Origin: Pristiophorus japonicus
Taxonomy: Eukaryota
NCBI RefSeq assembly: GCF_044704955.1
Contig: NC_091979.1
Span: 317,254,001-317,318,000, forward strand
Length of the DNA: 64,000 nt
Direction of reading: 5' to 3'
Shown here: positions 1 through 64,000 of the stretch, piece by piece
Layout of the letters: every line of letters starts with the position of its first letter
Position numbering within the stretch: position 1 is the stretch's first letter
Notes under the pieces: model-generated
Seen by the model: the letters and a program-made list of their open reading frames with translations, nothing else
Database searches by the model: none
What the model was told of the DNA's origin: nothing
Translations under genes and position numbers: made by a program

Positions 1-875
1 GGGGATCGGCCGGTGGCGAGGAGTGAAGGATCGGCCGGCGGTGAGGAGCGGAGAATCGGCGGCCAGCGAGGAGCGGAGGATCGGCCGGTGGCGAGGAGAG
101 AAGGATCGGCCGGCGGTGAGGAGCGGAGGATTGGCCGGCGGTGAGGAGCGGAGGATCGGCCGGTGGTGAGGAGCAGGGGATCGGCCGGCGGTGAGGAGCG
201 AAGGATTGGCCGGCGGTGAGGAGCGGAGGATCGGCCGGCGGTGAGGAGCAGGGGATCGGCCGGCGGTGAGGAGCGGAGGATTGGCCGGCGGTGAGGAGCG
301 GAGGATTGGCCGGCGGTGAGGAGCGGGGGATCGGCCGGCGGTGAGGAGCGGAGGATTGGCCGGTGGTGAGGAGCGGGGGATCGGCCGGCGGTGAGAAGTG
401 AAGGATTGGCCGGCGGTGAGGAGCGGAGAATTGGCCGGCGGTGAGGAGCGGGGGATCGGCCGGCGGTGAGGAGCGGAGGATTGGCCGGTGGTGAGGAGCG
501 GGGGATCGGCCGGCGGTGAGGAGCGGAGGATTGGCCGGCGGTAAGGAGCGGAGGATCGGCCGGCGGTGAGGAGCGGAGGATTGGCCGGCGGTGAGGAGCG
601 GAGGATCGGCCGGCGGTGAGGAGCGGAGGATTGGCCGGCGGTGAGGAGCGGGGGATTGGCCGGAGGTGAGGAGCGGAGGATTGGCCGGTGGTGAGGAGCG
701 GAGGATTGGCCGGCGGTGAGGAGCGGGGGATTGGCCGGCGGTGAGGAGCGGAGGATTGGCCGGCGGTGAGGAGCGGGGGATTGGCCGGCGGTGAGGAGCG
801 GAGGATTGGCCGGCGGTGAGGAGCGGGGGATCGGCCGGTGGTGAGGAGTGGAGGATTGGCCGATGGCGAGGAGCG
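1..875. repeat. GC-rich minisatellite, 25-bp unit (GAGGAGCGGAGGATTGGCCGGCGGT), truncated by window start
   Basis: Tandem periodicity read directly from the sequence. Confidence 0.95.
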
Positions 876-1264
876 CCAACAGCGGATTTCAGACGTTGTA
901 CCTGTACTAATAAACAAAAGGATTCAAAGAAAATGTTAAAAACACACCATTTATTTCATGTCCCCGTGAATGTTCTCCCTAGTTGCTCACAGCAGTGTGC
1001 TGGAGATTAACCTTCAATACAGACAGACTCCAGGGCAATCTGTTTGACTGATGTGGCTGTCATGGTTGAATAGCTAGCAGTGTGTGCAAGCTGTGAGATG
1101 TGAGTGTGAGGCTTGCGGCAGTGTGAAGTATGTGAGGGTGAGGTGAAGCTATGTCAGGTATGAAGCCTGACTGAGAGAGATTGTTGGGAGGTGAGTGATG
1201 GGGATGTGGTGAATTGAGCAGTGTGTGTGGCTCCTGTTGCAGTTGGGAAGACATGGCATTTGAG

Positions 1265-1490
1265 GTTGCATTCACTGACCTTGACCACTCATTTGAGGTC
1301 ACTGAACTTCTTGCGGCACTGTATGCAGGTCCTCGGGGCTTGACTCCGGGCACTGACCACCACGGCTATCTGCTTCCACTTCCTTTTGACCGTGTGTCTG
1401 GAGGGCTGCCTTCCCCCCTGTGGATTCAGGACATCGCGCCTCCTTTCCACATCCTCCATCAAGGCCTTCAGTGCAACGTCCCAATAACTT
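1265..1490 (-). mobile_element. PIF/Harbinger Myb/SANT-like gene remnant
   Basis: Minus-strand translation DVALKALMEDVERRRDVL...KRKWKQIAVVVSARSQAPRTCIQCRKKFSDLK* fits the Myb-like DNA-binding protein of Harbinger elements. It has an in-frame stop and is followed by a GTCAGT donor. Confidence 0.65.
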
Positions 1491-3303
1491 GGAGCCCACT
1501 AGCTCCCCTGTTGTGCCTTTCCTCTTTCCCAGGTCAGAATCTCTTCAACCACGACCCCCAGCACCTGCTCCAGCCACAATGCAGCACCCCTTTAAGAGGT
1601 GCCGGTTGGCGCAGCACCAAGTTGGCGTGCTGCCTGCATTTCAATCAACGGGCGTGGGTTAATCACGCTTCATGATCTCTGATCCCGTCTTCAGGGCGAT
1701 CCAGTTTAGCCCCTCAGGTGACTGTGTATCATCTCCAATACCTTAAGTTCAGTTTCCAGCATTGCACGGACCTGAGAAAACCTCCACAGAAAGGCTGATT
1801 CTGGTGCTGTTTCAAGGAGGTGATTTTCCATTCGGTGTAAATATGGTGTGAGGCATCTGCACCTCTCCCAATGTTAGGTTCTTCCACTGTCCAATTCCAC
1901 GGAACTTTCCCAACCATTCCTCCCTAACCTTTCTCTAATAGCATTATGGCTACAGTTAGCAGTGTAAGGGTCATGTGTCACTCCACAATCAACAGCTGTT
2001 CAGTTTACTGCCTGTGTTAAAGGCTGGTCTGAATGTTCCTTACAGAGCTGGTACAGTTCACCATCACAAAGTATGGACTATGAGTGACACTTACTGTCAG
2101 CATTAGCGCAGATCAATGACACAAATAAAATCGTAACTACAGTTTATTTTTATTGGTTATTTTAACACTCAGTCTCTGATATTACAGCAAATTAACATTT
2201 CTGCTGGGAAAAGCTATCTCTGCAACTATAAAGCTTTATTATTTTTTAACCATTTTAATCTATTACTTTATCATTTATCCATAAGTCACGCGGTAGAAAT
2301 TAACCGCTTCCATTGAAGAGGCTGGAAATCAGGGAGCTGTGGGCGGCTCATTTCCCGGAGAGAGAGAACATAATCTTTATTCAGGCGTGATACCGACCAT
2401 CCCGGACAAAGCGGGGAAATCGGTGGGGACTGTACTCACAAATACTGAAGCAAAAGGCTGCTTCGAATAAAAATATTAACAGTATATATTAAATAAGGTA
2501 AGTCGGATGAGTATGCTGCCAAACTTGTTCATTGATCAGAGAGCATCACAGCATCTTTCAAACACTGGGGTAGAGTCTCTGCTAATTTGTGATAGTTTTA
2601 TCAGCACAATCCAGTGAAAACTGCTCAACCAGCGCAAAAGATCACGGGAACTCGAGCATGATTTACATCAAGTGTAAATCAAGTATTCCGTCATCTTTAA
2701 CGCTGGTTTAAAAATCTACAAAACTGGCCCGGCCCACAGATAGAAATAACGAGGATGGCGAGTTTCCACCGATTGCGCCCGTTCGAGGAAGGTTTTCAAA
2801 TTAAACTAATTGTCTTAGGCACCAGGCACTAGTCGGCATGATTTAAAAGTTTTACATATTAAACATACTTTATTGACTTACAAACTGACTAGTGTATAAC
2901 AATAAAACTAATAAATGGCTCAGTATAGTTTTCTTTTCAGACATTTCAGTTATCTTAAATCAGGTTTCCCACAGGTGAAAGGCTGGGCACTTCTATTAAA
3001 AATGCTTATTTTTTGTCATAATCAAACTCCAAGGCCTTTTCAAAGCATTCAATAGCTTCGCACTTCTCCCCATCCAGCTGGTGTAGTAACCCAGGAACAC
3101 CAAAGGCCTTGCTGTCTCTGGGATTCCTGTCAATTTGTTTTGATACAATCTTTCTCAAATTTTCGTGACACAATTGCCAACCTTTTGTGCCTTGTTCAAT
3201 TGTAAATCCTTCCAGAAAATGGATGATAGCATTTGATTCAGATTCTTTCTAGTGCAGTTCAAAAAACCCAATCTGCAAAGACACTGCCTGCTGTTTATCA
3301 GGA

Positions 3304-4398
3304 CATAATAACATAAGAACATAAGAAATAGGAGCAGGAGTAGGCCACCTGGCCCCATGAACCTGCTCCGCCATTTAATATTAAGGCTGATCTGATAATG
3401 GACTCAGCTCCACATCCCTGACCACTCCCCATAACTCCTTGTTCCCTTATCGCTCAAAAATCTGTCTATCTCCACCTTAAATATATTCAATGACCCAGCC
3501 TCCACAGTGCTCTGGGGCAGAGAATTCCATAGATTTACAACCCTCTGAGAGAAGAAATTCCTCCTCAACTCAGTTTTAAATGGGTGGCCCCTTATTGTGA
3601 GACTATGTGCCCTAGTTTTAGTTTCCCCTATGAGTGGAAATATCCTCGCTGCATCCACCTTGTCAAGCCCCCTAATTATCTTATATGTTTCGATAAGATA
3701 CCTCTCATTCTTCTGAACTCCAATGAGTATTGGCCCAACTTACTCAACCTACCTCCATAAGTCAACCCCCTCAACTGCGGAATCAACCAAATGAACCTTC
3801 TCTGAACAGCCTCCAATGCAAGTATATCCTTCCTTAAATATGGAAGCCAAAATTGTACGCAGTACTCGATAGGTTGGCCTCACCAATATCCTGTACAGTT
3901 GTAGCAGGACTTTGCTGCTTTTATACTCTATCCCCCTTGCAATAAAGGCCAACATTCCATTTGCCTTCCTGATTACTTGCATACTAACTTTTTGTGTTTC
4001 ATGCACAAGGACCCCCAGTTCCCTCTGTACAGCAGCACTTTGCAATTTTTTTTCATTTAAATTATAATTTGCTTTTCTATTTTTTCTGCCAAAGTGGATA
4101 ACCTCACATTTTCCCACATTATACTATATCTGCCAAATGTTTGCCTGTCTATATCGCTTTGCAGATTTTTTGTGTCCTCACTATTTGCTTTCCTGGCCAT
4201 CTTTGTATCATCAGCAAACTTGGCTACATTACACTCGGTCCCTTCATCCAAGTCGTTAATATAGATTGTAAATACTTGAGGCCGCAGCAACGATCCCTGC
4301 GGCACCCCACTCGTTATTGTTTGCCAACCAGAAAATTACCCATTTATCCCAACTCTCTGTTTTTGTTCGTCAGCCAATCCTCTATCCATGCCAACATG
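3304..4398 (-). mobile_element. CR1 LINE, 3' part of ORF2 (RT) and 3' tail
   Basis: PQGSLL...YINDLD...KFADDTK and RRNFFSQRVVNLWNSLP motifs; ACATAAGA-type tail repeats at 3304-3328. Confidence 0.92.
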
Positions 4399-5807
4399 CT
4401 AGTTGGATCCAAAATTGGTTCAGAGGTAAGAAGCAGAGGGTAATGGTTGATGGATGTTTTTGTGACTGGAAGGATGTTTCCAGTGGAGTCCGCAGGGCTC
4501 AGTACTGGGTCCCTTGCTTTTTGTGGTATACATCAATGATCTAGATTTGATTATAGGGAGTATGATTAAGAAGTTTGCAGATGACACTAAAATTGGCTGT
4601 GTGGTCGTTAATGAAGCAGAAAGTCATGGGCTGCAGGAGGATATCAATCTACTGGTCAGGTGAGCAGAGCAGTGGCAAATGGAATTTAATTTGGAGAAGT
4701 GTGAGGTAATGCACTTTGAGAGGGCTAATAAGGAAAGGATATACACATTAAGCGGTAGACCATGGAAAAGATGAATAAAGGGATCTTGGAGTGCTTGTCC
4801 ACAGATCCCTGAAAGTAAGGTGGATAAGGTGGTGAAGAAGGCATACGGAATGGTTGCCTTTCTTGGCTGAGGCACATAATACAAGAGCAGGGAGGTTATG
4901 CTTAAAATGTATAATACTTTGGTTAGGCCACAGCTGGAGTACTGCGTGCAGTTCTGGTCACCGTATTATAGGAAGGACGTGATTGCAATAGAGAGGGTGC
5001 AGAGGAGATTTGCTAGGATGCTGCCTGGAATGGAGAAACTTAGCTATGCGGATAGATTGGATAGGCTGGGTTTGTTCTCATTGGAACAGAGGAGGTTGAG
5101 AGGAGACCTCATTGAGGTGTACAAACTTTTGAGGGGCCTGGATATAGTGGATAGCAAGGGCCTATTTCCCTTGGTGGTGGGTTCAATTATGAGGGGGCAT
5201 AGTTTTAAGGTGGTTGGTGGAAGGTTCAGAGGGGATTTGAGGGGTGGCTTTTTCAAGCAGAGGGTTGTGGGGGTCTGGAACTTAGTGCCTGGAAGGGTGG
5301 TGGATGTAGAAACCCTCAACGCATTTAAAAGGTGCTTGGATGTGCACTTAAAGTGCCGCAATCTGCAGGGTTACACGGACCTAAAGCTGGTAAGTGGAAT
5401 TAGACTGGATAACCTGTTGGCAGGCACAGCTATGATGGTAAGTACTGCAGGGAATCGAATATATCCAGGGTGATCTCCTGGACGAGTTTCGATTACTTGG
5501 ATGGGTTGGAGAGGAATGTTCCGAGATATTTTTTCCCCAATTGACCTGGGTTTTTATCTGTTTTTTGCCTTTCCCAGGAGATCACATGGCTCCGGTTGGG
5601 GAGGAGTGTAGAATGTTTCGGTGCAAGGGGTGTCGCATTTGTGTGGGGCTGACTGGTTGGGCTGGGTGCTCTTTACCTTTCTGCCATTGTTCATTGATCA
5701 TACGTTTATATGTAACTTTCAGGGCTGCTGACTGAGGGCCGTATGTTTCTTTGTCGGCCGGTGTGGACACGATGGGCCGAAATGGCCTCCTTCTGCGTTG
5801 TAGATTT
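4399..5807 (+). mobile_element. CR1 LINE (different subfamily), 3' part of ORF2 and 3' UTR
   Basis: WIQNWF...QRV, KFADDTK, LVRPQLEYCVQFWSP, RRLRGDLIEVYK; 3' UTR ends ...gggccgaaatggcctccttctgcg. Confidence 0.92.
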
Positions 5808-7100
5808 GCAATTGTGCAAAAATAAATGATGGCTTCTGCTCAAATGCCTTTTCAAAATAGTACTTGCATTGATTGATCAACTCAGCTTTCTGTTGAAAAG
5901 CAGGATTGCGAGGGGCTTTGCTGCCTGGATTTTTGTTCAGTTCAAATAGTTTTTTTCTGTAACACTGACCTATTTGGTGGTGTATGAAGGTAGAGTTTGG
6001 GGTAATTTCTAATGCTTTCTTCAACAGCTCCACAGCTTTTTCCACATCTCCTCTTCTGTAAAATTTTGCTGCATAACGAGTTACATATGGAAGATCAGGG
6101 GACTTCTGCAATGCTTGTTCAACTAATTCGTGTTCTTCCACCTTTTGATTGAACTCTTGTAGTTTTAGAGCCAACAGCACCATGGCTACAGAGTCATCTG
6201 GATCAAGTCCCCACACGTCGCAACTGCTTCACTGATTGGCTGCGGTCACCACTCTCTGGGGTACGAGAAAACGTGTCCACACGAAACAGAACAGTCGCAT
6301 AGCCAACGTTCCATTCAGTGTCATCAGGATCATCCTCCAGAGTCTTCTCAAAACATTCCTTTGCCTCTTCATAGTATTGAGCAGCAGAATTCAACAGTGA
6401 CCAACCCTTCTCCCCGTATACTTCTGGTCTCAGTGCTGTATACCGAGTAAATTGTTTACAGATCATCTCCAGCTTGTCGAGGTAGGACTGGGCCTCTGTC
6501 AGTTGGCCCATGTGATAATATACCCAGGCATAGTTTCCATAGGTGATGATGCTTCTTCTTTCAAATTCATGTTCATGATTCTCCCTCAGAATCTTTTCAG
6601 CTTCCTTTAAGTTTTGAATTGCCCCTTTGAATTGCCTTGCAGACAGTTTACAAATGCGAGGTGGTTGTCAGACCTGGCCTGATAATTCACACCAGCCTGT
6701 ATTAAATCTTGTAATCTATACTTCATGTCGTCCAAGTCAATGCTGTCTCTCTGTGGGCCCCACGTGAAGTGACATTGAAGCTGGCTGAGTTTTGCTTTCA
6801 AGCAATCATTCAGTGTGTTGCTGTAGGAGAACAAAATAATCAAAGCCCATCTTATGTGTATCTAACTTACATTTTTAGCTCATATATAATCAACATAGCA
6901 ATGCTGGTAAAGTCAGAATAGCAGAACAGATGAGCAGCTCAGTGCACATGGGCCCGGAACACTTCCCTACAGCCTCACTGCCTGGCATCCCTCAGTTCGG
7001 GGGAAACCCATTGGAATCCTGTAATGGTCCCGGAGGCAATAACAAATGAACAATTGGCTCATGAGTGTCAGCAGAAATCCACGGTCATCCTTAATATGAT

Positions 7101-7465
7101 CATAGGTAGGAACATAGGAACATGTTCCACCATTCAATTTATCATGGCTGAACTGTATCACAACTCCATCTACCCACCCTGGTTCTGTAACCCTTAATAC
7201 CCTTGCCTAACAAAATTCTATCATCTCAGTTTTGACATTTTTAATTGGCCTAACCTCGACAGCTTATTAGGGGAGAGAGTTCCAGATTTCCACTACCCTT
7301 TGTGTGAAGAAGAGCTGTCTGACATCACCCCTGAATGGCTGAGCTCAAATTTCACTTTCATGCCCCCTTGTTCTGGCCTCCCCCACCAGAGGAAATCGTT
7401 TCTCTCGATCGACCCGGTCAAATCCTTTAATCATATCAAACATCTCAATTAGATCATCCCTTAAC
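7101..7465 (-). mobile_element. CR1 LINE 3' end fragment
   Basis: LRDDLIEMFDMIKGFDRVDREKRFPLVGEARTRGH; cataggaac-type tail. Confidence 0.8.
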
Positions 7466-7479
7466 ACTGGGGAAAGCAG

Positions 7480-7945
7480 GCTCGGGGAATGGGAGACTGG
7501 GGAATGGGGGCTCGGGGATAGAGAGACTGGGGAATGTGGGCTCGGGGAGAGGGAGACTGGGGAATGGGGGCTCGGGGAGAGGGTGACTGGGAAATGGGGA
7601 CTCGGGGAGAGGGAAACTGGGGAATGGGGGCTCGGGGAGAGGGAGACTGGGGAATGGGGGCTCGGGGAGAGGGAGACTGGGGAATGGGAGCTCGGGGAGA
7701 GGGAGACTGGGGAATGGGGGCTTGGGGAAAGGGAGACTGAGGAATGGGGGCTCGGGGAGAGGGAGACTGGGGAATGGGGGCTCGGGGAGAGGGAGTCTGG
7801 GGAATGGGGGCTCGGGGAGAGGGAGACTGGGGAATGGGGGCTCGGGGAGACTGGGGAATGGGGCCTCAGAGAGATGGAGACTGGGGAATGGGGGCTCGGG
7901 GAGAGGGGGAATGGGGGCTCGGGGAGAGGGAGACTGGGGAATGGG
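7480..7945 (+). repeat. G-rich 30-bp minisatellite (GGGGAGAGGGAGACTGGGGAATGGGGGCTC), array 1
   Basis: Tandem units read directly; four G-tracts per unit. Confidence 0.95.
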
Positions 7946-8097
7946 TCAGGGGGGATCATGGTGAGGCCAGGCGGGAGGTAGAAGAGGCCAGGTTGAGTGT
8001 AATTTATTCTGTGGTGGCCTGGAGGAGCTGGACTGATCCCTGGGCTCCAGACAAGGTCACTGGGCCTCTCCAGCCCTGGCCTTCTCTCACACACCAC

Positions 8098-8240
8098 AGC
8101 AACTCCCTTCAGCCCCCTCCCAGCAGATCCTTTCAGTCCCCTCCCTGCAGATCCCTTCAGCCCCCTCCCAGCAGATCCCTTCAGCCCCCTCCCAGCAGAT
8201 CCCTTCAGTCCCCTCGCAGCAGATCCCTTGAACCCCTCAG
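8098..8240. repeat. 24-bp tandem repeat (CAGCAGATCCCTTCAGCCCCCTCC), about 5-6 copies
   Basis: Direct reading. Confidence 0.85.
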
Positions 8241-8356
8241 GAGATCGAGCTGCCGGGGGTGGGCAGAGCTTTCGGGGGGTTGGGAGTCGGGAAGTTGGGT
8301 TTGGAGGGTGGTGGGAGAACTCGGGACCGGGAGAGGCGGGGATTATCTTTAACCTA

Positions 8357-8552
8357 CCCGGCAACTGATGATGCAGCTCGCAGTATTTGTCTGATTGGAT
8401 AGTTCAATGTTTGGAAAGTTTATTTCGGCACCAACACAAACTCTCCCCGTGTCTTTTCTACCCGGAGCTTGCTGACTCACAGCCTGTTTTTATTGTAATT
8501 GGAGACAAATATACCCTCGAACCAATCAGTTCGGAGGAGTCTGAGTGTAAAA
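8357..8552 (+). promoter_or_regulatory. Putative MHC promoter: two X1/X2-Y modules, CCAAT box and TATA-like element
   Basis: CCCGGCAACTGATG (8357-8370), 20 nt, then CTGATTGG (8391-8398). Second module CCCGGAGCTTGCTGACTCA (8461-8479) with ATTGG at 8498; both have 37 nt from CCCGG to ATTGG. CCAATCAG at 8522-8529, TGTAAAA at 8546-8552. Confidence 0.72.
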
Positions 8553-8586
8553 CACTCTGCACTGGGCAAAGCGCACGAACAGATAG

Positions 8587-11500
8587 CACAGAGAGACAGT
8601 CCCAGAGACACAGTATCAGCACAGGGCACAGAGAGACAGTCCCAGAGACACAGTATCAGCACAGGGCACCGAGACAGTCCCAGAGACACAGTATCAGCAC
8701 AGGGCACAGAGAGACAGTCCCAGAGACACAGTATCAGCACAGGGCACAGAGAGACAGTCCCAGAGACACAGTATCAGCATAGGGCACAGCGAGCCAGTCC
8801 CAGAGACACAGTATCAGCACAGGGCACAGAGAGACAGTCCCAGAGACACAGTATCAGCACAGGGCACAGAGACAGTCCCAGAGACACAGTATCAGCACAG
8901 GGCACAGAGAGACAGTCCCAGAGACACAGTATCAGCACAGGGCACAGAGAGACAGTCCCAGAGACACAGTATCAGCACAGGGCACAGAGAGACAGTCCCA
9001 GAGACACAGTATCAGCACAGGGCACAGAGAGACAGTCCCAGAGACACAGTATCAGCACAGGGCACAGAGAGACAGTCCCAGAGACACAGTATCAGCACAG
9101 GGCACCGAGAGACAGTCCCGGAGACACAGTATCAGCACAGGGCAGAGAGAGACAGTCCCAGAGACACAGTATCAGCACAGGGCACAGAGAGACAGTCCCA
9201 GAGACACAGTATCAGCACAGGGCACCGAGAGACAGTCCCGGAGACACAGTATCAGCACAGGGCACAGAGAGACAGTCCCAGAGAGAGAGTATCAGCACAG
9301 GGCACAGAGACAGTCCCAGAGACACAATATCAGCACAGGGCACAGAGAGACAGTCCCAGAGACACAGTATCAGCACAGGGCACAGAGAGACAGTCCCAGA
9401 GACACAGTATCAGCACAGGGCACAGAGACAGTCCCAGAGACACAGTATCAGCACAGGGCACAGAGAGACAGTCCCAGAGACACAGTATCAGCACAGGGCA
9501 CAGAGAGACAGTCCCAGAGACACAGTATCAGCACAGGGCACAGAGAGACAGTCCCAGAGACACAGTATCAGCACAGGGCACAGAGAGACAGTCCCAGAGA
9601 CACAGTATCAGCACAGGGCACAGAGAGACAGTCCCAGAGACACAGTATCAGCACAGGGCACCGAGAGACAGTCCCGGAGACACAGTATCAGCACAGGGCA
9701 CAGAGAGACAGTCCCAGAGAGAGAGTATCAGCACAGGGCACAGAGACAGTCCCAGAGACACAATATCAGCACAGGGCACAGAGAGACAGTCCCAGAGACA
9801 CAGTATCAGCACAGGGCACAGAGAGACAGTCCCAGAGACACAGTATCAGCACAGGGCACAGAGAGACAGTCCCAGAGACACAGTATCAGCACAGAGCACA
9901 GAGAAACAGTCCCAGAGACACAGTATCAGCACAGGGCACAGAGTGACAGTCCCAGAGACACAGTATCAGCACAGGGCACAGAGACAGTCCCAGGGACATA
10001 GTATCAGCACAGGGCACAGAGAGACAGTCCCGGAGACACAGTTTCAGCACAGGCACAGAGAGTCAGTCCCAGAGACACAGTATCAGCATAGGGCACAGAG
10101 AGACAGTCCCGGAGACACAGTATCAGCATAGGGCACAGAGAGACAGTCCCGGAGACACAGTACCAGCACAGGGCACAGAGACAGTCCCAGAGACACAGTA
10201 TCGACACAGGGCACAGAGAGACAATCCCAGAGACACAGTATCAGCACAGGGCATAGAGACAGTCCCAGAGACACAGTATCAGCACAGGGCACAGAGACAG
10301 TCCCAGAGACACAGTATCAGCACAGGGCACAGAGAGACAGTCCCAGAGACACAGTATCAGCACAGGGCACAGAGAGACAGTCCCAGAGACACAGTATCAG
10401 CACAGGGCACAGAGAGACAGTCCCAGAGACACAGTATCAGCACAGGGCACCGAGAGACAGTCCCGGAGACACAGTATCAGCACAGGGCACAGAGAGACAG
10501 TCCCAGAGACAGAGTATCAGCACAGGGCACAGAGAGACAGTCCCAGAGACAGAGTATCAGCACAGGGCACAGAGACAGTCCCAGAGACACAATATCAGCA
10601 CAGGGCACAGAGAGACAGTCCCAGAGACACAGTATCAGCAAAGGGCACAGAGAGACAGTCCCAGAGACACAGTATCAGCACAGGGCACAGAGAGACAGTC
10701 CCAGAGACACAGTATCAGCATAGGGCACAGAGAGACAGTCCCAGAGACACAGTATCAGCACAGGGCACAGAGAGACAGTCCCGGAGACACAGTATCAGCA
10801 CAGGCACAGAGAGTCAGTCCCAGAGACACAGTATCAGCATAGGGCACAGAGAGACAGTCCCGGAGACACAGTATCAGCATAGGGCACAGAGAGACAGTCC
10901 CAGAGACACAATATCAGCACAGGGCACAGAGAGACAATCCCAGAGACACAGTATCAGCACAGGGCACAGAGAGACAGTCCCAGAGACACAGTATCAGCAC
11001 AGAGCACAGAGAGACAGTCCCAGAGACACAGTATCAGCACAGGGCACAGAGAGACAGTCCCAGAGACACAGTATCAGCACAGGGCACAGAGACAGTCCCA
11101 GGGACATAGTATCAGCACAGGGCACAGAGAGACAGTCCCGGAGACACAGTATCAGCACAGGCACAGAGATTCAGTCCCAGAGACACAGTATCAGCATAGG
11201 GCACAGAGACAGTCCCAGAGACACAGTATCGACACAGGGCACAGAGAGACAATCCCAGAGACACAGTATCAGCACAGGGCATAGAGACAGTCCCAGAGAC
11301 ACAGTATCAGCACAGGGCACAGAGAGACAGTCCCAGAGACAGAGTATCAGCACAGGGCACAGAGACAGTCCCAGAGACACAGTATCAGCACAGGGCACAG
11401 AGAGACAGTCCCAGAGACACAGTATCAGCACAGGGCACAGAGAGACAGTCCCAGAGACACAGTATCAGCACAGGGCACAGAGAGACAGTCCCAGAGACAC

Positions 11501-13019
11501 AGTATCAGCACAGGGCACAGAGAGACAGTCCCAGAGACACAGTATCAGCACAGGGCACAGAGAGACAGTCCCGGAGACACAGTATCAGCACAGGCACAGA
11601 GAGTCAGTCCCAGAGACACAGTATCAGCATAGGGCACAGAGAGACAGTCCCGGAGACACAGTATCAGCATAGGGCACAGAGAGACAGTCCCAGAGACACA
11701 GTATCAGCACAGGGCACAGAGAGACAATCCCGGAGACACAGTATCAGCACAGGGCATAGAGACAGTCCCAGAGACACAGTATCAGCACAGGGCACAGAGA
11801 CAGTCCCAGAGACACAGTATCAGCACAGGGCACAGAGAGACAGTCCAAGAGACACAGTATCAGCACAGGGACAGAGATTCAGTCCCAGAGACACAGTATC
11901 AGCACTGGGCACAGAGAGACAGTCCCAGAGACACAGTATCAGCACAGGGCACAGAGAGACAGTCCCAGAGACACAGTATCAGCACAGGGCACAGAGAGAC
12001 AGTCCCAGAGACACAGTATCAGCACAGGGCACAGAGAGACAGTCCCAGAGAAACTGTATCAGCACAGGGCACAGAGACAGTCCCAGAGACACAATATCAG
12101 CACAGGGCACAGAGAGACAATCCCAGAGACACAGTATCAGCACAGGGCACAGAGATACAGTCCCAGAGACACAGTATCAGCACAGAGCACAGAGAGACAG
12201 TCCCAGAGACACAGTATCAGCACAGGGCACAGAGAGACAGTCCCAGAGACACAGTATCAGCACAGGGCACAGAGACAGTCCCAGAGACACAGTATCAGCA
12301 CAGGGCACAGAGAGACAGTCCCAGAGACACAGTATCAGCACAGGGCACAGAGACAGTCCCAGAGACACAGTATCAGCACAGGGCACAGAGACAGTCCCAG
12401 AGACACAGTATCAGCACAGAGCACAGAGAGACAGTCCCAGAGACACAGTATCAGCACAGAGCACAGAGAGACAGTCCCAGAGACATAGTATCAGCACAGG
12501 GCACAGAGAGACAGTCCCGGAGACACAGTATCAGCACAGGCACAGAGATTCAGTCCCAGAGACACAGTATCAGCATAGGGCACAGAGAGACAGTCCCGGA
12601 GACACAGTATCAGCACAGGGCACAGAGAGACAGTCCCGGAGACACAGTACCAGCACAGGGCACAGAGACAGTCCCAGAGACACAGTATCGACACAGGGCA
12701 CAGAGAGACAGTCCCAGAGACACAGTATCAGCACAGGGCATAGAGACAGTCCCAGAGACACAGTATCAGCACAGGGCACAGAGACAGTCCCAGAGACACA
12801 GTATCAGCACAGGGCACAGAGAGACAGTCCAAGAGACACAGTATCAGCACAGGGCACAGAGAGACAGTCCCAGAGACACAGTATCAGCACTGGGCACAGA
12901 GAGACAGTCCCAGAGACACAGTATCAGCACTGGGCACAGAGAGACAGTCCCAGAGACACAGTATCAGCACAGGGCACAGAGAGACAGTCCCAGAGACACA
13001 GTATCGGCACTGGGCACAG
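8587..13019. repeat. 4.4-kb minisatellite, 40-bp unit (38-bp variants) CACAGAGAGACAGTCCCAGAGACACAGTATCAGCACAGGG, roughly 110 copies
   Basis: Direct reading; recurring variant blocks indicate higher-order duplication. Confidence 0.97.
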
Positions 13020-13115
13020 GAATCACACGGTCTGAATTGGGCGCAGCTCACGGACGGTCTCTCGGAAAAGGATTGCCTGCAAACTGCTCATCCCAGCCTG
13101 TCGAGGGAAGTAACA

Positions 13116-14183
13116 ATGTTTGGACTGACCGTGCTGGCCCTTCTGTGTGGAGAGGTGTGTGCAGGCTCTCACTCCCTGCGGTACATGCACACGGCTATCA
13201 CTCCGCTCCCGGGCATTGCTGAGTTCACCGATGTGGGTTATGTGGATGACCAGCAGTTTATTTACTATGACAGTGTGAGCCGGCAGTACACCCCGCGGCA
13301 GCGGTGGATCAGGGAGAGCGAGGGCGCCGAGTACTGGGAGCGCTACACACAGAACCTGCGGGGCAAGGAGCAGGTGATGAAAGGCAACATTCAGACCGTC
13401 TTAACCCGCACCAACCAGACCGGCGGGATCCACACGCTGCAGAGGTTGTGCGGCTGTGAGCTGCGGGATGACGGCACCACCAGCGGCTTCTGGCAGTACG
13501 GCTGGGACGGGAAGGACCTGATCAGCTTCGACAAGGATCGCCTGGTGTGGGTCACCCCGGTACCGTGGGGAGAGATCACCAAGAACAAGTGGGACCAGGA
13601 CAGGGCCGAAATGCAGCAGGACAAAAGTTACCTGGAGCAGGAGTGCATCGAGTGGCTGAAGAAATACCTGAAGGCTGGAGAGAGAGAACTGGGAGCTGTT
13701 GCTCCTCAAGTGTTTCCTTCTGTGGACAAGGCGTCAAATATTAAAGCCCCCCAACTCTCCTGTCTCCTCACAGGATTTTACCCTCGCGAAATCCAAGTGA
13801 CCCTCCTGAGAAATGGCGAGCCAATCAGGGACACGGAATCCACGGGCATCCTGCCCAACCACGATGGCACCTACCAGCTCACGACATGGGCTCAGATCGA
13901 GCCCGCGGATGGAGCCACCTATTCCTGTCAGTATGAGCAGAGCGGCCAAGCAGGAGGGAAGACCCGAGACTGGGACGGGACGTTCCGAGTGACTCCAGGA
14001 TCGCCAGAGGGAACAAATAGGGGTTTGATTGTTGGAATTGTGATTGCTGCCGTCGCCCTGATTGCTCTTGTGATCGGTGCGGTTGTGTGGAAGAGGAGAG
14101 GAGGAGAGGAGACATCTGGTTACAGCCCAGCGAACCCTGCTGAACGAGGAGAATTATCCCCAAACTCAGCAGCCCAGTCCTGA
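13116..14183 (+). CDS. MHC class I heavy (alpha) chain, 355 aa, with no coding introns
   Basis: One uninterrupted ORF with A at -3: leader, GSHSLRY alpha1 with EYW and RTNQT glycosylation site, alpha2 CGC...WDGKD...TKNKW...YLEQECIEWLKKY, alpha3 LSCLLTGFYP...PNHDGTYQ...YSC, TM LIVGIVIAAVALIALVIGAVVW, KRR stop-transfer and SGYSPA tail. Confidence 0.97.
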   Translation: MFGLTVLALLCGEVCAGSHSLRYMHTAITPLPGIAEFTDVGYVDDQQFIYYDSVSRQYTPRQRWIRESEGAEYWERYTQNLRGKEQVMKGNIQTVLTRTNQTGGIHTLQRLCGCELRDDGTTSGFWQYGWDGKDLISFDKDRLVWVTPVPWGEITKNKWDQDRAEMQQDKSYLEQECIEWLKKYLKAGERELGAVAPQVFPSVDKASNIKAPQLSCLLTGFYPREIQVTLLRNGEPIRDTESTGILPNHDGTYQLTTWAQIEPADGATYSCQYEQSGQAGGKTRDWDGTFRVTPGSPEGTNRGLIVGIVIAAVALIALVIGAVVWKRRGGEETSGYSPANPAERGELSPNSAAQS

Positions 14184-14424
14184 GGCTGATCCCGAAGTGA
14201 AGTTCACTGGGACTAGAATCTGGACTTGCTGTGTCGCAAGGAGGGTTCATTCAGAAGCAATCCACGATTCTGCATCTTCATTTCGTTTGATTGTCACTGG
14301 CTGCTGCCAGTGTTAATAGTAATCGGTAATGTATCTATCATTGAGTGGGTTTGGGGATATTTTCTTTTTGGTGATTGGATAGAAATCTCCAGTTGGGTCT
14401 TTTGGTGTTTAATGTAAATGAGAT

Positions 14425-14495
14425 GTGTCGATTTCGGCACGGGCTGGATGGCCAAATGGTCGTCTTCCGTGCTGTAACCATTCTATGATTCTATG
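14425..14495 (+). mobile_element. Short CR1/SINE 3' tail fragment
   Basis: ...ggccaaatggtc...gctgtaacc followed by (ATTCTATG)2, the typical CR1 terminal octamer repeat. Confidence 0.65.
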
Positions 14496-14505
14496 TATGG
14501 TGGCC

Positions 14506-15170
14506 GGGGGAGAGGGAGACTGGGAATGGGGGCTGGGGGAGAGAGGGAGACTGGGAATGGGGTCTTGGGGAGACGGAGACTGGGAATGGGGGCTGGGGGA
14601 GAGAGGGAGACTGGGAATGGGGTCTTGGGGAGAGAGAGACTGGGGAATGGGGGCTCAGGGAGAGGGAGACTGGGGAATGGGGGCTTGGGGAGAGAGAGAC
14701 TGGGTAATGGGGGCTCAGGGAGAGGGAGACTTGGGAATGGGGCCTCGGGGAGAGAGAGACTGGGGAATGGGGGCTTGGGGAGCGGGAGACTGGGGAATGG
14801 GGGCTTGGGGAGACGGAGACTTGGGAATGGGGCCTCGGGGAGAGAGAGACTGGGGAATGGGGGCTCGGGGCTCGGGAGACTGGGGAATGGGGGCTTGGGG
14901 AGAGGGAGACTGGGGAATGGGGGCTTGGGGAGAGAGGGAGACTGGGGAATGGGGGCTCTGGGAGAAGGAGACTGGGGAATGGGGGCTTGGGGAGAGAGGG
15001 AGACTGGGGAATGGGGGCTCTGGGAGAGGGAGACTGGGGAATGGGGGCTTGGGGAGAGAGGGAGACTGGGGAATGGGGGCTCTGGGAGAGGGAGACTGGG
15101 GAATGGGGGCTCGGGGAGAGAGAGACTGGGGAATGGGTGCTCGGGGAGAGGGAGACTGGGGAATGGGGTG
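14506..15170 (+). repeat. G-rich 30-bp minisatellite, array 2 (same orientation as array 1)
   Basis: Same unit as 7480-7945. Confidence 0.95.
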
Positions 15171-15501
15171 GGTGTGGGTTCTAGTATTTCCCCCAGAGCC
15201 GGGAGCAGCAGCAACGTGGTGAGTGGGAGTGACACTGAGAGAGGAGCAGCCAGTAAAGAGGTGAGTGAAACCTGGGGACCTTACTGTGGGTAAATAGTGA
15301 AAGATTATTTCCAGTGGTGGGCGAATGGGGAACTAGGGAACGGAAACCAAAGATTCTAAAACCTAAAGGGAATGTGATAAATATTTGAAAAGGAAGAATG
15401 TTATAAGATCTGGGGGTGGGGTGGGCGGGGGGGAATGGGATTACAGAAGAGAGTGCGAGCTCCGAGGCCGAATGATCTCCTCCTGTGCAGTCATTTCTAT
15501 A
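15171..15501 (+). repeat. Unique-sequence block duplicated in inverted orientation at about 32211-32630
   Basis: Reverse complement matches 32211-32630, apart from about 100 extra bp in that copy. Confidence 0.9.
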
Positions 15502-15504
15502 AAT

Positions 15505-18190
15505 GCATTCCCCACTCTGCTCAATGTGCTGAAGTTGCAGCCCTGGTGACAGCAATCCAAATGACTTATGACATACCTGTTAATGCCTGGCCAGATAGTG
15601 CCTATGCGATTAACACTTTGTTACCTTTATCGCTGTATGCTCGGAACACGATCAGCCCCTGTTTATGTTGGTAAGAAGTCTCACTCACCATCTTTGAACT
15701 TACACACCCGGAGCAACTCACAAGCAGATCATGCTGCTACAGATGCCACCGTTAACCTCTGGCAAGCTCCTACCCCTCCCTTAAGGTCTGTCCCGAGTAT
15801 TCAAGGTGGGGACATCGATCTCCCGGTCTCTAGGCCAGTTATCTTCCCTATGCGGTTGTTATTGCATGGCATCGGGATGGATGTCCGTTGTCTCAGCCCA
15901 CTCCATGGGCTGTGGACACACAATTGGCTCCAGATCAGTCTGGGAAATCTGCCCTCCTGTTAATGTATGGGCCCTGCTTGCGGTGGCTATCATCTGATCT
16001 CCCAGTTGTCTGTGTTCCCCCATCCATGGCACCCAAAATGTTTGATCTCCTCCATTGACACCCGGTGGGAGGACACTATTCAGCCGATGCAACTGTTCAG
16101 AAACTACACAAATTTGCATGGCATCATAATTGTGTTACTGACGTCACTCATAGAGTGAATGTTGCCTGCCCTGTTTACAGCAAAACCCAAGTGCCACATG
16201 AAGCGAGCACTGTTGGGTAGTCCCCCTTCTCCCGAGGGGGCCAAGGTCCCACCTTCAAATTGACTTTATAGGCCCTTGCCTACAGGGCCTTCTGGGTTGT
16301 GGTATTGTCTGGTTGTAGTTGATACGTTTACAAAATGGATGGAGTCTTTTCCATGTAAAACAAACACAGTATTGACAGCAGCTCGCCTATTATTGGGTGA
16401 GGTGAGCTGCAGGCAGGGAGTGCCAATTCAGGCTGATACCGCACAAAGTTTTACCGAGCTGCAACGGACAATGAGTATGTTGCATAAACTTCATATCTCC
16501 CACCGTCCACAATCATCTGGAATGGTGGAAAGAGGAAATCGAATTCTGAAAATTATGTTAAACAAATTTGGTGCAGACCACCCCACCAAATGGTCTAGCA
16601 TGCTGTCAATGTGCCAGATAGTTATTAGATCCACCCCGCATAGCACAACGGGTATTTCACCCTACCAAGCTATGACTGGGCGACTAATGCGAATGCCAGC
16701 CCATCTGTTAACCCCTTCAGTTACACCCTTAGTACAGGGAACTGCCAACCAAAAATGGCTTGAAATGTAGCCAGACAGACAGGGAAGTCAAGAAGCCAGG
16801 CATAGAAACACTTCGATAAGCAGTTCCGACCTTTTGAACATCAAGTGGGAGATATCGTAATGCTACTAAACTATGGGAAGCAACAACATTGCTTCGAACC
16901 AAGGTGGAATGGCCCCATTCCCGATTATTGACGGGGTCAGTCCTTCGGTCTATCTGTTGCAATTCCCTGGGGAAAAAGGGGAGGAACAAGTGGGGTAAAT
17001 AGTACCATATCAATCAGTTGAAAACCGTGAAAGAATAAATATTGCATGTTTTATCTTATAGAACCAGTTAAGAATGATCAGTTATCGAACCCTCCTGCTG
17101 GAGGTCATCATATACTTCAGACATTCGAACAGGTCTCAGACATGCTCAGTTACTTGACAACAGAAGATGTGAAATGGTTAATGTGGCTCAGGGAAGTGAG
17201 ACAATTAACACATACTCCATCGAGAATCAATCTAATTAATGACAAAGAGAGAGATTTGGAGAATCTTTTAAGTCCATGACTTGTTGATTAGATGTTAAAC
17301 TTCAGCTTTCTGTACAATGTCTGTTTTCATTACCTGCATCAATGTTTGCTGGACATGTATATACTTAGTTGATGTGCTACTGATTGTCAGACTGAATTGT
17401 AACTATAATAATTATGTTTGGTAGGTAACAGAGCGTGGGAAAAGCCAGTATGAATCCAGTATGAGGGTTTTGATGCTGCCTCCTGTAGTATGTTTTACGG
17501 GTCTAAAGAGCCTCTTTCAAAACCGATACTGAAGTGAAACTGACAGTAAATGAGATACTTCAGTATAAGCTGCACAATTAAGTGGTTCAATTGGTACGAC
17601 ATTCAGAATGGTGGGATATTGGGCCTAATATATCAGTACATTCTTAGGTTCAAATTATTTCACACGCTCTGGTAATTATTTAACTTGTGATGATAGTGTA
17701 TTTGATATTTGATTAATTGAACACAACAAAAGGGAATATGTGAAGCAACACAGAGGAAACCCCAGGTGGGGTAAGATCAGGAGAGATACAAGAAACAGAG
17801 GATAGCCCAGGCAGGGGAGAATTGGAACACCGGAACAGTGAATTGAATTTGAGAAAGGGCTCAGAGGTTGCAACTCCCGTTTAAAGGAACGGATTGTAAC
17901 AAAGGGGAAAATCTTCATTTTTGTATCACCCTTAGCAAAATCTAGAGTTGGCATGGTTAGTAGAGGTACGGAAATGAGAGATCGAAATAACTTTCTCTCA
18001 AGGAGGGGAATATGTTAGAAATCAGGGATACCGAAAAATGTATAAAACTGTTATGAATGTATAAAACTGATACGAATGCTGTGTTTAAATCATTGTTTTG
18101 AACTAAAGACGGAATATCTATCAGCTACCTGTTACGATTGTATGTTTTTGCGATACAACTAATGTGTTATATTCCATCTTAAAGTCTGAT
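15505..18190 (+). mobile_element. Decayed retrovirus-like LTR element: RNase H, integrase, possible env remnant, PPT and LTR start
   Basis: SAQCAEVAALVTAIQ...DSAYA (RNase H); IDFIGPLP...VVVDTFTKW...HRPQSSGMVERGN (integrase); WWDIG plus a hydrophobic stretch at about 17610-17710; purine run AAGGAGGGGAA at about 18000 followed by TGTTAG. Confidence 0.7.
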
Positions 18191-18199
18191 TAAACACTA

Positions 18200-19595
18200 T
18201 GGGTTAGATTTTACACTTTTGTGCATATCGCCCAAAAATTGGTGTTATTTCCGGCGTGGGTGGTAAGAAAGGGTTTTCAGATCGTCGGCTTCTCGCCCAT
18301 TCTCAAAGCACCAGTCAGCATTTTTTAAATTAGGCGTTACCGCGAGCGATATGAAATGCACGGTAGCGTTAAATCTCTCTGAACTTCTGCCGTAAAGTGT
18401 CATCATCCTTAGCAATGGCATGTTAGCGCTCGATTCCCGCGATTCAGGAGGTCAAGGATCACCATGACATGCACAGAAGAGGAGACAGAGAGAGGGGGAG
18501 CTGAGAGGGACTGGTGTGTGGCTGTGGTGTGGGCTTGTTTGGCTGTTGTGGGAGGCACGAGGGAGATTCACCAGCAGCAAAAATTCTACTAATCACCAAG
18601 AACATAGTTGGCACCGAGTTTTTATCCAACAAATAAGATGTAACATGAAAGGGATGGTGGAGGCCCTGGAGCTGGTAGCCAGGAACAATGATGGCAGAGC
18701 GCTCCCAGTGGTCCCGGAGCATGGCACTGCACCCAAGGTGCTGCACCCATATTGCCAATGACACATTAGAGCCACGAGCAACATCTTCTTCTAGCTCGGA
18801 GCACGTTCCCACCTTGGGATCGACCTCTCCCGTATCCATCCACTCAGCAGCTCGGCCGTCATCCCCCCCCAACCCCCCACAATGAAGCGTCACCTGAGGA
18901 GCTCCTCGGCCAGGCGGCTTGGAGTCAAGAGGGGAAGGGGAAGGGGTAGAGGTGGGGAGGAGAAGTTGGGGGGGGGGGGGGTGGGCCGGCAAGGGGAAGG
19001 GATGTTTTTTTACAGAAATACTGATGATTTCAGACAACTGTTTGGTATAAATGTTTTTTATTTAAAAAAAACTTGTTGCGCATTGGCTCAGGTAGCTGCA
19101 CCGTTACATGCTGGTGATTCCTCAACATCAAAGGGTATAATTACACTTAACTTCCATCAACTTAAACTTTAACTGTCACCAAGGTGATGCCCACCATTGA
19201 TGTATGACCTGCACACCCAGCAGTGTGTCAGCCTTGTAAATAACACCAACATTCTTTTAGGCAAAGTGATCATTGATGAGCTCCTAACCTAAGGCTCTTG
19301 CAGCTATCATGCCACCATGGACCCTTTCATGCAATCTACAGGGGGCAGGGGCATGGCTTCAGCATCAGCCTGATTGTCTGGTCCGATGTCAGCGTCTGCC
19401 TCCTTGTCCTCCTCTTCCTCTCTGTGGTGAGGTGGACTGTCAGACTCTTCAGGCAATTCTAGTCCCCTCCTGATAGCCAAGTTGTGCAGCATGGAGCACA
19501 CCACCACGAATTGAGCTACCTGCTCAGGGTGGTATTGGAGCTCGCCTCCTGAGTGGTCAAAGCATCTAAAGCGCTGCTTAAGCACTCCAATGGTT
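18200..19595 (-). mobile_element. PIF/Harbinger DNA transposon remnant with C-terminal DDE transposase fragment
   Basis: 19307-19585: LKQRFRCFDHSGGELQYHPEQVAQFVVVCSMLHNLA (HARBI1-like). The left boundary is approximate. Confidence 0.75.
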
Positions 19596-20506
19596 TTCTA
19601 AATTTGACTAATTCTGGTTTCATTAAAGCAGCATATCCTTCGAGTAACCATTAGCAACACACTTGGAGATTGCTGATTGTAAGAATTGGCGGAAATATCA
19701 ACAGACTTCAAAATATTTTGTACTTTAATTTTTGACTTTTGCTTTTCCATATTTTCTGTTACTGCAGAAGAGCAGACAGCGGACTTGGGATAGGTCCATA
19801 CATGTTCCAAAGGGATACACATCAGGTGGGTGGGGATGGGTCAATGACTAAAATCGCAGGAAGATGGCTGATGGGACCCTTTGTCATCAGTGAGAGACCA
19901 AGTAAATCGAAATGACGGCGAGCCCCAGAGCACAGGAACCTCAGGACAAAGGAAGCCATTTGGCCACCCAGACTCATTGGAGCCTTTATCCCCAGAATGG
20001 CCCAGTAACAAAGACACAGGATTCATGGCTCTTTCAGTTGGATTGCCTCAGGCAAAAGACTGGTTTTTGGCGCAAAGAATTCGGAAGTATTTTCAGGTAT
20101 AAGAGAAACGGCAGTTGCAGCCATCGCTCTCTTCTTCCAAGCTTACTTGTTTCATTCAATGCACACAAGGACTGGGACGGAGAGAAGACACCACCAGCTA
20201 CGAGCAAAGAGAGCCTCCCTCATTGGGAGAAGCAGCGAGTAAGCCAGAGGGGTAACTGGTGAGCATTATCCCAGCCCACACATGTCTTAAGACCACCGCA
20301 TGGTGTGAAGAGGTGTTGTGTGTCCCAACCAAGCCTTAGGGATTTAATGGAGAGGTTTCTGCGTGGATCATAGGCATATGTACAATCTGTTGGACAGATT
20401 CGGTGGTGCCCTATTGAGCCAAGCAGGAGTGTTTTAGTCATGGGTACTTCGCGATGGAGCCTGTTCAGATGAGCCAGTGTTGTGTGTTGTACTTTATTTT
20501 TTTCAT

Positions 20507-22670
20507 GCCACCAGATTAATATGGCAGGGGGATGGGATGGGAATCTATGCAGGGAGACAGAGGGGAATAAAATGGAGACAGAAGCAAAAGATAGAAAGGA
20601 GAATGGTAAAAGTGGAGGACAGAGAAACCCAAGGCAAAAAACAAAAAGGGCCACTTTACAACAGAATTCAAAAGGGTCAAAGTATGTTAAAAGACAAGCC
20701 ACAATGTGAGGAGTATTCAGAATAAGGTGGACGAATTAACTGCACAGATAGCTGTTAATGTATACGATGTGATTGGCATCATGGAGACACGGCTCCAGGA
20801 TGATCAAGGCTGGGAACTCAACATCCAAAGGTATTCAGCATTTAGGAAGGATAGACGGAAAGGAAAAGGAGGTGGGCTGGCGTTGCTGGTTAAAGAGGAA
20901 ATTAATGCAATTGTAAGGAAGGACATTAGCTTGAATTATGTGGAATCGGTATGGGTGGAGCTACGGAATACCAAAGGACAGAAAACACAAGTAGGAGTTG
21001 TGTACATGCCACCAAACAGTAGCAGTGAGGTTGGGGACAGCATCAAACAAGAAATAAGGGATGTGTGCAATAAAGGTACAGCAGTTATCATGGGCGACTT
21101 TAATCTACATATTGATTGGCCTAACCTAACTGGTAGCAATGCAGTGGAGGAGGATTTCCTGGAGTGTATTGGGGATGGTTTTCGAGACCAATATGTTGAG
21201 GAACCAACCAGAGAGCTGGCTATCCTCGACTGGATGATGTGTAATGAGAAGGGACTAATTAGAAATCTTGTTGTGCGAGGCACCTTGGGGAAGAGTGACC
21301 ATAATATGGTAGAATTCAGTATTAAGATGGAGAGTGACAAAGTTAATTCAGAAACTAGGGTGCTGAACATAAGAAAAGAATTGGCTAGATTAGACTGGCA
21401 AATGATACTTAAAGGGTTGACGGTGGATAGGCAATGGCAAAACACAAAGATCATATGGACGAACTTCAACAATTGTATATCCCTGTCTGGAGTAAAAATA
21501 AAACAGGGAAGGTGGCTCAACCGTGGCTAACAAGGGAAATTAAGGATAGTGTTAAATTCAATGAAGAGGCATACAAATTAGCTAGAAAAAGTAGCAAGCC
21601 AGAGGACTGGGAGAAATTTAGAATAAAGCAGAGGAGGACAAAGGGTTTAATTAAGAGGGGGGAAATAGAGTACGAGAGGAAGCTTGCCGGAAACATAAAA
21701 ACTGACTGTAAAAGCTTCTATAGATATATGAAGAGAAAAAGATTAGTGAAGACAAACGTAGGTCCCTTGCAGTCGGATTCAGGTGAATTTATAATGGGGA
21801 ACAAGAAATGGCAGACCAATTGAACAAGTACTTTGGTTCTGTCTTCGCAAAGGAAGACAAAAATAACCTTCCGGATGTACTAGGGGACCGAAGGTCGAGT
21901 GAGAAGGAGGAACTGGAGGATATCCTTATTAGGCGGGAAATTGTATTCGGGAAATTGATGGGATTGAAGGCCGATAAATCCCCAGGGCCTGATAGTCTGC
22001 ATCCCAGAGTACTTAATGAAATGGCCCTAGAAATAGTGGATGCATTGGTGATAATTTTCCAACAGTCTATCGATGCTGGATCAGTTCCTATGGACTGGAG
22101 GGTTGCTAATGTAACACCACTTTTTAAAAAAGGAGGGAGAGAGAAAATGGGTAATTATAGACTGGTTAGCCTGACATCAGTAGTGGGGAAAATGTTGGAA
22201 TCAATCATTAAGGATGAAATAGCAGTGTATTTGGAAAGCAGTGATAGGATCGGTCCAAATCAGCATGGATTTATGAAAGGGAAATCATGCTTGACAAATC
22301 TTCTGGAATTTATTGAAGATGTAACCAATAGAGTGGACAGGGGAGAATCAGTGGATGTGATGTATTTGGACTTTCAAAAGGCTTTTGACAAGGTCCCACA
22401 CAAGAGATTGGTGTGCAAAATCAAAGCACATGGCATTGGGGGTAATGTACTGACGTGGATAGAGAACTGGTTGGCAGACAGGAGGCAGAGAGTCGGGATT
22501 AACAGGTCCTTTTCAGAATGGCAGGCAGTGACTAGTGGAGTGCTGCAGGGCTCAGTGCTGGGACCCCAGCTATTTACAACATATATTAATGATTTAGATG
22601 ATGGAATTGAATGTAACATCTCCAAGTTTGCAGATGACACTAAACTGGGTGGAGGTGTGAGCTGTGAGGA
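20507..22670 (+). mobile_element. CR1 LINE, end of ORF1 and ORF2 (APE endonuclease + RT), 3'-truncated, frameshifted
   Basis: MGDFN and SDHN endonuclease motifs; KSPGPD, QHGF, YLDFQKAFD, FADDTK. Confidence 0.93.
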
Positions 22671-23943
22671 ACATAAGAACATAAGAACTTAAGAATTAGG
22701 AACAGGAGTAGGCCATCTAGCCCCTCGAGCCTGCTCTGCCATTCAACAAGATCATAGCTGATCTGGCCGTGGACTCAGCTCCACTTACCTGCCCGCTCCC
22801 CTTAACCTTTAATTACCTTATTGGTTAAAAATCTATCTATCTGTGATTTGAATACATTCAATGAGCTAGTCTCAACTGCTTCCTTGGGCAGAGAATTCCA
22901 CAGATTCACAACCCTCTGGGAGAAGAAATTCCTTCTCAACTTGGTTTTAAATTGGCTCCCCCGTATTTTGAGGCTGTGCCCCCTAGTTCTAGTCTCCCCG
23001 ACCAGTGGAAACAACCTCTCTGCCTCTATCTTTTCTATCCCTTTCATTATTTTAAATGTTTCTTTAAGATCACCCTTCATCCTTCTGAACTCAGAGTAAA
23101 GACCCAGTTTACTCAATCTATCATCATAAGGTAACCCTCTCATCTCTGGAATCAGCCAAGTGAAACGTCTCTGTACCATCTCCAAAGCTAGTATATCCTT
23201 CCTTAAGTAAGGTGACCAAAATTGCACGCAATACTCCAGGTGCGGACTCACTAATACCCTATACAGTTGCAGCAGGACCTCCCTGCTTTTGTACTCCATC
23301 CCTCTCGCAATGAAGGCCAACATTCCATTCGCCTTCATGATTACCTGCTGCACCTGCAAACTAACTTTTTGGGATTCATGCACAAGGACCCCCAGGTCCC
23401 TCTGCACCGCAGCATGTTGCAATTTCTCCCCATTTAAATAAGATTCCCTTTTACTGTTTTTTTTTCCAAGGTGGATGACCTCACATTTTCCGACATTGTA
23501 TTCCATCTGCCAAACCTTAGCCCATTCGCTTAACCTATCTAAAGCTCTTTGCAGCCTCTCTGTGTCCTCTACACAACCCGCTTTCCCACTAATCGTTGTG
23601 TCATCTGCAAATTTTGTTACACTACACTCTGTCCCCTCTTCCAGGTCAACTATGTATATTGTTAACAGTTGTGGTCCCAGCACCGATCCCTGTGGCACAC
23701 TACTAACCACTGATTTCCAACCCGAAAAGGACTCATTTATCACGACTCTCTGCTTTCTGTTAGCCAGCCAATTCTCGATCCATGCTAATACATTTCCTCT
23801 GACTCCGCGTACCTTTATCTTCTGCAGTAACCTTTTGTGTGGCACCTTATCGAATGCCTTTTGGAAATCTAAATACACCACATCCATCGGTACACCTCTA
23901 TCCACCATGCTCGTTATATCCTCAAAGAATTCCAGTAAATTAG
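22671..23943 (-). mobile_element. CR1 LINE 3' part (368-aa open RT fragment) with tail
   Basis: ORF 22802-23908; ACATAAGA tail repeats at 22671. Confidence 0.93.
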
Positions 23944-24722
23944 CTACAAGAGTTCAATCAAAAGGTGGAAGAACACAAATTAGTTGAACAAGCATTGCAG
24001 AAGTCCCCTGATCTTCCATATGTAACTCGTTACGCAGCAAAATTTTACAGAAGAGAAGATGTGGAAAAAGCTGTGGAGCTGTTGAAGAAAGCATTAGAAA
24101 TTAGCCCAAACTCTACCTTCATACACCACCAAATAGGTCTGTGTCACAGAAAAAAACTACGTCAACTGATCAAATATCCAGGCAGCAAAGACCCTCGCAA
24201 TCCTGCTTTTCAACAGAAAGCTGAGTTGATCAAACTATGCAAGTACTAGTTTGAAAAGGCATTTGAGCCCCGCCCATTAACATCTATTGCAGCACAACTG
24301 GATTTTGCAAGAATCTGTATACTTGATGAAGAATATCCTGAAGCAGTGAAGATCACAGCAATCTAATGAAATTAGAATATATTCATCCAGAAAATAAGCA
24401 GAAAATATGTTTACTGGCTGGGTTATTTCAACTGAACCAGAAAAGATCGGAACCAGATGCCATCAGCCATTTTCTGGAAGGTGTCAAAGTTAAATATGAC
24501 TCAATACTACGGAAAAAAGTGTTGCAAACATTTGAAGAAGATAGCAGAAAGACGACTTTGCATAAATTCAAAAGACAGCAAGGCCTTTGGTGTTCTTGGG
24601 TTACTGCACCAGCTGGATGGGGAGAAGTGTGAAGCTATTGAGTGCTTTGAAAAGGCCTTGGAGTTTGATTGTGACAATGAAGAATATCTAAGTGTTCTCT
24701 CTGAATTACGCCTTTCTATATC
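23944..24722 (+). pseudogene. IFIT: IFIT pseudogene 2, 5' half missing
   Basis: Starts at LQEFNQK directly after the CR1. TAG at 24247-24249, frameshifts near 24355 and 24515, terminal stop altered. Colinear with about 55678-56460. Confidence 0.93.
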
Positions 24723-26600
24723 GGCAACGCTGATTTTCCCAGCTAAAACTAAACACATTTCTGAAGGATGCATTAATAGTCTCTGATCTATGAGAAGGTT
24801 TGTTCGGGTACTCACTTCACATGTTATATTCTGCTGGCACTTGCTTTCGAATGAACATTTTACTTGTGTGTATAATTTTCAAACGATGATCTTATTGTAA
24901 TTATTTTAAATTCCTGTGCTTCATTCAAGAATATTGACACCACTGGAGCACTACCCAAATAGGATGTGTTTCCATATCCTTAGACCTTTTGCTATGTGTG
25001 GAATTAAACAAATCAATGTAGGTTTGGGGGAATTAGAGTTAATTGGGCCAATTGGACAGAGCCACAATAGTTGTTTATGAATTGGAGGAACTGTTTTTAA
25101 AACAAAAATACACATTACATGGGCCTGATTTTAACTCCAGACGGGTTTTGGGTGGGTGAGTGGTGAGGGGAATGGGAAACTCACCTGTTGCTGCAGATAT
25201 CGGGCCCGGGGTATTTTAAATCCCCAACTTCATTATCGTGCGGCCAGTCCACTTCCCTCCCGTACGGCGTGCAGGTCGGTGCGTTGAAGGAGTTTCGGGG
25301 AGGGTCTCGGGGAAAGGACTGATGAGGGGGAAAATGTAGTTGTGCCTCGTTCGGGAGCAGGAACACTCGCGAGGTGTGAGACTTTGCACCAGGCGCACAA
25401 GTCTTGCCTCTCGTGAGAAATTGGGTTTACCACCACAAAAGGAAGTGGGGCACAAAATAACGCACTCCACTTCCTTTCTGGGGCGGTAGTGAGGTGAACG
25501 GATTGGGAGCAGGGCACAGCACTACACACTGGGCCACTTACTGCTTCCACGTAGGAGGGACTCTTCCCTTAATGAAAGGGAAGCGACCAAGCTTCAAACT
25601 CTGCAGGAATGACAGGGTCCTACCTGGACCAGTGAGGAGTGGGGGTGCTGTGTCCAAAGCAGAGTGCCGCACTGAATGATCGGGGCATGGACCGTATTCA
25701 AAGCACCAATGGGGTTCAGGATAAAATCGCCATCATTTTTTCTTTAATGACCCACACTTCCCCGGTACATGTCCCCTGAAGCTGTCGATGGCATTGCTTG
25801 GCACAGCTTCAGGGGCTGATACCTAATTTACAGTCCGGGGCACTAACGGGACACAGCGGAGAGGGGCACTACAGGTTATTGCCACCACTAAACGCTCGCG
25901 GAAATTAGTGGGACTAGTTCGTGGAGCCGCGCACAGGCTAAAAGTCATTTGCACCCCAATGGGGCACTAACGGGAGGCGCTAATGCCCCAAATTACCAGG
26001 CCATATTCTTTTTATGGTAATGATGGTGTAAAAAAAATCTTCAATCCAGCCCATAGAGGGTGCAATAAAACCACTCTGTCGACCTATCTTTCACTTGCTG
26101 CCTCTTCACAATAAAGTCCCCCATCGGGTGAAAGGCTTTCCATGTGTACCAGCTGAGAGAGGACCAACGACCACTGCAGGCCCTTCAAATAAATCATCAG
26201 CTTGATTCTGTTGCTCTGAAGCTTTGCTGACAGACGATTGGGCTCCCATCCAGAGCGTTCATTCAGATCTCAGCCTCTGTCACTGGGAGTCTCCCTGCCC
26301 TGTAACTGGTCAGCTGCACCTGCTCTTCATCAAACCTTCTGTGTCCCTCGTTGGCCAACACAGAGCAGCTTGGACAATACCCGGGAAAGTCCCTTTTCCA
26401 GAGACTGTCACTATCACGATGAAGGGAAACGCAGTGGAGGGAGGAAAGTTAAAGGATATAGAAATAGGTTCAAATGGGTTAAAAAGCAATAAAACGCAAT
26501 GGCTGCAGACACTGATTGTCCAAACAGAGAATGTAATATGAGAGAGTGAATATTAAATAACCAATAAAATAAAACTGTGGCAAAGATTTAATTTCTGTTG
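24723..26600 (+). repeat. Duplicated IFIT 3' flank (24723-25260 and 26005-26600 match 56461-57030 and 57637-58240); includes a MITE-like insert at about 25121-26002
   Basis: Long near-identical stretches. The insert is bounded by imperfect TIRs GGGCCTGATTT...AATTACCAGGCC. Confidence 0.8.
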
Positions 26601-28759
26601 TTGATCTGATGGGAAAAACCTGCACGATATTTTCTGGCAGTCGGTAATGTTTATGGCCATTTGCCACCATTTGGTGAACGGCAATTCATACATTTCATCT
26701 TGGTCACCACAGAGCCGATTGGGCCAAAGATGAGCAGAAGTCCATTTTATGGAGACTGTCGTCATCTCAGCTAAAGGAAGACACAGTAGACGGAGGAAAG
26801 CTAAGAGGATATAAGAAGAGTTTCAAAATAATGAAAACGTTATCATTACAGACACAGATTCTGCCAACAGAAGTCACACACGCCAATGATACTTGCCGGT
26901 TACAACCCAGACAGCAATGATCCTCTGCCAGTGAGGATGGTTTACAATCCCCCATTTGCCGATTTGGCAATTTTGTAAAGAAAAAGTAAAGTTCATTGAA
27001 ACATTTTGTTCCTCCTAGTAGTAGATTCTCTGCTGCTGACGAGAAAATTAAGTTTTAAAATTAATTCCCAAAGGAAATAGAGAATAAGTTGCAATAAAAT
27101 TGAACCAATGAACCTTCCTTTTTTGTCAAAATATTAAAAGATAATCCAATGCCCAAGCTCATTATAGAATCCAATGTATTTGAAAATGCACAAAATAAGT
27201 TGTTAAAAAGCATTTTGGAGTTCACATCTTTTTTGAGGGTTGAGTCAGGTTCTTTGAAAGAGTTGATGAGCTTTTGCTACTTGTCGAAGTGTGGAAATTA
27301 TGGGAAGTGCATGTGATTGGCTGTTGATGGAAGACAGGATGGACATTGGTGTGGTGTCCCACATAGTCAAATACCCTGCTACACTCGATGGTCTCCCATC
27401 AATAATGGGCCCCTGGGTGAGGTACTGGAGGGTGACCAGTGCCCATGGGACTGTGTCCCACAAGGGAGTCAACACCTTAAGGAGCGGAGAGAAGGGCAAC
27501 AAATAGCAGAGAAAACGGGTAAGAAACAAAAACCTTTCTGGTTACTGGGTGTTCCCAGGCCCCAGGATGTATTTTCTGGCACTGCACAGGTGTCCTCTCC
27601 ACCTCTAACCCAGAGGTGACTGCTGGGATGTTCTGGAAAACTTACACATTCATACATTCACACAAAAGTGCAGAGCAACAGTGTGAGTGAGAGCCACAAT
27701 GTGATCCGATTGCGAGCTCCCTCAGTGCATTCCCACTGCAGCCTTCCTTCCTCCTTCCTACCCTCGGTGTGGAAGAAGTGCTTCCTGATTTCTCTCATCA
27801 TAAGTGTAACTAATTATAAGACTCTGCTCCCTTGTTCTGAATTCCCCACCAGAGGAAATAGTTTCTCTGTATTGACCCGATCGAATCCCATTATCATTTT
27901 AAACACCTCAATTAGCGGTGAGGTCATTGAGGGATTTGAAAACAAGGATGAGAATTTTAAAAGCGAGGCGTTGCCGGATGGAGCCAATGCAAGTCAGCGA
28001 ACACAGGGGTGATGGGTGAATGGGACTTGGTGCGAGTTCGGATACGGGCACAGAGTTTTGGATAAGCTCAAGTTTACAGAGGGTGCAAGGTGGGAGGCCG
28101 GCCAGGAGAGCATTGGAATAGTCGAGTCTCGAGATAATTAAAGCGAGGATGAATGTTTCAGCAGCAGATGAGCTGAGGCAGAGTCGGAGACGGTAAACGA
28201 TACGATATTACAAACACCGAGCAATGCTGGTTCCTGTCCAGAGGGGGCGCCAGTTTTACATTTCTCTCATTGAGTTCAAATGAATTAAAATCAGGAGAGA
28301 TGTTTAACAGGCCGTCGACTCACTACTACCCAGTTTACGCAGTCGCTCAAAGTCAAGCTCACTCCAGAGTCTGGGGTCAGGGAGCTAAAATGGCCCAGCC
28401 CTCACACTGAGGAGTCCGTGGGGATTTCCCTCTCTACTCACAACCCAGGCCCCAAGTTAAAATCAGGGCAATTAAAGCCTGTTATAAAGTGGAAACGAGT
28501 ATTCTGTAAGTGACTTGATCCTCTTTTCAGACTTTGAAGAAGGGTCTATTCTGTGACCCATGGTAATGTAGCAGGGACTTCCTAATGACAGTCGAAAGCA
28601 ATCTCAATTGTCATTTATTTCCATGGCAACAGAAAATAAACACGACTTTAAATTCCTGCCTAAGGTCCCATGGAATCTGACTGCACTTACTGTCGATTCA
28701 CAAATAAAACCAACCTCCAGATGGAAAGAGATCAGATGTCGTTAGTTTGACTTTCCAGG

Positions 28760-31610
28760 TCCAGTTTCTGAGTTGTCAACTCTGGTTGGAGGCATTGCTG
28801 GAGATTTGATCATGTGACATTTGATCACATGTCACCTAACCGTGTGATGCCTGACCATATGGCATCTGACCACATGACATCTGATCATGTGACGCATGAT
28901 CACGACATCTGATCATGTGACACCTGATCACATGACTTGTACAAAGGCGATTGGGAAGGAAATTGTGGTCAGGCATCCTTTGACGAACGCCTCGGACCCG
29001 GAAAAATTTTCGGAAAATAGCTGGTAGTCATGGAGGAGCCTACGATTGCGGTCGGAGGCTTTCATTCGCTGCACAGCGTACGGGAAGATGACTTCCCCGT
29101 ACGTACGGAAACGCTGGAGTCACATGGGCCTGGACCACCAATCACTGGGTAGTATTCTCATTGATAAAAATGGGAACTTTGTTTTTACAAGTTCCCATTA
29201 CTGTCGATGAGGAATCCCTCCTAAAACAAGAAACACAGCATAATAAATTAAAAACAACTCACATATTTAAAATTAATTGAAATTAAATGTAACTAAGTGT
29301 TTTAGAAAAAATATATATTTTTTGAATTTTTTTTATGTATTTGAATAGAGTTAAAAAAATAAACTTATCTTAATGGAGAGGGATTTTACATAAAAATGAA
29401 TAACTAAATAAAAATGTTATATGTTTTGAAAGTGTTATGCTGGTAAAAGTAAGCTATGCGCCTGCTTTTACCAGGAGTAAAAGTTTGAAGGACATTCGCT
29501 GGGCATGAGTTGGGCAAATAGCCCAATCTCTGCCACACAAAATTTCCTTATCCCGGGATGTGCTCGTTGACGGATCGGAAAAGCCATTTTTCAGCGCATG
29601 TGCATCTTGCCACGAAAACCGACTTTTGTGATCCCTCGCCAGGTCTGTGCGCACATCGTACGGACCCGGCAAGGCTGCAATTTTCAGCCCAATTGTGTTT
29701 ACCTTATAACCGTTACGTTCCCTGGAGTTGAGTATTTTTACTTGTGATTACATGCCAGCAGCTGGTGGGCGATAACTTCCAAGAACCAGGAGACCACCCG
29801 TGAGCAGACGGATAAGGGAATCCGAGGGTGGAAAAAGGGGGAATCTGAGGACCGGGAATAGGGGAAACCGAGGGCGGGGAATGGAAGAACCGAGGGTGGG
29901 GTACAGGGGAAACCGAGGGTGGGGTACCGGGGAAACCGAGGGTGAGGTACAGGGGAAACCGAGGGCGGGGTACAGGGGAAACCGAGGGCGGGGCACAGGG
30001 GAAACCGAGGGCGGGGTACAGGGGAAACCGAGGGCGGGGTACAGGGGAAACCAGATCCAGTTTCTGAGTTGTCAACTCTGGTTGGAGGCATTGCTGGAGG
30101 TTTGATCATGAGACATTCTGATCACATGCCACCTGACCATGTGATGCCTGACCATATGGCATCTGACCACATGATGTCTGATCATGTGACGCATGATCAT
30201 GACATCTGATCATGTGACTTGTACAAAGGCTATTGGCTGGGAAATTGTGGTCAGAGGCATCCTTCGGACGAATGTCTCGGACCCGGAAAAATTTTAGGAA
30301 AATAGCTGGTCACGGAGGAGCCTACGATTGTGGTCGGAAGCCTTCATTCGCTGCGCAGCGTACGGGGAGCTGACTTCCCCGTACGTACAGAATGCTGGAG
30401 TCACATGGGCCTGGGTAGTATTCTCATTGATAAAAATGGGAACTCTGTTTTTACAAGTTCCCATTACTGTCGATGAGAAAACCCTCCTAAAACAAGAAAC
30501 ACAGCATAATAAATTAAAAACAACTCACATATTTAAAATTAATTGAAATTAAATGTAACTAAGTGTTTTAGAAAAAGAATATATTTTTTGAATTTTTTTA
30601 ATGTATTTTAATAGAGTTAAAAATAAACTTACCTTAATGGATTTTACATTAAAATGAATGATTAAATAAAAATGTTATAGGTTTTGAAAGTGTTACGCTG
30701 GTAAAAGTAAGCTATGCACCTGCTTTTGCCATGAGTAAATGTTTGAAGGACATTCGCTAGGCAAGAGTTGGACAAATAGCCCAAACTCTGCCACACAAAA
30801 CTTCCTTATCCCGGGATGTGCTCGTTGACAGATCGGAAAAGCCGGTTTTCAGCGCATGTGCATCTTGCCACGAAAACCGACTTTTGCGATCCCTCGCCAG
30901 GTCTGTGCACACATCATACGGACCCAGCAAGGCTGCAATTTTCAGCCCAATTGCGTTTACCTTATAACCGTTATGTTCCCTGGAGTTGAGTATTTTTACT
31001 TGTGGTTACATGCCAGCAGCTGGTGGGCGATAACTTCCAAGAACCAGGAGACCACCCGTGAGCAGACGGATAAGGGAATCCGGGGGTGGAAAAAGGGGGA
31101 ATCTGAGGACCGGGAATAGGGGAAACCGAGGGCGCGGAATGGAAGAACCGAGGGTGGGGTACAGGGGAAACCGAGGGTGGGGTACAGGGGAAACCGAGGG
31201 CGGGGTACAGGAGAAACCGAGGGTGGGGTACAGGTGAAACCGAGGGCGGGGTACAGGAGAAACTGAGGGTGGGGTACAAGGAGAAACTGAGGGTGGGGTA
31301 CAAGGAGAAACCGAGGGTGGGGTACAGGGGAAACCGAGGGCGGGGTACAGGAGAAACTGAGGGTGGGGTACAGGAGAAACTGAGGGTGGGGTACAAGGAG
31401 AAACTGAGGGTGGGGTACAAGGAGAAACCGAGGGTGGGGTACAGGGGAAACCGAGGGTGGGGTATAGGAGAAACCGAGGGTGGGGTACAGGGGAAACCGA
31501 GGGCGGGGTATAGGAGAAACCGAGGGTGGGGTACAAGGAGAAACTGCGGGTGGGGTACAAGGAGAAACCGAGGGTGGGGTACAAGGAGAAACCGAGGGTG
31601 GGTGAGCAAT
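28760..31610. repeat. Tandem duplication of a unit of about 1.3-1.5 kb (28760-30054, 30055-31610): 14-bp TGATCATGTGAC-type repeats, a TIR-bounded MITE-like element and a 23-bp G-rich minisatellite
   Basis: Both units begin ccagtttctgagttgtcaactctgg. TIR-like ends GG..GAAATTG / CAATTTTCAGCCC; arrays of CGAGGGTGGGGTACAGGGGAAAC. Confidence 0.9.
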
Positions 31611-32627
31611 TTGCAGAGGGGAAACCAGAAGTCAAAGGAATTTTTTCCACCAGTAACTAATGGTAACACACTGAAATTGTACTGATGACTAACAGTAATA
31701 CTGGTAACACTCAGATTCCCGTCACAACCAACAGTAATACAATAACTCATTGATAGGCTATATGTTACAAGCAGTAATAGGTGTAAAGTCTCTCTATCCT
31801 ACGTGTAACTAGCAGTAATACTTTAACCCACTGATAATCACCCTAAAACCATACCCAGAATCCCCCTGCACTGCACCAGGTGAGGTCAGGTTCCCCAGTT
31901 GAAGCCACATTTAACAGGCCCCATCTCTCTCTCTCTATCTCCTCGGAATCTGGTTTGGTCTCCGGTTCCATGTGAAGGTGACAATTCTGAACTGGGAACC
32001 TCAGTCTGAGCTGATCTGTACTTGGACTTCACACGTCAAACCCGGCCGGCACAGACCCACCTGAACCAAACCGAGAGATTGCACAAAGGCCAGTGAGCTC
32101 AGTGTTTGGGGCACTTCTCACAGGGCACATTGTCCTAAACTCAGCTCAGCACCAACATTTCTAAACCGCTCCATGTGCTCGGTCTCAATAAAGGAGGGTT
32201 TTCATAGAATTATAGAAATGACTGCACAGGAGGAGACCATTCGGTCTCGGAGCTCGCACTCTCTTCTGTAATCCCATTCCCCCCAGGTCTTTTCATATTC
32301 TTCCTTTTCAAATATTTATCACATTTCCTTTAGGTTTTAGACGCTAGCTCAATAGCTACATGTGGTGAAGGATCCCACGGTCTAATAGCCCACAGTTCAA
32401 TGACCTTCCTCCTCCGTTCTCCCTTGTTTCTTCCAGTGAGAATCCTTGGTTTCTGTTCCCTAGTTCCCCATTCGCCCACCACTGGAAATAATCTTTCACT
32501 ATTTACTCACAGTAAGGTCCCCAGGTTTCACTCACCCCTTTACTGGCTGCTCCTCTCTCAGTGTCACTCCCACTCACCACGTTGCTGCTGCTCCCGGCTC
32601 TGTGGGAAATACTGGACCCTGCACCCA

Positions 32628-33362
32628 CCCCATTCCCCAGTCTCCCTCTCCCCGAGCACCCATTCCCCAGTCTCTCTCTCCCCGAGCCCCCATTCCCCAG
32701 TCTCCCTCTCCCTGAGCCCCCATTCCCCAGTCTCCCTCTCCCCGAGCCCCCATTCCCCAGTCTCTCTCTCCCCGAGCCCCCATTCCCCAGACTCCCTCTC
32801 CCCGAGCCCCCATTCCCCAGTCTCCCTCTCCCCTAACCCCCATTCCCCAGTCTCCCTCTCCCCGAGCCCCCTTTCCCCAGTCTCCCTCTCCCCGAGCCCC
32901 CATTCCCCATTCCCCAGTCTCCCTCTCCCCTAACCCCCATTCCCCAGTCTCCCTCTCCCCAAGCCTCCATTCCCCAGTCTCCCTCTCCCCGAGCCCCCAT
33001 TCCCCAGTCTCCCTCTCCCCAAGCCCCCATTCCCCCTCTCCCTGAGCACCCATTCCCCAGTCTCCCTCTCCCCGAGCCTCCATTCCCCAGTCTCCCTCTC
33101 CCCGAGCCCCCATTCCCCAGTTTCCCTCTCCCCGAGCCCCCATTCCCCCTCTCCCCGAGCCCCCATTCCCCAGTCTCCCTCTCCCCGAGCCCCCATTCCC
33201 CAGTCTCCCTCTCCCCGAGCCCCCATTCCCCAGTCTCCCTCTCCCCGAGCCCCCATTCCCCAGTCTCCCTCTCCCCGAGCCCCCATTCCCCAGTCTCCCT
33301 CTCCCCGAGCCCCCATTCCCCAGTCTCCCTCTCCCCGAGCCCCCATTCCCCAGTCTCCCTCT
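32628..33362 (-). repeat. G-rich 30-bp minisatellite, array 3 (inverted)
   Basis: Reverse complement of the unit in arrays 1 and 2. Confidence 0.95.
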
Positions 33363-33590
33363 TTCCTCCACACTTGATTTTCTTCGATTTCAGAGTACCC
33401 CACTTTCAGAGCAACCCCCGTTTTGAAAGACACAAAATTTCAAAGCCCCCTAAATTCAGAGAACAGGGGGCCGGTCACAACGTGCTGTGTCTCCCTGTGC
33501 CCCCCCGCCAGCCCCCGTGTCATCCACCCCCTGCCCGCGATTTTAACTACCAGGTTTTTGGGGATAGTATAATTCAACTAAGTTCCAGAT

Positions 33591-33762
33591 GGGAATTATC
33601 AGACATGGTCAGTTTCACTTTCACTTTCCAGTTTCAGGAACCATTTCCTCAAAATCAGATGATTCCGGAGGCTATAAAAATATCCGGGAAGAAAAAGCTT
33701 GCAGTGTTCCGGCTGATCGGCGAACTGAGGTACCGGTGACATCCAGACCAGCATCCTGAGGT
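33591..33762 (+). promoter_or_regulatory. Orphan interferon-stimulated promoter (tandem ISRE + TATA) with an IFIT exon-1-like donor
   Basis: AGTTTCACTTTCACTTTCCAGTTTC at 33611-33635; TATAAAAA at 33673-33680; kB-like GGGAATTATC at 33591; CAGCATCCTGAG|GTCAGT at 33760/33761. Confidence 0.75.
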
Positions 33763-34129
33763 CAGTGATCACTTCGCTTTACACACAGTTATCAGATATA
33801 CTGACATTTTAAGACAATAACAGTGACATTGACCCTGATATTAACCAGAGACGGGATCGGGGAGGGGGGGGAGGAGCAATCGCGGGCGACAAAAACACAA
33901 CATCGTGGGACGTGGGAATTTCCAATTCAATGGGGATTCCTCATCATCATTTTACCTCTGGGTTTCATGTCTCCTGTCCATGTGACCAGTGGTGACACGG
34001 ACCTGGATGGTGTGATTTCACTTTGACTATTTAAAGGGACAGTTCCCAGTGGTGATGGAGGAGGAGATTTGCAGTTAGCTACATTGGGCTGGAAGGAGTG
34101 CAGGCAGCGTTATAGAAGGAAGGAGGACA

Positions 34130-37100
34130 AAGGCTGTGCCCAGGTTTAATGAGGCGTCTCTGGATGTGTTGCTGGGTACAGTAAGGGCAAGAAATGAGTC
34201 CTGTTTCCCAGCAATGGTAAAAAGAAAGCTGCAGCCACTTCAAAGAAGTTGTGGCTGGAAGTGGTGCAAGAAGTAAGCAGCAGGAGCCTCATAATGAGGA
34301 TATGGATTCAGTACAGTGTAAAGTCCTGTCCCCTCGGTACAGATTCACACGAGGCATGAAGTGAAGTCAAGGTCACTCTGGACCTGCACCTTTTATTTCA
34401 CAGCTCTGGAATGATGCACTTTCCTGAGACCTGTCCTTATATACCTGTCTCTTGCAAGTGTACACCTGGTGGTAAGGTATGCTGGTGGTTAAGGTCATAT
34501 CTTATTACAGTCATGTATAGCATGTTAGGATACAGTTATATATAATAATGTAAGATACATGACATCACCCTCCCCCAAGATCTTATTGTCTTTATAGGTT
34601 CAGTCTCTCAGGTGGTCTACGCTCTCGCGTGGAGCGACTGAGTTGTGGTTCAGCTGTTTGCCTTGGTGTCTGTTTTGATTTTTGGGTGTGATTGTTGTTG
34701 ACTCGCCTGGGCTGTCTGTTGGGATTGCCCTTTCCTCAGGTTGTTCCCTCTGTCTGTCCACCAGGTGTGGTGCGAGTTCCACATTGTCGTCTGCCTCTGG
34801 TTCTGCAGTGTTGTTGGTAAATCTGCTTTTTACTTGGTCTACATGCCTCTGGCAGGTTTTGCCATTGTCCATTTGTACTACCAGTAGCCTGTTTCCTTCC
34901 TTGCCCGTTACTGTCCCTGCAAGCCATTTGGGACCCCTGCCATAGTTTAGTACAAACACTTTGGCCCCTATCTCATTCCATTTCACCCTCGAATTTCTGT
35001 CATGGTATTCAGTCAGCTTACAGCGCTTTGCCTCAACGATTTCGTGCATGTCTGGGAGGATTAATGAGAGCCTTGTTTTTAAAGTCCTTTTCATCAACAG
35101 TTGCACGGGGGGGGTCCCAGTCAGTGAGTGCGGACGAGATCTGTATGCCAGCAGCAGTCGCGTCAGGCGACCCTGCAGCATGGGACCTTGGATTTTAAGC
35201 ATGCCTTGTTTAATGATTTGCACTGCTCTCTCCGCCTGGCCGTTGGAGGCTGGCTTGAACGGTGCCGTCTTGACGTGATTTATGCCGTGGTCAATTATAA
35301 AGTCTTGGAATTCTGCGCTGGTGAAGCACGGACCATTGTCACTGACCAATATGCCAGGGATTCCGTGCATTGCAAAGATGGTTGCGAGGCTCTCCACGGT
35401 GGTGGAGGTTGTGCTCGAGTTTAAAATGGTGCATTCGATCGACTTTGAAAATGCATCTACAACTACGAGGAATATTTTGCCCATGAATGGGCCGGCATAG
35501 TCTACGTGTACCCGCGACCACGGTTTGGTAGGCCAGGGCCAGGGGCTCAGTGGAGCCTCCCTGGGGGCATTGCTGAATTGGACACAAATGGTGCACCTTC
35601 GGATGCAGAGCTCCAAGTCTGCGTCAATACCAGGCCACCAGACGTGGGATCTGGCTATGGCCTTCATGACAACGATCCCCGGGTGCTCGCGGTGGAGCTC
35701 CCGGACAAATGCCTCTCTGCCTCACAGAGGCATGACTACTCGGCTGCCACACATCAGGCAGTCTGCTTGTAGTGATAGCTCATGCATGCGCCTGTGAAAG
35801 GGTTTTAATTCCTCGGGGCAGGCATCGCGAGCCTCTGACCAGTCACCGGTTAGGACACATCTTTTTACTAAGGATAACGAGGGGTCGCTGGCCGTCCAGG
35901 CTCTGATTTGGCGAGCCGTCATGGGCAAACCTGTGGACTCAAAGGCATTGATTGCCATGACTATCTCACAGTCCTGTTTGTCAGACCCTTCCGTGGTTGC
36001 CAGGAGTAGCCTGCTGAGCGCGTCGGCACAGTTGTCTGTGCCCTATGGTATAGTCGTAGGGTACCAGCATGAGTGCCAACCGTTGAATTCGCGCCGAGGC
36101 GTTGGCGTTTATTGCCTTGCTCTCGGATAGGAGGGATGTGAGGGGCTTGTGGTCGGTTTCTAATGCAAACTTGGCCCCGAAAAGATATTGGTGCATCTTT
36201 TTGACACCGTACACGCACGCGAGCGCCTCCTTCTCTCCCATTCTGTATCCGCACTCCGCCCGCGAAAGTGACCTGGAGGCATAAGCTATGGGTTGTAATT
36301 TGCCCGCACTATTGACATGTTGCAAAACGCACCCGACCCCATACGCTGACGTATCGCATGTGAGAACTAGCTTTTTACCTGGGTCAAAGAAAGTCAAAAC
36401 ACTGTTGGAACACAGAAGGTTGCGTGCCTTATTGAAGGCGCGTTCCTGGGCGACCCCCAAAACCAATCGCACTCCTTCCTGAGTAGCACATGGAGAGGCT
36501 CCAGCAGCGTGCTTAAGTTCTGCATAAAGTTCCCAAAGTAATTGAGTAGCCCGAGAAAGGCGCGCAGTTCTGAGACATTCCGGGGCCTGGGTGCCAGGCG
36601 AATTGCTTGTTTTGGACTCTGTTGGGTGGATTCCATCAGCGGCAATCCTTTAGCCCAAAAATTCAACCTCAGGTGTGAGAAACAGGCACTTGGATTTCTT
36701 GACTCGTAGGCCTACCCAATCGAACCGCTTTCGTACTTCCTCCAAATTACGGAGATGGGAGTCGGTGTCCCTGCCCGTGATAAGTATGTCGTCTTGAAAT
36801 ACAACCGTCCCCGGGATGGACTTGAGCAGACTCTCCATGTTGCGCTGGAATATGGCAGCTGCCAACCTGATGCCGAATGGGCATCGATTGGACTTGAAAA
36901 GGCCTCGATGTGTGTTGATGGTGGTGAGTAGCTTGGATTCCTCGGTCAATTCTTGCGTCATATGCGCAGATGTGAGGTCTAATTTTGAGAAAAGTTTACC
37001 TCCACCCAATGTGGCAAATAAGTCCTCCGCTCTGGGCAGCGGGTACAGGTCCTGTAGGGAGACTCTGTTTATGGTAGATTTGTAGTCCCCACAGATTCGT

Positions 37101-39750
37101 ACGGATCCATCAGGCTTCATGACTGGGACGATGGGACTTGCCCAGTCGCTAAATTTCACGGGTGATATAATGCCTTCCCGCAGAAGCCTGTCTAGTTCGT
37201 GTTCAATCTTTTCCCTCATCACATAGGGTACAGCTCTGGCCTTGTGATGGACCGGTCTAGCATCCTGTGTGATGTAGATTTTGACTTTGGCCCCTTTGAA
37301 AGTGCCCACACCTGGCTGAAAGAGATGTTCAAATCGCTTTATAACTGTTGAGCAGGAGGTCCGTTCCTCTAATGACATGGCATGGGCATCATCCCATTTC
37401 CAGTTTAGTTTTGCCAGCCAGCTTCTCCCAAGCCGTGCTGGGGGGTCTCTGGGGACAATCCACAGAGGAAGTCGGTTCACTGTCACTTTGTGTGTGACAG
37501 AGAACATGGCGCTGCCGAGGACTGGTACGATTTCTTTGGTATAGGTCCTTAGTTTGGTGTCGACCCTTGTGAGTTTTGGTCAGTCTCTTTTATACGGCCA
37601 CAGTAGTTCAACTTGTTGAGTGCCCATGACAGATTGACTCGCTCCCGTATCCAGCTCCATGTTGACAGATATCCCATTGAGTAGGACCCTCATCATTATA
37701 GGAGGAGTCCTGTTGTAGGAGCAGCGGCCATTGATCGTGTTGACCCGCTGTACACCGGTGTCCCGGGTACTGTCCCCACCATCTTCTGGTCCGCTTTCTG
37801 ACCCATCTGATTCGTATACTAGCCGAGCTGCTGTTTTTTTGCGGGCCAAATGCCCTGTATAGTCACAGTTCCTGTAAACAGCCTGCTGAAATCGACATCC
37901 CCTTGCCGAGTGCCCACCCCCACACCTCCAGCACAGACCTGTTCCATTGTTCAAAGTGTTCCCAAAGAATGAGCTGCGTCTGGCTGATCTCTCTTGAGCT
38001 TCTCTCAGTTTATAGTTGATTGTGGGTTGATGAGGTGTGAACGGCCGTTCCTGTGGCCCTTGATGGCTTCTGCCTGCTGTCGAGAGCCTGTTCTCCCGGT
38101 TTTGTCTGTGTGTGGGGATAGCAGCTTGTTTAGTGCTGTGAACTTCTTGTTCCGATATTTCGTTAGTTGTCGTACCTGCATTGTAAATCAACCTCGTTTC
38201 TTCTTCCCCTACCAAGAATGTCTGTGCAACCAGTGCTGCTGCCTCTAAGGTCAGGTTCTTGGTCTCTATGAGCTTTCAGAATATGCCTGCGTGGCCTATT
38301 CCTTCAATGAAAAAGTCTCTCAGCATTTCTCTCCTCAGTTCATCGGAGAACTCACATAAACTGGCCAACCTCCGAATTTCCGCCACGAAGTCGGGTATGC
38401 TCTGGCCCACACAGCGTCTGTAATTGTAGAATCTGTGTCTGGCCATGTGTAGGCTGCTCGCTGGCTTCAGGTGGTCTCTTACCAGTGTGCTCAATTCTTC
38501 AAACGACTTGCTTGCTGGTTTCTTGGGTGCCAACAGATCCTTCATTAAAGCGTATGTTTTCGAGCCACAGCTGGTCAAGAGATGGGTTCTTCTCTTGTCT
38601 GCCTTATCATCGCCTAACCAGTCTTTGGTTACAAAGCTTTGCTGGAGTCTTTCTATAAAGTCTTCCCAATTGTCTCCTACATTGTTCTTTTCATCTGATC
38701 TGTTGTTCGCCATTCTGTGGATTCTGTAATCCCGTAACCCGTCGCCACTGTAAAGTCATGTCCCCTCAGTACAGATTCACACGAGGCATGTAGTGAAGTC
38801 AAGGTCACTCTGGACCTGCACCTTTATTTCACAGCTCTGGAATGCCGCACTTGCCTGAGACCTGTGCTTATATACCTGTCTCTTGCAAGTGCACCCCTGA
38901 TGGTAAGGTATGCTGGTGGTTACAGGTCATATCTTATTACAGTCATGTATAGCATGTTAGGATACAGTTATATATAATAATGTAAGATACATGACATCCA
39001 GGAAGCATTTTAATGACCTAACTTGGTCAGGAAATGTGAGCAAAGTTGCAGATTCACCAACATCCTGTAGTCCATCCCCTCTCACTCGGTCTTGTTACAC
39101 GCACTCCATTCACATCACTCCTCACACCTACTTACATTTCAGCAGCAACCTGCATTCCATTCCAATACAAGGGAGAGGGTGAGGACTGGAAGTGGGCCAT
39201 CACAGACTGTGGAGCTTACCACAGCGGAAGAGGAGGCCTTGGAGATCACCGGCCTCTCTGCCTCTCAGCATCGGAGATGGCCAGAGGTTGCACATTACTG
39301 CAGGGTGACAGAATTCATCTCTCACACCCAAATCCACCTTGTCTCTCCTCCACAGATATCACGTGAAGAACAGGAGCCCCTGCCCGTTGATGGTGAGCAT
39401 TCCTCAGAGAAGCTCATTCCTGCTGAGTGTGCATCGGCAGAGGACACATGCGGGCCAGGCACCAGCGCAGACACAAGCATTTCAGTGGGTCCTCTTAGAA
39501 AGTTAGGTGGGATGTTACCAAGTGAATCGCACTTCACAAGTGAGCACCAGCAGAGAGTGATGGTAGGGATAGCTATAGAGAGACCATGTCGGAGGGCGCA
39601 ATCCTTTCCAAGCTCTGCTCAGCTGGAGAGAGATGTGGAACCTGAGGATTTATCAATGAAAAGGAGAATGACAGAAGGTCAGCAACACCTGTGTGAGGTA
39701 TTGGTAGCCCTGGAGATCCCAGGGCTATCCTGGAGGGTTGGCATCTCAGA
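34130..39750 (+). mobile_element. PIF/Harbinger Myb-like gene remnant interrupted by a Gypsy insertion
   Basis: PRFNEASLDVLL...KKLWLEVVQEVSSRSLIMRIWIQYR|KHFNDLT reads through once 34317-39001 is removed. The right boundary is approximate. Confidence 0.7.
34317..38996 (-). mobile_element. Full-length decayed Ty3/Gypsy LTR retrotransposon (gag-PR-RT-RH-IN)
   Basis: 248-bp LTRs at 34317-34564 and 38749-38996 (TG...CA, about a dozen differences). TSD TACAG/TCCAG. PBS TGGCGACGGG (tRNA-Ser-like), PPT GGGGGAGGG. Motifs LDTGA, FQDD, TDHKPL, HVDYAGP...SDNG...AER. Confidence 0.95.
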
Positions 39751-42700
39751 TTGAAGGCAGTCACGGCATGTACAGGGTTAAGATTAAGTCTTGGCAGCTG
39801 ATTCATCAAGCTTTGTGGAATTTTCCATCACTGAGGGAAGACGATGGAGGAGACAATTTGACATACTTCAGTTACTTCCAATGTGAAGCACCCTGTTTGA
39901 AGTAGACACCAGAATTACTGCTTGAGAACGAGAAAGATTTGTTCTATAATTGGTTCCATTGCTGTGTGTAACCCCATCTCTTCTGTTATTATTAGTGGAT
40001 TTCAAAGTGGGGTCATGTGCTTTGGAGGCAGACAAATCGTTGAATACATAAGATTTAAATTCAAACAAACTAGTCTCTCATGATTGCCTCAGGGTGAAGG
40101 TGTCGTGCATTGTCCATTCACCATTGGGTTAATTTTCTGGAATCACACAGCACTGTACTTTGAGGAGACAAAAGTATTTTGCTTGCTGTACCTCTGCCTG
40201 TGAGCTTCAACTCAGTGAGCCCTTGATTAGAGGTGGGTACGGTGCCTGCCCAGTACCAAAAAATACAGCATGGGGCCTGGAAGGACCCAAGAACCTGAGA
40301 GGTTATTGTTTCTCATATAATATGCTCTGCCAATTTTTCCATTCTTCCCCTCTCCTGAAGGAGTTGCCTCATCAGTGGTACAGTCCCGTGGGCACTGGAC
40401 ATCCTCCAATACCTTAAAACCAGTTTCCAGCATTGCACATACCTCCAGAAAAAGGATGAAACTTCCAGGGGCTGATTTTCCAATCGGTCTAAGTATGATG
40501 TGAGGCCTCTGCAGCCTCCCCCAATGTTAGGTTCTTCCATTGTCCGAATCCTCTGGACCAACGGCGAGAGCGGGATCAGGGCAGCAGAGGGCATGGGGAT
40601 AAAATCAGCAGTGACCGAGACCAATGGCAAGAGTGGGATCAGAGGAGCAGCGGTGGTTGGGATAAAACCATCGAGCTGGGAGTAGAGTGAACGGACCTGT
40701 GAGGGAGGAAATCAGTGTGACATCACAGGAAAGCAGGTAAGTTATTGGTTGGAGAGGATTTCTGGTTTTTTCTCTTTTTTTCTAAACTATGGCATTGGTT
40801 TAAATTAAGAGCCCTGAGTGTAGATTTGAAAAATTCCTAGATAATTGATATTTCAAAACTTGAAAACCTAATTAGCTAAATAAAATACAATCGAGATGGC
40901 AGGGCAGGCGATGTATTGCAGCTGTAGCATGTGGGAGCTGCTGGACACCGGTGTGATCCATAGTGACCACGTGTGCAGTAAATGTTGGCAGCTGGAGGAC
41001 ATTCGGCTCAGAGTTGATGAGCTGGAGTCCGAGCTGCAGACATTGTGATAGATCAGGGAGGGGAGAGTTATCTGGACACTTTGTTCAAGGAAGCAGTCAC
41101 ACCCCTTAGGTTAAATACTTGAAATTTGTTCTGTGGTCAGGGACAGGAGGGTGTGACTACGAGCGAGGCAGGTATGGGGATGCAGAAGGTGGCATTAGAG
41201 AAGCCTCAGCCTTTGCTCTTGTCCAACAGGTACTGTGCTGTTACTCCCTGTGGTGGACGGGAGCATGAACTGCAGGGAGGCTGAGCAAACTGACCAGAGT
41301 GCTGTGGTGCTGGGGGCCAGTCAAGTTGGGAGAATAAAAAGGAATGTAGTGTGGTCGGGGCAGTATAGTAAGGGGAATAGATACTGTTCTCTTCAGTCGA
41401 GGGCGTGATTCAGGGTTAAGGACATCTCCTCGGGCCTGGAGAGGAACATGGAGTGGGAAGGGGTAGATCCAGTTGTTGTGGTCCACGTAGGTACCAACGA
41501 GACAGGTAGGACTAATAAAGAGGTTCTGCAGAGGGCGTATGAGCAGTTAGGGGCTAAATTAAAAAGCAGAACCACAAAGGTAATAATCTCTGGATTAAAA
41601 CCTGAGCCATGAGAAAATTGTCATATGGTCAATAAAATCAGAGAGTTGAATGCATGGCTCAAAGATTGGTGTGGGAGAAATGGGGTTTGATTCATGGGTC
41701 ACTGGCACCATTACTGAGGAAAGAGGGAGCTGTTCCATTGGGACAGGCTTCACTTGAACCATGCTGAGACCAGTGTCCTGGCCAATCAAATAACTCGGGC
41801 TGTGGATAGGGCTTTAAACTACAGAGTCGGGGGGGAAGGTACAGATGAGGGGAAATTTAGAAAGTTAAAGAGAAAGGACAAGGCAATAGCGTAGGATAGC
41901 GACAGGGGTAATGATAACCAGAGTGTGGCTGGAAGGGACAGAGCAAACTAACATAGCAGTGCCCCAGAAAATAGGGTCAGAGTAGGGAAAACTTGTAAAA
42001 AGATAAAATTACAGACTCTTTATCTGAATGCACGCAGCATTCATAATAAGAGAGATGAATTGACGGCACAAATGAAATAAATGGGTATCATCTGCTAGCC
42101 ATTGCAGAGAAGTGGTTGCAAGGTGATCAGAGCTGGGAACTGAATATTCAGAGTTATTTTGACATTTCTGAAGAATAAGCAGAAAGGAAAAGGAGGTAGG
42201 GTAGCTCTGTTAACAAAGGATGAGATCAGTACTGTAGTGAGAAAAGATCTTGGCCCGGTAGATAAAGATGTAGAATTAGTTTGGATGGAGATAAGAAATA
42301 ATAAGGGAAATATGTCACTGGTGGGAGTAGTCTATAGGACCCCAACAGTAGCTACACTGTAGGACAGAGTATAAATCAAGAAATAATGGGGGTTTGTAAT
42401 TTAAATAAAAGCAATTACAAACGTATGAAGACAGAGTTGGCTAAAGGGGACTGGGAAAATAGATTAAAATGTAAAATTTTAGATAAGCAGTGGCAGACAT
42501 TTAAGGAGATATTTCATAATTCTCAACAAAGATATAATCCAGTGAGAAAGAATCTACGAGAAGGATGAACAATGCATGGCTAACTAATGAAGTTAAGGAT
42601 GGTATCAAATTGAAAGAAAAGGCATACAATGTTGTGAAGATTAGCGGTAGGCCAGAAGATTGGGAACTTTTTAGAAACCAGCAAAGGATGACTAAAAACA

Positions 42701-43228
42701 TAATAAAGAGGGAGACAATTAATTATGAGAGTAAATTTGCAAGAAATATAAAAACAGACAATAAGAGCTTCTACAAGTGTATAAAAAGGAAGAGAATAGC
42801 TAAACTAAATGTTGATCGCTTAGAGGATGAGACTGGGGAATTAGTAATGGGAAAAAAGGAAATGTCAGAGACTTTGAACAAATATTTTGTATCTGTCTTC
42901 ATGGTAGGAGACAGTAAAAGCATCCCAATAATATTAGATAATCAAGGGGCAAAAGGGAGGGAGGAACTTAAAACAATCACTATCACTAGAGAAAAAGTAC
43001 TAGGCAAACTAATGGGACTAAAGGCTGACAAGTCCCCTGGACCTGATGACCTGCATCCTAGGGTCTTAAAATAAGTGGCTGCAGAGATAGTGGATGCATT
43101 GGTTGTAATCTTCCAAATTTCCCTAGATTCTGTAAAGGACACAGCAGATTGGAGGGAGACAGAAAGCAGGAAAATATAGGCCAGTTAGCCTAATATCTGT
43201 CATTGGGATAATGCTGCAATCGATTATT

Positions 43229-46151
43229 CATCATAGGCGGTCCCTCGTATTGAGGATAATTTGCTTCCATGCCAATAACGGATGAGTTCACAGGTGTTTC
43301 AATGAAGGACCTAGTATTCCGGTTCCCGAACAACATCCTGAAGGGTGGAAGGTGCCTCTTTGTGGATTTTTTCACTGTGTGGTGGCCGTTGCACACCAGC
43401 CACCACACAGGCTTGACAGAGCTAGGTCTTGGTCCAGTGACAAGGATTAACCAAGACGGCTGGAGACCAGCTCTGCTGCATGGACCTAGTGGGCTGGCCC
43501 GTGCTACCTCTGGGCCCTCGCCTCTTCTGGGCCCTGAACCCACACCTCTCCTTAGCTCGATCACATAAAGGTGCAGCAGTTATAATGGGTGACTTTAATA
43601 TGCACATAGATTGTGTTAACCAAACTGGAAGCAATACGGTGGAGGAGGATTTCCTGGAGTGCATAAGGGATGGTTTTTTAGACCAATATGTCGAGGAACC
43701 AACTAGGGGGGAGGCCATCTTACACTGGGTGTTGTGTAATGAGAGAGGATTAATTAGCAATGGCAGACATTTAGAGACCGCATGGATGAACTACAACAAT
43801 TGTACATTCCTGTTTGGCGTAAAAATAAAAAAGGGAAGGTGGCTCAACCATGGCTATCAAGGGAAATCAGGGATAGTATTAAAGCCAAGGAAGTGGCATA
43901 CAAATTGGCCAGAAATAGAGCGAACCTGGGGACTGGGAGAAATTTAGAACTCAGCAGAGGAGGACAAAGGGTTTGATTAGGGCAGGGAAAATGGAGTCCG
44001 AGAAGAAGCTTGCAGGGAATATTAAGACGGATTGCAAAAGTTTCTACAGATACGTAAAGAGAAAAAGGTTAGTAAAGACAAACGTAGGTCCCCTGCAGTC
44101 AGAATCAGGGGAAGTCATAACGGGGAACAAAGAAATGGCGGACCAATTGAACAAGTACTTTGGTTCGGTATTCACTGAGGAGGACACAAACAACCTTCCG
44201 AATATAAAAGGGGTCGGAGGGTCTAGTAAGGAGGAGGAACTGAGGGAAATCCTTATTAGTCGAGAAATTGTGTTGGGGAAATTGATGGGATTGAAGGCCG
44301 ATAAATCCCCAGGGCCTGATGGACTGCATCCCAGAGTACTTAAGAAGGTGGCCTTGGAAATAGTGGATGCATTGACAGTCATTTTCTAACATTCCATTGA
44401 CTCTGGATCAGTTCCTATGGAGTGGAGGGTAGCCAATGTAACCCCACTTTTTAAAAAAGGAGGGAGAGAGATAACAGGGAATTATAGACCGGTCAGCTTG
44501 ACATCGGTAGTGGGTAAAATGATGGAATCAATTATTAAGGATGTCATAGCAGTGCATTTGGAAAGAGGTGATATGATAGGTCCAAGTCAGCATGGATTTG
44601 TGAAAGGGAAATCATGCTTGACAAATCTTCTGGAATTTTTTGAGGATGTTTCCAGTAGAGTGGACAAGGGAGAACCAGTTGATGTGGTGTATTTGGACTT
44701 TCAGAAAGCTTTCGACAAGGTCCCACACAAGAGATTAATGTGCAAAGTTAAAGCACATGGGATTGGGGGTAGTGTGCTGACATGGATTGAGAACTGGTTG
44801 TCAGACAGGAAGCAAAGAGTAGGAGTAAATGGGTATTTTCAGAATGGCAGGCAGTGACTAGTGGGGTACCGCAAGGTTCTGTGCTGGGGCCCCAGCTGTT
44901 TACACTGTACATTAATGATTTAGACGAGGGGATTAAATGTAGTATCTCCAAATTTGCGGATGACACTAAGTTGGGTGGCAGTGTGAGCTGCGAGGAGGAT
45001 GCTATGAGGCTGCAGAGCGACTTGGATAGGTTAGGTGAGTGGGCAAATGCATGGCAGATGAAGTATAATGTGGATAAATGTGAGGTTGTCCACTTTGGTG
45101 GTAAAAACAGAGAGACAGACTATTATCTGAATGGTGACAGATTGGGAAAAGGGGAGGTGCAACGAGACCTGGGTGTCATGGTACATCAGTCATTGAAGGT
45201 TGGCATGCAGGTACAGCAGGCGGTTAAGAAAGCAAATGGCATGTTGGCCTTCATAGCGAGGGGATTTGAGTACAGGGGCAGGGAGGTGTTGCTGCAGTTG
45301 TACAGGGCCTTGGTGAGGCCACACCTGGAGTATTGTGTACAGTTTTGATCTCCTAACCTGAGGAAGGACATTCTTGCTATTGAGGGAGTGCAGCGAAGGT
45401 TCAGCAGGCTGATTCCCGGGATGGCGGGACTGACCTATCAAGAAAGACTGGATCAACTGGGCTTGTATTCACTGGAGTTCAGAAGAGTGAGAGGGGACCT
45501 CATAGAAACGTTTAAAATTCTGACGGGGTTAGACAGGTTAGATGCAGGAAGAATGTTCCAAATGTTGGGGAAGTCCAGAACCAGGGGACACAGTCTAAGG
45601 ATAAGGGGTAAGCCATTTAGGACTGAGATGAGGAGGAATTTCTTCACCCAGGGAGTGGTGAACCTGTGGAATTCTCTACCACAGAAAGTTGTTGAGGCCA
45701 ATTCACTAAATATATTCAAAAAGGAGTTAGATGAAGTCCTTACTACTAGGGGAATCAAGCGGTATGATGAGAAAGCAGGAATGGGGTACTGAAGTTGCAT
45801 GTTCAGCCATGAACTCATTGAATGGCGGTGCAGGCTAGAAGGGCCGAATGGCCTACTCCTGCACCTATTTTCAAAAAAAAACATCGCTCCACGATCACCC
45901 GCCACTCCTGCGCCCTGACCTCACTGCTCCTGCTGTACCTGCCTACGCCCCAATCACCAACCTGGATCTTGATGATGTCCAATCCAGTGACCCTCTTCGC
46001 TGCTGTCATCCTCCTGCACCAGCTCGTGCCACCACTCGCCACTCCAAGGGTCACTCACCACTCCTTTTAAGGCCCCGACCTGCCCCTGATGTTCCCTCAC
46101 AGGTCGGGGCCACCACGCTGTCCAGGGGCAACTCGCCGATCCTTTTTTTTT
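43229..46151 (-). mobile_element. Non-coding SINE-like retroposon with (ATG)n tail (43229-43566 and 45881-46151), split by a CR1
   Basis: Begins catcat...; bounded by a 12-bp TSD with one mismatch (43217-43228, 46152-46163); no ORF. Confidence 0.65.
43567..45880 (+). mobile_element. CR1 LINE ORF2 (5'-truncated, internal deletion) with 3' UTR and A tail
   Basis: MGDFN through RRNFFTQGVVNLWNSLP; ends gcacctattttc(A)9; ACAT on both sides. Confidence 0.92.
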
Positions 46152-47377
46152 CAATCCATTATTAAGGGAGTAGTAGCAGGACATTTAGAAAATCATAATA
46201 CAATCAAGCAGAGTCACATGGTTTTATAAAAGAGAAATCGTGTTTGACAAATTTATTATTGTTCTTTGTGGTTGAAATGAGCAGGGTGGATGAAGGGGAA
46301 TCAGTAGATGTAGAGTATTTGGATTTCCAAATGTCATTCGATAAGGTGCCACATAAAAGGTTATTGCAGAAGATAAGAGCTCACGGTGTTGGGGGTAATA
46401 TATTAACATGGATAGAGGATTTGCTAACTAACAGAAAACAGAAAGTCGGGAAAAATCAATCATTTTCAGTTTGGCAAACAGTAACTAGTGAGGTGCTACA
46501 GGGATCAGTGCTGGGGCTTCAACTATTTACAATCTATGTTAATGACTTGGATGAAGGGACCGAGTGTACTGTAGTCAGATTTGCTGACGATACAAAGATA
46601 GGTGGGAAAGCAAGTTGTGAGGAGGACACAAAGAGGCCAAAACTGCTCATTTCATTAAGGTATGTAACCACCGTAAATTGGAGGCCACGCTGTGGAGTGG
46701 AGTGGCTGCTGACTTTTCATGGAATGACCACTGCTAGCCCAATTACCCTCCCGGGATTCCCCCCTCACCGCTCCGCTGCTGCCGATCCCCACGGCCAGCA
46801 CGTCATCACCGTGTGTACCACCGATCTACCCCCATCCCCCATTCCCCCCCCCCCCACCATTCCCGACGGCGATATTTCCCTCCAAAAATCTTTGGCCCGC
46901 CCAGTGGTACCAAAACTAGCTTTTTCCGGCTGGTCGAGTGAGGCTGAGGCCTCCTGCAGCGATGGTGCAGCTTCCCTTAAAGGGGAGGATGCACTGCCGC
47001 TGACGCCATGTTTTTTTTCCGGCAACTGCCATGTTGGCCTGACAAATAGGCCCCGGGTTCAGCCGGGCCGCCATCAGGCAGCCTGGCATGCCCTCTTGAA
47101 TGTCAGGGCACCAGCCCGGCCAAAACTCTCCCTGGTGGCCCAGTGGGCTGAAGTTTTAAAAGCACGGAGGCTCTCCCCTTTAAGTGAGGGGAAGAGTCGA
47201 GTGACACGATGCCATGATGACATCATCGCGGCAGTGACACCCCGGACCCCCCAACTTCCGCCCCTCAGTTGTTGTTACCGCCACTTTTTTGCCTCTCGGG
47301 TGTTGTCACCGCTCCCATTAGGATCGACTTTCGGATCAAAACAGAAAAAGCCAAAGAGCCGCAGCTGCGGTAAAAAA

Positions 47378-50300
47378 CATCCCCTGAAGTCCCAAGGGAT
47401 CCCAGCATCCCTTGGGAGCACTGTATATAAGCCGACCCTAAGGCCTGTTCCCCACTCTGGAGTGTCTTATTAAAGACTGAGGTCACTGTTACTTTAATCT
47501 CCCTGTGTGCAGCCTCATCTGTATTAGGAACACAATAACTGGCGACGAGAATACGAATCCAATGCAAAGATGCAGCAAACTGTGGGTATCCTGGAGAAGT
47601 TCTCAGAGGGTGAGGACTGGGAAGCCTATGTCGAACGGCTAGACCAGTACTTTGTAGCCAACGAGCTGGACGGAGAAGGAAGCGCTGCAAAAAGGAGAGT
47701 GGTCCTCCTCACTGTCTGCGGGGCACCGACCTACAGCCTCAGGAAGAATCTTCTGGCTCCATTGAAAGTCATATGAGGAGCTGTGCACACTGATTCGGGA
47801 GCATCTTAACCCAAGGGAGAGCGTGCTGATGGCGAGGTATCGGTTCGAAACGTGCCAGCGATCTGAAGGTCAGGAAATGGCGAGCTATGTCGCCGAGCTA
47901 AGGCGACGTGCAGGACAATGTGAGTTTGATGGCTATCTGGAGCAAATGCTCGGAGACTTTTTTGTACTGGGCATTGGCCATTCGACCATCCTATGAAAAC
48001 TTTTGATTGTAGAGACACCGACCCTCAGCAAGGCCATTGCGATAGCACAGGCGTTTATGTCCACCAGTGATAACACCAAACAAATCTCTCAGCACACAAG
48101 TGCTAGCAATGTTCATAAATTAACTGGAACTGTGTTTGCAATCAGAAATGTACAGGGCAGAACCCATGAGTCTGCAACTGCCAGCAGGCCTCAGGTGACC
48201 CAGATGACTCAGAGTCCCCAACAAAGGATGAATGCAAGGCAATTCACACCTTGTTGGCATTGTGGAGGCTTCCATTCAGCCTATTCATGCCGCTTCAAAG
48301 GGTATGTTTGCAAGAGCTGTGGAACAATGGGGCACCTCCAACGAGCTTACAGATGAGCTGCAAGCTCTGCAGAACCTGCTAGCCACCAAATGGCAGAAGA
48401 AGATCGGTCCATGATGGATCAAAGCAATTTCGAGCCTCAGAGAGAGGAGGCAGATGCTGAAGTACACACATTTTCGACAAAATATCCACCTATAATGCTA
48501 AACGTAAAATTGAATGGCTTGCCCGTAGCCATGGAACTGGACACTGGCGCTAGCCAATCCATCATGAGTAAAAAGATGTTTGAGAGACTGTGGTGCAACA
48601 AAGCATTCAGACCAGCCCTGAGCCGCATCCACACGAAACTGAGAACGTACACCCAAGAGCTCATCACTGTCCTGGGCAGTGCCATGGTCAAGGTCACCTA
48701 CGAGGGCACGGTGCACGAACTGCCACTCTGGATTGTCCCGGGCGATGGCCCCACACTGCTTGGAAGGAGCTGACTGGGCAAAATCCGCTGGAACTGGGAT
48801 GACATCCAAGTGCTGTCACATGTCGATGAGGCCTCATGTACTCAGGTTCTTAACAAACTTCCTTCCCTTTTTGAGCCAGGCATTGGAAACTTTTCCGGGG
48901 CGAAGGTGCGGAGCCACTTGGTCCCAGAGGCACGACCCATTCACCACAAGGTGCGAGCGGTACCTCACATGATGAGGGAGAGAGTGGAAATCGAGCTGGA
49001 CAGGCTGCAACGCGAGGCCATCATCTCCCCAGTGGAATTCAGCGAGTGGGCCAGCCCGATTGTTCCAGTACTCAAAAGTGATGGCACGGTCAGGATTTGC
49101 GACGATTATAAAGTAACTATTAATCGTTTCTCGTTACAGGACCAATATCTGCTACCTAAGACAGACGACCTATTTGCGACGCTGGCAGGAGGCAAGACAT
49201 TCACCAAGCTCGACCTGACTTCGGTCTACATGACGCAAGAGCTGGAGGAGTCTTCGAAGGGCCTCACCTGCATCAACACGCACAAGGGACTGTTCATCTA
49301 CAACAGATGCACGTTTGGAATTCGGTCGGCTGCAGAGAAACATGGAGAGCCTACTCAAGAGGGTATCACACACGATGGTCTTTCACGACGACATATTGGT
49401 CACGGGTCGGGACACCGCCGAGCACCTACAAAGCCTGGAGGAGGTCCTCCAGCGACTGGATCGCGTAGGACTGCGGCTGAAGAGGTCGAAATGCGTCTTC
49501 ATGGCAACAGAAGTGGAGTTTTTGGGGAGAAATATCGCGGCGGACGGCATTCGGCCCACAGACGCCAAGACAGAGGCTATCAGGAATGCACCCAGGCCAC
49601 ACAACGTCATGGAGCTGCGGTCGTTCATGGGACTCCTCAACTATTTTGGTAAATTCCTACCGGGGTTAAGCACCCATTTAGAGTCCCCACCCATGTGTTA
49701 TTGCACAAAGGTGAGAACTGGGTATGGGGAAAAATACCAAGTAAATGCTTTTGAGAAAGCCAGAAACATTTTATGCTCCAACAAGCTGCTTGTAATGTAT
49801 AACCCGTGTAAAAGACTTGTGCTAGCATGTGACGCGTCGTTGTACGGAGTTAGGTGTGTATTACAACAAGCTAATGTTGCGGGGAAGTTGCAACCTGTCG
49901 CCTATCCTTCCAGGAGCTTGTCTAAGGTCAAGAGGGCCTACAGCATGATTGAGAAAGAGGCATTAGTGTGTGTATTCGGGGTAAAGAAAATGCATCAGTA
50001 CCTGTATGGCCTCAAATCTGAGCTGGAAACCGATCACAAGCCCCTCACATCACTGTTTGCTGAAAACAAGGGGATAAATACTAATTCCTCAGCCCGCATA
50101 CAAAGGTGTGCACTCTTGCTATCAAGGTATAATTATACCATCCGCCACAGGCCAGGCACTGAGAACTGTGCGGATGCTCTCCGTGGGCTACCATTGCCCA
50201 CCGCGGGGGTGGAAATGGCGCAGCCTGCAAACTTGTTGATGATGGTGCAGCCTGCAGACTTGTTGATGGTCATGGAAGCATTTGAAAATGATAAATCACC

Positions 50301-51913
50301 TGTCACGGCCCACCAGATTTGGATTTGGACTTGGACCAGCAAAGATCTTCTGCTGTCCCGAGTAAAAAAACTGTGTACTGCATGGGAGCTGGGCCAACAT
50401 CCCCGTTGAAATGCAAGAGCCAATCAAGCCGTTCCAGCGGCGAAAGGATGAGCTGTCCATTCAGGCAGATTGCCTGTTGTTGGGTAACCGCGTAGTGCTA
50501 CCCAAAAAGGGCAGGGAGACGTTCATCTCGGATCTCCACAGCACACATCCGGCTGTAGCAATGATGAAAGCGATAGCCAGATCCCACGTGTGGTGGCCTG
50601 GTAGCGACTCTGACTTAGAGTCCTGTGTACGGCAATGCAGCGTATGTGCTCAGTTGAGCAATGCGCCCAGAGAGGCACCGCTAAGTTTGTGGTCCTGGCC
50701 CTCCATACGATGGACGAGAATCCATGTCGACTATGCGGGCCCGTTTCTCGGTAAAATGTTCCTGGTGGTGGATGCTTTTTCAAAATGGATTGAATGTGAA
50801 ATAATGTCAGGAAGCACCGCCACCGCCACCATTGAAAGCCTGAAGGCCATGTTTGTCACCCACGGCCTACCTGACATACTGGTCAGTGACAACGGGCCAT
50901 GTTTCACCAGTGCCGAATTTAAAGAATTCCTGACCCGCAATGGGATCAAACATGTCACCTCGGCCCTGTTTAAACCAGCCTCCAATGGGCAGGCAGAGAG
51001 GCAGTACAAACCATCAAACAGAGCCTTAAATGACAGAAAGCGCACTCCAAACCCACGTGTCCCGAGTACTGCTCAGCTACCGCGCGAGACCCCACTCGCT
51101 CACAGTTGTGCCCCCGGCTGAGCGACTCATGAAAAGGACACTTAAAACCAGACTCTCGCTGGTTCACCCCAACCTGCATGATCAGGTAGACAGCAGGCGG
51201 CAGCAACAAAATGTAAACAATGGTCGTGCCACTGTGTCATGGGAAATTGATCTGAATGACCCTGTGTATGTGCTAATCTATGGACATGGTCCCAAGTGGA
51301 TTGCGGGCAGGGTGATAGTTAAAGAAGGGAATAGGGTGTTTGTAGTCAAACTAAACAGTGGACAAATTTGCAGAAAACACCTGGACCAAACGAGGCTGCG
51401 GTTCACAGACTGCCCTGTACAACTCACAGCAGACACCACCTTTATCGAGCCCACAACACACACCCAAAGGATCAACGTCACCACGCCGGGCCAGGAAATT
51501 GAACACATCACGTCCAACAACCCAGCAAGGCCAGGCTCACCCAGCAGCCCTGCAGGACCAACAACACGCCAGCCCAGCGAGGGCACAGCCAACACACCAG
51601 AACAGACATTTGTACTGACGCGGTCCACCACGGAAATAAAGACTCCTGACCGCCTTGCCTTGTAAATAGTTTTCACTTTGACTTTGGGGGTGGGGGGAGT
51701 GATGTTGTGTATCTGTAAAGCATGTACTCCCATGTTCCGCCACTAGGGAGCTCATCCCCTGAAGTCCCAAGGGATCCCAGCATCCCTTGGGAGCACTGTA
51801 TATAAGCCGGCCTCTAAGGCCTGTTCCTCACTCTGGAGTATCTTATTAAAGACTGAGGTCATTGTTAATTTAACCTCCCTGTGCGCAGCCTCATCTGTGT
51901 TAGGAACACAATA
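47378..51913 (+). mobile_element. Decayed Ty3/Gypsy LTR retrotransposon related to 34317-38996
   Basis: 5' LTR remnant 47378-47537 (first ~50 bp missing); PBS TGGCGACGAG at 47540 (tRNA-Ser-like); CCHC gag, LDTGA, FHDD, RH and IN motifs; PPT at 51686-51702; 3' LTR 51703-51913. Confidence 0.93.
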
Positions 51914-52475
51914 CAAACGGTTCCACAAACTTACACGGAGCCAGTGGAAATTAATCAGCAACTGACCTGAGAGTGGTTGATGATCCCTTTAAATATCACT
52001 GGTCGGGTGTCCTTTCAGCTGCTGAACCCTGTTCAGCTGTGCGAGGGTAACACAGGGCGTTTCCTGCACCATTGAGGATGAAAATAACAGTTCTGGTGTC
52101 AAATTATCATTGCACGCTGACTGAGGTCACGATGTTCCCAATCTACATAATCTGGCACACGCTCCAAGCGCCGACACTAACGTCCTCAGAAAGATGGTGT
52201 CCAGCACGGCCTGCACCAGAATTGTGCGAGCACGGCGCGGATGCTGTTTTGACCCAAAAAGGCACCTATAGCGCCCAAACAACAGGTGCTACGCAATCGA
52301 ATTTTTAGTCCCAGGTGTCTGTTTAGTACCTCCAGGCGTTCAACTTGTGGTAATCACCAATTAGGACTAAAATTGTATGCTAAATCCAGACTTTCAAACA
52401 GGCGGGTCTTATTAGCACTGCTCCATTTCGCACCTGTTTTCAACCATTTGGTTCTCTGTTACGTTTTATAGATTT

Positions 52476-52492
52476 AGTTTCTATTCACATTC
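52476..52492 (+). promoter_or_regulatory. Degenerate ISRE upstream of IFIT exon 1
   Basis: AGTTTCTATTCACATTC, 160 bp before the ATG. A second ISRE-like AGTTTCACTTT lies in the intron at 53010-53020. Confidence 0.5.
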
Positions 52493-52635
52493 GGACAATG
52501 ATTTAAGCAATAACTGACTGAACAGGATAAACGAGCTGGAAAACAAAACATCAACACACTTCTCGATCAACTCTCCATTGGAAGTACAGTTGGAGCTGAA
52601 AAGGGAATTCAACGCATTGTCCATCGATCAGCACT

Positions 52636-52640
52636 ATGAG
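52636..52640 (+). CDS. IFIT: IFIT exon 1 coding part (ATG AG)
   Basis: gcactATGAG|GTAACG. The phase-2 donor matches the acceptor at 55007 and gives MSNTQK, the standard IFIT two-exon layout. Confidence 0.82.
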
Positions 52641-55007
52641 GTAACGGTCATTGGAATTCCTCCTTTATTTAAATTTACGTGTAGACTATTGAACAAGGAA
52701 CTAGTTTTCAGAAATAAAGTAGCTTACATTACAAAGCAGTTGAAATGCAGAGAGCTGGGATTAGTGGTTCACAGTGAGACACACAGATAAGGGAACACTG
52801 CTGCACCAAGACTGGTGATAGTCAGTAAACATGAGGCAAAAGGCAGACCTGTTCATAGGATTATATTCAGTAATAATTCAAATTACAATTAAAATTGGTT
52901 TCTGTTCAGAATTCATAGAAAGTACAAAGTTAATCTTGAATATTATACTGTGGTGGAAAGGCGCATTCTGTAAGTGCCCTTAGGTCATATCCAGAGTTTG
53001 AAGAAAGAAAGTTTCACTTTGTGTTCCATGGGAATCTAGAAGGGACCTACTAATGTAAAATAGTGATTTCCAGCACTTTCATATATCCAAACTAAAGCAA
53101 CCTGAACTATAAAGCAAAGGGAGAGTACAGCATGGACTGGGATGGGGGAATGGACACAGCATGAAATGCAGGAGGAGAGTGCCAGCTTAAAGTGTGTAGG
53201 AGAAGGAAAAGTGCTGACTTACATTGAGAATGGGGGCGGGGGAGAAGAGTGCTGACATGAACTGGGGGAAAGGACAGGTGCAGCAGTTTGAACGGAGCAG
53301 CAAAGGGAGGAAAGCCACCATGAACTGGGGCAGGGGTAAGAATGACAGCTTGGATTGTGGGGGGAGGGAGACGAGAGCCAACAGGAACAAGAGGCCGGCG
53401 GAGTAGAGTGCAAGGAGAAGCTGGGATGGCTGGGGGATGAAGTGTATCGACGTGAGTTTAACAGCAAGGAAGAAAGAATTTGTGTTGATGTAACACCTTA
53501 TCACACCTCTCAGAAATGTCCCAAAGTGCTTCACATTCAGTGAATTATTTTGCAGTGCAGTCAGTTGTTTTGTCGGGCAATGTGACAGCTCAGTTTGCAC
53601 AACAACAACTGGCATTTATATAGCGCCTTTAAACATCCCAAGGCTCTTCACAGTAAATTAATCAGACAACAATGGACACCGAGGCAAAGGTGGAGATATT
53701 TAGAAGGCTGACAAAAAGCTTATTCAAAGAGATAGGTTTTATGGAGAGTCTTAAAGTGGGATAGTGAGGTGGCAAAGTTTAGCTGAAGCCACGGCCAACA
53801 TTGGTGTGTTAGGTGGAGGATGGACACGAGCCCAAGTTGGAGGAATGCAGAATTCGCGGAGGATCTGTTATTGGTGGTTTTGCTTGAGGGAAGAATATTG
53901 GAAAATACATCTCCTTGCTTTTCTTCAAATAGTGCCATTGAATCTTTAAGGTCCACCTGAACCACTTGAACAGGCAGATACTGCCTTGGCTTAAAATCTC
54001 ACCTGTATGGTGAAAGATTTTCAGCAGGATAAGAGTCAGTTCATGAAACATGGTCTTTCAGAATCCTTTGTGTTGGACCTTCTTTTTTGCTTTAAGGGTA
54101 GGATTACAGAGGATTACATAGGATACACAGCACAGAAACAGGCCATTCAGCCCAACCATGCTGGTTTATGCTCCACTCGAGCTTCCTCTTGTCTTTCCTC
54201 AGCTAATTCTATCTGCATAACCCTCTAATCCCTTCTCCCTCATTTGCTTACCGGGTCTCCCCTTAAATGCATCTATAGTATTTCCTTCAACCAGTCCCTA
54301 TGGTCGCGAGTTCCACATTCTCACCGCTCTCTGGGTAAAGAAGCTTCTTTTGAATTCCCTATTTGATTTCTTGGTGTCTATCTTATACTGATGGCCTCTA
54401 GTTTTGCTCTTTCACAAAAGAGGAAATATTCTCTCTGTAAGCACTCTTATCAAAACCTTTCAGAATTTTAAAGAACTTCAATTGAATATTGGAGTTGGAA
54501 TGATCTGGCTCACAGACAGCAGGGTCCATGAGGGTTCCTGTTCAGTGGAGAGTTACCTGGACTGCCAATGTGAGACGGAGAGCATTTTAGAATTAGCTCT
54601 GATCTTTTTAGTGAGGAGCTCCCATTTCAGAATGGAATACATGAATGAGAAGGAGATGTAATGGGTGAACCAACAGGCAGCCTCAGAACTTCAATCAATG
54701 TTCCTGTTCATATCATTGGGAGTGGAAGTGTTTGAGGTGATGCTGCACATTGGGTGAGAAGACTAAATGTCCAGGAGCTGGTACATCAGCCAGCATGAAG
54801 GAGACCAGTGTAAGTACAGCTGAGATTTGCAGTCATACCGTTGCCTTTTGCAATGGTTTTAGCAGAGGTCACCTTTGTGTGACCAGAGATTTCATGGTCA
54901 GTGGGTCCAGGAGTCGGGAGAAGGCTTTAGTTAAAGAAACCGGAGAGAGGGGAGGGGGTGACACAGCCAGTCTGAGATGGGTTTTGATGAATTTTGTTCT
55001 CTTGCAG

Positions 55008-56460
55008 CAACACACAGAAAGATTTGTTGAAAGTGAAGCTCGATCAGCTTCAATGTCACTTCACATGGGGCCCACAGAAAGAAAACATTGACTTGGACAA
55101 CATGAAGTATAGATTGCAAGATTCAATACAGGCTGGTGTGGAATATCAGGCCAGGTCTTACAACCACCTCGCTTTTGTAAACTGTCTGCAAGGCAACTGT
55201 GAAGAGGCAATTCAAAACTTAAAGGAAGCTGAAAAGATTCTGGGGGAGAACCATGAACATGAATTTGAAAGAAGAAGCATCATCACCTATGGAAACTATG
55301 CCTGGGTATATTATCACATGGGCCAACTGACAGAGGCCCAGTCCCACCTCGACAAGCTGGAGATGATCTGTAAACAATTTACTGATGGCTCTCGGTATAC
55401 AGCACTGATACCTGAAGTATACGGGGAGAAGGGTTGGTCACTGTTGAGTTCTGCTGCTCAATACTATGAAGAGGCAAAGGAATGTTTTGAGAAGGCTCTG
55501 GAGGAAGATCCTGATGACACTGAATGGAACGTTGGCTATGCGACTGTTCTGTTCCGTCTGGAAGGGTTTTCTGGTACCCCAGAGAGTGGTGACCGCAGCC
55601 AATCAGTGAAGCAGTTGCGACGTGTGCTGGAACTTGATCCAGATGACTCTGTAGCCATGGTGATGTTGGCTCTAAAACTACAAGAGTTCAATCAAAAGGA
55701 GGAAGCACTGAAATTAGTTGAACAAGCATTGCAGAAGTCCCCTGATCTTCCATATGTAACTCGTTATGCAGCAAAATTTTACAGAATTAATGGAGATGTG
55801 GAAAAAGCTGTGGAGCTGTTGAAGAAAGCTTTAGAAATTAGCCCAAACTCTACCTTCTTACACCACCAAATAGGTCTGTGTTACAGAAAAAAACTATATC
55901 GACTGATCAACAATCCAGGCAGTAAAGACCCTCGCAATCCTGCTTTTCAACAGAAAGCTGACTTAATCAATAAATGCAAGTACCATTTTGAAAAGGCATT
56001 TGAGCCCCGCCCTTTAACATCTATTAAGCCACAGCTGGATTTTGCAGGAATCTGTTCATTAAATGAAGAATTTTTCAAAGCAGATGCGATCTACAGCAAT
56101 CTACTGAAATTAGAAAATATTCGCCAAGAAAATAAGCAGCAAATATGTTTAGCGGTCGGATTATTTGAACTGCACCAGAAAAGATCTGAATCAAATGCCG
56201 TCACCCATTTTCTGGAAGGAGTGAAAGTCAAATATGACTCAATAGAACGGAGAAGGTGTCACGAAAACTTGGAGAAGATAGCAGAAACACAACTTTGCAT
56301 AAATTCAAGAGACAGCAAAGCCCTTGGTGTTCTTGGGTTACTGCACCAGCTGGATGGGAAGAATTGTAAAGCTATTGAATGCTTTGAAAAGGCCCTGGAG
56401 TTTGATTGTCACAATGAAGAATATCTAAGTGCTCTCGCTGAATTACGCCTTTCTATCTAG
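55008..56460 (+). CDS. IFIT: Interferon-induced protein with tetratricopeptide repeats (IFIT5/IFIT1-like), main exon; 485 aa with exon 1
   Basis: Acceptor ttttgttctcttgcag|; CHFTW, GNYAWVYYHM, EKGW, PYVTRYAAKFYR and HHQIG motifs; open to TAG. Confidence 0.96.
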
Positions 56461-56857
56461 ACAACTCTCTTGTTCCCAGCTAAAACTAAACATATTTTTG
56501 AAAGATGCATTAATACTCTCTGATTTATGAGCAGGTTTGGTAGGGTACTCGCTTCACTTATTATATTCTGCTGGTACTTTCTTTTGAATTATTTTACTCG
56601 TGTGTATAATTTTCAAACAATGATCTTTCTGTAGTTATTCAAAATTCCTGTGCTTCATTCAAGAATATTGACACCACTGGTGAACTAACCAATAGGATTT
56701 GTTCCTGTATCCTTCGACCTTTTGCTATGTGTGAAACGATACAAAATAACGTGGGTTTTGGGGAAATTAGAGTTAATTGAGCCAATGGGACAGAGCCACA
56801 ATAGTTGTATTTTATGAATTATAGGAACAGTTTTTTAGACAATAATACACATTACAT

Positions 56858-57455
56858 GGGCCCGATTTTAACTCCAGATGGGTTTTGGGTGGGTGAGCGG
56901 CGAGGGGAATGGGAAACTCACCTGTTGCTGCAGATATCGGGCCCGGGGTATTTTAAATCCCGAACTTCATTATCGTGCGGCCATTCCACTTCCCGGCCAC
57001 AGGGCGTGCAGGCAGGTGCGGTGAAGGTGGTTCTGGGAGGGTCTCGGGGATGGAATGGGGGATGTGGGGAGTCCGGGGCAGGGGAGCCCCAAACTTTCAT
57101 TTTGGGGCCTGGCGGGGCATTCCTGCACAAAGGAAAGTCAAACACTTACACCTTGACATCCTGATTCTCCTCAGAGCTGCTTCGGCCTGTTGGAAAAGCT
57201 GCACCGGCTTCCCCCGCCCAGGCCAGAGTTAACGGCGCAGTCAGGGCCCGATGATGTCACCACACCCCGTGTGTGATGTCACCACACCCCGGTCCGTATG
57301 TGGTGTCACCAGACCCTGTGTGTGTGATGTCACCAGACCCCGGTCCGTGTGTGATGTCACCACACCCCAGTCCGTTATTGTCAATGATGACCCTGCCACT
57401 TTTGACGAGTGGCTGAGTCCAATCTCTGCCAAGTGGGCAGGTTTAAAATCGCCCC
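56858..57455. mobile_element. MITE-like element at the same site as 25121, with a different right half
   Basis: GGGCCCGATTTTAA...TTAAAATCGCCCCC inverted ends. Confidence 0.55.
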
Positions 57456-59202
57456 CAATGAAGTTCTAAATAATTTAGAAAACTAGGTAGATAGAGGGAC
57501 ACTGATGTCCAAATATATACGAAAAATGTGATTTATTATGATCATCATCTGTTTAGGTGTTTTAACAGCAATGCAGGTAAAGCATTATAGCTGGAGGTGC
57601 ATAAGCTTCAGTGCACTGTGAGCATGTGACTTATACTCTTTTTATGGTAATGATGGTGTAAAAAAATCTCCAATCCAGCCCATAGAGGGTGCAATAAAAC
57701 CACTCTGTCGACCTATCTTTCACTTGCTGCCTCTTCACAATAAAGTCCACCTTCGGGTGAAAGGCTTTCCATGTGTACCAGTTGAGAGAGGACCAACGAC
57801 CACTGCAGGCCCTTCAAATAAATCATCAGCTTGATTCTGTTGCTCTGAAGCTTTGCTGACAGACGATTGGACTCCCATCCAGAGCGTTCATTCAGATCTC
57901 AGCCTCTGTCACTGGGAGTCTCCCTGCCCTGTAACTGGTCAGCTGCACCAGCTCTTCATCAAACCTTCTGTGTCCCTCAGTGGCCAACACAGAGCAGCTT
58001 GGACAATACCCGGGAAAGTCCCTTTTCCAGAGACTGTCACCATCTCTGTGAAGAAACTCAGTCGAGGGAGGAAAGCGAAAGGATCTAGAAATAGGTTAAA
58101 ATGGGAATAAAATATCAAAACACAATGGCTGCAGACACTGATTTTCCCGAGATTTCAATTGTAATTGTAATATCAGAGATTGAACATTAAAATAACCAAT
58201 AAAATTAATCTGTGGCAAAGACTTAGTTTGTGTTGTTGTTATGTATGCAATAAAGGTTCAAACTGAGTACTGTTTAACTAAGCAAGGTACAACCTTGGCT
58301 ATGTTTTATTTAGGCCCAAAATGCCTGACTCTCAAAATCAAGGGGCTATGGCGGGGAGGAACTTAATACAATCACGGTCACTAAAGAAAGAGTACTCGGT
58401 AAAATAATGGGACTAAAGGTGGACAAGTCCCCTGGACCTGATGGCTTGCATCCTCGGGTCTTAAAAGAAGTGGCTGCAGAGATAGTGGATGCATTGGTTG
58501 TAATGTACCAAAATTTCCTGCATTCTGGAGAGGCATACAACAACGAGTGGGGTGCCGCAGGGATCGGTGCTGGGACCTATCTATATTAATGACTTGGATG
58601 AAGGGACCGAATGTAATGTAGCCAAGTTTGCTGAAAGATGGGCGGGAAAGCAAATTGAGAGGACACAAAAAATCTGCAAAGGTATATAGACAGGTTAAGT
58701 GAGTGGGCAAACATTTGGCAGATGGAATATAATGTCAGAAAATGTGAGGTTATCCACTTTGGCAGACAAAATATAAAAGCAAATTATAATTTAAATGTAG
58801 AAAAATTGCAAAGTGCTTCAGTGCAGAGGGACCTGGGGATACTTGTGCATGAAACACAAAAAGTTAGTATGCAGGTACAGCAAATAATCAGGAAGGCAAA
58901 TGGAATGTTGGCCTTTATTGCAAGGGGGATAAATTATAAAAGCAGAGAAGTCCTGCTACAACTGTAAAGGGTATTGCGTGCAGTTTTGGTCTCCGTATTT
59001 AAGGAATTGAATACATGCATTGGAGGCTGTTGAGAGAAGTTTCACGAGGTTGATTCCGGAGATGAAGGGGTTGACTTATGAAGATAGGTTGAGTAGGTTG
59101 GGACTATACTTATTGGAGTTCAGAAGAATGAGAGGTGATCTTATCGAAACATATGATAATGAGAGAGTTCGACAAGTTGGATGCAGAGAGGATATTTCCA
59201 CT

Positions 59203-59406
59203 TGTTAGTGTTAGTGTTTATCCGAAGAATCACTCAACACTCAGAGTCGGTTCCAATGCCAGTGCGGCCTTTATTGATGCCAGCGGGGAGGAAGTCACAG
59301 GACTGGATCCAGGCTTCTCTCCCCGTTGGTGTCAATAAAGACCGCACTGGCATTGGAACCGACTCTGAGTGTTGAGTGATTCTTCTGATAAACACTAACA
59401 CGAACA
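59203..59406. repeat. Palindromic 5' LTR (arms about 59203-59296 and 59312-59406); third arm copy at 63595-63677
   Basis: The arms are reverse complements with few mismatches; each carries AATAAA on its own strand. Confidence 0.93.
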
Positions 59407-59952
59407 GTGGCATCATGAGCAGGATTTCGGGGTCGCTGAACGCTCTTGGAGAAACCGGGTGAGTATATCTTAAACAAAATAAAGGGTGCGGAAGGTGGAT
59501 GCTGATTGATCGACACGAGGAGACGGTCCAATATCTCAAACACCTAGCCTGAGTCTGAATTAAGAGGACTTTAGTCCCACGTGACGGCCAGGAATTAAGT
59601 AGGTGCCGGGAACACACTTGGACCGTGGGATCGTGATACTGAAAGGCATCTTCCGGACCCAACAGTGTAATTTGAAATATACCCTGGGGTAGAACGAAGC
59701 GGTGTACAGCGGCTAACGGAATCCAAACCTGTGAACAGGGTTGGACCAACAGGCTGAGCGGTGGTAGGTAGTTGTTAAGGATACGTAGAGTACTGCGGGA
59801 ATTGCTTAAACTCGTTTTAAGAATTGTATAAGTTTGTGTAACAGCAAAACTTGTGACCTGACAGTAGCCAGGAGACGGTCTACTACAAGTTGCGCTCGGA
59901 AGAAAGCGGACCTCTGAGAGTAGATTCCTAACGGTACTAGTCCTACCCAGGG

Positions 59953-61305
59953 ATGGCCATGAAAACAAGTAACCTCGAGTGGGGACCAGAAGGTCCCTTA
60001 CCCGCCACCTGGCGGAAAAACAAAAGAAGCTCATCGAAAAAAATGATTAGAGCAAGATGGGATCCTCAGGACCTGCCAGCGAAGCAAAGGGAATGGTGGG
60101 AGAAGGAAAAGAAAGACAAAGAGGGAAGGGCAGTAGTTTTGATACTGCGAGCCCATGTAAAGTTAACAGAGAAAGTTAACCAGTATGTGCAAACAAAAAG
60201 AAAGCAAGTAACTGTTGCAAACGGACAGACAGTTTTGCCGGTCCTGACCATAAATAGCCCAAGTGCACCACCTAGTGAGGAAGATTGGGAATGAAACGGA
60301 TAGTTGCGACTCGGTTAAAGGGGACGTCTTGCCACCCCCATATGCCACAATAAACCCGGCCCCGATCGCGCCGCTAAAGGTGGATCGCATACCCGAGATC
60401 CCAGCAGGAGCAAGACGCAATGGCAGTCCCACCATACCCGCACAAACACGAATAACATACACATCGCTGTCCCCCGGGGACACGATGCAGTTGTTAGACA
60501 AACTGCCACCCCTCATACCCCGCCATAACAATGCAACCTTCTGGCAGAAGCTCAAGGAAATGACAAGTTGCCACCAGCTCCACAATCAAGATATCGCTGG
60601 TATAGTTAGGATTAAAATGCCAGAAAACTACTGGGACAGACTACCTAATGATTACCGAAGCGATACCTGGTGTACCGACCTGTCTGCTACTAGGTAACAG
60701 CAGGAGACGAATGTGACACTCGTTCTAGGCCAGGTTCCCGTAAACTGGAACTCTCTAGTGGGAGTAGTGCAGAAGAAGGACGAACGGGCACCAGAGTACG
60801 GGGTTAGGGAATTTGAGGCGTTCTTGACACATCGCGGAGTACCGGACGCAGACTGGCAGAACCCGGCCTTCATACAGTTGTATAAGGACGGACTCAGCTC
60901 TGCACACCAAGCCATCCTAAAAACAGGCTTAGTGGTACATAATCATTTTGATGATCTGGAAAGTTGGGCGACCTCGGTAGACAATCAACAAAGGTCCAAG
61001 ATAGCCGCCAGTACAGCGGAGGTCTGCGCGGCCACCGACAAAAAGGCGGCTGAGACATGCTCCAACTGCAACAAAACGGGACATCGCCGCGCCGAGTGTA
61101 GAGCCCCAAAACGCGACGGACGCAACAAGTGTAGGAACTGTGACCGATTAGGTCACGAGTCAAAGGACTGTTGGGCAAAGGGAGGTGGCAAGGAAGGGAA
61201 GGGACCGCAACGGGGACCTAAAACGGGACAAAACCCCAATGAAAGAGCCCCGGACGTTAGTACCCTCGGAAATCAGCAGCTGCTGGACATTATACAGCAG
61301 CTGAC
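59953..61305 (+). pseudogene. ERV gag (frameshift and stop) with two CCHC zinc knuckles
   Basis: PPPY late-domain motif; CSNCNKTGHRRAEC and CRNCDRLGHESKDC. Confidence 0.85.
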
Positions 61306-61338
61306 CCAGTACAGCGGAGGTCTGCGCGGCCACCGACA

Positions 61339-63198
61339 TAGTGGAATTGCTAAACACCGGGAGGTTAAAAACAGTGTCAGATACGCGACGAGCTACCTGG
61401 GAGGCAGTACTATTACCCAAAGACCAGTCCATACAAGTAATCAGGGATATAGGTTTTAATCCCGCGGAGGGAATAGTGACCGAAGGTGAACCCCATAGCT
61501 GCAAAACTGAGATAGACCAAGGAACGGAAGGGGGAATAGCCGATGAACCTCTGAGCGACCCCAATTTAACCCTTTACATTGATGGGTCCCGACGATCTAT
61601 TGACGGGCAATTCCGCACCGGGTGGGGCGTGGTAGACCAGGATGGTGCCACCCTCCTGTGAGGGGCACTGGAAGGGACAGTGTCCGTCCAAGTGGCGGAG
61701 CTGGTAGCGTTGACCGAAGCCCTCAAATGGGCAAAGGGGAAGCGTGTAAATGTTTATACTGACAGCCGGTACGCATTCGGGGTAGTACACGAATACGTGA
61801 TAGCCTGGAGCAGACGTGGATACATAACTTCAGGGGGGACACATTAAACACGAGAATATAGTTCGGGAATCGGTAAAAGCCGTTAAAAGACCTGCGACGG
61901 CAGCAGTAATAAAGATCAAGGCGCATCAAAGGGTAGAGACCAGGGAACAACGGGGAAACATGTTGGCAGATCAAGCAGCTAGGAGCGCAGCGGAAGAAGA
62001 TGAGCCCCAGATAATTAAAGTGGCCGTGATAGGACCAGGAGAGCTGAATATCCGTAAGGTACAGGAAGAAAGTAGCTCGGAGGAACGGTCGCGATGGGAG
62101 AGCAAGGGGGCTAGCATTGGGGAGGACGGGGTATGGAGAAAGGGATTACAAGTAGTCGCCCCGTCCTCAATCCAGACCGAACTACTCCGGCTACACCACG
62201 AGCCAGACCACACTGGGCGAGACGGAATGCTGAGCCGTCTGCTCAAAGACTGGTGGTGGGCCGGGGTAGGGCGAGACGTAGCCAAACATTGCCAGCGCTG
62301 CATAGTATGTGCACAGCATAATCCAGGCAGACCCATAAAGGTTAAAATGGCACATCAGACACATCCCAGGGGCCCGTGGGAGAATCTACAGATTGATTTC
62401 ACAGGGCCCCTACCCACCAGTCGGGGAAAGAAATACTGCCTGGTCATTATCGGTCAGTTTACCAGGTGGGTTGAGGTTTTTCCCACCCGGGATTGCGGAG
62501 CATCCACGGTAGCGCAGATTCTCGCATTCGACATGATCCCACGGTGGGGAGTGCCCCTTCAAATTGACTCAGACCAGGGGATACACTTTACGGGACAGGT
62601 CATGAAGCGGGCATGTGGTCTGCTTGGAATCCGACAAGGGTTCCACATCCCGTACCACCCCCAGAGCTCGGGAATGGTCGAGCGAATGAACCGTACCCTC
62701 AAGACAGCAATTGCCAAAGCCATAACTGAGACCGGGAAGGGATGGGTGGATGTTTTACCCTGCATATTAATGAGACTTAGGGCTACCCCTAACCGGACCA
62801 CAGGCCTGACCCCCTTTGAATTGATGACGGGGAGGGCCATGAGACTCCCCGAAGGCATCATAACGGGGGGAGAGGACATGGGGCCTTTACGAGATCGGAT
62901 TAAACAATATGTAAAACAATTAGATTCACAGCTAAAGGAACTAAGGAAAGAGGTGCTGGAGCAACAGACCATACGGGACTTGGAGATCCAAAACAAAGGA
63001 AAGGCCGACGCACCCCTCCCACAGGTAGGCGACAAAGTGTTGGTACAAGTCACCCCCGACAGGACGGGGTTTGCCCCAAGGTGGACCGGACCGTATGACA
63101 TCATTTTGACTAGCGACACGTGTGCATGTGTCGACATGAGAGGAAAAGGCCGGTGGAAGCACTGGTCGCAATTAAAAAGGTATAACTCAGAAGGATAA
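61339..63198 (+). pseudogene. ERV pol 3' part: end of tether, RNase H (stop and frameshift), open integrase
   Basis: RRATWEAVLL...FNPA...HSC; YIDGS, QVAEL, YTDSRYAFG, KIKAH...GNMLADQAA; HHCC, LQIDFTG, DSDQG, SSGMVER, WTGPY. Confidence 0.9.
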
Positions 63199-63398
63199 TG
63201 GCTGAACCAAGGGTGATACGCCTAGACGAGACGGAATGGTATGCTGTAAAATACCAGGAGTGGTTGGACACCCTTTTGGAAGGGGTGTTCGGAGGAATAG
63301 CTTTGGCCTTGGTGATAATAGGAGTTTGGGTAATATTTAAGTGGGTAAAGACACGGGCGTACGCCCCACAGATTCAGCTCGAAATGGTTCGATTGTAA
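63198..63398 (+). CDS. Putative ERV accessory single-pass membrane protein, 66 aa
   Basis: ATG overlaps the pol stop (TAATG); TM segment GVFGGIALALVIIGVWVIF followed by KWVKTR. Confidence 0.5.
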   Translation: MAEPRVIRLDETEWYAVKYQEWLDTLLEGVFGGIALALVIIGVWVIFKWVKTRAYAPQIQLEMVRL

Positions 63399-63509
63399 CC
63401 TTGTGCTTCTGATTTCGCAGGGTGACAGGGACATTCGTCGATCAAAAAAAACTTAACTCCTGGTGATGACCAGGCCGTCTGTTTAAAATTACAGATAATA
63501 CTTACCAGA

Positions 63510-63594
63510 ATGGGAATACGAACGGCGCTACTCGTAATATGGATAGCCCTGCGACATGCATGTACCCTGGACAACACCGACGGACAGCAGAGCA
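63510..63594 (+). pseudogene. Truncated env start (signal peptide)
   Basis: MGIRTALLVIWIALRHACT-LDNT follows the acceptor-like ttgtgcttctgatttcgcag (63420) and runs directly into the LTR arm. Confidence 0.5.
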
Positions 63595-64000
63595 CGCTGG
63601 TGTCAATAAAGGCCGCACTGGCATTGGAACCGACTCTGAGTGTTGAGTGATTCTTCTGATAAACACTAACACTAACACCACTCATAGGGGAAACTAAAAC
63701 GAGGGGGCTTACACTCAGAATAAGGGGCTGCCCTTTTAAAACTGAGATGAGGAGGAATTTCTTCTTTCAGAAGATTGTAAATCTGTGGAATTCTCTGCCC
63801 CAGAGAGCTGTGGTGGCTGGGTTGTTGAATATATTTAAGGCGGAGATAGACTGATTTTTGAGTAATAAGGGAATAAAGGATTATGGGGAACGGGCAGAGA
63901 AGTGGAGCTGAGTCCATGATCAGATTAGCCATGTTCTTATTAAATGGCGGAGCAGGCTCGAGGGGTCAAATGGCCAACTCCTGCTCCTTTTCTTATGTTC

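What the first reader, a model, noticed from the sequence alone, without database searches (positions are those of the whole stretch)
3006..56460. MHC class I gene embedded in an IFIT birth-and-death cluster
Seen: the order is IFIT-psi(-), MHC I(+), IFIT-psi(+), orphan ISRE promoter, intact IFIT(+). Established: mammalian IFIT clusters are not in the MHC and contain no class I genes. Inference: an antigen-presenting gene has moved into an interferon-stimulated locus and could share its regulation, making a combined antiviral sensing and presentation module. IFIT-psi1 lacks exon 1 and its promoter, and the MHC cassette lies on that side, so the arrival of the cassette may have disabled it.
Basis: partly seen in the sequence, partly recalled or inferred. 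Interest (0 to 1): 0.8.

Follow-up and report, generated by a model that had tools for sequence, protein, structure and literature searches.

The report
Shark MHC-I retrogene inside IFIT cluster
In the Japanese sawshark, an intact antigen-presenting (MHC class I) gene with no coding introns lies among interferon-induced IFIT genes instead of in the MHC, probably carried there by a jumping-gene mechanism, but in this copy nothing shows that it shares the IFIT genes' interferon switch.

Summary
The order is IFIT pseudogene (-), intact single-ORF MHC class I gene (+), 5'-truncated IFIT pseudogene (+), a lone ISRE/TATA IFIT-type promoter, and a complete two-exon IFIT gene (+).

What I add:
- The class I cassette (7946-14506) splits a 30-bp satellite. 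In a paralogous unit in the same window, that satellite is unbroken and abuts the ISRE promoter.
- The cassette ends in a CR1-like LINE tail that butts against the satellite.
- In 16 other sharks and rays, class I and IFIT genes sit on different chromosome-size contigs.
- A 2023 survey reported that all elasmobranch class I genes map to the MHC.

Relocation into the IFIT cluster is therefore well supported.

The "shared regulation" idea is not supported for this copy. The partner IFIT has no promoter, the cassette holds no ISRE, and it carries its own SXY-type promoter. "The cassette's arrival disabled IFIT-psi1" is also not supported. The missing promoter is replaced by a LINE fragment 480 bp away from the cassette, and the pseudogene has frameshifts as well.

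Earlier notes of this scan report the same class I/IFIT unit on other DNA of this genome, at eight or more places over about 2.6 Mb. Here I confirmed six near-identical annotated proteins. Expression is suggested but not proven.

The parts
3009..3302 (-). Diverged IFIT 3' fragment. It matches exon-2 nt 1121-1414 at 76.5% identity and has two in-frame stops. It may be older than psi1 proper.
3300..5837 (.). LINE debris (reverse-transcriptase tail ORFs) interrupting IFIT-psi1
5838..6852 (-). IFIT-psi1. It covers exon-2 nt 1-998 plus 30 bp of intron and is 92.2% identical to the intact IFIT. It has 1-bp and 2-bp frameshift deletions.
6853..7105 (+). Spacer with no match elsewhere in the window. 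It holds the 5' coding exons used by annotated class I models: ATGCTG|GTAAAG at 6902-6907 (fits P0241), and 7024-7089, which matches the first exon of P0244, a different copy.
7106..7464 (-). 5'-truncated LINE fragment (ORF2 C-terminus plus octamer tail). It lies where the IFIT promoter and exon 1 should abut the satellite.
   Evidence: (tblastn E 2.5e-22)
7466..7945 (+). Promoter-side half of the 30-bp G-rich satellite; an inverted copy of 33359-32885
7946..8339 (+). 5' part of the class I cassette, including a 24-bp repeat at 8097-8236
8340..8585 (+). Doubled X1-X2-Y (SXY-type) MHC promoter, with modules about 104 bp apart and a CCAAT box at about 8520
   Evidence: read from the sequence
8586..13019 (+). 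40-bp minisatellite of 112 copies. Both borders carry GCACTGGGCA, so promoter and 5'UTR were probably once contiguous.
13020..13115 (+). Class I 5'UTR, with the annotated splice acceptor AG at 13045-13046. A public contig starts exactly at 13046.
13116..14183 (+). Intact MHC class I ORF of 355 aa with no introns, identical to the core of annotated protein P0241. The peptide-terminus anchor residues are conserved.
14184..14498 (+). 3'UTR ending in a CR1-like LINE tail (about 14432-14498; ATTCTATGATTCTATG at 14480-14495) that abuts the satellite
14507..15502 (+). Distal half of the same satellite (to 15168) plus the unit's flank; an inverted copy of 33286-32210, 95.5% identical in the flank
23944..26603 (+). 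IFIT-psi2. It covers exon-2 nt 671-1449 (to 24720) plus the 3' flank. It is 5'-truncated by LINE elements and has two frameshifts and a TAG. It is 95% identical to psi1.
32210..33362 (-). Unbroken flank plus 30-bp satellite of the paralogous unit, with no class I insert
33363..33760 (+). Orphan IFIT-type promoter and exon 1: tandem ISREs at 33611-33629, TATAAAA at 33673-33679, and CTGAG|GT where canonical copies have ATGAG|GT
34314..51900 (.). Transposon fill: an LTR retrotransposon at 34314-38998 (LTRs 94.9% identical), LINEs at 42565-47473, and a second LTR retrotransposon at 48003 to about 51900
52636..52640 (+). Canonical first coding exon (ATGAG|GTAACG) of the intact IFIT. Only a degenerate ISRE (AGTTTCTATTCA, 52476-52487) lies upstream.
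53672..53763 (+). Repeat-derived alternative first coding exon used by annotated model P0121 (donor TA|GTGAGG)
55008..56460 (+). Intact IFIT exon 2 (483 codons plus stop), made of TPR repeats

Best explanation
The window is a stretch of the Pristiophorus japonicus IFIT cluster into which a coding-intron-less MHC class I gene has been copied.

Shown directly:
- A 6.56-kb cassette interrupts a 30-bp satellite. The cassette holds its own doubled SXY promoter, a 4.4-kb minisatellite, the 5'UTR, a 355-codon ORF and a 3'UTR.
- In a paralogous IFIT unit 17 kb away, the same satellite is continuous and directly abuts an ISRE/TATA promoter.
- The cassette points away from its IFIT partner (head-to-head).
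- Its 3' end is a CR1-like LINE tail that butts against the satellite.

Inferred history:
- An MHC class I transcript carrying a LINE 3' tail was reverse-transcribed by LINE machinery into the satellite upstream of an IFIT gene. The transcript probably started upstream of the normal promoter, so the promoter came along.
- The IFIT-plus-class-I unit was later multiplied by segmental duplication.
- The IFIT partner decayed independently, through a LINE-associated loss of promoter and exon 1, frameshifts and a LINE insert.

Conclusion for this copy: the class I gene is a passive neighbour of the IFIT genes and not part of an interferon-switched module. It still looks like a working peptide-presenting gene.
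For: Identity and integrity of the genes:
-. Every peptide-terminus anchor position that could be aligned is conserved between the window protein and the classical shark class I sequences compared, including the solved nurse-shark chain 6LUP.

Insertion into the satellite:
- The self-comparison shows 7491-7966 and 14497-15357 are both inverted copies of one continuous array plus flank at 33359-32439. The flank is 95.5% identical.
- The repeat phase at the two junctions overlaps by about 5 nt, which fits a short target duplication.

LINE tail:
- ATTCTATGATTCTATG lies at 14480-14495.
- The same tail architecture is seen on LINE copies in the window.
- Dozens of unrelated public contigs share only 14450-14495 and diverge on both sides.

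Relocation:
- In 16 chondrichthyan species, class I hits and IFIT hits sit on different chromosome-size contigs.
- The window gene's clade has 100/100 support. Its Heterodontus, Scyliorhinus (two species), Stegostoma and Chiloscyllium members share the contig of other class I genes.
- Published survey: all elasmobranch class I genes map to the MHC (PMC10751288).

Unit duplication:
- Six distinct annotated proteins differ at only 8 of 355 positions.
- The first exon of one of them (P0244) maps to window 7024-7089, left of the satellite.

No shared switch in this copy:
- No ISRE core lies in the cassette.
- The partner's promoter is replaced by a LINE fragment.
- psi1 carries further lesions.
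Against: - A retrocopy of a mature mRNA should not carry its promoter, yet the cassette holds at least 250 bp of SXY promoter. An unusual upstream-initiated template or a DNA-level step is therefore needed.
- The target-site duplication cannot be proven inside a repeat. Roughly 1 in 5 random phase pairs would look similar.
- The chromosome that carries the sawshark's own MHC is unknown to me.
- Annotated class I models start in the spacer next to IFIT-psi1 (6902-7105). Some transcriptional coupling to that region is therefore possible.
- At the time of insertion the tandem ISREs would have lain only about 1.2 kb from the class I promoter.
- The public contigs are not on record as RNA, so expression is not proven.
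Confidence: 0.55

Rival explanations
1. DNA-level move. A class I gene that had already lost its coding introns (for example by recombination with its own cDNA) was copied with its promoter into the IFIT cluster by segmental duplication or non-homologous repair. On this reading the LINE tail is only a LINE fragment in its 3'UTR.
For: - The cassette includes about 640 bp upstream of the 5'UTR with a doubled X1-X2-Y promoter.
- Both minisatellite borders carry GCACTGGGCA, so promoter and 5'UTR were contiguous.
- An earlier scan note (s1-879240, not checked by me) describes the same doubled SXY architecture on a class I gene on another sequence piece.
Against: - The cassette ends at the last octamer of a LINE tail, directly against the satellite. 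That is what target-primed reverse transcription produces and would be a coincidence for a DNA breakpoint.
- The satellite phase is nearly continuous across the insert.
Confidence: 0.2
2. One reading: a combined antiviral module in which the class I gene shares the IFIT locus's interferon-responsive control. The adjacency would then be functional and selected.
For: - Head-to-head placement upstream of an IFIT. In the intact paralogous unit, tandem ISREs lie about 250 bp from the satellite, so at insertion they were about 1.2 kb from the class I promoter.
- Annotated class I models use 5' exons in the IFIT-psi1 5' spacer.
- The unit has been amplified.
- Teleost processed class I L-lineage genes are induced by interferon and virus (titles and abstracts of PMC11695323 and PMC6797598).
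Against: - In this copy the partner's ISRE promoter is absent.
- There is no ISRE core in 7946-14506 or in 13019-13120.
- The only strong ISRE is 19 kb away, beyond transposons and another pseudogene.
- The amplified partner IFIT is dead.
- Class I genes have their own SXY control.
Confidence: 0.15
3. Ancestral or secondary linkage. In the sawshark the IFIT cluster lies on the MHC chromosome, so the class I gene is not really outside the MHC and no special relocation occurred.
For: - I could not see the sawshark's chromosome-scale context.
- The Heptranchias class I relatives are on unplaced scaffolds, so the one other squalomorph is uninformative.
Against: - Sixteen of 16 informative species separate IFIT and class I contigs.
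- The window and, per earlier notes, about 2.6 Mb around it hold IFITs and class I copies but no MHC framework genes.
- The gene is inserted in an IFIT-specific satellite.
Confidence: 0.07
4. Assembly artefact: the class I cassette was misjoined into the IFIT region at the repeat arrays.
For: - The cassette is bounded by tandem arrays on both sides and contains a 4.4-kb array.
- No public contig crosses the junctions (none runs over the ends).
Against: - Both bounding arrays are the same 30-mer in the same orientation and near-continuous phase, with flanks homologous to one intact unit.
- A protein model from another copy has its first exon in the same left-flank sequence.
- Earlier notes report the same arrangement at eight or more places.
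- There are no gaps in the window.
Confidence: 0.03

Closest known systems
Teleost MHC class I L-lineage 'processed' genes (Dijkstra et al. 2007, as summarised in PMC4364491)
   Same: - Class I genes lacking the introns between the alpha1, alpha2 and alpha3 exons.
- Proposed origin by retrotransposition of spliced mRNA.
- Multi-copy.
- Some are induced by interferon or virus.
   Different: - L-lineage molecules lack the peptide-terminus anchor residues and probably do not bind peptides. The sawshark gene keeps them.
- Here the whole coding region is one ORF.
- The 3' end is a LINE tail.
- The gene sits in an IFIT cluster and belongs to a different, shark-wide class I clade.
Elasmobranch MHC organisation (Verissimo et al. 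2023, PMC10751288)
   Same: The protein belongs to a shark class I clade whose galeomorph members share the chromosome-size contig of other class I genes.
   Different: That survey found no class Ia or Ib gene outside the MHC in elasmobranchs. It covered galeomorph sharks and batoids only. This sawshark gene lies among IFIT genes, which are on another chromosome in 16 other species.
LINE-tail-dependent retrocopies (stringent CR1/L2-type LINEs mobilising RNAs that carry their 3' tail; from my own knowledge, not tested against a reference)
   Same: - Intron-free coding sequence.
- 3' end made of a LINE tail with octamer repeats instead of poly(A).
- The insertion junction lies exactly at the tail end.
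   Different: The copy carries its parental-type promoter and stayed intact and multi-copy. Most retrocopies are promoterless and dead.
Vertebrate IFIT clusters (tandem two-exon ISGs with ISRE promoters; mammalian locus 10q23, from my own knowledge)
   Same: - Two-exon genes with a 5-nt first coding exon ATGAG.
- TPR proteins.
- ISRE/TATA promoter.
- A mix of intact genes and pseudogenes.
   Different: It contains an antigen-presenting gene and is heavily invaded by LINEs and LTR elements. The intact gene's own promoter shows only a degenerate ISRE.

Membership tests
MHC class I heavy chain, peptide-presenting type | alpha1-alpha2 MHC_I domain plus C1-set alpha3 domain, transmembrane segment and cytoplasmic tail | tested here: met
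   Pfam MHC_I 1.1e-52 and C1-set 1.1e-14. Best solved relative is nurse-shark class I 6LUP, 4.6e-94. TM and tail align with shark class I.
MHC class I heavy chain, peptide-presenting type | Conserved residues that hold the peptide termini (equivalents of Y7, Y59, R/Y84, T143, K146, W147, Y159, Y171) | tested here: met
   Invariant columns Y23, R98, T155, K158, W159, Y172 and Y184 (precursor numbering) are shared with 6LUP and classical Triakis and Heterodontus sequences. Y73 is kept in 6 of 7 sequences.
MHC class I heavy chain, peptide-presenting type | Location in the MHC next to TAP/PSMB genes; polymorphism; b2m and peptide binding | tested here: not met
   Location: among IFIT genes, with no MHC framework gene in 64 kb. 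Polymorphism and binding cannot be tested with these tools.
Processed retrogene | Coding sequence without the parental introns | tested here: inconclusive
   One uninterrupted ORF covers all domains. The parental gene structure could not be fetched. That class I genes normally have one exon per domain is established knowledge.
Processed retrogene | 3' end made by reverse transcription (poly(A) or LINE tail) at the insertion junction | tested here: met
   The CR1-like tail ends at 14495-14498, against the satellite.
Processed retrogene | Target-site duplication | tested here: inconclusive
   About 5 nt of phase overlap (AATGG) at the two satellite junctions; not decisive inside a repeat.
Processed retrogene | Absence of the parental promoter | tested here: not met
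   A doubled X1-X2-Y promoter lies inside the cassette.
IFIT gene (intact copy) | TPR protein encoded by a tiny first coding exon (ATGAG) plus one large exon | tested here: met
   TPR families. 77-79% identical to shark IFIT5-like proteins. 52636-52640 plus 55008-56460 reads as stored protein P0248.
IFIT gene (intact copy) | ISRE-bearing promoter and interferon induction | tested here: inconclusive
   Only a degenerate ISRE at 52476-52487 and one in intron 1 at 53010-53021. Induction cannot be tested here.
Birth-and-death gene cluster | Intact paralogues beside pseudogenes with independent lesions | tested here: met
   psi1, psi2, the orphan promoter and one intact gene, each with different lesions. 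At least 13 near-identical annotated IFIT5-like sequences, plus further clusters, in this species.
Divergent interferon-co-regulated gene pair | A shared ISRE-bearing control region between the two genes | tested here: not met
   No ISRE between 6822 and 13115 other than a LINE-borne GAAAGTGAAA at 7350-7359. The partner's promoter is absent.

The most novel reading that the evidence does not exclude
The sawshark has founded a working, amplified family of peptide-presenting class I genes outside the MHC. On this reading the family was seeded by one LINE-mediated, promoter-carrying retrocopy that landed about 1.2 kb from an IFIT tandem ISRE. In copies that keep the ISRE, or through the 5' exons in the IFIT-psi spacer, the family would be transcriptionally tied to the interferon response. 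That would be the first elasmobranch exception to 'all class I genes are in the MHC', and a natural test of whether class I function needs MHC linkage to TAP and the proteasome genes.
Probability: 0.25. Interest if true: 0.85.

Novelty: new variant of a known kind. Interest (0 to 1): 0.62.

Why it matters
Cartilaginous fish are the reference for the "ancestral, tightly linked MHC". A 2023 survey concluded that no elasmobranch class I gene lies outside the MHC.

An intact, classical-looking class I family that escaped to an interferon-gene cluster, lost its coding introns and multiplied would have two uses:
- It shows how LINEs that do not use poly(A) can create new immune genes.
- It gives a natural experiment on whether peptide-presenting class I genes need physical linkage to their processing genes.

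For genome annotation, it also warns that the IFIT array here consists of class I-plus-dead-IFIT units, not purely of IFIT genes.

Tried and rejected
- **Synteny in other sharks.** The other locus collections hold viruses, metagenomes and prokaryotes, and I did not use them. As a substitute I compared the contig lengths listed with the protein hits.
- **The 33.6-kb promoter as distant first exon of the intact IFIT.** I considered a 21-kb transposon-filled intron. I rejected this after finding a canonical ATGAG|GT exon at 52636 that reproduces stored protein P0248. The two promoters are not alignable.
Rejected here: in the intact paralogous unit the satellite lies upstream of the promoter.
- **Bacterial-type promoter and terminator scan**. 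It was irrelevant to a vertebrate locus.
- **Findings look-ups.** Two failed on wording. No notes exist on IFIT-synteny genes (LIPA, CH25H and others).
- **Literature.** Searches found nothing on intronless shark class I genes or on IFIT-MHC linkage.
- **RNA evidence.** The three runs that hold the gene are not on record as RNA and are kept only as contigs, so expression level, strand and induction cannot be read.
- **Joined sequences.** I made one in-frame reading of the two IFIT pieces, in a local script only, to compare with P0248.


Full report
**What is in the window**

The genome is Pristiophorus japonicus (Japanese sawshark). The class I ORF and the IFIT ORF match UniRef proteins of that species at about 100%. 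The window has no gaps.

ORF listing, Pfam and self-comparison give this map:

| Element | Coordinates | Strand |
|---|---|---|
| IFIT fragment | 3009-3302 | - |
| LINE debris | 3300-5837 | |
| IFIT-psi1 exon 2 | 5838-6852 | - |
| Unmatched spacer | 6853-7105 | |
| 5'-truncated LINE fragment | 7106-7464 | - |
| 30-bp G-rich satellite, promoter-side half | 7466-7945 | + |
| Class I cassette | 7946-14506 | + |
| Same satellite, distal half | 14507-15168 | + |
| Flank of the unit | to 15502 | |
| Transposons | following the flank | |
| IFIT-psi2 | 23944-26603 | + |
| 23-bp arrays | 28755-31602 | |
| Inverted flank and unbroken satellite | 32210-33362 | - |
| Lone ISRE/TATA promoter with short exon | 33363-33760 | + |
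| Two LTR retrotransposons and LINEs | 34.3-51.9 kb | |
| Complete IFIT gene | 52636-52640 plus 55008-56460 | + |

**The IFIT members**

- *Intact IFIT.* Exon 2 is an open 483-codon TPR reading frame, 77-79% identical to IFIT5-like proteins of other sharks. The annotated model P0121 adds a repeat-derived first exon at 53672-53763. I also found a canonical first coding exon, ATGAG|GTAACG, at 52636-52640. Read in frame with exon 2, it equals the stored 485-aa protein P0248 with no mismatch. That reading was a local script only; no joined sequence went to a search tool. The intact IFIT is therefore a normal two-exon gene with a 2.4-kb intron.
- *Orphan promoter.* The 33.6-kb promoter really is orphan. 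It has perfect tandem ISREs (33611-33629), a TATA box, and CTGAG|GT where ATGAG|GT is expected. It is not alignable with the 52.4-52.6-kb promoter.
- *psi1.* It carries 1-bp and 2-bp frameshift deletions and a 2.5-kb LINE insert. Its 3' piece is much more diverged (76.5%) and may be an older fragment.
- *psi2.* It lacks codons 1-223 and has two frameshifts and a stop.

"Birth-and-death cluster" is a fair description.

**The class I gene**

- 13116-14183 encodes signal peptide, alpha1, alpha2, alpha3, transmembrane segment and tail in one ORF.
- It keeps the residues that hold peptide termini in classical molecules, including the solved nurse-shark 6LUP.
- In a maximum-likelihood tree it falls in a 100/100-supported shark-wide clade. 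Its neighbours there are a 74%-identical sawshark paralogue (P0004), a Squalus sequence, Heptranchias, and galeomorph genes.
- Six distinct annotated sawshark proteins differ from it at only 8 of 355 positions. The window's own product is the core of P0241.

**How the cassette sits in the IFIT unit**

- Both satellite halves and the distal flank are inverted copies of one continuous satellite plus flank at 33359-32210. The flank is 95.5% identical.
- In that intact paralogous unit the satellite directly abuts the ISRE promoter.
- The cassette was therefore inserted into the satellite upstream of an IFIT gene, pointing away from it.
- The repeat phase at the two junctions overlaps by about 5 nt. 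This fits a clean insertion with a short target duplication but is not decisive inside a repeat.
- The cassette's last ~65 bp are a CR1-like LINE tail ending in ATTCTATGATTCTATG at 14495. The tail architecture matches LINE copies in the window. Many unrelated public contigs share only 14450-14495.

An intron-free coding region ending in a LINE tail exactly at the junction points to LINE-mediated reverse transcription.

Against a simple mRNA copy, the cassette also holds a doubled X1-X2-Y promoter (8340-8585). The promoter is now separated from the 5'UTR by a 4.4-kb minisatellite whose two borders share GCACTGGGCA. The template therefore either began upstream of the promoter, or a DNA-level step was involved. 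I keep the second option as a rival at 0.2.

**Did the gene move?**

Instead I used the contig lengths listed with the protein hits.

- In 16 species with chromosome-size contigs for both families, class I and IFIT hits never share a contig. Examples:

| Species | Class I contig (bp) | IFIT contig (bp) |
|---|---|---|
| Heterodontus francisci | 74,466,956 | 93,226,506 |
| Scyliorhinus canicula | 163,470,629 | 144,966,053 |
| Hypanus sabinus | 187,191,526 | 68,388,869 |

- The galeomorph members of the window gene's own clade share the contig of the other class I genes.
- Verissimo et al. 2023 state that no elasmobranch class Ia or Ib gene was found outside the MHC. Their survey covered galeomorphs and batoids only (PMC10751288).

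Relocation into the IFIT cluster is thus well supported. The sawshark's own MHC chromosome remains unchecked.

**Is regulation shared, and did the cassette kill psi1?**

- The core GAAANNGAAA occurs six times in the window. None lies in the cassette or its 5'UTR. The only convincing ISRE is the orphan promoter, 19 kb past the gene's 3' end.
- In the psi1 unit, the place where the promoter should meet the satellite is occupied by a 5'-truncated LINE fragment. The satellite's promoter-side edge is also truncated.
- The cassette lies 480 bp further out. Promoter loss is therefore better explained by a LINE-associated deletion than by the cassette. The order of events is unknown.
- Two observations keep the module idea alive at low probability. 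At the time of insertion the tandem ISREs would have been about 1.2 kb from the class I promoter. And annotated class I models place their first coding exons in the spacer beside psi1: 6902-6907 for this copy, and 7024-7089 matching P0244 from another copy.

**Expression and contiguity**

- Three public runs hold the gene. Their kind is not on record, and they are contig sets of transcriptome-like size.
- Contigs of organism A cover 13355-13640, 13632-13946 and 13933-14492 with 1, 2 and 8 differences.
- One contig begins exactly at 13046, the annotated acceptor and near the expected start site. No contig enters the minisatellite or the satellite.
- This fits RNA but does not prove it. With several near-identical copies it also cannot be assigned to this copy.
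- A run of "organism B" holds 303 bp with one difference.

**Relation to earlier notes of this scan**

Notes on other windows of the same sequence report the same 1068-nt intronless class I gene among IFITs. The places range from about 0.64 Mb before to about 2.0 Mb beyond this window. One copy is reported as broken, and the notes claim a CR1 tail and insertion in the G-rich satellite.

What I tested here:
- The tail and the satellite insertion: both hold.
- Multiplicity, partly, through the six annotated proteins and the shared left-flank exon.

The other windows themselves I did not see.

**Verdict**

- The relocation reading is supported.
- The co-regulation and "arrival disabled it" readings are not supported for this copy.
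- Closest known are the teleost L-lineage processed class I genes (PMC4364491). Those lack peptide-anchor residues; this gene keeps them, ends in a LINE tail and sits in an IFIT cluster.
- I rate it a new variant of a known kind, of real interest to comparative immunogenetics.

Noticed in passing
window 8586-13019: A 4.4-kb array of 112 copies of a 40-bp unit lies between the class I SXY promoter and the 5'UTR. Both borders carry GCACTGGGCA, which suggests local expansion that pushed the enhancer module 4.4 kb away from the core promoter.
   Followed up: partly
window 53672-53763: The annotated IFIT model P0121 (and P0251 from another copy) takes its first 30 codons from a common shark repeat inside IFIT intron 1. 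The canonical ATGAG exon at 52636 gives the 485-aa product instead.
   Followed up: yes
window 6902-7105: Annotated class I models place their first coding exons in the spacer beside IFIT-psi1, 6 kb upstream of the ORF. The donor of the 7024-7105 exon is the end of a LINE tail. A TATATAA lies at 6881-6887.
   Followed up: partly
window 7350-7359 and 53010-53021: ISRE-like cores occur outside promoters. GAAAGTGAAA lies inside a mutated LINE ORF2 tail next to the satellite, and CAAAGTGAAACT lies in intron 1 of the intact IFIT.
   Followed up: no
window 28755-31602: Two adjacent arrays of a 23-bp unit (AGGAGAAACCGAGGGTGGGGTAC) are embedded in a 1.3-kb tandem duplication (28755-30052 vs 30051-31312, 90.6% identical).
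   Followed up: no
window 3-875: A 25-bp GC-rich tandem array (GGATTGGCCGGCGGTGAGGAGCGGA, 35 copies) lies at the left edge of the window.
   Followed up: no
window 59198-63700: An endogenous retrovirus-like element with gag-like, RNase H/integrase ORFs (for example 61960-63198) and a palindromic stretch at 59198-59410. I observed it only.
   Followed up: no
window 34314-38998: An LTR retrotransposon (integrase and RT confirmed) with 253-bp LTRs 94.9% identical lies just downstream of the orphan IFIT exon 1. It may mark when that unit lost its coding exon.
   Followed up: partly
window 13423-13725 (public run X2, organism B): A 2021 run labelled as a different organism holds a 303-bp contig of the class I ORF with a single difference. 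It is either the same species under another label or a close relative with the same gene.
   Followed up: no

Follow-up and report, generated by a model that had tools for sequence, protein, structure and literature searches.

An intact, intron-free MHC class I copy amid IFIT genes of a sawshark, apparently with a predicted promoter of its own

Analysis of a 64,000-nucleotide stretch of the sawshark Pristiophorus japonicus (hereafter the window, with positions counted from its first letter) identified an intact, intron-free MHC class I copy, which is situated amid IFIT genes and apparently has a promoter of its own, as predicted from the sequence. The ORF at 13116-14183 on the plus strand runs from leader to stop in a single frame of 355 codons (355 aa), which bears out the preliminary description of an intact class I gene without coding introns in one contiguous ORF. 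Its parts are the following:

13116..14183, + strand: MHC class I ORF (by ORF, Pfam, structure match, junction check and AlphaFold)
13116-13163, + strand: leader of the class I ORF
13164-13424, + strand: alpha1 of the class I ORF
13425-13697, + strand: alpha2 of the class I ORF
13698-13976, + strand: alpha3 of the class I ORF
13977-14180, + strand: connecting piece, transmembrane region (TM, about 14022-14090) and tail

Pfam assigned residues 17-192 to MHC_I and residues 199-275 to C1-set, the best solved relative of the protein was nurse shark class I 6lup_A (E 4.6e-94), and the AlphaFold model, calculated on a 74-sequence alignment, reached a pLDDT of 93.9 and a TM-score of 0.92 against 6lup_A. 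The features of a class I heavy chain are present, i.e., platform, C1-set alpha3, TM, tail, two disulfide pairs and the N86 glycan site, and the retention of 67 of 68 conserved columns is consistent with beta2-microglobulin binding and arrival at the cell surface. Further class I pieces were not found in the window by tblastn with eight class I proteins.

The window ORF runs without a break through all six expected coding junctions, whose positions were estimated by alignment, and no splice-site remnants were found within 15 nt of any of the six. Isoforms of related sequences in the same clade (see below) are interrupted at domain borders: exactly alpha2 is missing from P0073, P0012 ends or diverges after alpha3, and P0008 does so after the TM; parental intron positions were deduced from these isoforms and the domain borders, not from parental DNA. 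Since the relatives have introns and the junctions of the window ORF are seamless, the ORF is best regarded as a processed copy, and the junctions leave little doubt about its predicted origin from RNA. The one-exon-per-domain layout of the UAA-2-type lineage is absent from the window ORF, and the exon-skipping isoforms, i.e., introns, of its clade relatives dispose of the proposal that it might belong to a lineage already described as single-exon. UFA was considered as a possible single-exon shark lineage and rejected, as the passages and sequences drawn on present it as CD1-like and unlike the window ORF. In the supplement of Verissimo 2023 (PMC10751288), as far as drawn on here, 35 rows for elasmobranch class I genes each cover at least 3.66 kb (22 of the 45 'MHC-Ib' places lie outside this span comparison), and two genes from catshark, listed as 'MHC-Ia like', extend over 47 and 69 kb. 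The literature searched, most subscription papers being outside its scope, yielded no shark class I gene that lacks introns. The lack of introns is weakened as a novelty in itself, since intact processed class I ORFs are known from salmonids and platypus.

The protein search covered sequences of 195-622 aa, and statements on class I hits refer to the best 120 of 578. Within these, the nearest protein is P. japonicus P0001, 99.7% identical over 378 residues, which differs from the window ORF by one residue (I for N at position 66) and shares its leader, so that we infer a second copy of the class I gene; P0001 stands for a cluster of six sequences, of which P0001 alone was compared with the window ORF. 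Sawshark P0004 (74%), Squalus Q8HWH7 (72%) and Heptranchias P0007 (68%) follow, and no sawshark class I cluster lies between 74% and the P0001 cluster among the best 120 of 578 hits. A phylogeny against the shark class I lineages, as proposed in the preliminary description, was calculated from 37 of 84 aligned sequences, with P0074 (alpha3-TM-tail) or P0121 (mature protein) dropped for gaps. It places the window ORF inside a shark UAA-2-type clade with SH-aLRT/UFBoot values of 100/100 on alpha3-TM-tail (15 of 36 sequences) and 100/98 on the mature protein (14 of 36). Alpha3 identity to the window ORF is 60-84% for clade members and 36-52% for other chondrichthyan class I sequences. Within the clade, the window ORF, P0004 and Squalus Q8HWH7 separate almost as a trichotomy (87.9/91), their branches being of equal length (0.119, 0.110 and 0.106, respectively), and a sister pairing with P0004 found no support (8.9/46 and 57.7/75). 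The alpha1 and alpha2 trees gave no reliable placement of the window ORF.

The name of the clade derives from a match by eye of its alpha3 to Gcirratum_UAA-2 via P0015, the labelled sequence itself being outside the tree; the label presumably corresponds to the 'MHC-Ia-like' genes of Verissimo 2023. The window ORF would thus belong to the UAA-2-type (class Ia-like) shark lineage, with the name taken from this by-eye match, and the earlier suggestion that it may fall into an already named chondrichthyan lineage holds for the informal 'UAA-2'. UBA-like (P0060, P0068) and UDA-like (P0127, P0130) sequences, labelled by eye, are outside the clade, and UCA, UFA and UGA, compared by eye only, showed no grouping with the window ORF. 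The 'MHC-Ia like' genes of PMC10751288, Squalus Q8HWH7 and P0004 share the alpha3/TM/tail type of the window ORF at 72-74% identity, and the 5' leader of Heterodontus models is homologous to that in the window; in contrast, UAA-2 genes span, in the source tables, tens of kb, whereas the window copy is free of coding introns, lies among IFIT genes and has rare groove residues.

Further observations concern the lineage as such. Squalus class I antigen Q8HWH7 and sawshark P0004 bear the UAA-2-type alpha3, and squalomorph sharks may, to judge from these sequences, use the UAA-2 type as their main class I gene, unlike nurse shark. Heptranchias P0007, P0008 and P0028 have two different alpha3 types and cluster together in the alpha1 (P0007, P0028) and alpha2 trees, which suggests that UAA-type and UAA-2-type genes of one species have swapped groove exons. 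The predicted class I proteins P0002, P0003 and P0005 (Pristis, Hypanus) contain two tandem alpha1-alpha3 units and are probably fused models of adjacent genes.

For the groove, residues were numbered by eye against HLA-A2 in the supplement of Verissimo 2023. The residues named in the preliminary description (Y7, Y59, R84, T143, K146, W147, Y159, Y171, L123 and N86) are each found as claimed, as is the tail tyrosine motif, there given as YxxA. Eight of the nine anchors for the peptide termini are kept, the exception being L123, and the same 8/9 pattern occurs in Squalus Q8HWH7 and in the UDA-like P0127 and P0130; classical anchor residues are accordingly present as described, but are not diagnostic of a classical gene, given that the UDA-like proteins share them. 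Other positions are rare in the chondrichthyan comparison, namely Y63 (0/76), D156 (0/77), D24 and K70 (1/76 each), M74 (2/76), W114 (3/76) and E152 (3/77), which suggests an altered ligand preference. Behind shark UAA, MR1 is among the top sequence and fold matches, and Y63 and R97 are common to it and the sawshark ORF; in contrast, identity to MR1 is 38-39%, and the ORF nests within shark class I genes. The Schiff-base lysine of MR1 is K43, and the aligned position in the sawshark ORF is a tyrosine. An MR1-like function was rejected, since the equivalent of K43 is absent, and we take the resemblance as probable convergence.

The neighborhood of the class I copy contains one intact and two broken IFIT genes within 64 kb, in addition to LINEs and integrase-bearing elements:

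55005..56460, + strand: main exon of an intact IFIT5-like gene, 100% identical to P. japonicus P0157, first exon included
53672-53761, + strand: annotated first exon of the IFIT5-like gene
3015..6828, - strand: broken IFIT copy, frameshifted and interrupted by LINE DNA, in head-to-head orientation to the class I cassette
23944..24741, + strand: 3' part of another broken IFIT copy

The class I ORF had been described as intact among decayed neighbours, which applies to the two broken IFIT copies but not to the IFIT gene with the exon at 55005-56460. An NCBIfam scan of the IFIT protein returned generic TPR hits only. IFIT genes have a two-exon layout; the annotated first exon of P0157 differs from that of its paralogues, which have a short Met-Ser start, and may be a product of prediction. 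Sawshark IFIT genes are strongly expanded, with clusters of 13, 19 and 6 near-identical proteins among the best 120 of 366 hits (P0157, P0161).

In 16 out of 16 other elasmobranch species with both on contigs >10 Mb, IFIT and class I are located on different contigs (three of 19 species were uninformative; longest contig per cluster; best 120 of 578 class I and 366 IFIT hits). From this synteny in other species, a position of the class I copy outside the MHC is very likely, and a location different from that of the parent, as expected of a retrocopy, is given by synteny in other species only. Verissimo 2023 (PMC10751288) states that elasmobranchs have no class I or class II genes beyond the MHC and takes this as evidence for the ancestral state; the sawshark copy probably breaks this published all-in-MHC rule; 'ifit' is absent from the gene lists of its supplement, two of the three elasmobranch sheets being without gene names. 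'MHC-Ia-like' genes are placed there, as unpublished data, beside class Ia among zinc-finger genes, and the neighbours of the window copy within 64 kb are IFIT genes and mobile elements. No TAP or PSMB genes were seen by eye among the long ORFs of these 64 kb, the published class Ia region being given as 87 kb-1.9 Mb, and synteny argues against linkage to TAP1/2 and PSMB8/9.

Several other elements were observed in the window. An intact 412-aa retrovirus-type integrase ORF at 61960-63198 (+) has rve, zinc-binding and MLV-type C-terminal domains (Pfam), and a shorter integrase-like ORF without Pfam hit lies at 16339-16770 (+), 2 kb past the class I gene. Two Gypsy-type LTR retrotransposons, recognised by their ORFs, at 34314-38998 (-) and 47378-51913 (+), have broken pol frames and near-identical terminal repeats (95% and 94%, respectively). 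A self-complementary stretch of ~210 nt (85%) at 59198-59410 may be a small transposon with inverted repeats, 28755-31602 is occupied by a tandem duplication of 1.3 kb (91% identical) with a 23-bp minisatellite at its end, and a 25-bp GC-rich array fills 3-875.

On the 5' side of the class I ORF, the following features were found:

13019..13115, + strand: 5' leader, homologous to the sequence immediately preceding the start codon of Heterodontus class I models
8586..13019, + strand: 40-bp minisatellite, 112 copies, between promoter module and ATG
8473..8551, + strand: predicted class-I-type promoter module, ~4.6 kb from the ATG
8473-8479, + strand: X2/site-alpha-like TGACTCA
8498-8502, + strand: ATTGG (Y box)
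8522-8526, + strand: CCAAT, 19 nt beyond ATTGG
8546-8551, + strand: TATA-like
8394..8426, + strand: second ATTGG (8394) and imperfect ISRE-like stretch (8417-8426), weak
8550..8582, + strand: stretch fitting the first 11 residues of the P0012 5' extension, on the far side of the minisatellite
6901..6912, + strand: putative upstream exon end (Met-Leu codons, then a GT donor), in an intron of the opposite-strand broken IFIT copy

Against pieces of P0012 and P0010, the leader gave codon-compatible matches of 51/60 (next 41), 33/39 (28) and 42/51 (35), each at the top of ~128,000 positions, and the AG at 13045-13046 fits the 5' end of the P0001 model. At the position of the minisatellite, Heterodontus P0012 and P0073 have a tandem repeat with an 18-aa unit. 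The stretch at 8550-8582 matches P0012 at 26/33, tied best with three other positions among ~128,000, and is suggestive only. The absence of upstream ATGs from 8540-13115 was rejected as a sign of selection, as the array lacks 15 of the 64 trinucleotides and is therefore uninformative.

The gap from X2 to Y in the module is 19-20 nt. The module pattern, which was written post hoc using HLA spacing, has one match in the window and none in 100 shuffles, looser patterns match somewhere in 19% and 40% of 200 shuffled windows, and by our own estimate the chance of such a module in the ~640 nt directly upstream of the array on the plus strand is 0.1-0.3%. The ISRE-like stretch at 8417-8426 is non-consensus and was missed by the ISRE scan. 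In the passages available, the X box is 20-22 bp from Y in mouse (Ludigs 2015), and site alpha/X2, enhancer B/Y and ISRE are documented in fish and human class I promoters. Inheritance of the promoter from the parent is likely by these sequence matches. There is no canonical donor in 7946-8600 by which the array could be spliced out, and the 4.4-kb array would sit in the 5' UTR of a module-driven transcript, which counts against use of this promoter.

The upstream exon candidate is one of three such sites, and it alone has a donor-like sequence. Residues 1 and 2 of P0001 fit an exon ending at 6906 and spliced to 13047, by which the module would be bypassed. As proof of transcription this exon of P0001 was rejected, since the IFIT model nearby also has an unusual first exon, and such exons may therefore be predictions. 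Two further observations may be added here. An exact 10-bp repeat links 8422-8431 in the ISRE-like stretch with 14431-14440 at the junction of 3' UTR and LINE tail (chance ~3%, rough). A perfect tandem ISRE/IRF-type site at 33611-33628 (-) lies ~250 nt upstream of a 30-bp minisatellite at 32628-33362, and this site, together with a unique stretch with two donor-like sites, may represent an interferon-induced promoter and first exon; the idea that the 30-bp arrays serve as IFIT promoter and exon 1 is unproven, as no exact IFIT-type first exon was found.

The 3' side and the flanks of the cassette are composed as follows:

14184..14435, + strand: presumed 3' UTR remnant, putatively parental, without poly(A) signal
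14436..14495, + strand: CR1-type LINE 3' tail, ~60 nt, sense, ending in two 8-bp repeats and adjoining the downstream minisatellite
7466..7945, + strand: 30-bp minisatellite, upstream flank of the cassette
14507..15168, + strand: 30-bp minisatellite, downstream flank of the cassette, in family and orientation like that at 7466-7945

The statements that a poly(A) tail and a nearby AATAAA are lacking proved correct: no run of at least five A occurs in 14184-15400, and the first AATAAA is at 17034, 2.85 kb past the stop. Donor-like sites near 15219 and 15261 precede it, and with the distant AATAAA beyond them the RNA could be unstable. The LINE tail starts ~250 nt after the class I stop and ends at the cassette edge. 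We take this tail, with its terminal octamer, to be of CR1 type, which is supported by similar tails behind LINE ORFs in the window. Nine LINE-tail-like sites are present in the window, five of them on the plus strand, compared with 0-2 in each shuffle, and a sense tail at most 320 nt from the stop would arise by chance with a probability of about 0.02 (post hoc). According to the passages drawn on, reverse transcription by many LINEs depends on the element's own 3' end, and sharks possess a LINE-SINE pair, HER1/HE1; if CR1 machinery used a CR1 tail here, the lack of poly(A) would be explained. The downstream array and the unique DNA after it are repeated in reverse at 32439-33362, matching 14497-15357 (+), with the unique part about 95% identical. 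The paired 30-bp arrays look as if split by an insertion, and independent arrays are also possible. A target-site duplication, said to be missing, is indeed absent directly at the ORF, but around the larger cassette there are two weak candidates, one of 6 bp (7958/14497) and one of 8 bp (8012/14498), with a roughly estimated chance of 3-5% each.

Among 68 columns conserved to at least 90% in 78 chondrichthyan sequences, one is changed in the window ORF, one in P0004 and two in Squalus. Neutral simulations with the same number of private changes, run 400 times per setting under assumed rates and with the window as stand-in ancestor, changed on average 6.9-7.8 of the 68 (P at most 0.018), and the ORF stayed intact in a fraction of 0.09-0.10 of them without indels and 0.005-0.01 with indels. 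The proposal that ORF intactness points to selection or recent origin is thereby supported in that the conserved columns are spared, but this constraint may belong to the parent rather than to the copy; judged from these columns, the result shows constraint on the lineage, not necessarily after retroposition. An intron-bearing member in the P0001 cluster would mean that the copy is young and the constraint the parent's. The tail has four private changes in its last nine residues, at positions 69-88% conserved, and its serine-rich end is eroded.

We see about an even chance that the copy is a retrogene of the UAA-2-type (class Ia-like) lineage retained as a nonclassical class I gene. A spliced transcript begun upstream of the parent's proximal promoter would have been reverse-transcribed by CR1 LINE machinery, which would have used the CR1 tail ~250 nt after the stop, either embedded in the RNA or joined by template switch. 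The 2-kb product would have inserted into the IFIT cluster, probably into the 30-bp minisatellite, the leader repeat would later have expanded to 4.4 kb, and the region would have been duplicated at least once. The inherited X2-Y-CCAAT module, or the upstream exon, is predicted to drive low or inducible expression of a beta2m-bound heavy chain, whose groove would close round peptide and accept a narrow and unusual ligand set. That the gene is, in full, an old functional peptide-binding retrogene, moved by CR1 with its SXY promoter, kept and amplified in the IFIT cluster and re-tooled in its groove, is a tentative reading that we consider less likely than not. The competing view of a young processed pseudogene, i.e., a recent copy of a close intron-bearing parent passively multiplied with the IFIT array, is possible but rather unlikely. 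It would fit the P0001 cluster of six, compared via P0001 alone, the sawshark IFIT clusters of 13 and 19 members, which imply that the region duplicates readily, the lack of a near poly(A) signal, the 4.4-kb array in the leader, the undepleted CpG of the class I ORF (observed/expected 0.57-0.76 from alpha1 to tail vs 0.46 for the window) and the intronless 359-aa class I ORF of platypus, classed as a pseudogene in the passage describing it. However, P0001 differs by one residue and shares the leader, no sawshark class I cluster between 74% and 90% is among the best 120 of 578 hits, and alpha3 is 16% away from P0004, compared with about 0.01-0.02 substitutions per site among three Triakis sequences.

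The retained promoter would be explained without an upstream-initiated transcript by a two-step origin, in which DNA carrying the promoter moved, e.g., by 30-bp minisatellite recombination, and introns were lost via the gene's own cDNA before or after the move; direct 30-bp arrays on both cassette flanks and the weakness of the target-site duplication candidates agree with this, yet it requires two rare events and the loss of all coding introns and leaves the CR1 tail exactly at the 3' edge unexplained, so that we consider it improbable. Loss of introns in place at the MHC, at first favoured for the promoter, was given up as a single-step origin once the IFIT synteny was known. A working classical class Ia gene, polymorphic, highly expressed and TAP-supplied, would agree with the 8/9 anchors in the pattern of Squalus Q8HWH7, with the SXY-like module, which in the passages drawn on is absent from salmon L-lineage genes, and with the wallaby classical class I genes reported there outside the MHC; this is very improbable, given that P0004 with 9/9 anchors is the better candidate, UDA-like proteins also show the 8/9 pattern, Y63, D156, D24 and K70 are rare, the one other copy examined differs by one residue, and no TAP or PSMB was seen by eye among the window's long ORFs. 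An assembly misjoin at the flanking minisatellite, by which MHC-derived or cDNA-like sequence was put into the IFIT cluster, might be thought of because same-family arrays bound the cassette on both sides and a 4.4-kb array lies inside it; such an artefact is likewise very improbable, as the window is without N, there is a second protein copy that is not identical, the cassette includes promoter-like DNA and a LINE tail, which are unexpected for plain cDNA, and a misjoin alters the location only, while the absence of introns stays.

The salmonid L-lineage of class I, reportedly first described by Dijkstra in 2007, offers a partial parallel to the retrogene reading. In the passages of PMC6797598 drawn on, L-lineage genes are likewise processed, intact and multi-copy, and are expressed, infection-inducible and spread over several chromosomes; in contrast to the window gene, which has no coding intron, an SXY-like module and 8/9 anchors, they keep a post-leader intron (two exons), have no SXY modules and form a highly divergent lineage. 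A platypus class I sequence, 99% identical to OranPS1-2 (PMC2375005), is likewise intronless and outside the MHC, with an uninterrupted 359-aa ORF, but is annotated as a processed pseudogene on a BAC that is otherwise gene-free, and no promoter or immune neighbours are reported in the passage on it. Retrocopies that inherit a promoter, about 3% of expressed mammalian retrocopies as excerpted from Carelli et al. 2016 (PMC4772013), arise from upstream-initiated transcripts that carry the downstream promoter into the copy; these are mammalian and L1-made, whereas the window copy ends in a CR1 tail without poly(A). Outside mammals, CR1 or Tx1 elements are reported, in the passages used, to sustain retrocopying, the ORF is kept in 15.7% of cartilaginous-fish retrocopies, and the retrocopy tables of bioRxiv 10.64898/2026.06.26.734816 may include this locus. 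Excerpts of PMC12562908, PMC7853315, PMC12863176, PMC3179965, PMC3747384, PMC4374748, PMC6523485, PMC3987962, PMC1971071 and bioRxiv 10.64898/2026.03.23.713620 were also drawn on.

What is new in the sawshark copy is its animal group, its probable departure from the all-in-MHC rule, the promoter module that it retains, and its CR1 end and IFIT surroundings. If it is a young pseudogene, it would be an ordinary retrocopy with the platypus as precedent. If the reading as an old functional retrogene is true, it would be the first case of a class I gene beyond the MHC in cartilaginous fish, and an antiviral one without ties to the TAP/PSMB8 haplotype. The locus looks like an exception to the elasmobranch all-in-MHC rule and suggests CR1-driven retroposition carrying a promoter as an exit route for class I from the MHC. 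It would serve as a natural experiment on whether class I, with most anchors kept, can persist without linkage to TAP/PSMB8, under the regulation of an interferon-induced cluster, and without the intron that, in the passages drawn on, permits alpha1/alpha2 shuffling in fish.

What the first reader, a model, noticed from the sequence alone, without database searches (positions are those of the whole stretch)
59203..63677. Endogenous retrovirus with a fully palindromic LTR and inverted termini
Seen: the 204 bp between the TSD and the PBS fold as a hairpin with arms of about 95 bp, and AATAAA occurs on both strands. The 3' end carries only the right arm (63595-63677) with no PPT, so the provirus has 83-bp terminal inverted repeats plus an internal copy next to the PBS. 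Some arm differences look like CpG decay, so the palindrome was once closer to perfect. Established: LTRs are direct U3-R-U5 repeats with only short inverted ends. Inference: U3 appears replaced by an inverted R-U5, giving integrase two identical ends. Either a later deletion removed env, PPT and the left arm, or this family replicates by fold-back priming without a PPT. Transcripts would form dsRNA about 3 kb downstream of an IFIT gene.
Basis: partly seen in the sequence, partly recalled or inferred. Interest (0 to 1): 0.78.

Follow-up and report, generated by a model that had tools for sequence, protein, structure and literature searches.

The report
Retrovirus copies with a hairpin end
In about one in a hundred copies of an otherwise ordinary endogenous retrovirus family, the start of the provirus is a hairpin that most likely formed when the first piece of viral DNA folded back and copied itself, a product long regarded as a dead end that here went on to complete and integrate the virus.

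Summary
The hairpin is real: 88-bp arms, 93% complementary, a 5-bp target-site duplication and a primer-binding site (PBS). It is not this family's LTR. Ordinary copies have direct U3-R-U5 LTRs and a polypurine tract (PPT), with 1,134 U5-PBS junctions genome-wide. Nine independent insertions from several subfamilies, not one clade (p-AU 4.5e-49), have the 5' U3 replaced by an inverted R-U5. The apex lies at the predicted cap site, 30 nt after the TATA box. Folding the predicted minus-strand strong-stop DNA gives exactly the observed junction. Best explanation (0.8): strong-stop DNA self-primes, copies U5 and the tRNA, and then acts as the plus-strand primer in the second strand transfer, so that integrase joins two U5 ends. 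Five hairpin copies have ordinary 3' LTRs. Three lack U3 and the PPT, each at a different junction (3 of 8 against 0 of 14 controls, p=0.036). The window's 3' junction is unique to one insertion, duplicated seven times with an IFIT gene. HIV self-priming is described as a cell-free dead end; I found no report of integrated products.

The parts
54991..56460 (+). Host IFIT gene (489-aa stop-to-stop frame); neighbour, co-duplicated with the provirus
58701..59202 (+). Host LINE fragment split by the insertion (left part; extent checked only from 58701)
59198..59202 (+). Left target-site duplication (5 bp)
59203..59322 (-). Inverted complete R-U5 (120 nt), the inferred minus-strand strong-stop DNA; its end at 59322 is the predicted cap site
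   Evidence: 97-99% identical to the last 120 nt of ordinary LTRs; TATA-to-R distance of 30 nt in 15 of 15 ordinary LTRs
59285..59322 (.). Short TAR-like stem-loop at the start of R (inverted here), which sets the fold-back register; holds the 28-nt loop 59291-59318
   Evidence: DNA fold pairs the 3'-terminal C with the G equivalent to 59287, p 0.72
59323..59406 (+). Right arm: self-primed copy of the rest of R and U5, with AATAAA at 59334, ending in CA
59408..59425 (+). Primer-binding site (tRNA-Ser-like; the tRNA identity is recalled, not from a call)
59941..61459 (+). gag in broken frames, with zinc knuckles
   Evidence: PF00098, E 1.6e-06
61306..61338 (+). Exact 33-bp copy of 61008-61040 sitting in the junction of a 1.7-kb internal deletion in pol
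61828..63198 (+). End of pol with the integrase domains (H2C2, rve, MLV-type C-terminus)
63595..63600 (+). 6-nt microhomology at the junction between internal sequence and R; about 2.8 kb (most of env, PPT, U3, start of R) absent relative to longer copies
63595..63677 (+). 3' terminus: last 83 nt of R-U5, AATAAA at 63605, ending in CA
63678..63682 (+). Right target-site duplication (5 bp)
63678..64000 (+). Host LINE fragment, right part

Best explanation
This is a defective provirus of an ordinary class I (MLV-like reverse transcriptase) endogenous retrovirus family, made by a recurrent side route of reverse transcription. (1) tRNA-primed synthesis on one packaged RNA runs to the cap, giving strong-stop DNA complementary to R-U5 [established biology]. 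(2) Instead of jumping to the 3' R, its 3' end folds on the stem-loop at the start of R and primes on itself, copying the rest of R and U5 [junction shown; process inferred]. (3) Copying continues into the still-attached tRNA and adds a plus-sense PBS at the 3' end [inferred; seen in cell-free HIV reactions]. (4) This hairpin takes the place of PPT-primed plus-strand strong-stop DNA: it pairs by PBS with the minus strand made from the second RNA copy, and both strands are completed, unfolding the hairpin by strand displacement [inferred]. (5) The duplex has a U5 attachment site at both ends and is integrated normally with a 4-5 bp TSD [shown]. The route needs no PPT, so it can also rescue minus strands that lost U3 and the PPT by a mis-jump, which is the likely origin of the window's 3' end [inferred; a later deletion is not excluded]. 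The product has no U3 promoter, so it is probably a one-round dead end. It forms in roughly 1% of insertions.
For: Nine independent hairpin insertions: the window lineage, C1, C2, C5, C9, two on C12 and two on C14. Eight have their own TSD: seven exact, one with 1 mismatch; the C9 3' end was not found. The apex sits 30 nt after the TATA box, where 15 of 15 ordinary LTRs begin a stem-loop. Seven of nine junctions have the same register; C12a and C2 differ by 2 nt. The DNA fold of the predicted strong-stop pairs its last base so that extension yields the observed junction. Each copy's arms carry its own subfamily's variants. Hairpin copies are scattered among ordinary copies: 6 label changes, monophyly rejected at p-AU 4.5e-49. 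All 8 insertions found by position-blind searches have the hairpin at the 5' end; none is a solo or full 3' hairpin. Left arm, right arm and 3' copy have drifted independently (4 substitutions private to the 3' copy, 6 to the right arm, 8 to the left arm, in 6 copies), so the hairpin dates from insertion. U3 and PPT are missing in 3 of 8 scorable hairpin copies against 0 of 14 scorable controls, Fisher p 0.036. In C5 the mis-junction falls at R +2, and in C2 an inverted PBS-U5-R run also stops at about the cap site. Precedent for steps 2-3: PMC4668388 section 8 and PMC6088434 section 5.1 passages. Precedent for step 4 between two genome copies: PMC9278108 Discussion part 1.
Against: The cap site is inferred from TATA spacing and from the junctions; no RNA data were obtained. 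No intermediate was observed. [quoted passage not shown] One copy (C12:187.08 Mb) has the loop in the opposite orientation, which the simple model does not give. The C5 copy ends in an extra piece that carries the hairpin junction itself. In C14a the right arm differs from the left arm and the 3' LTR by two small indels, which sits poorly with strict self-copying and may mean priming on a second strong-stop molecule. The Fisher test is small and includes the window, which was chosen for this feature. The family recombines, so the tree is a rough guide and its bootstrap had not settled.
Confidence: 0.8

Rival explanations
1. Hairpin proviruses can be copied again: a read-through transcript of a hairpin copy is packaged and reverse-transcribed, which flips the loop each round, so there is a small PPT-independent second cycle.
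For: One copy has the flipped loop that re-copying would predict, and the C5 copy's terminal piece carries the hairpin junction yet ends exactly at U5 and the TSD. Two pairs of hairpin copies are each other's nearest or near-nearest neighbours: window/C9 and C14a/C14b.
Against: Hairpin copies are not one clade. They lack U3 and the TATA box. An intact 3' U3 and PPT, present in 5 of 8, would restore an ordinary 5' LTR in the next round. The flipped loop can also come from intermolecular priming in the first round or from later inversion between the arms; that copy also has a deletion starting in its arm.
Confidence: 0.08
2. The hairpin arose in chromosomal DNA after or during integration, by fold-back repair or replication template switching at the R stem-loop of a normal 5' LTR.
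For: The stem-loop also exists in proviral DNA, and palindromes are known products of fold-back repair (general knowledge). The flipped-loop copy shows that these ends do rearrange.
Against: It would have to remove U3 exactly to the TSD and end the inverted copy exactly at the U5 terminal CA, at eight sites. It should strike 3' and solo LTRs too, yet 8 of 8 position-blind hits are 5' ends. The arms show no excess of shared changes absent from the 3' copy.
Confidence: 0.07
3. One reading: a retrovirus family whose LTR is a palindrome and which replicates without a PPT.
For: The hairpin recurs with one junction, and three copies lack a PPT.
Against: There are 1,017 ordinary U3|R junction matches. 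0 of 15 PBS-picked proviruses have a hairpin and 14 of 15 have a full 3' LTR. The window's 3' junction is private to one insertion, and the three PPT-less junctions all differ.
Confidence: 0.03
4. Assembly artefact from fold-back reads.
For: Fold-back chimeras make palindromes (general knowledge). No raw reads were examined.
Against: The arms differ by several percent with independent drift. The ends abut TSDs. The window's copy is repeated in seven diverged duplicates, 98.3-99.4% identical.
Confidence: 0.02

Closest known systems
Self-priming of HIV-1 minus-strand strong-stop DNA through the cTAR hairpin or terminal C:G pairing (PMC6088434 section 5.1, passages seen; PMC4668388 section 8 read)
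   Same: The 3' end of strong-stop DNA pairs back on G runs within itself and is extended through U5 to the end of the primer. The R here also begins with a TAR-like stem-loop.
   Different: There it is a cell-free product, called dead-end or abortive, suppressed by nucleocapsid and not detected in virions. Here the same structure forms the integrated 5' end of germ-line proviruses.
HIV-1 proviruses with asymmetric LTRs (PMC9278108, passages and Discussion part 1 of 2 read)
   Same: A second strand transfer between the two packaged genome copies is proposed to complete a minus strand whose 3' LTR region is deleted.
   Different: There the donor is normal PPT-primed plus strong-stop DNA, so the 5' LTR is intact. 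Here the donor is a tRNA-primed hairpin and U3 is absent.
Class I (gamma/epsilon-like) endogenous retroviruses
   Same: Family RT is closest to MLV-type RT in PDB (E 2.9e-107, against 2.5e-55 for the next-best group, the protease-RT 'Pr125Pol' chains). It has gag zinc knuckles, integrase, PBS, PPT, direct LTRs and a 4-5 bp TSD.
   Different: About 1% of copies have a hairpin in place of the 5' U3. The integrase's best PDB hit is foamy-virus integrase, so the exact clade was not settled.
DIRS retrotransposons (search listing only; features recalled)
   Same: Inverted terminal repeats plus an internal complementary copy.
   Different: DIRS use a tyrosine recombinase and their inverted ends are a family feature. 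This element has a DDE integrase, a tRNA PBS and a TSD, and the inverted ends are sporadic.

Membership tests
Class I endogenous retrovirus (family level) | Direct U3-R-U5 LTRs with TG...CA ends, PBS and PPT | tested here: met
   Ordinary copies, (14 of 15 with a full 3' LTR, 1 unscorable)
Class I endogenous retrovirus (family level) | gag-pro-RT-RNaseH-integrase order, RT of MLV type | tested here: met
   on the window's frames and on one longer copy; similarity only, no RT tree built
Class I endogenous retrovirus (family level) | Retroviral env | tested here: inconclusive
   A long frame follows pol in a longer copy but has no Pfam hit at E 0.05; it is called env by position only
Canonical provirus (this copy) | Two direct U3-R-U5 LTRs and a PPT | tested here: not met
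   The 5' end is an inverted R-U5 plus partial R-U5; the 3' end is 83 nt; no PPT
Canonical provirus (this copy) | Integrase-type insertion with short TSD and terminal CA on both strands | tested here: met
   5-bp TSD confirmed against uninterrupted LINE copies
Self-primed strong-stop DNA product | Apex at the RNA cap site | tested here: inconclusive
   Matches the site predicted from TATA spacing; no direct 5'-end data
Self-primed strong-stop DNA product | Junction register equals the fold-back of the strong-stop 3' end | tested here: met
   fold for the window's subfamily; junctions (7 of 9 in the same register)
Self-primed strong-stop DNA product | Intermediate observed in reverse transcription | not testable with these tools
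   Needs a biochemical assay
Palindromic-LTR, PPT-free retrovirus family | Hairpin and 3' junction shared by descent among copies | tested here: not met
DIRS order | Tyrosine recombinase instead of DDE integrase | tested here: not met
   Pfam rve and Integrase_H2C2

The most novel reading that the evidence does not exclude
Self-primed strong-stop DNA is a general second way to prime the retroviral plus strand, needing only two tRNA-primed starts and no PPT. It yields U5-U5-ended proviruses in many retrovirus and LTR-retrotransposon families, overlooked because LTR finders require direct repeats. Such copies can occasionally be re-copied from read-through transcripts with the loop flipping each round, an embryonic hairpin-ended replication cycle.
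Probability: 0.25. Interest if true: 0.85.

Novelty: new variant of a known kind. Interest (0 to 1): 0.66.

Why it matters
Self-primed strong-stop DNA is treated as a cell-free dead end that nucleocapsid prevents. These fossils indicate that it forms in vivo at a measurable rate (about 1% here), can stand in for the PPT-primed plus strand, and is integrated through two U5 ends. That is a natural record of PPT-independent provirus formation, and it makes a testable prediction for other retroviruses and for existing provirus sequence sets. Each hairpin also marks the cap site of an extinct virus to within a few bases. The products are promoterless 85-90 bp perfect palindromes with poly(A) signals on both strands. 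Seven copies sit about 2.8 kb behind IFIT genes, where any effect is untested.

Tried and rejected
RNA evidence: no RNA holder listed; read laying was not used; this is no evidence either way. Empty pre-insertion site: the stretches behind six IFIT paralogues without the provirus showed no match to the flanking LINE (0 of 6), so the TSD was confirmed from other LINE copies instead. Junction pattern: 13 matches, 2 dropped as chance because they have no LTR around them (L059, L060). Gap pattern: 79 matches read as strings only; mostly other repeats; no new junction register; 13 loci, one (C1610) dropped as an unrelated palindrome from its matched string; 20 rows, 4 dropped as non-hairpin. C9 copy: 3' LTR not found in about 30 kb. 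Arm homogenisation by gene conversion or use of two different RNAs: no excess of arm-shared changes; the raw count of 12 right-arm changes includes 6 from one mis-aligned double indel in C14a, which I removed. Tree: 32 rows; L041, L042 and L121 dropped because the PBS pattern did not match; L040 and the C12:187 Mb hairpin left out because their PBS is truncated or deleted. The control sample was 15 of 20 planned sites, all on one contig. Earlier scan notes: nothing bearing on this. Paper searches listed no description of integrated proviruses of this structure; one search was for host-group background only.
Full report
Observation. The element runs 59203-63677 between 5-bp duplications (CCACT), inside a LINE whose uninterrupted copies carry those bases once. 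Its first 204 bp are inverted arms of 88 nt, 93% complementary, 28 nt apart. They fold at -173.9 kcal/mol with 0 of 200 shuffles as good. A PBS follows at 59408. The last 83 bp repeat the right arm, with no PPT before them. Internally there are broken gag frames with zinc knuckles and an integrase frame. Relative to a longer family member, 1.7 kb of pol and about 2.8 kb at the 3' end are missing. An IFIT gene ends 2.7 kb upstream.

The family is ordinary. Searching the genome with the hairpin showed that the left 120 nt are the reverse complement of the last 120 nt of normal LTRs. Those LTRs are direct repeats of about 480-680 bp with a TATA box, AATAAA, PBS and PPT. Exact patterns give 1,017 ordinary U3|R junctions and 1,134 U5-PBS junctions; both are lower bounds and span several subfamilies. 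Of 15 proviruses picked by PBS position alone (15 of 20 planned, one contig), 0 had a hairpin, 14 had a full 3' LTR and 1 could not be scored. RT of a longer copy is closest to MLV-type RT in PDB. The host is a vertebrate with a 5.9-Gb assembly; my impression of a cartilaginous fish was not tested.

The hairpin recurs. It stands at 15 loci. Seven are segmental duplicates of the window's insertion, each about 2.7-3.1 kb behind an IFIT gene. Eight more lie on C1, C2, C5, C9, C12 (two) and C14 (two). That makes nine independent insertions, roughly 1% of PBS-bearing copies; the patterns differ, so this is an estimate. Eight have their own TSD of 4-5 bp, one with a mismatch; for C9 the 3' end was not found. 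Each hairpin carries the U5 and PBS variants of its own subfamily. In a tree of 32 rows (8 hairpin, 24 ordinary; omissions are listed under Tried and rejected) the hairpin label needs 6 changes and one clade is rejected, p-AU 4.5e-49. All 8 insertions found by position-blind searches have the hairpin at the 5' end. No palindromic solo LTR turned up.

The apex is the predicted cap site. In 15 of 15 ordinary LTRs a G-rich start lies 30 nt after the TATA box and opens a TAR-like stem-loop. The inverted arm ends there. Folding the predicted strong-stop DNA of the window's subfamily pairs its last C with the third G of a G4 run (p 0.72). Extension from that pair gives exactly the bases seen at 59323 onward. 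Seven of nine junctions share this register, and two differ by 2 nt in ways compatible with a nearby end. Two other junctions point to a DNA end at the same place: C5's internal sequence joins R at +2, and C2 holds an inverted PBS-U5-R run that stops a few bases short of it. The cap site itself was not measured.

Timing. In six copies with three R-U5 copies, substitutions private to the 3' copy, right arm and left arm number 4, 6 and 8, after removing 6 apparent changes caused by one mis-aligned double indel. There is no sign that the arms were made later or kept alike by conversion.

The 3' ends. Five hairpin copies have an ordinary 3' LTR with U3 (C1, C12a, C12b, C14a, C14b); the PPT was read directly in four of them and not located in C12b. 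Three lack U3 and the PPT, each at a different junction (window, C5, C2). That is 3 of 8 against 0 of 14 controls, p 0.036, a small test that includes the ascertained copy. The window's junction has a 6-nt microhomology and is private to its seven duplicates among 40 scored matches. It may be a mis-jump during reverse transcription or a deletion that preceded the duplications.

Mechanism. Shown: the structure, its recurrence, the register, TSDs and polyphyly. Inferred: strong-stop DNA self-primes, copies U5 and the tRNA's PBS, pairs with the minus strand from the second RNA, and is completed and integrated through two U5 ends. This explains the 5'-only position, the apex, the missing U3, the normal 3' LTRs and the tolerance of PPT loss. 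Left unexplained: the flipped loop at C12:187 Mb, the extra junction-bearing piece at the C5 3' end, and two indels in the C14a right arm. Intermolecular priming, later loop inversion or a second round of copying could account for these. Confidence is 0.8, with re-copying at 0.08, chromosomal rearrangement at 0.07, a palindromic family at 0.03 and artefact at 0.02.

Comparison with print. PMC6088434 (passages) calls self-primed strong-stop products dead ends for first strand transfer and says they are not detected in endogenous HIV-1 reactions. PMC4668388 (passages and section 8; supplementary figure S2 not seen) reports cell-free products from 3' C:G pairing extended to the end of the primer. 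PMC9278108 (passages and Discussion part 1 of 2) proposes second transfer between the two genome copies for HIV proviruses with 3' deletions. Searches (listings only, apart from these three papers) showed no integrated provirus with an inverted R-U5 in place of U3. The library lacks most subscription journals and older virology, where hairpin products of avian retroviruses were studied (recalled), so prior description is possible.

Verdict. The structure is real and recurrent. It is not a new virus family, and it is most likely the genomic fossil of a PPT-independent priming route: a new variant of a known kind, interest 0.66. The dsRNA or IFIT effect is speculation; several AATAAA sites lie between the IFIT stop and the provirus.

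Noticed in passing
L113:7873-8069 (G000:C12, about 187.08 Mb): Hairpin copy whose loop has the opposite orientation to the other eight, with a deletion from the right arm into pol; TSD intact.
   Followed up: partly
L033:4581-4792 (G000:C5): The 3' end holds an R-U5 of a different subfamily joined to internal sequence at R +2, followed by a second piece that carries the hairpin junction and ends at the TSD.
   Followed up: partly
L155:7800-7980 (G000:C2): Short hairpin copy ending in an inverted PBS-U5-R run with small duplications and a 7-nt U5-like tip; TSD confirmed against three uninterrupted LINE copies.
   Followed up: partly
G000:C3 316.3-319.6 Mb; window 54991-56460 and about 24263-24719: Large IFIT gene array (39 of the 40 scored matches lie here); seven units carry the hairpin provirus, and six close paralogues lack both it and the flanking LINE at that distance.
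   Followed up: partly
window 61008-61040 and 61306-61338: Exact 33-bp copy of gag sequence sits in the junction of the pol deletion, suggesting a templated insertion during a template switch.
   Followed up: partly
L157-L171, start of R: Stem-loop at the start of R is kept across subfamilies despite sequence change; covariation was not counted.
   Followed up: partly
L035-L042, L117-L121: Many family copies are about 5.5-kb forms lacking most of gag-pol, with highly variable U3; two PBS types occur; TSDs are 4 or 5 bp.
   Followed up: no
window 48774-51665: Frameshifted Gypsy-like pol frames; similar frames on the minus strand near 34600-37600 (identity judged by eye).
   Followed up: no
window 8500-14200 and 32800-33740: Long tandem-repeat arrays giving spurious open frames.
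   Followed up: no
L109 (G000:C1610:6471-6624): Unrelated palindrome caught by the two-arm pattern.
   Followed up: no
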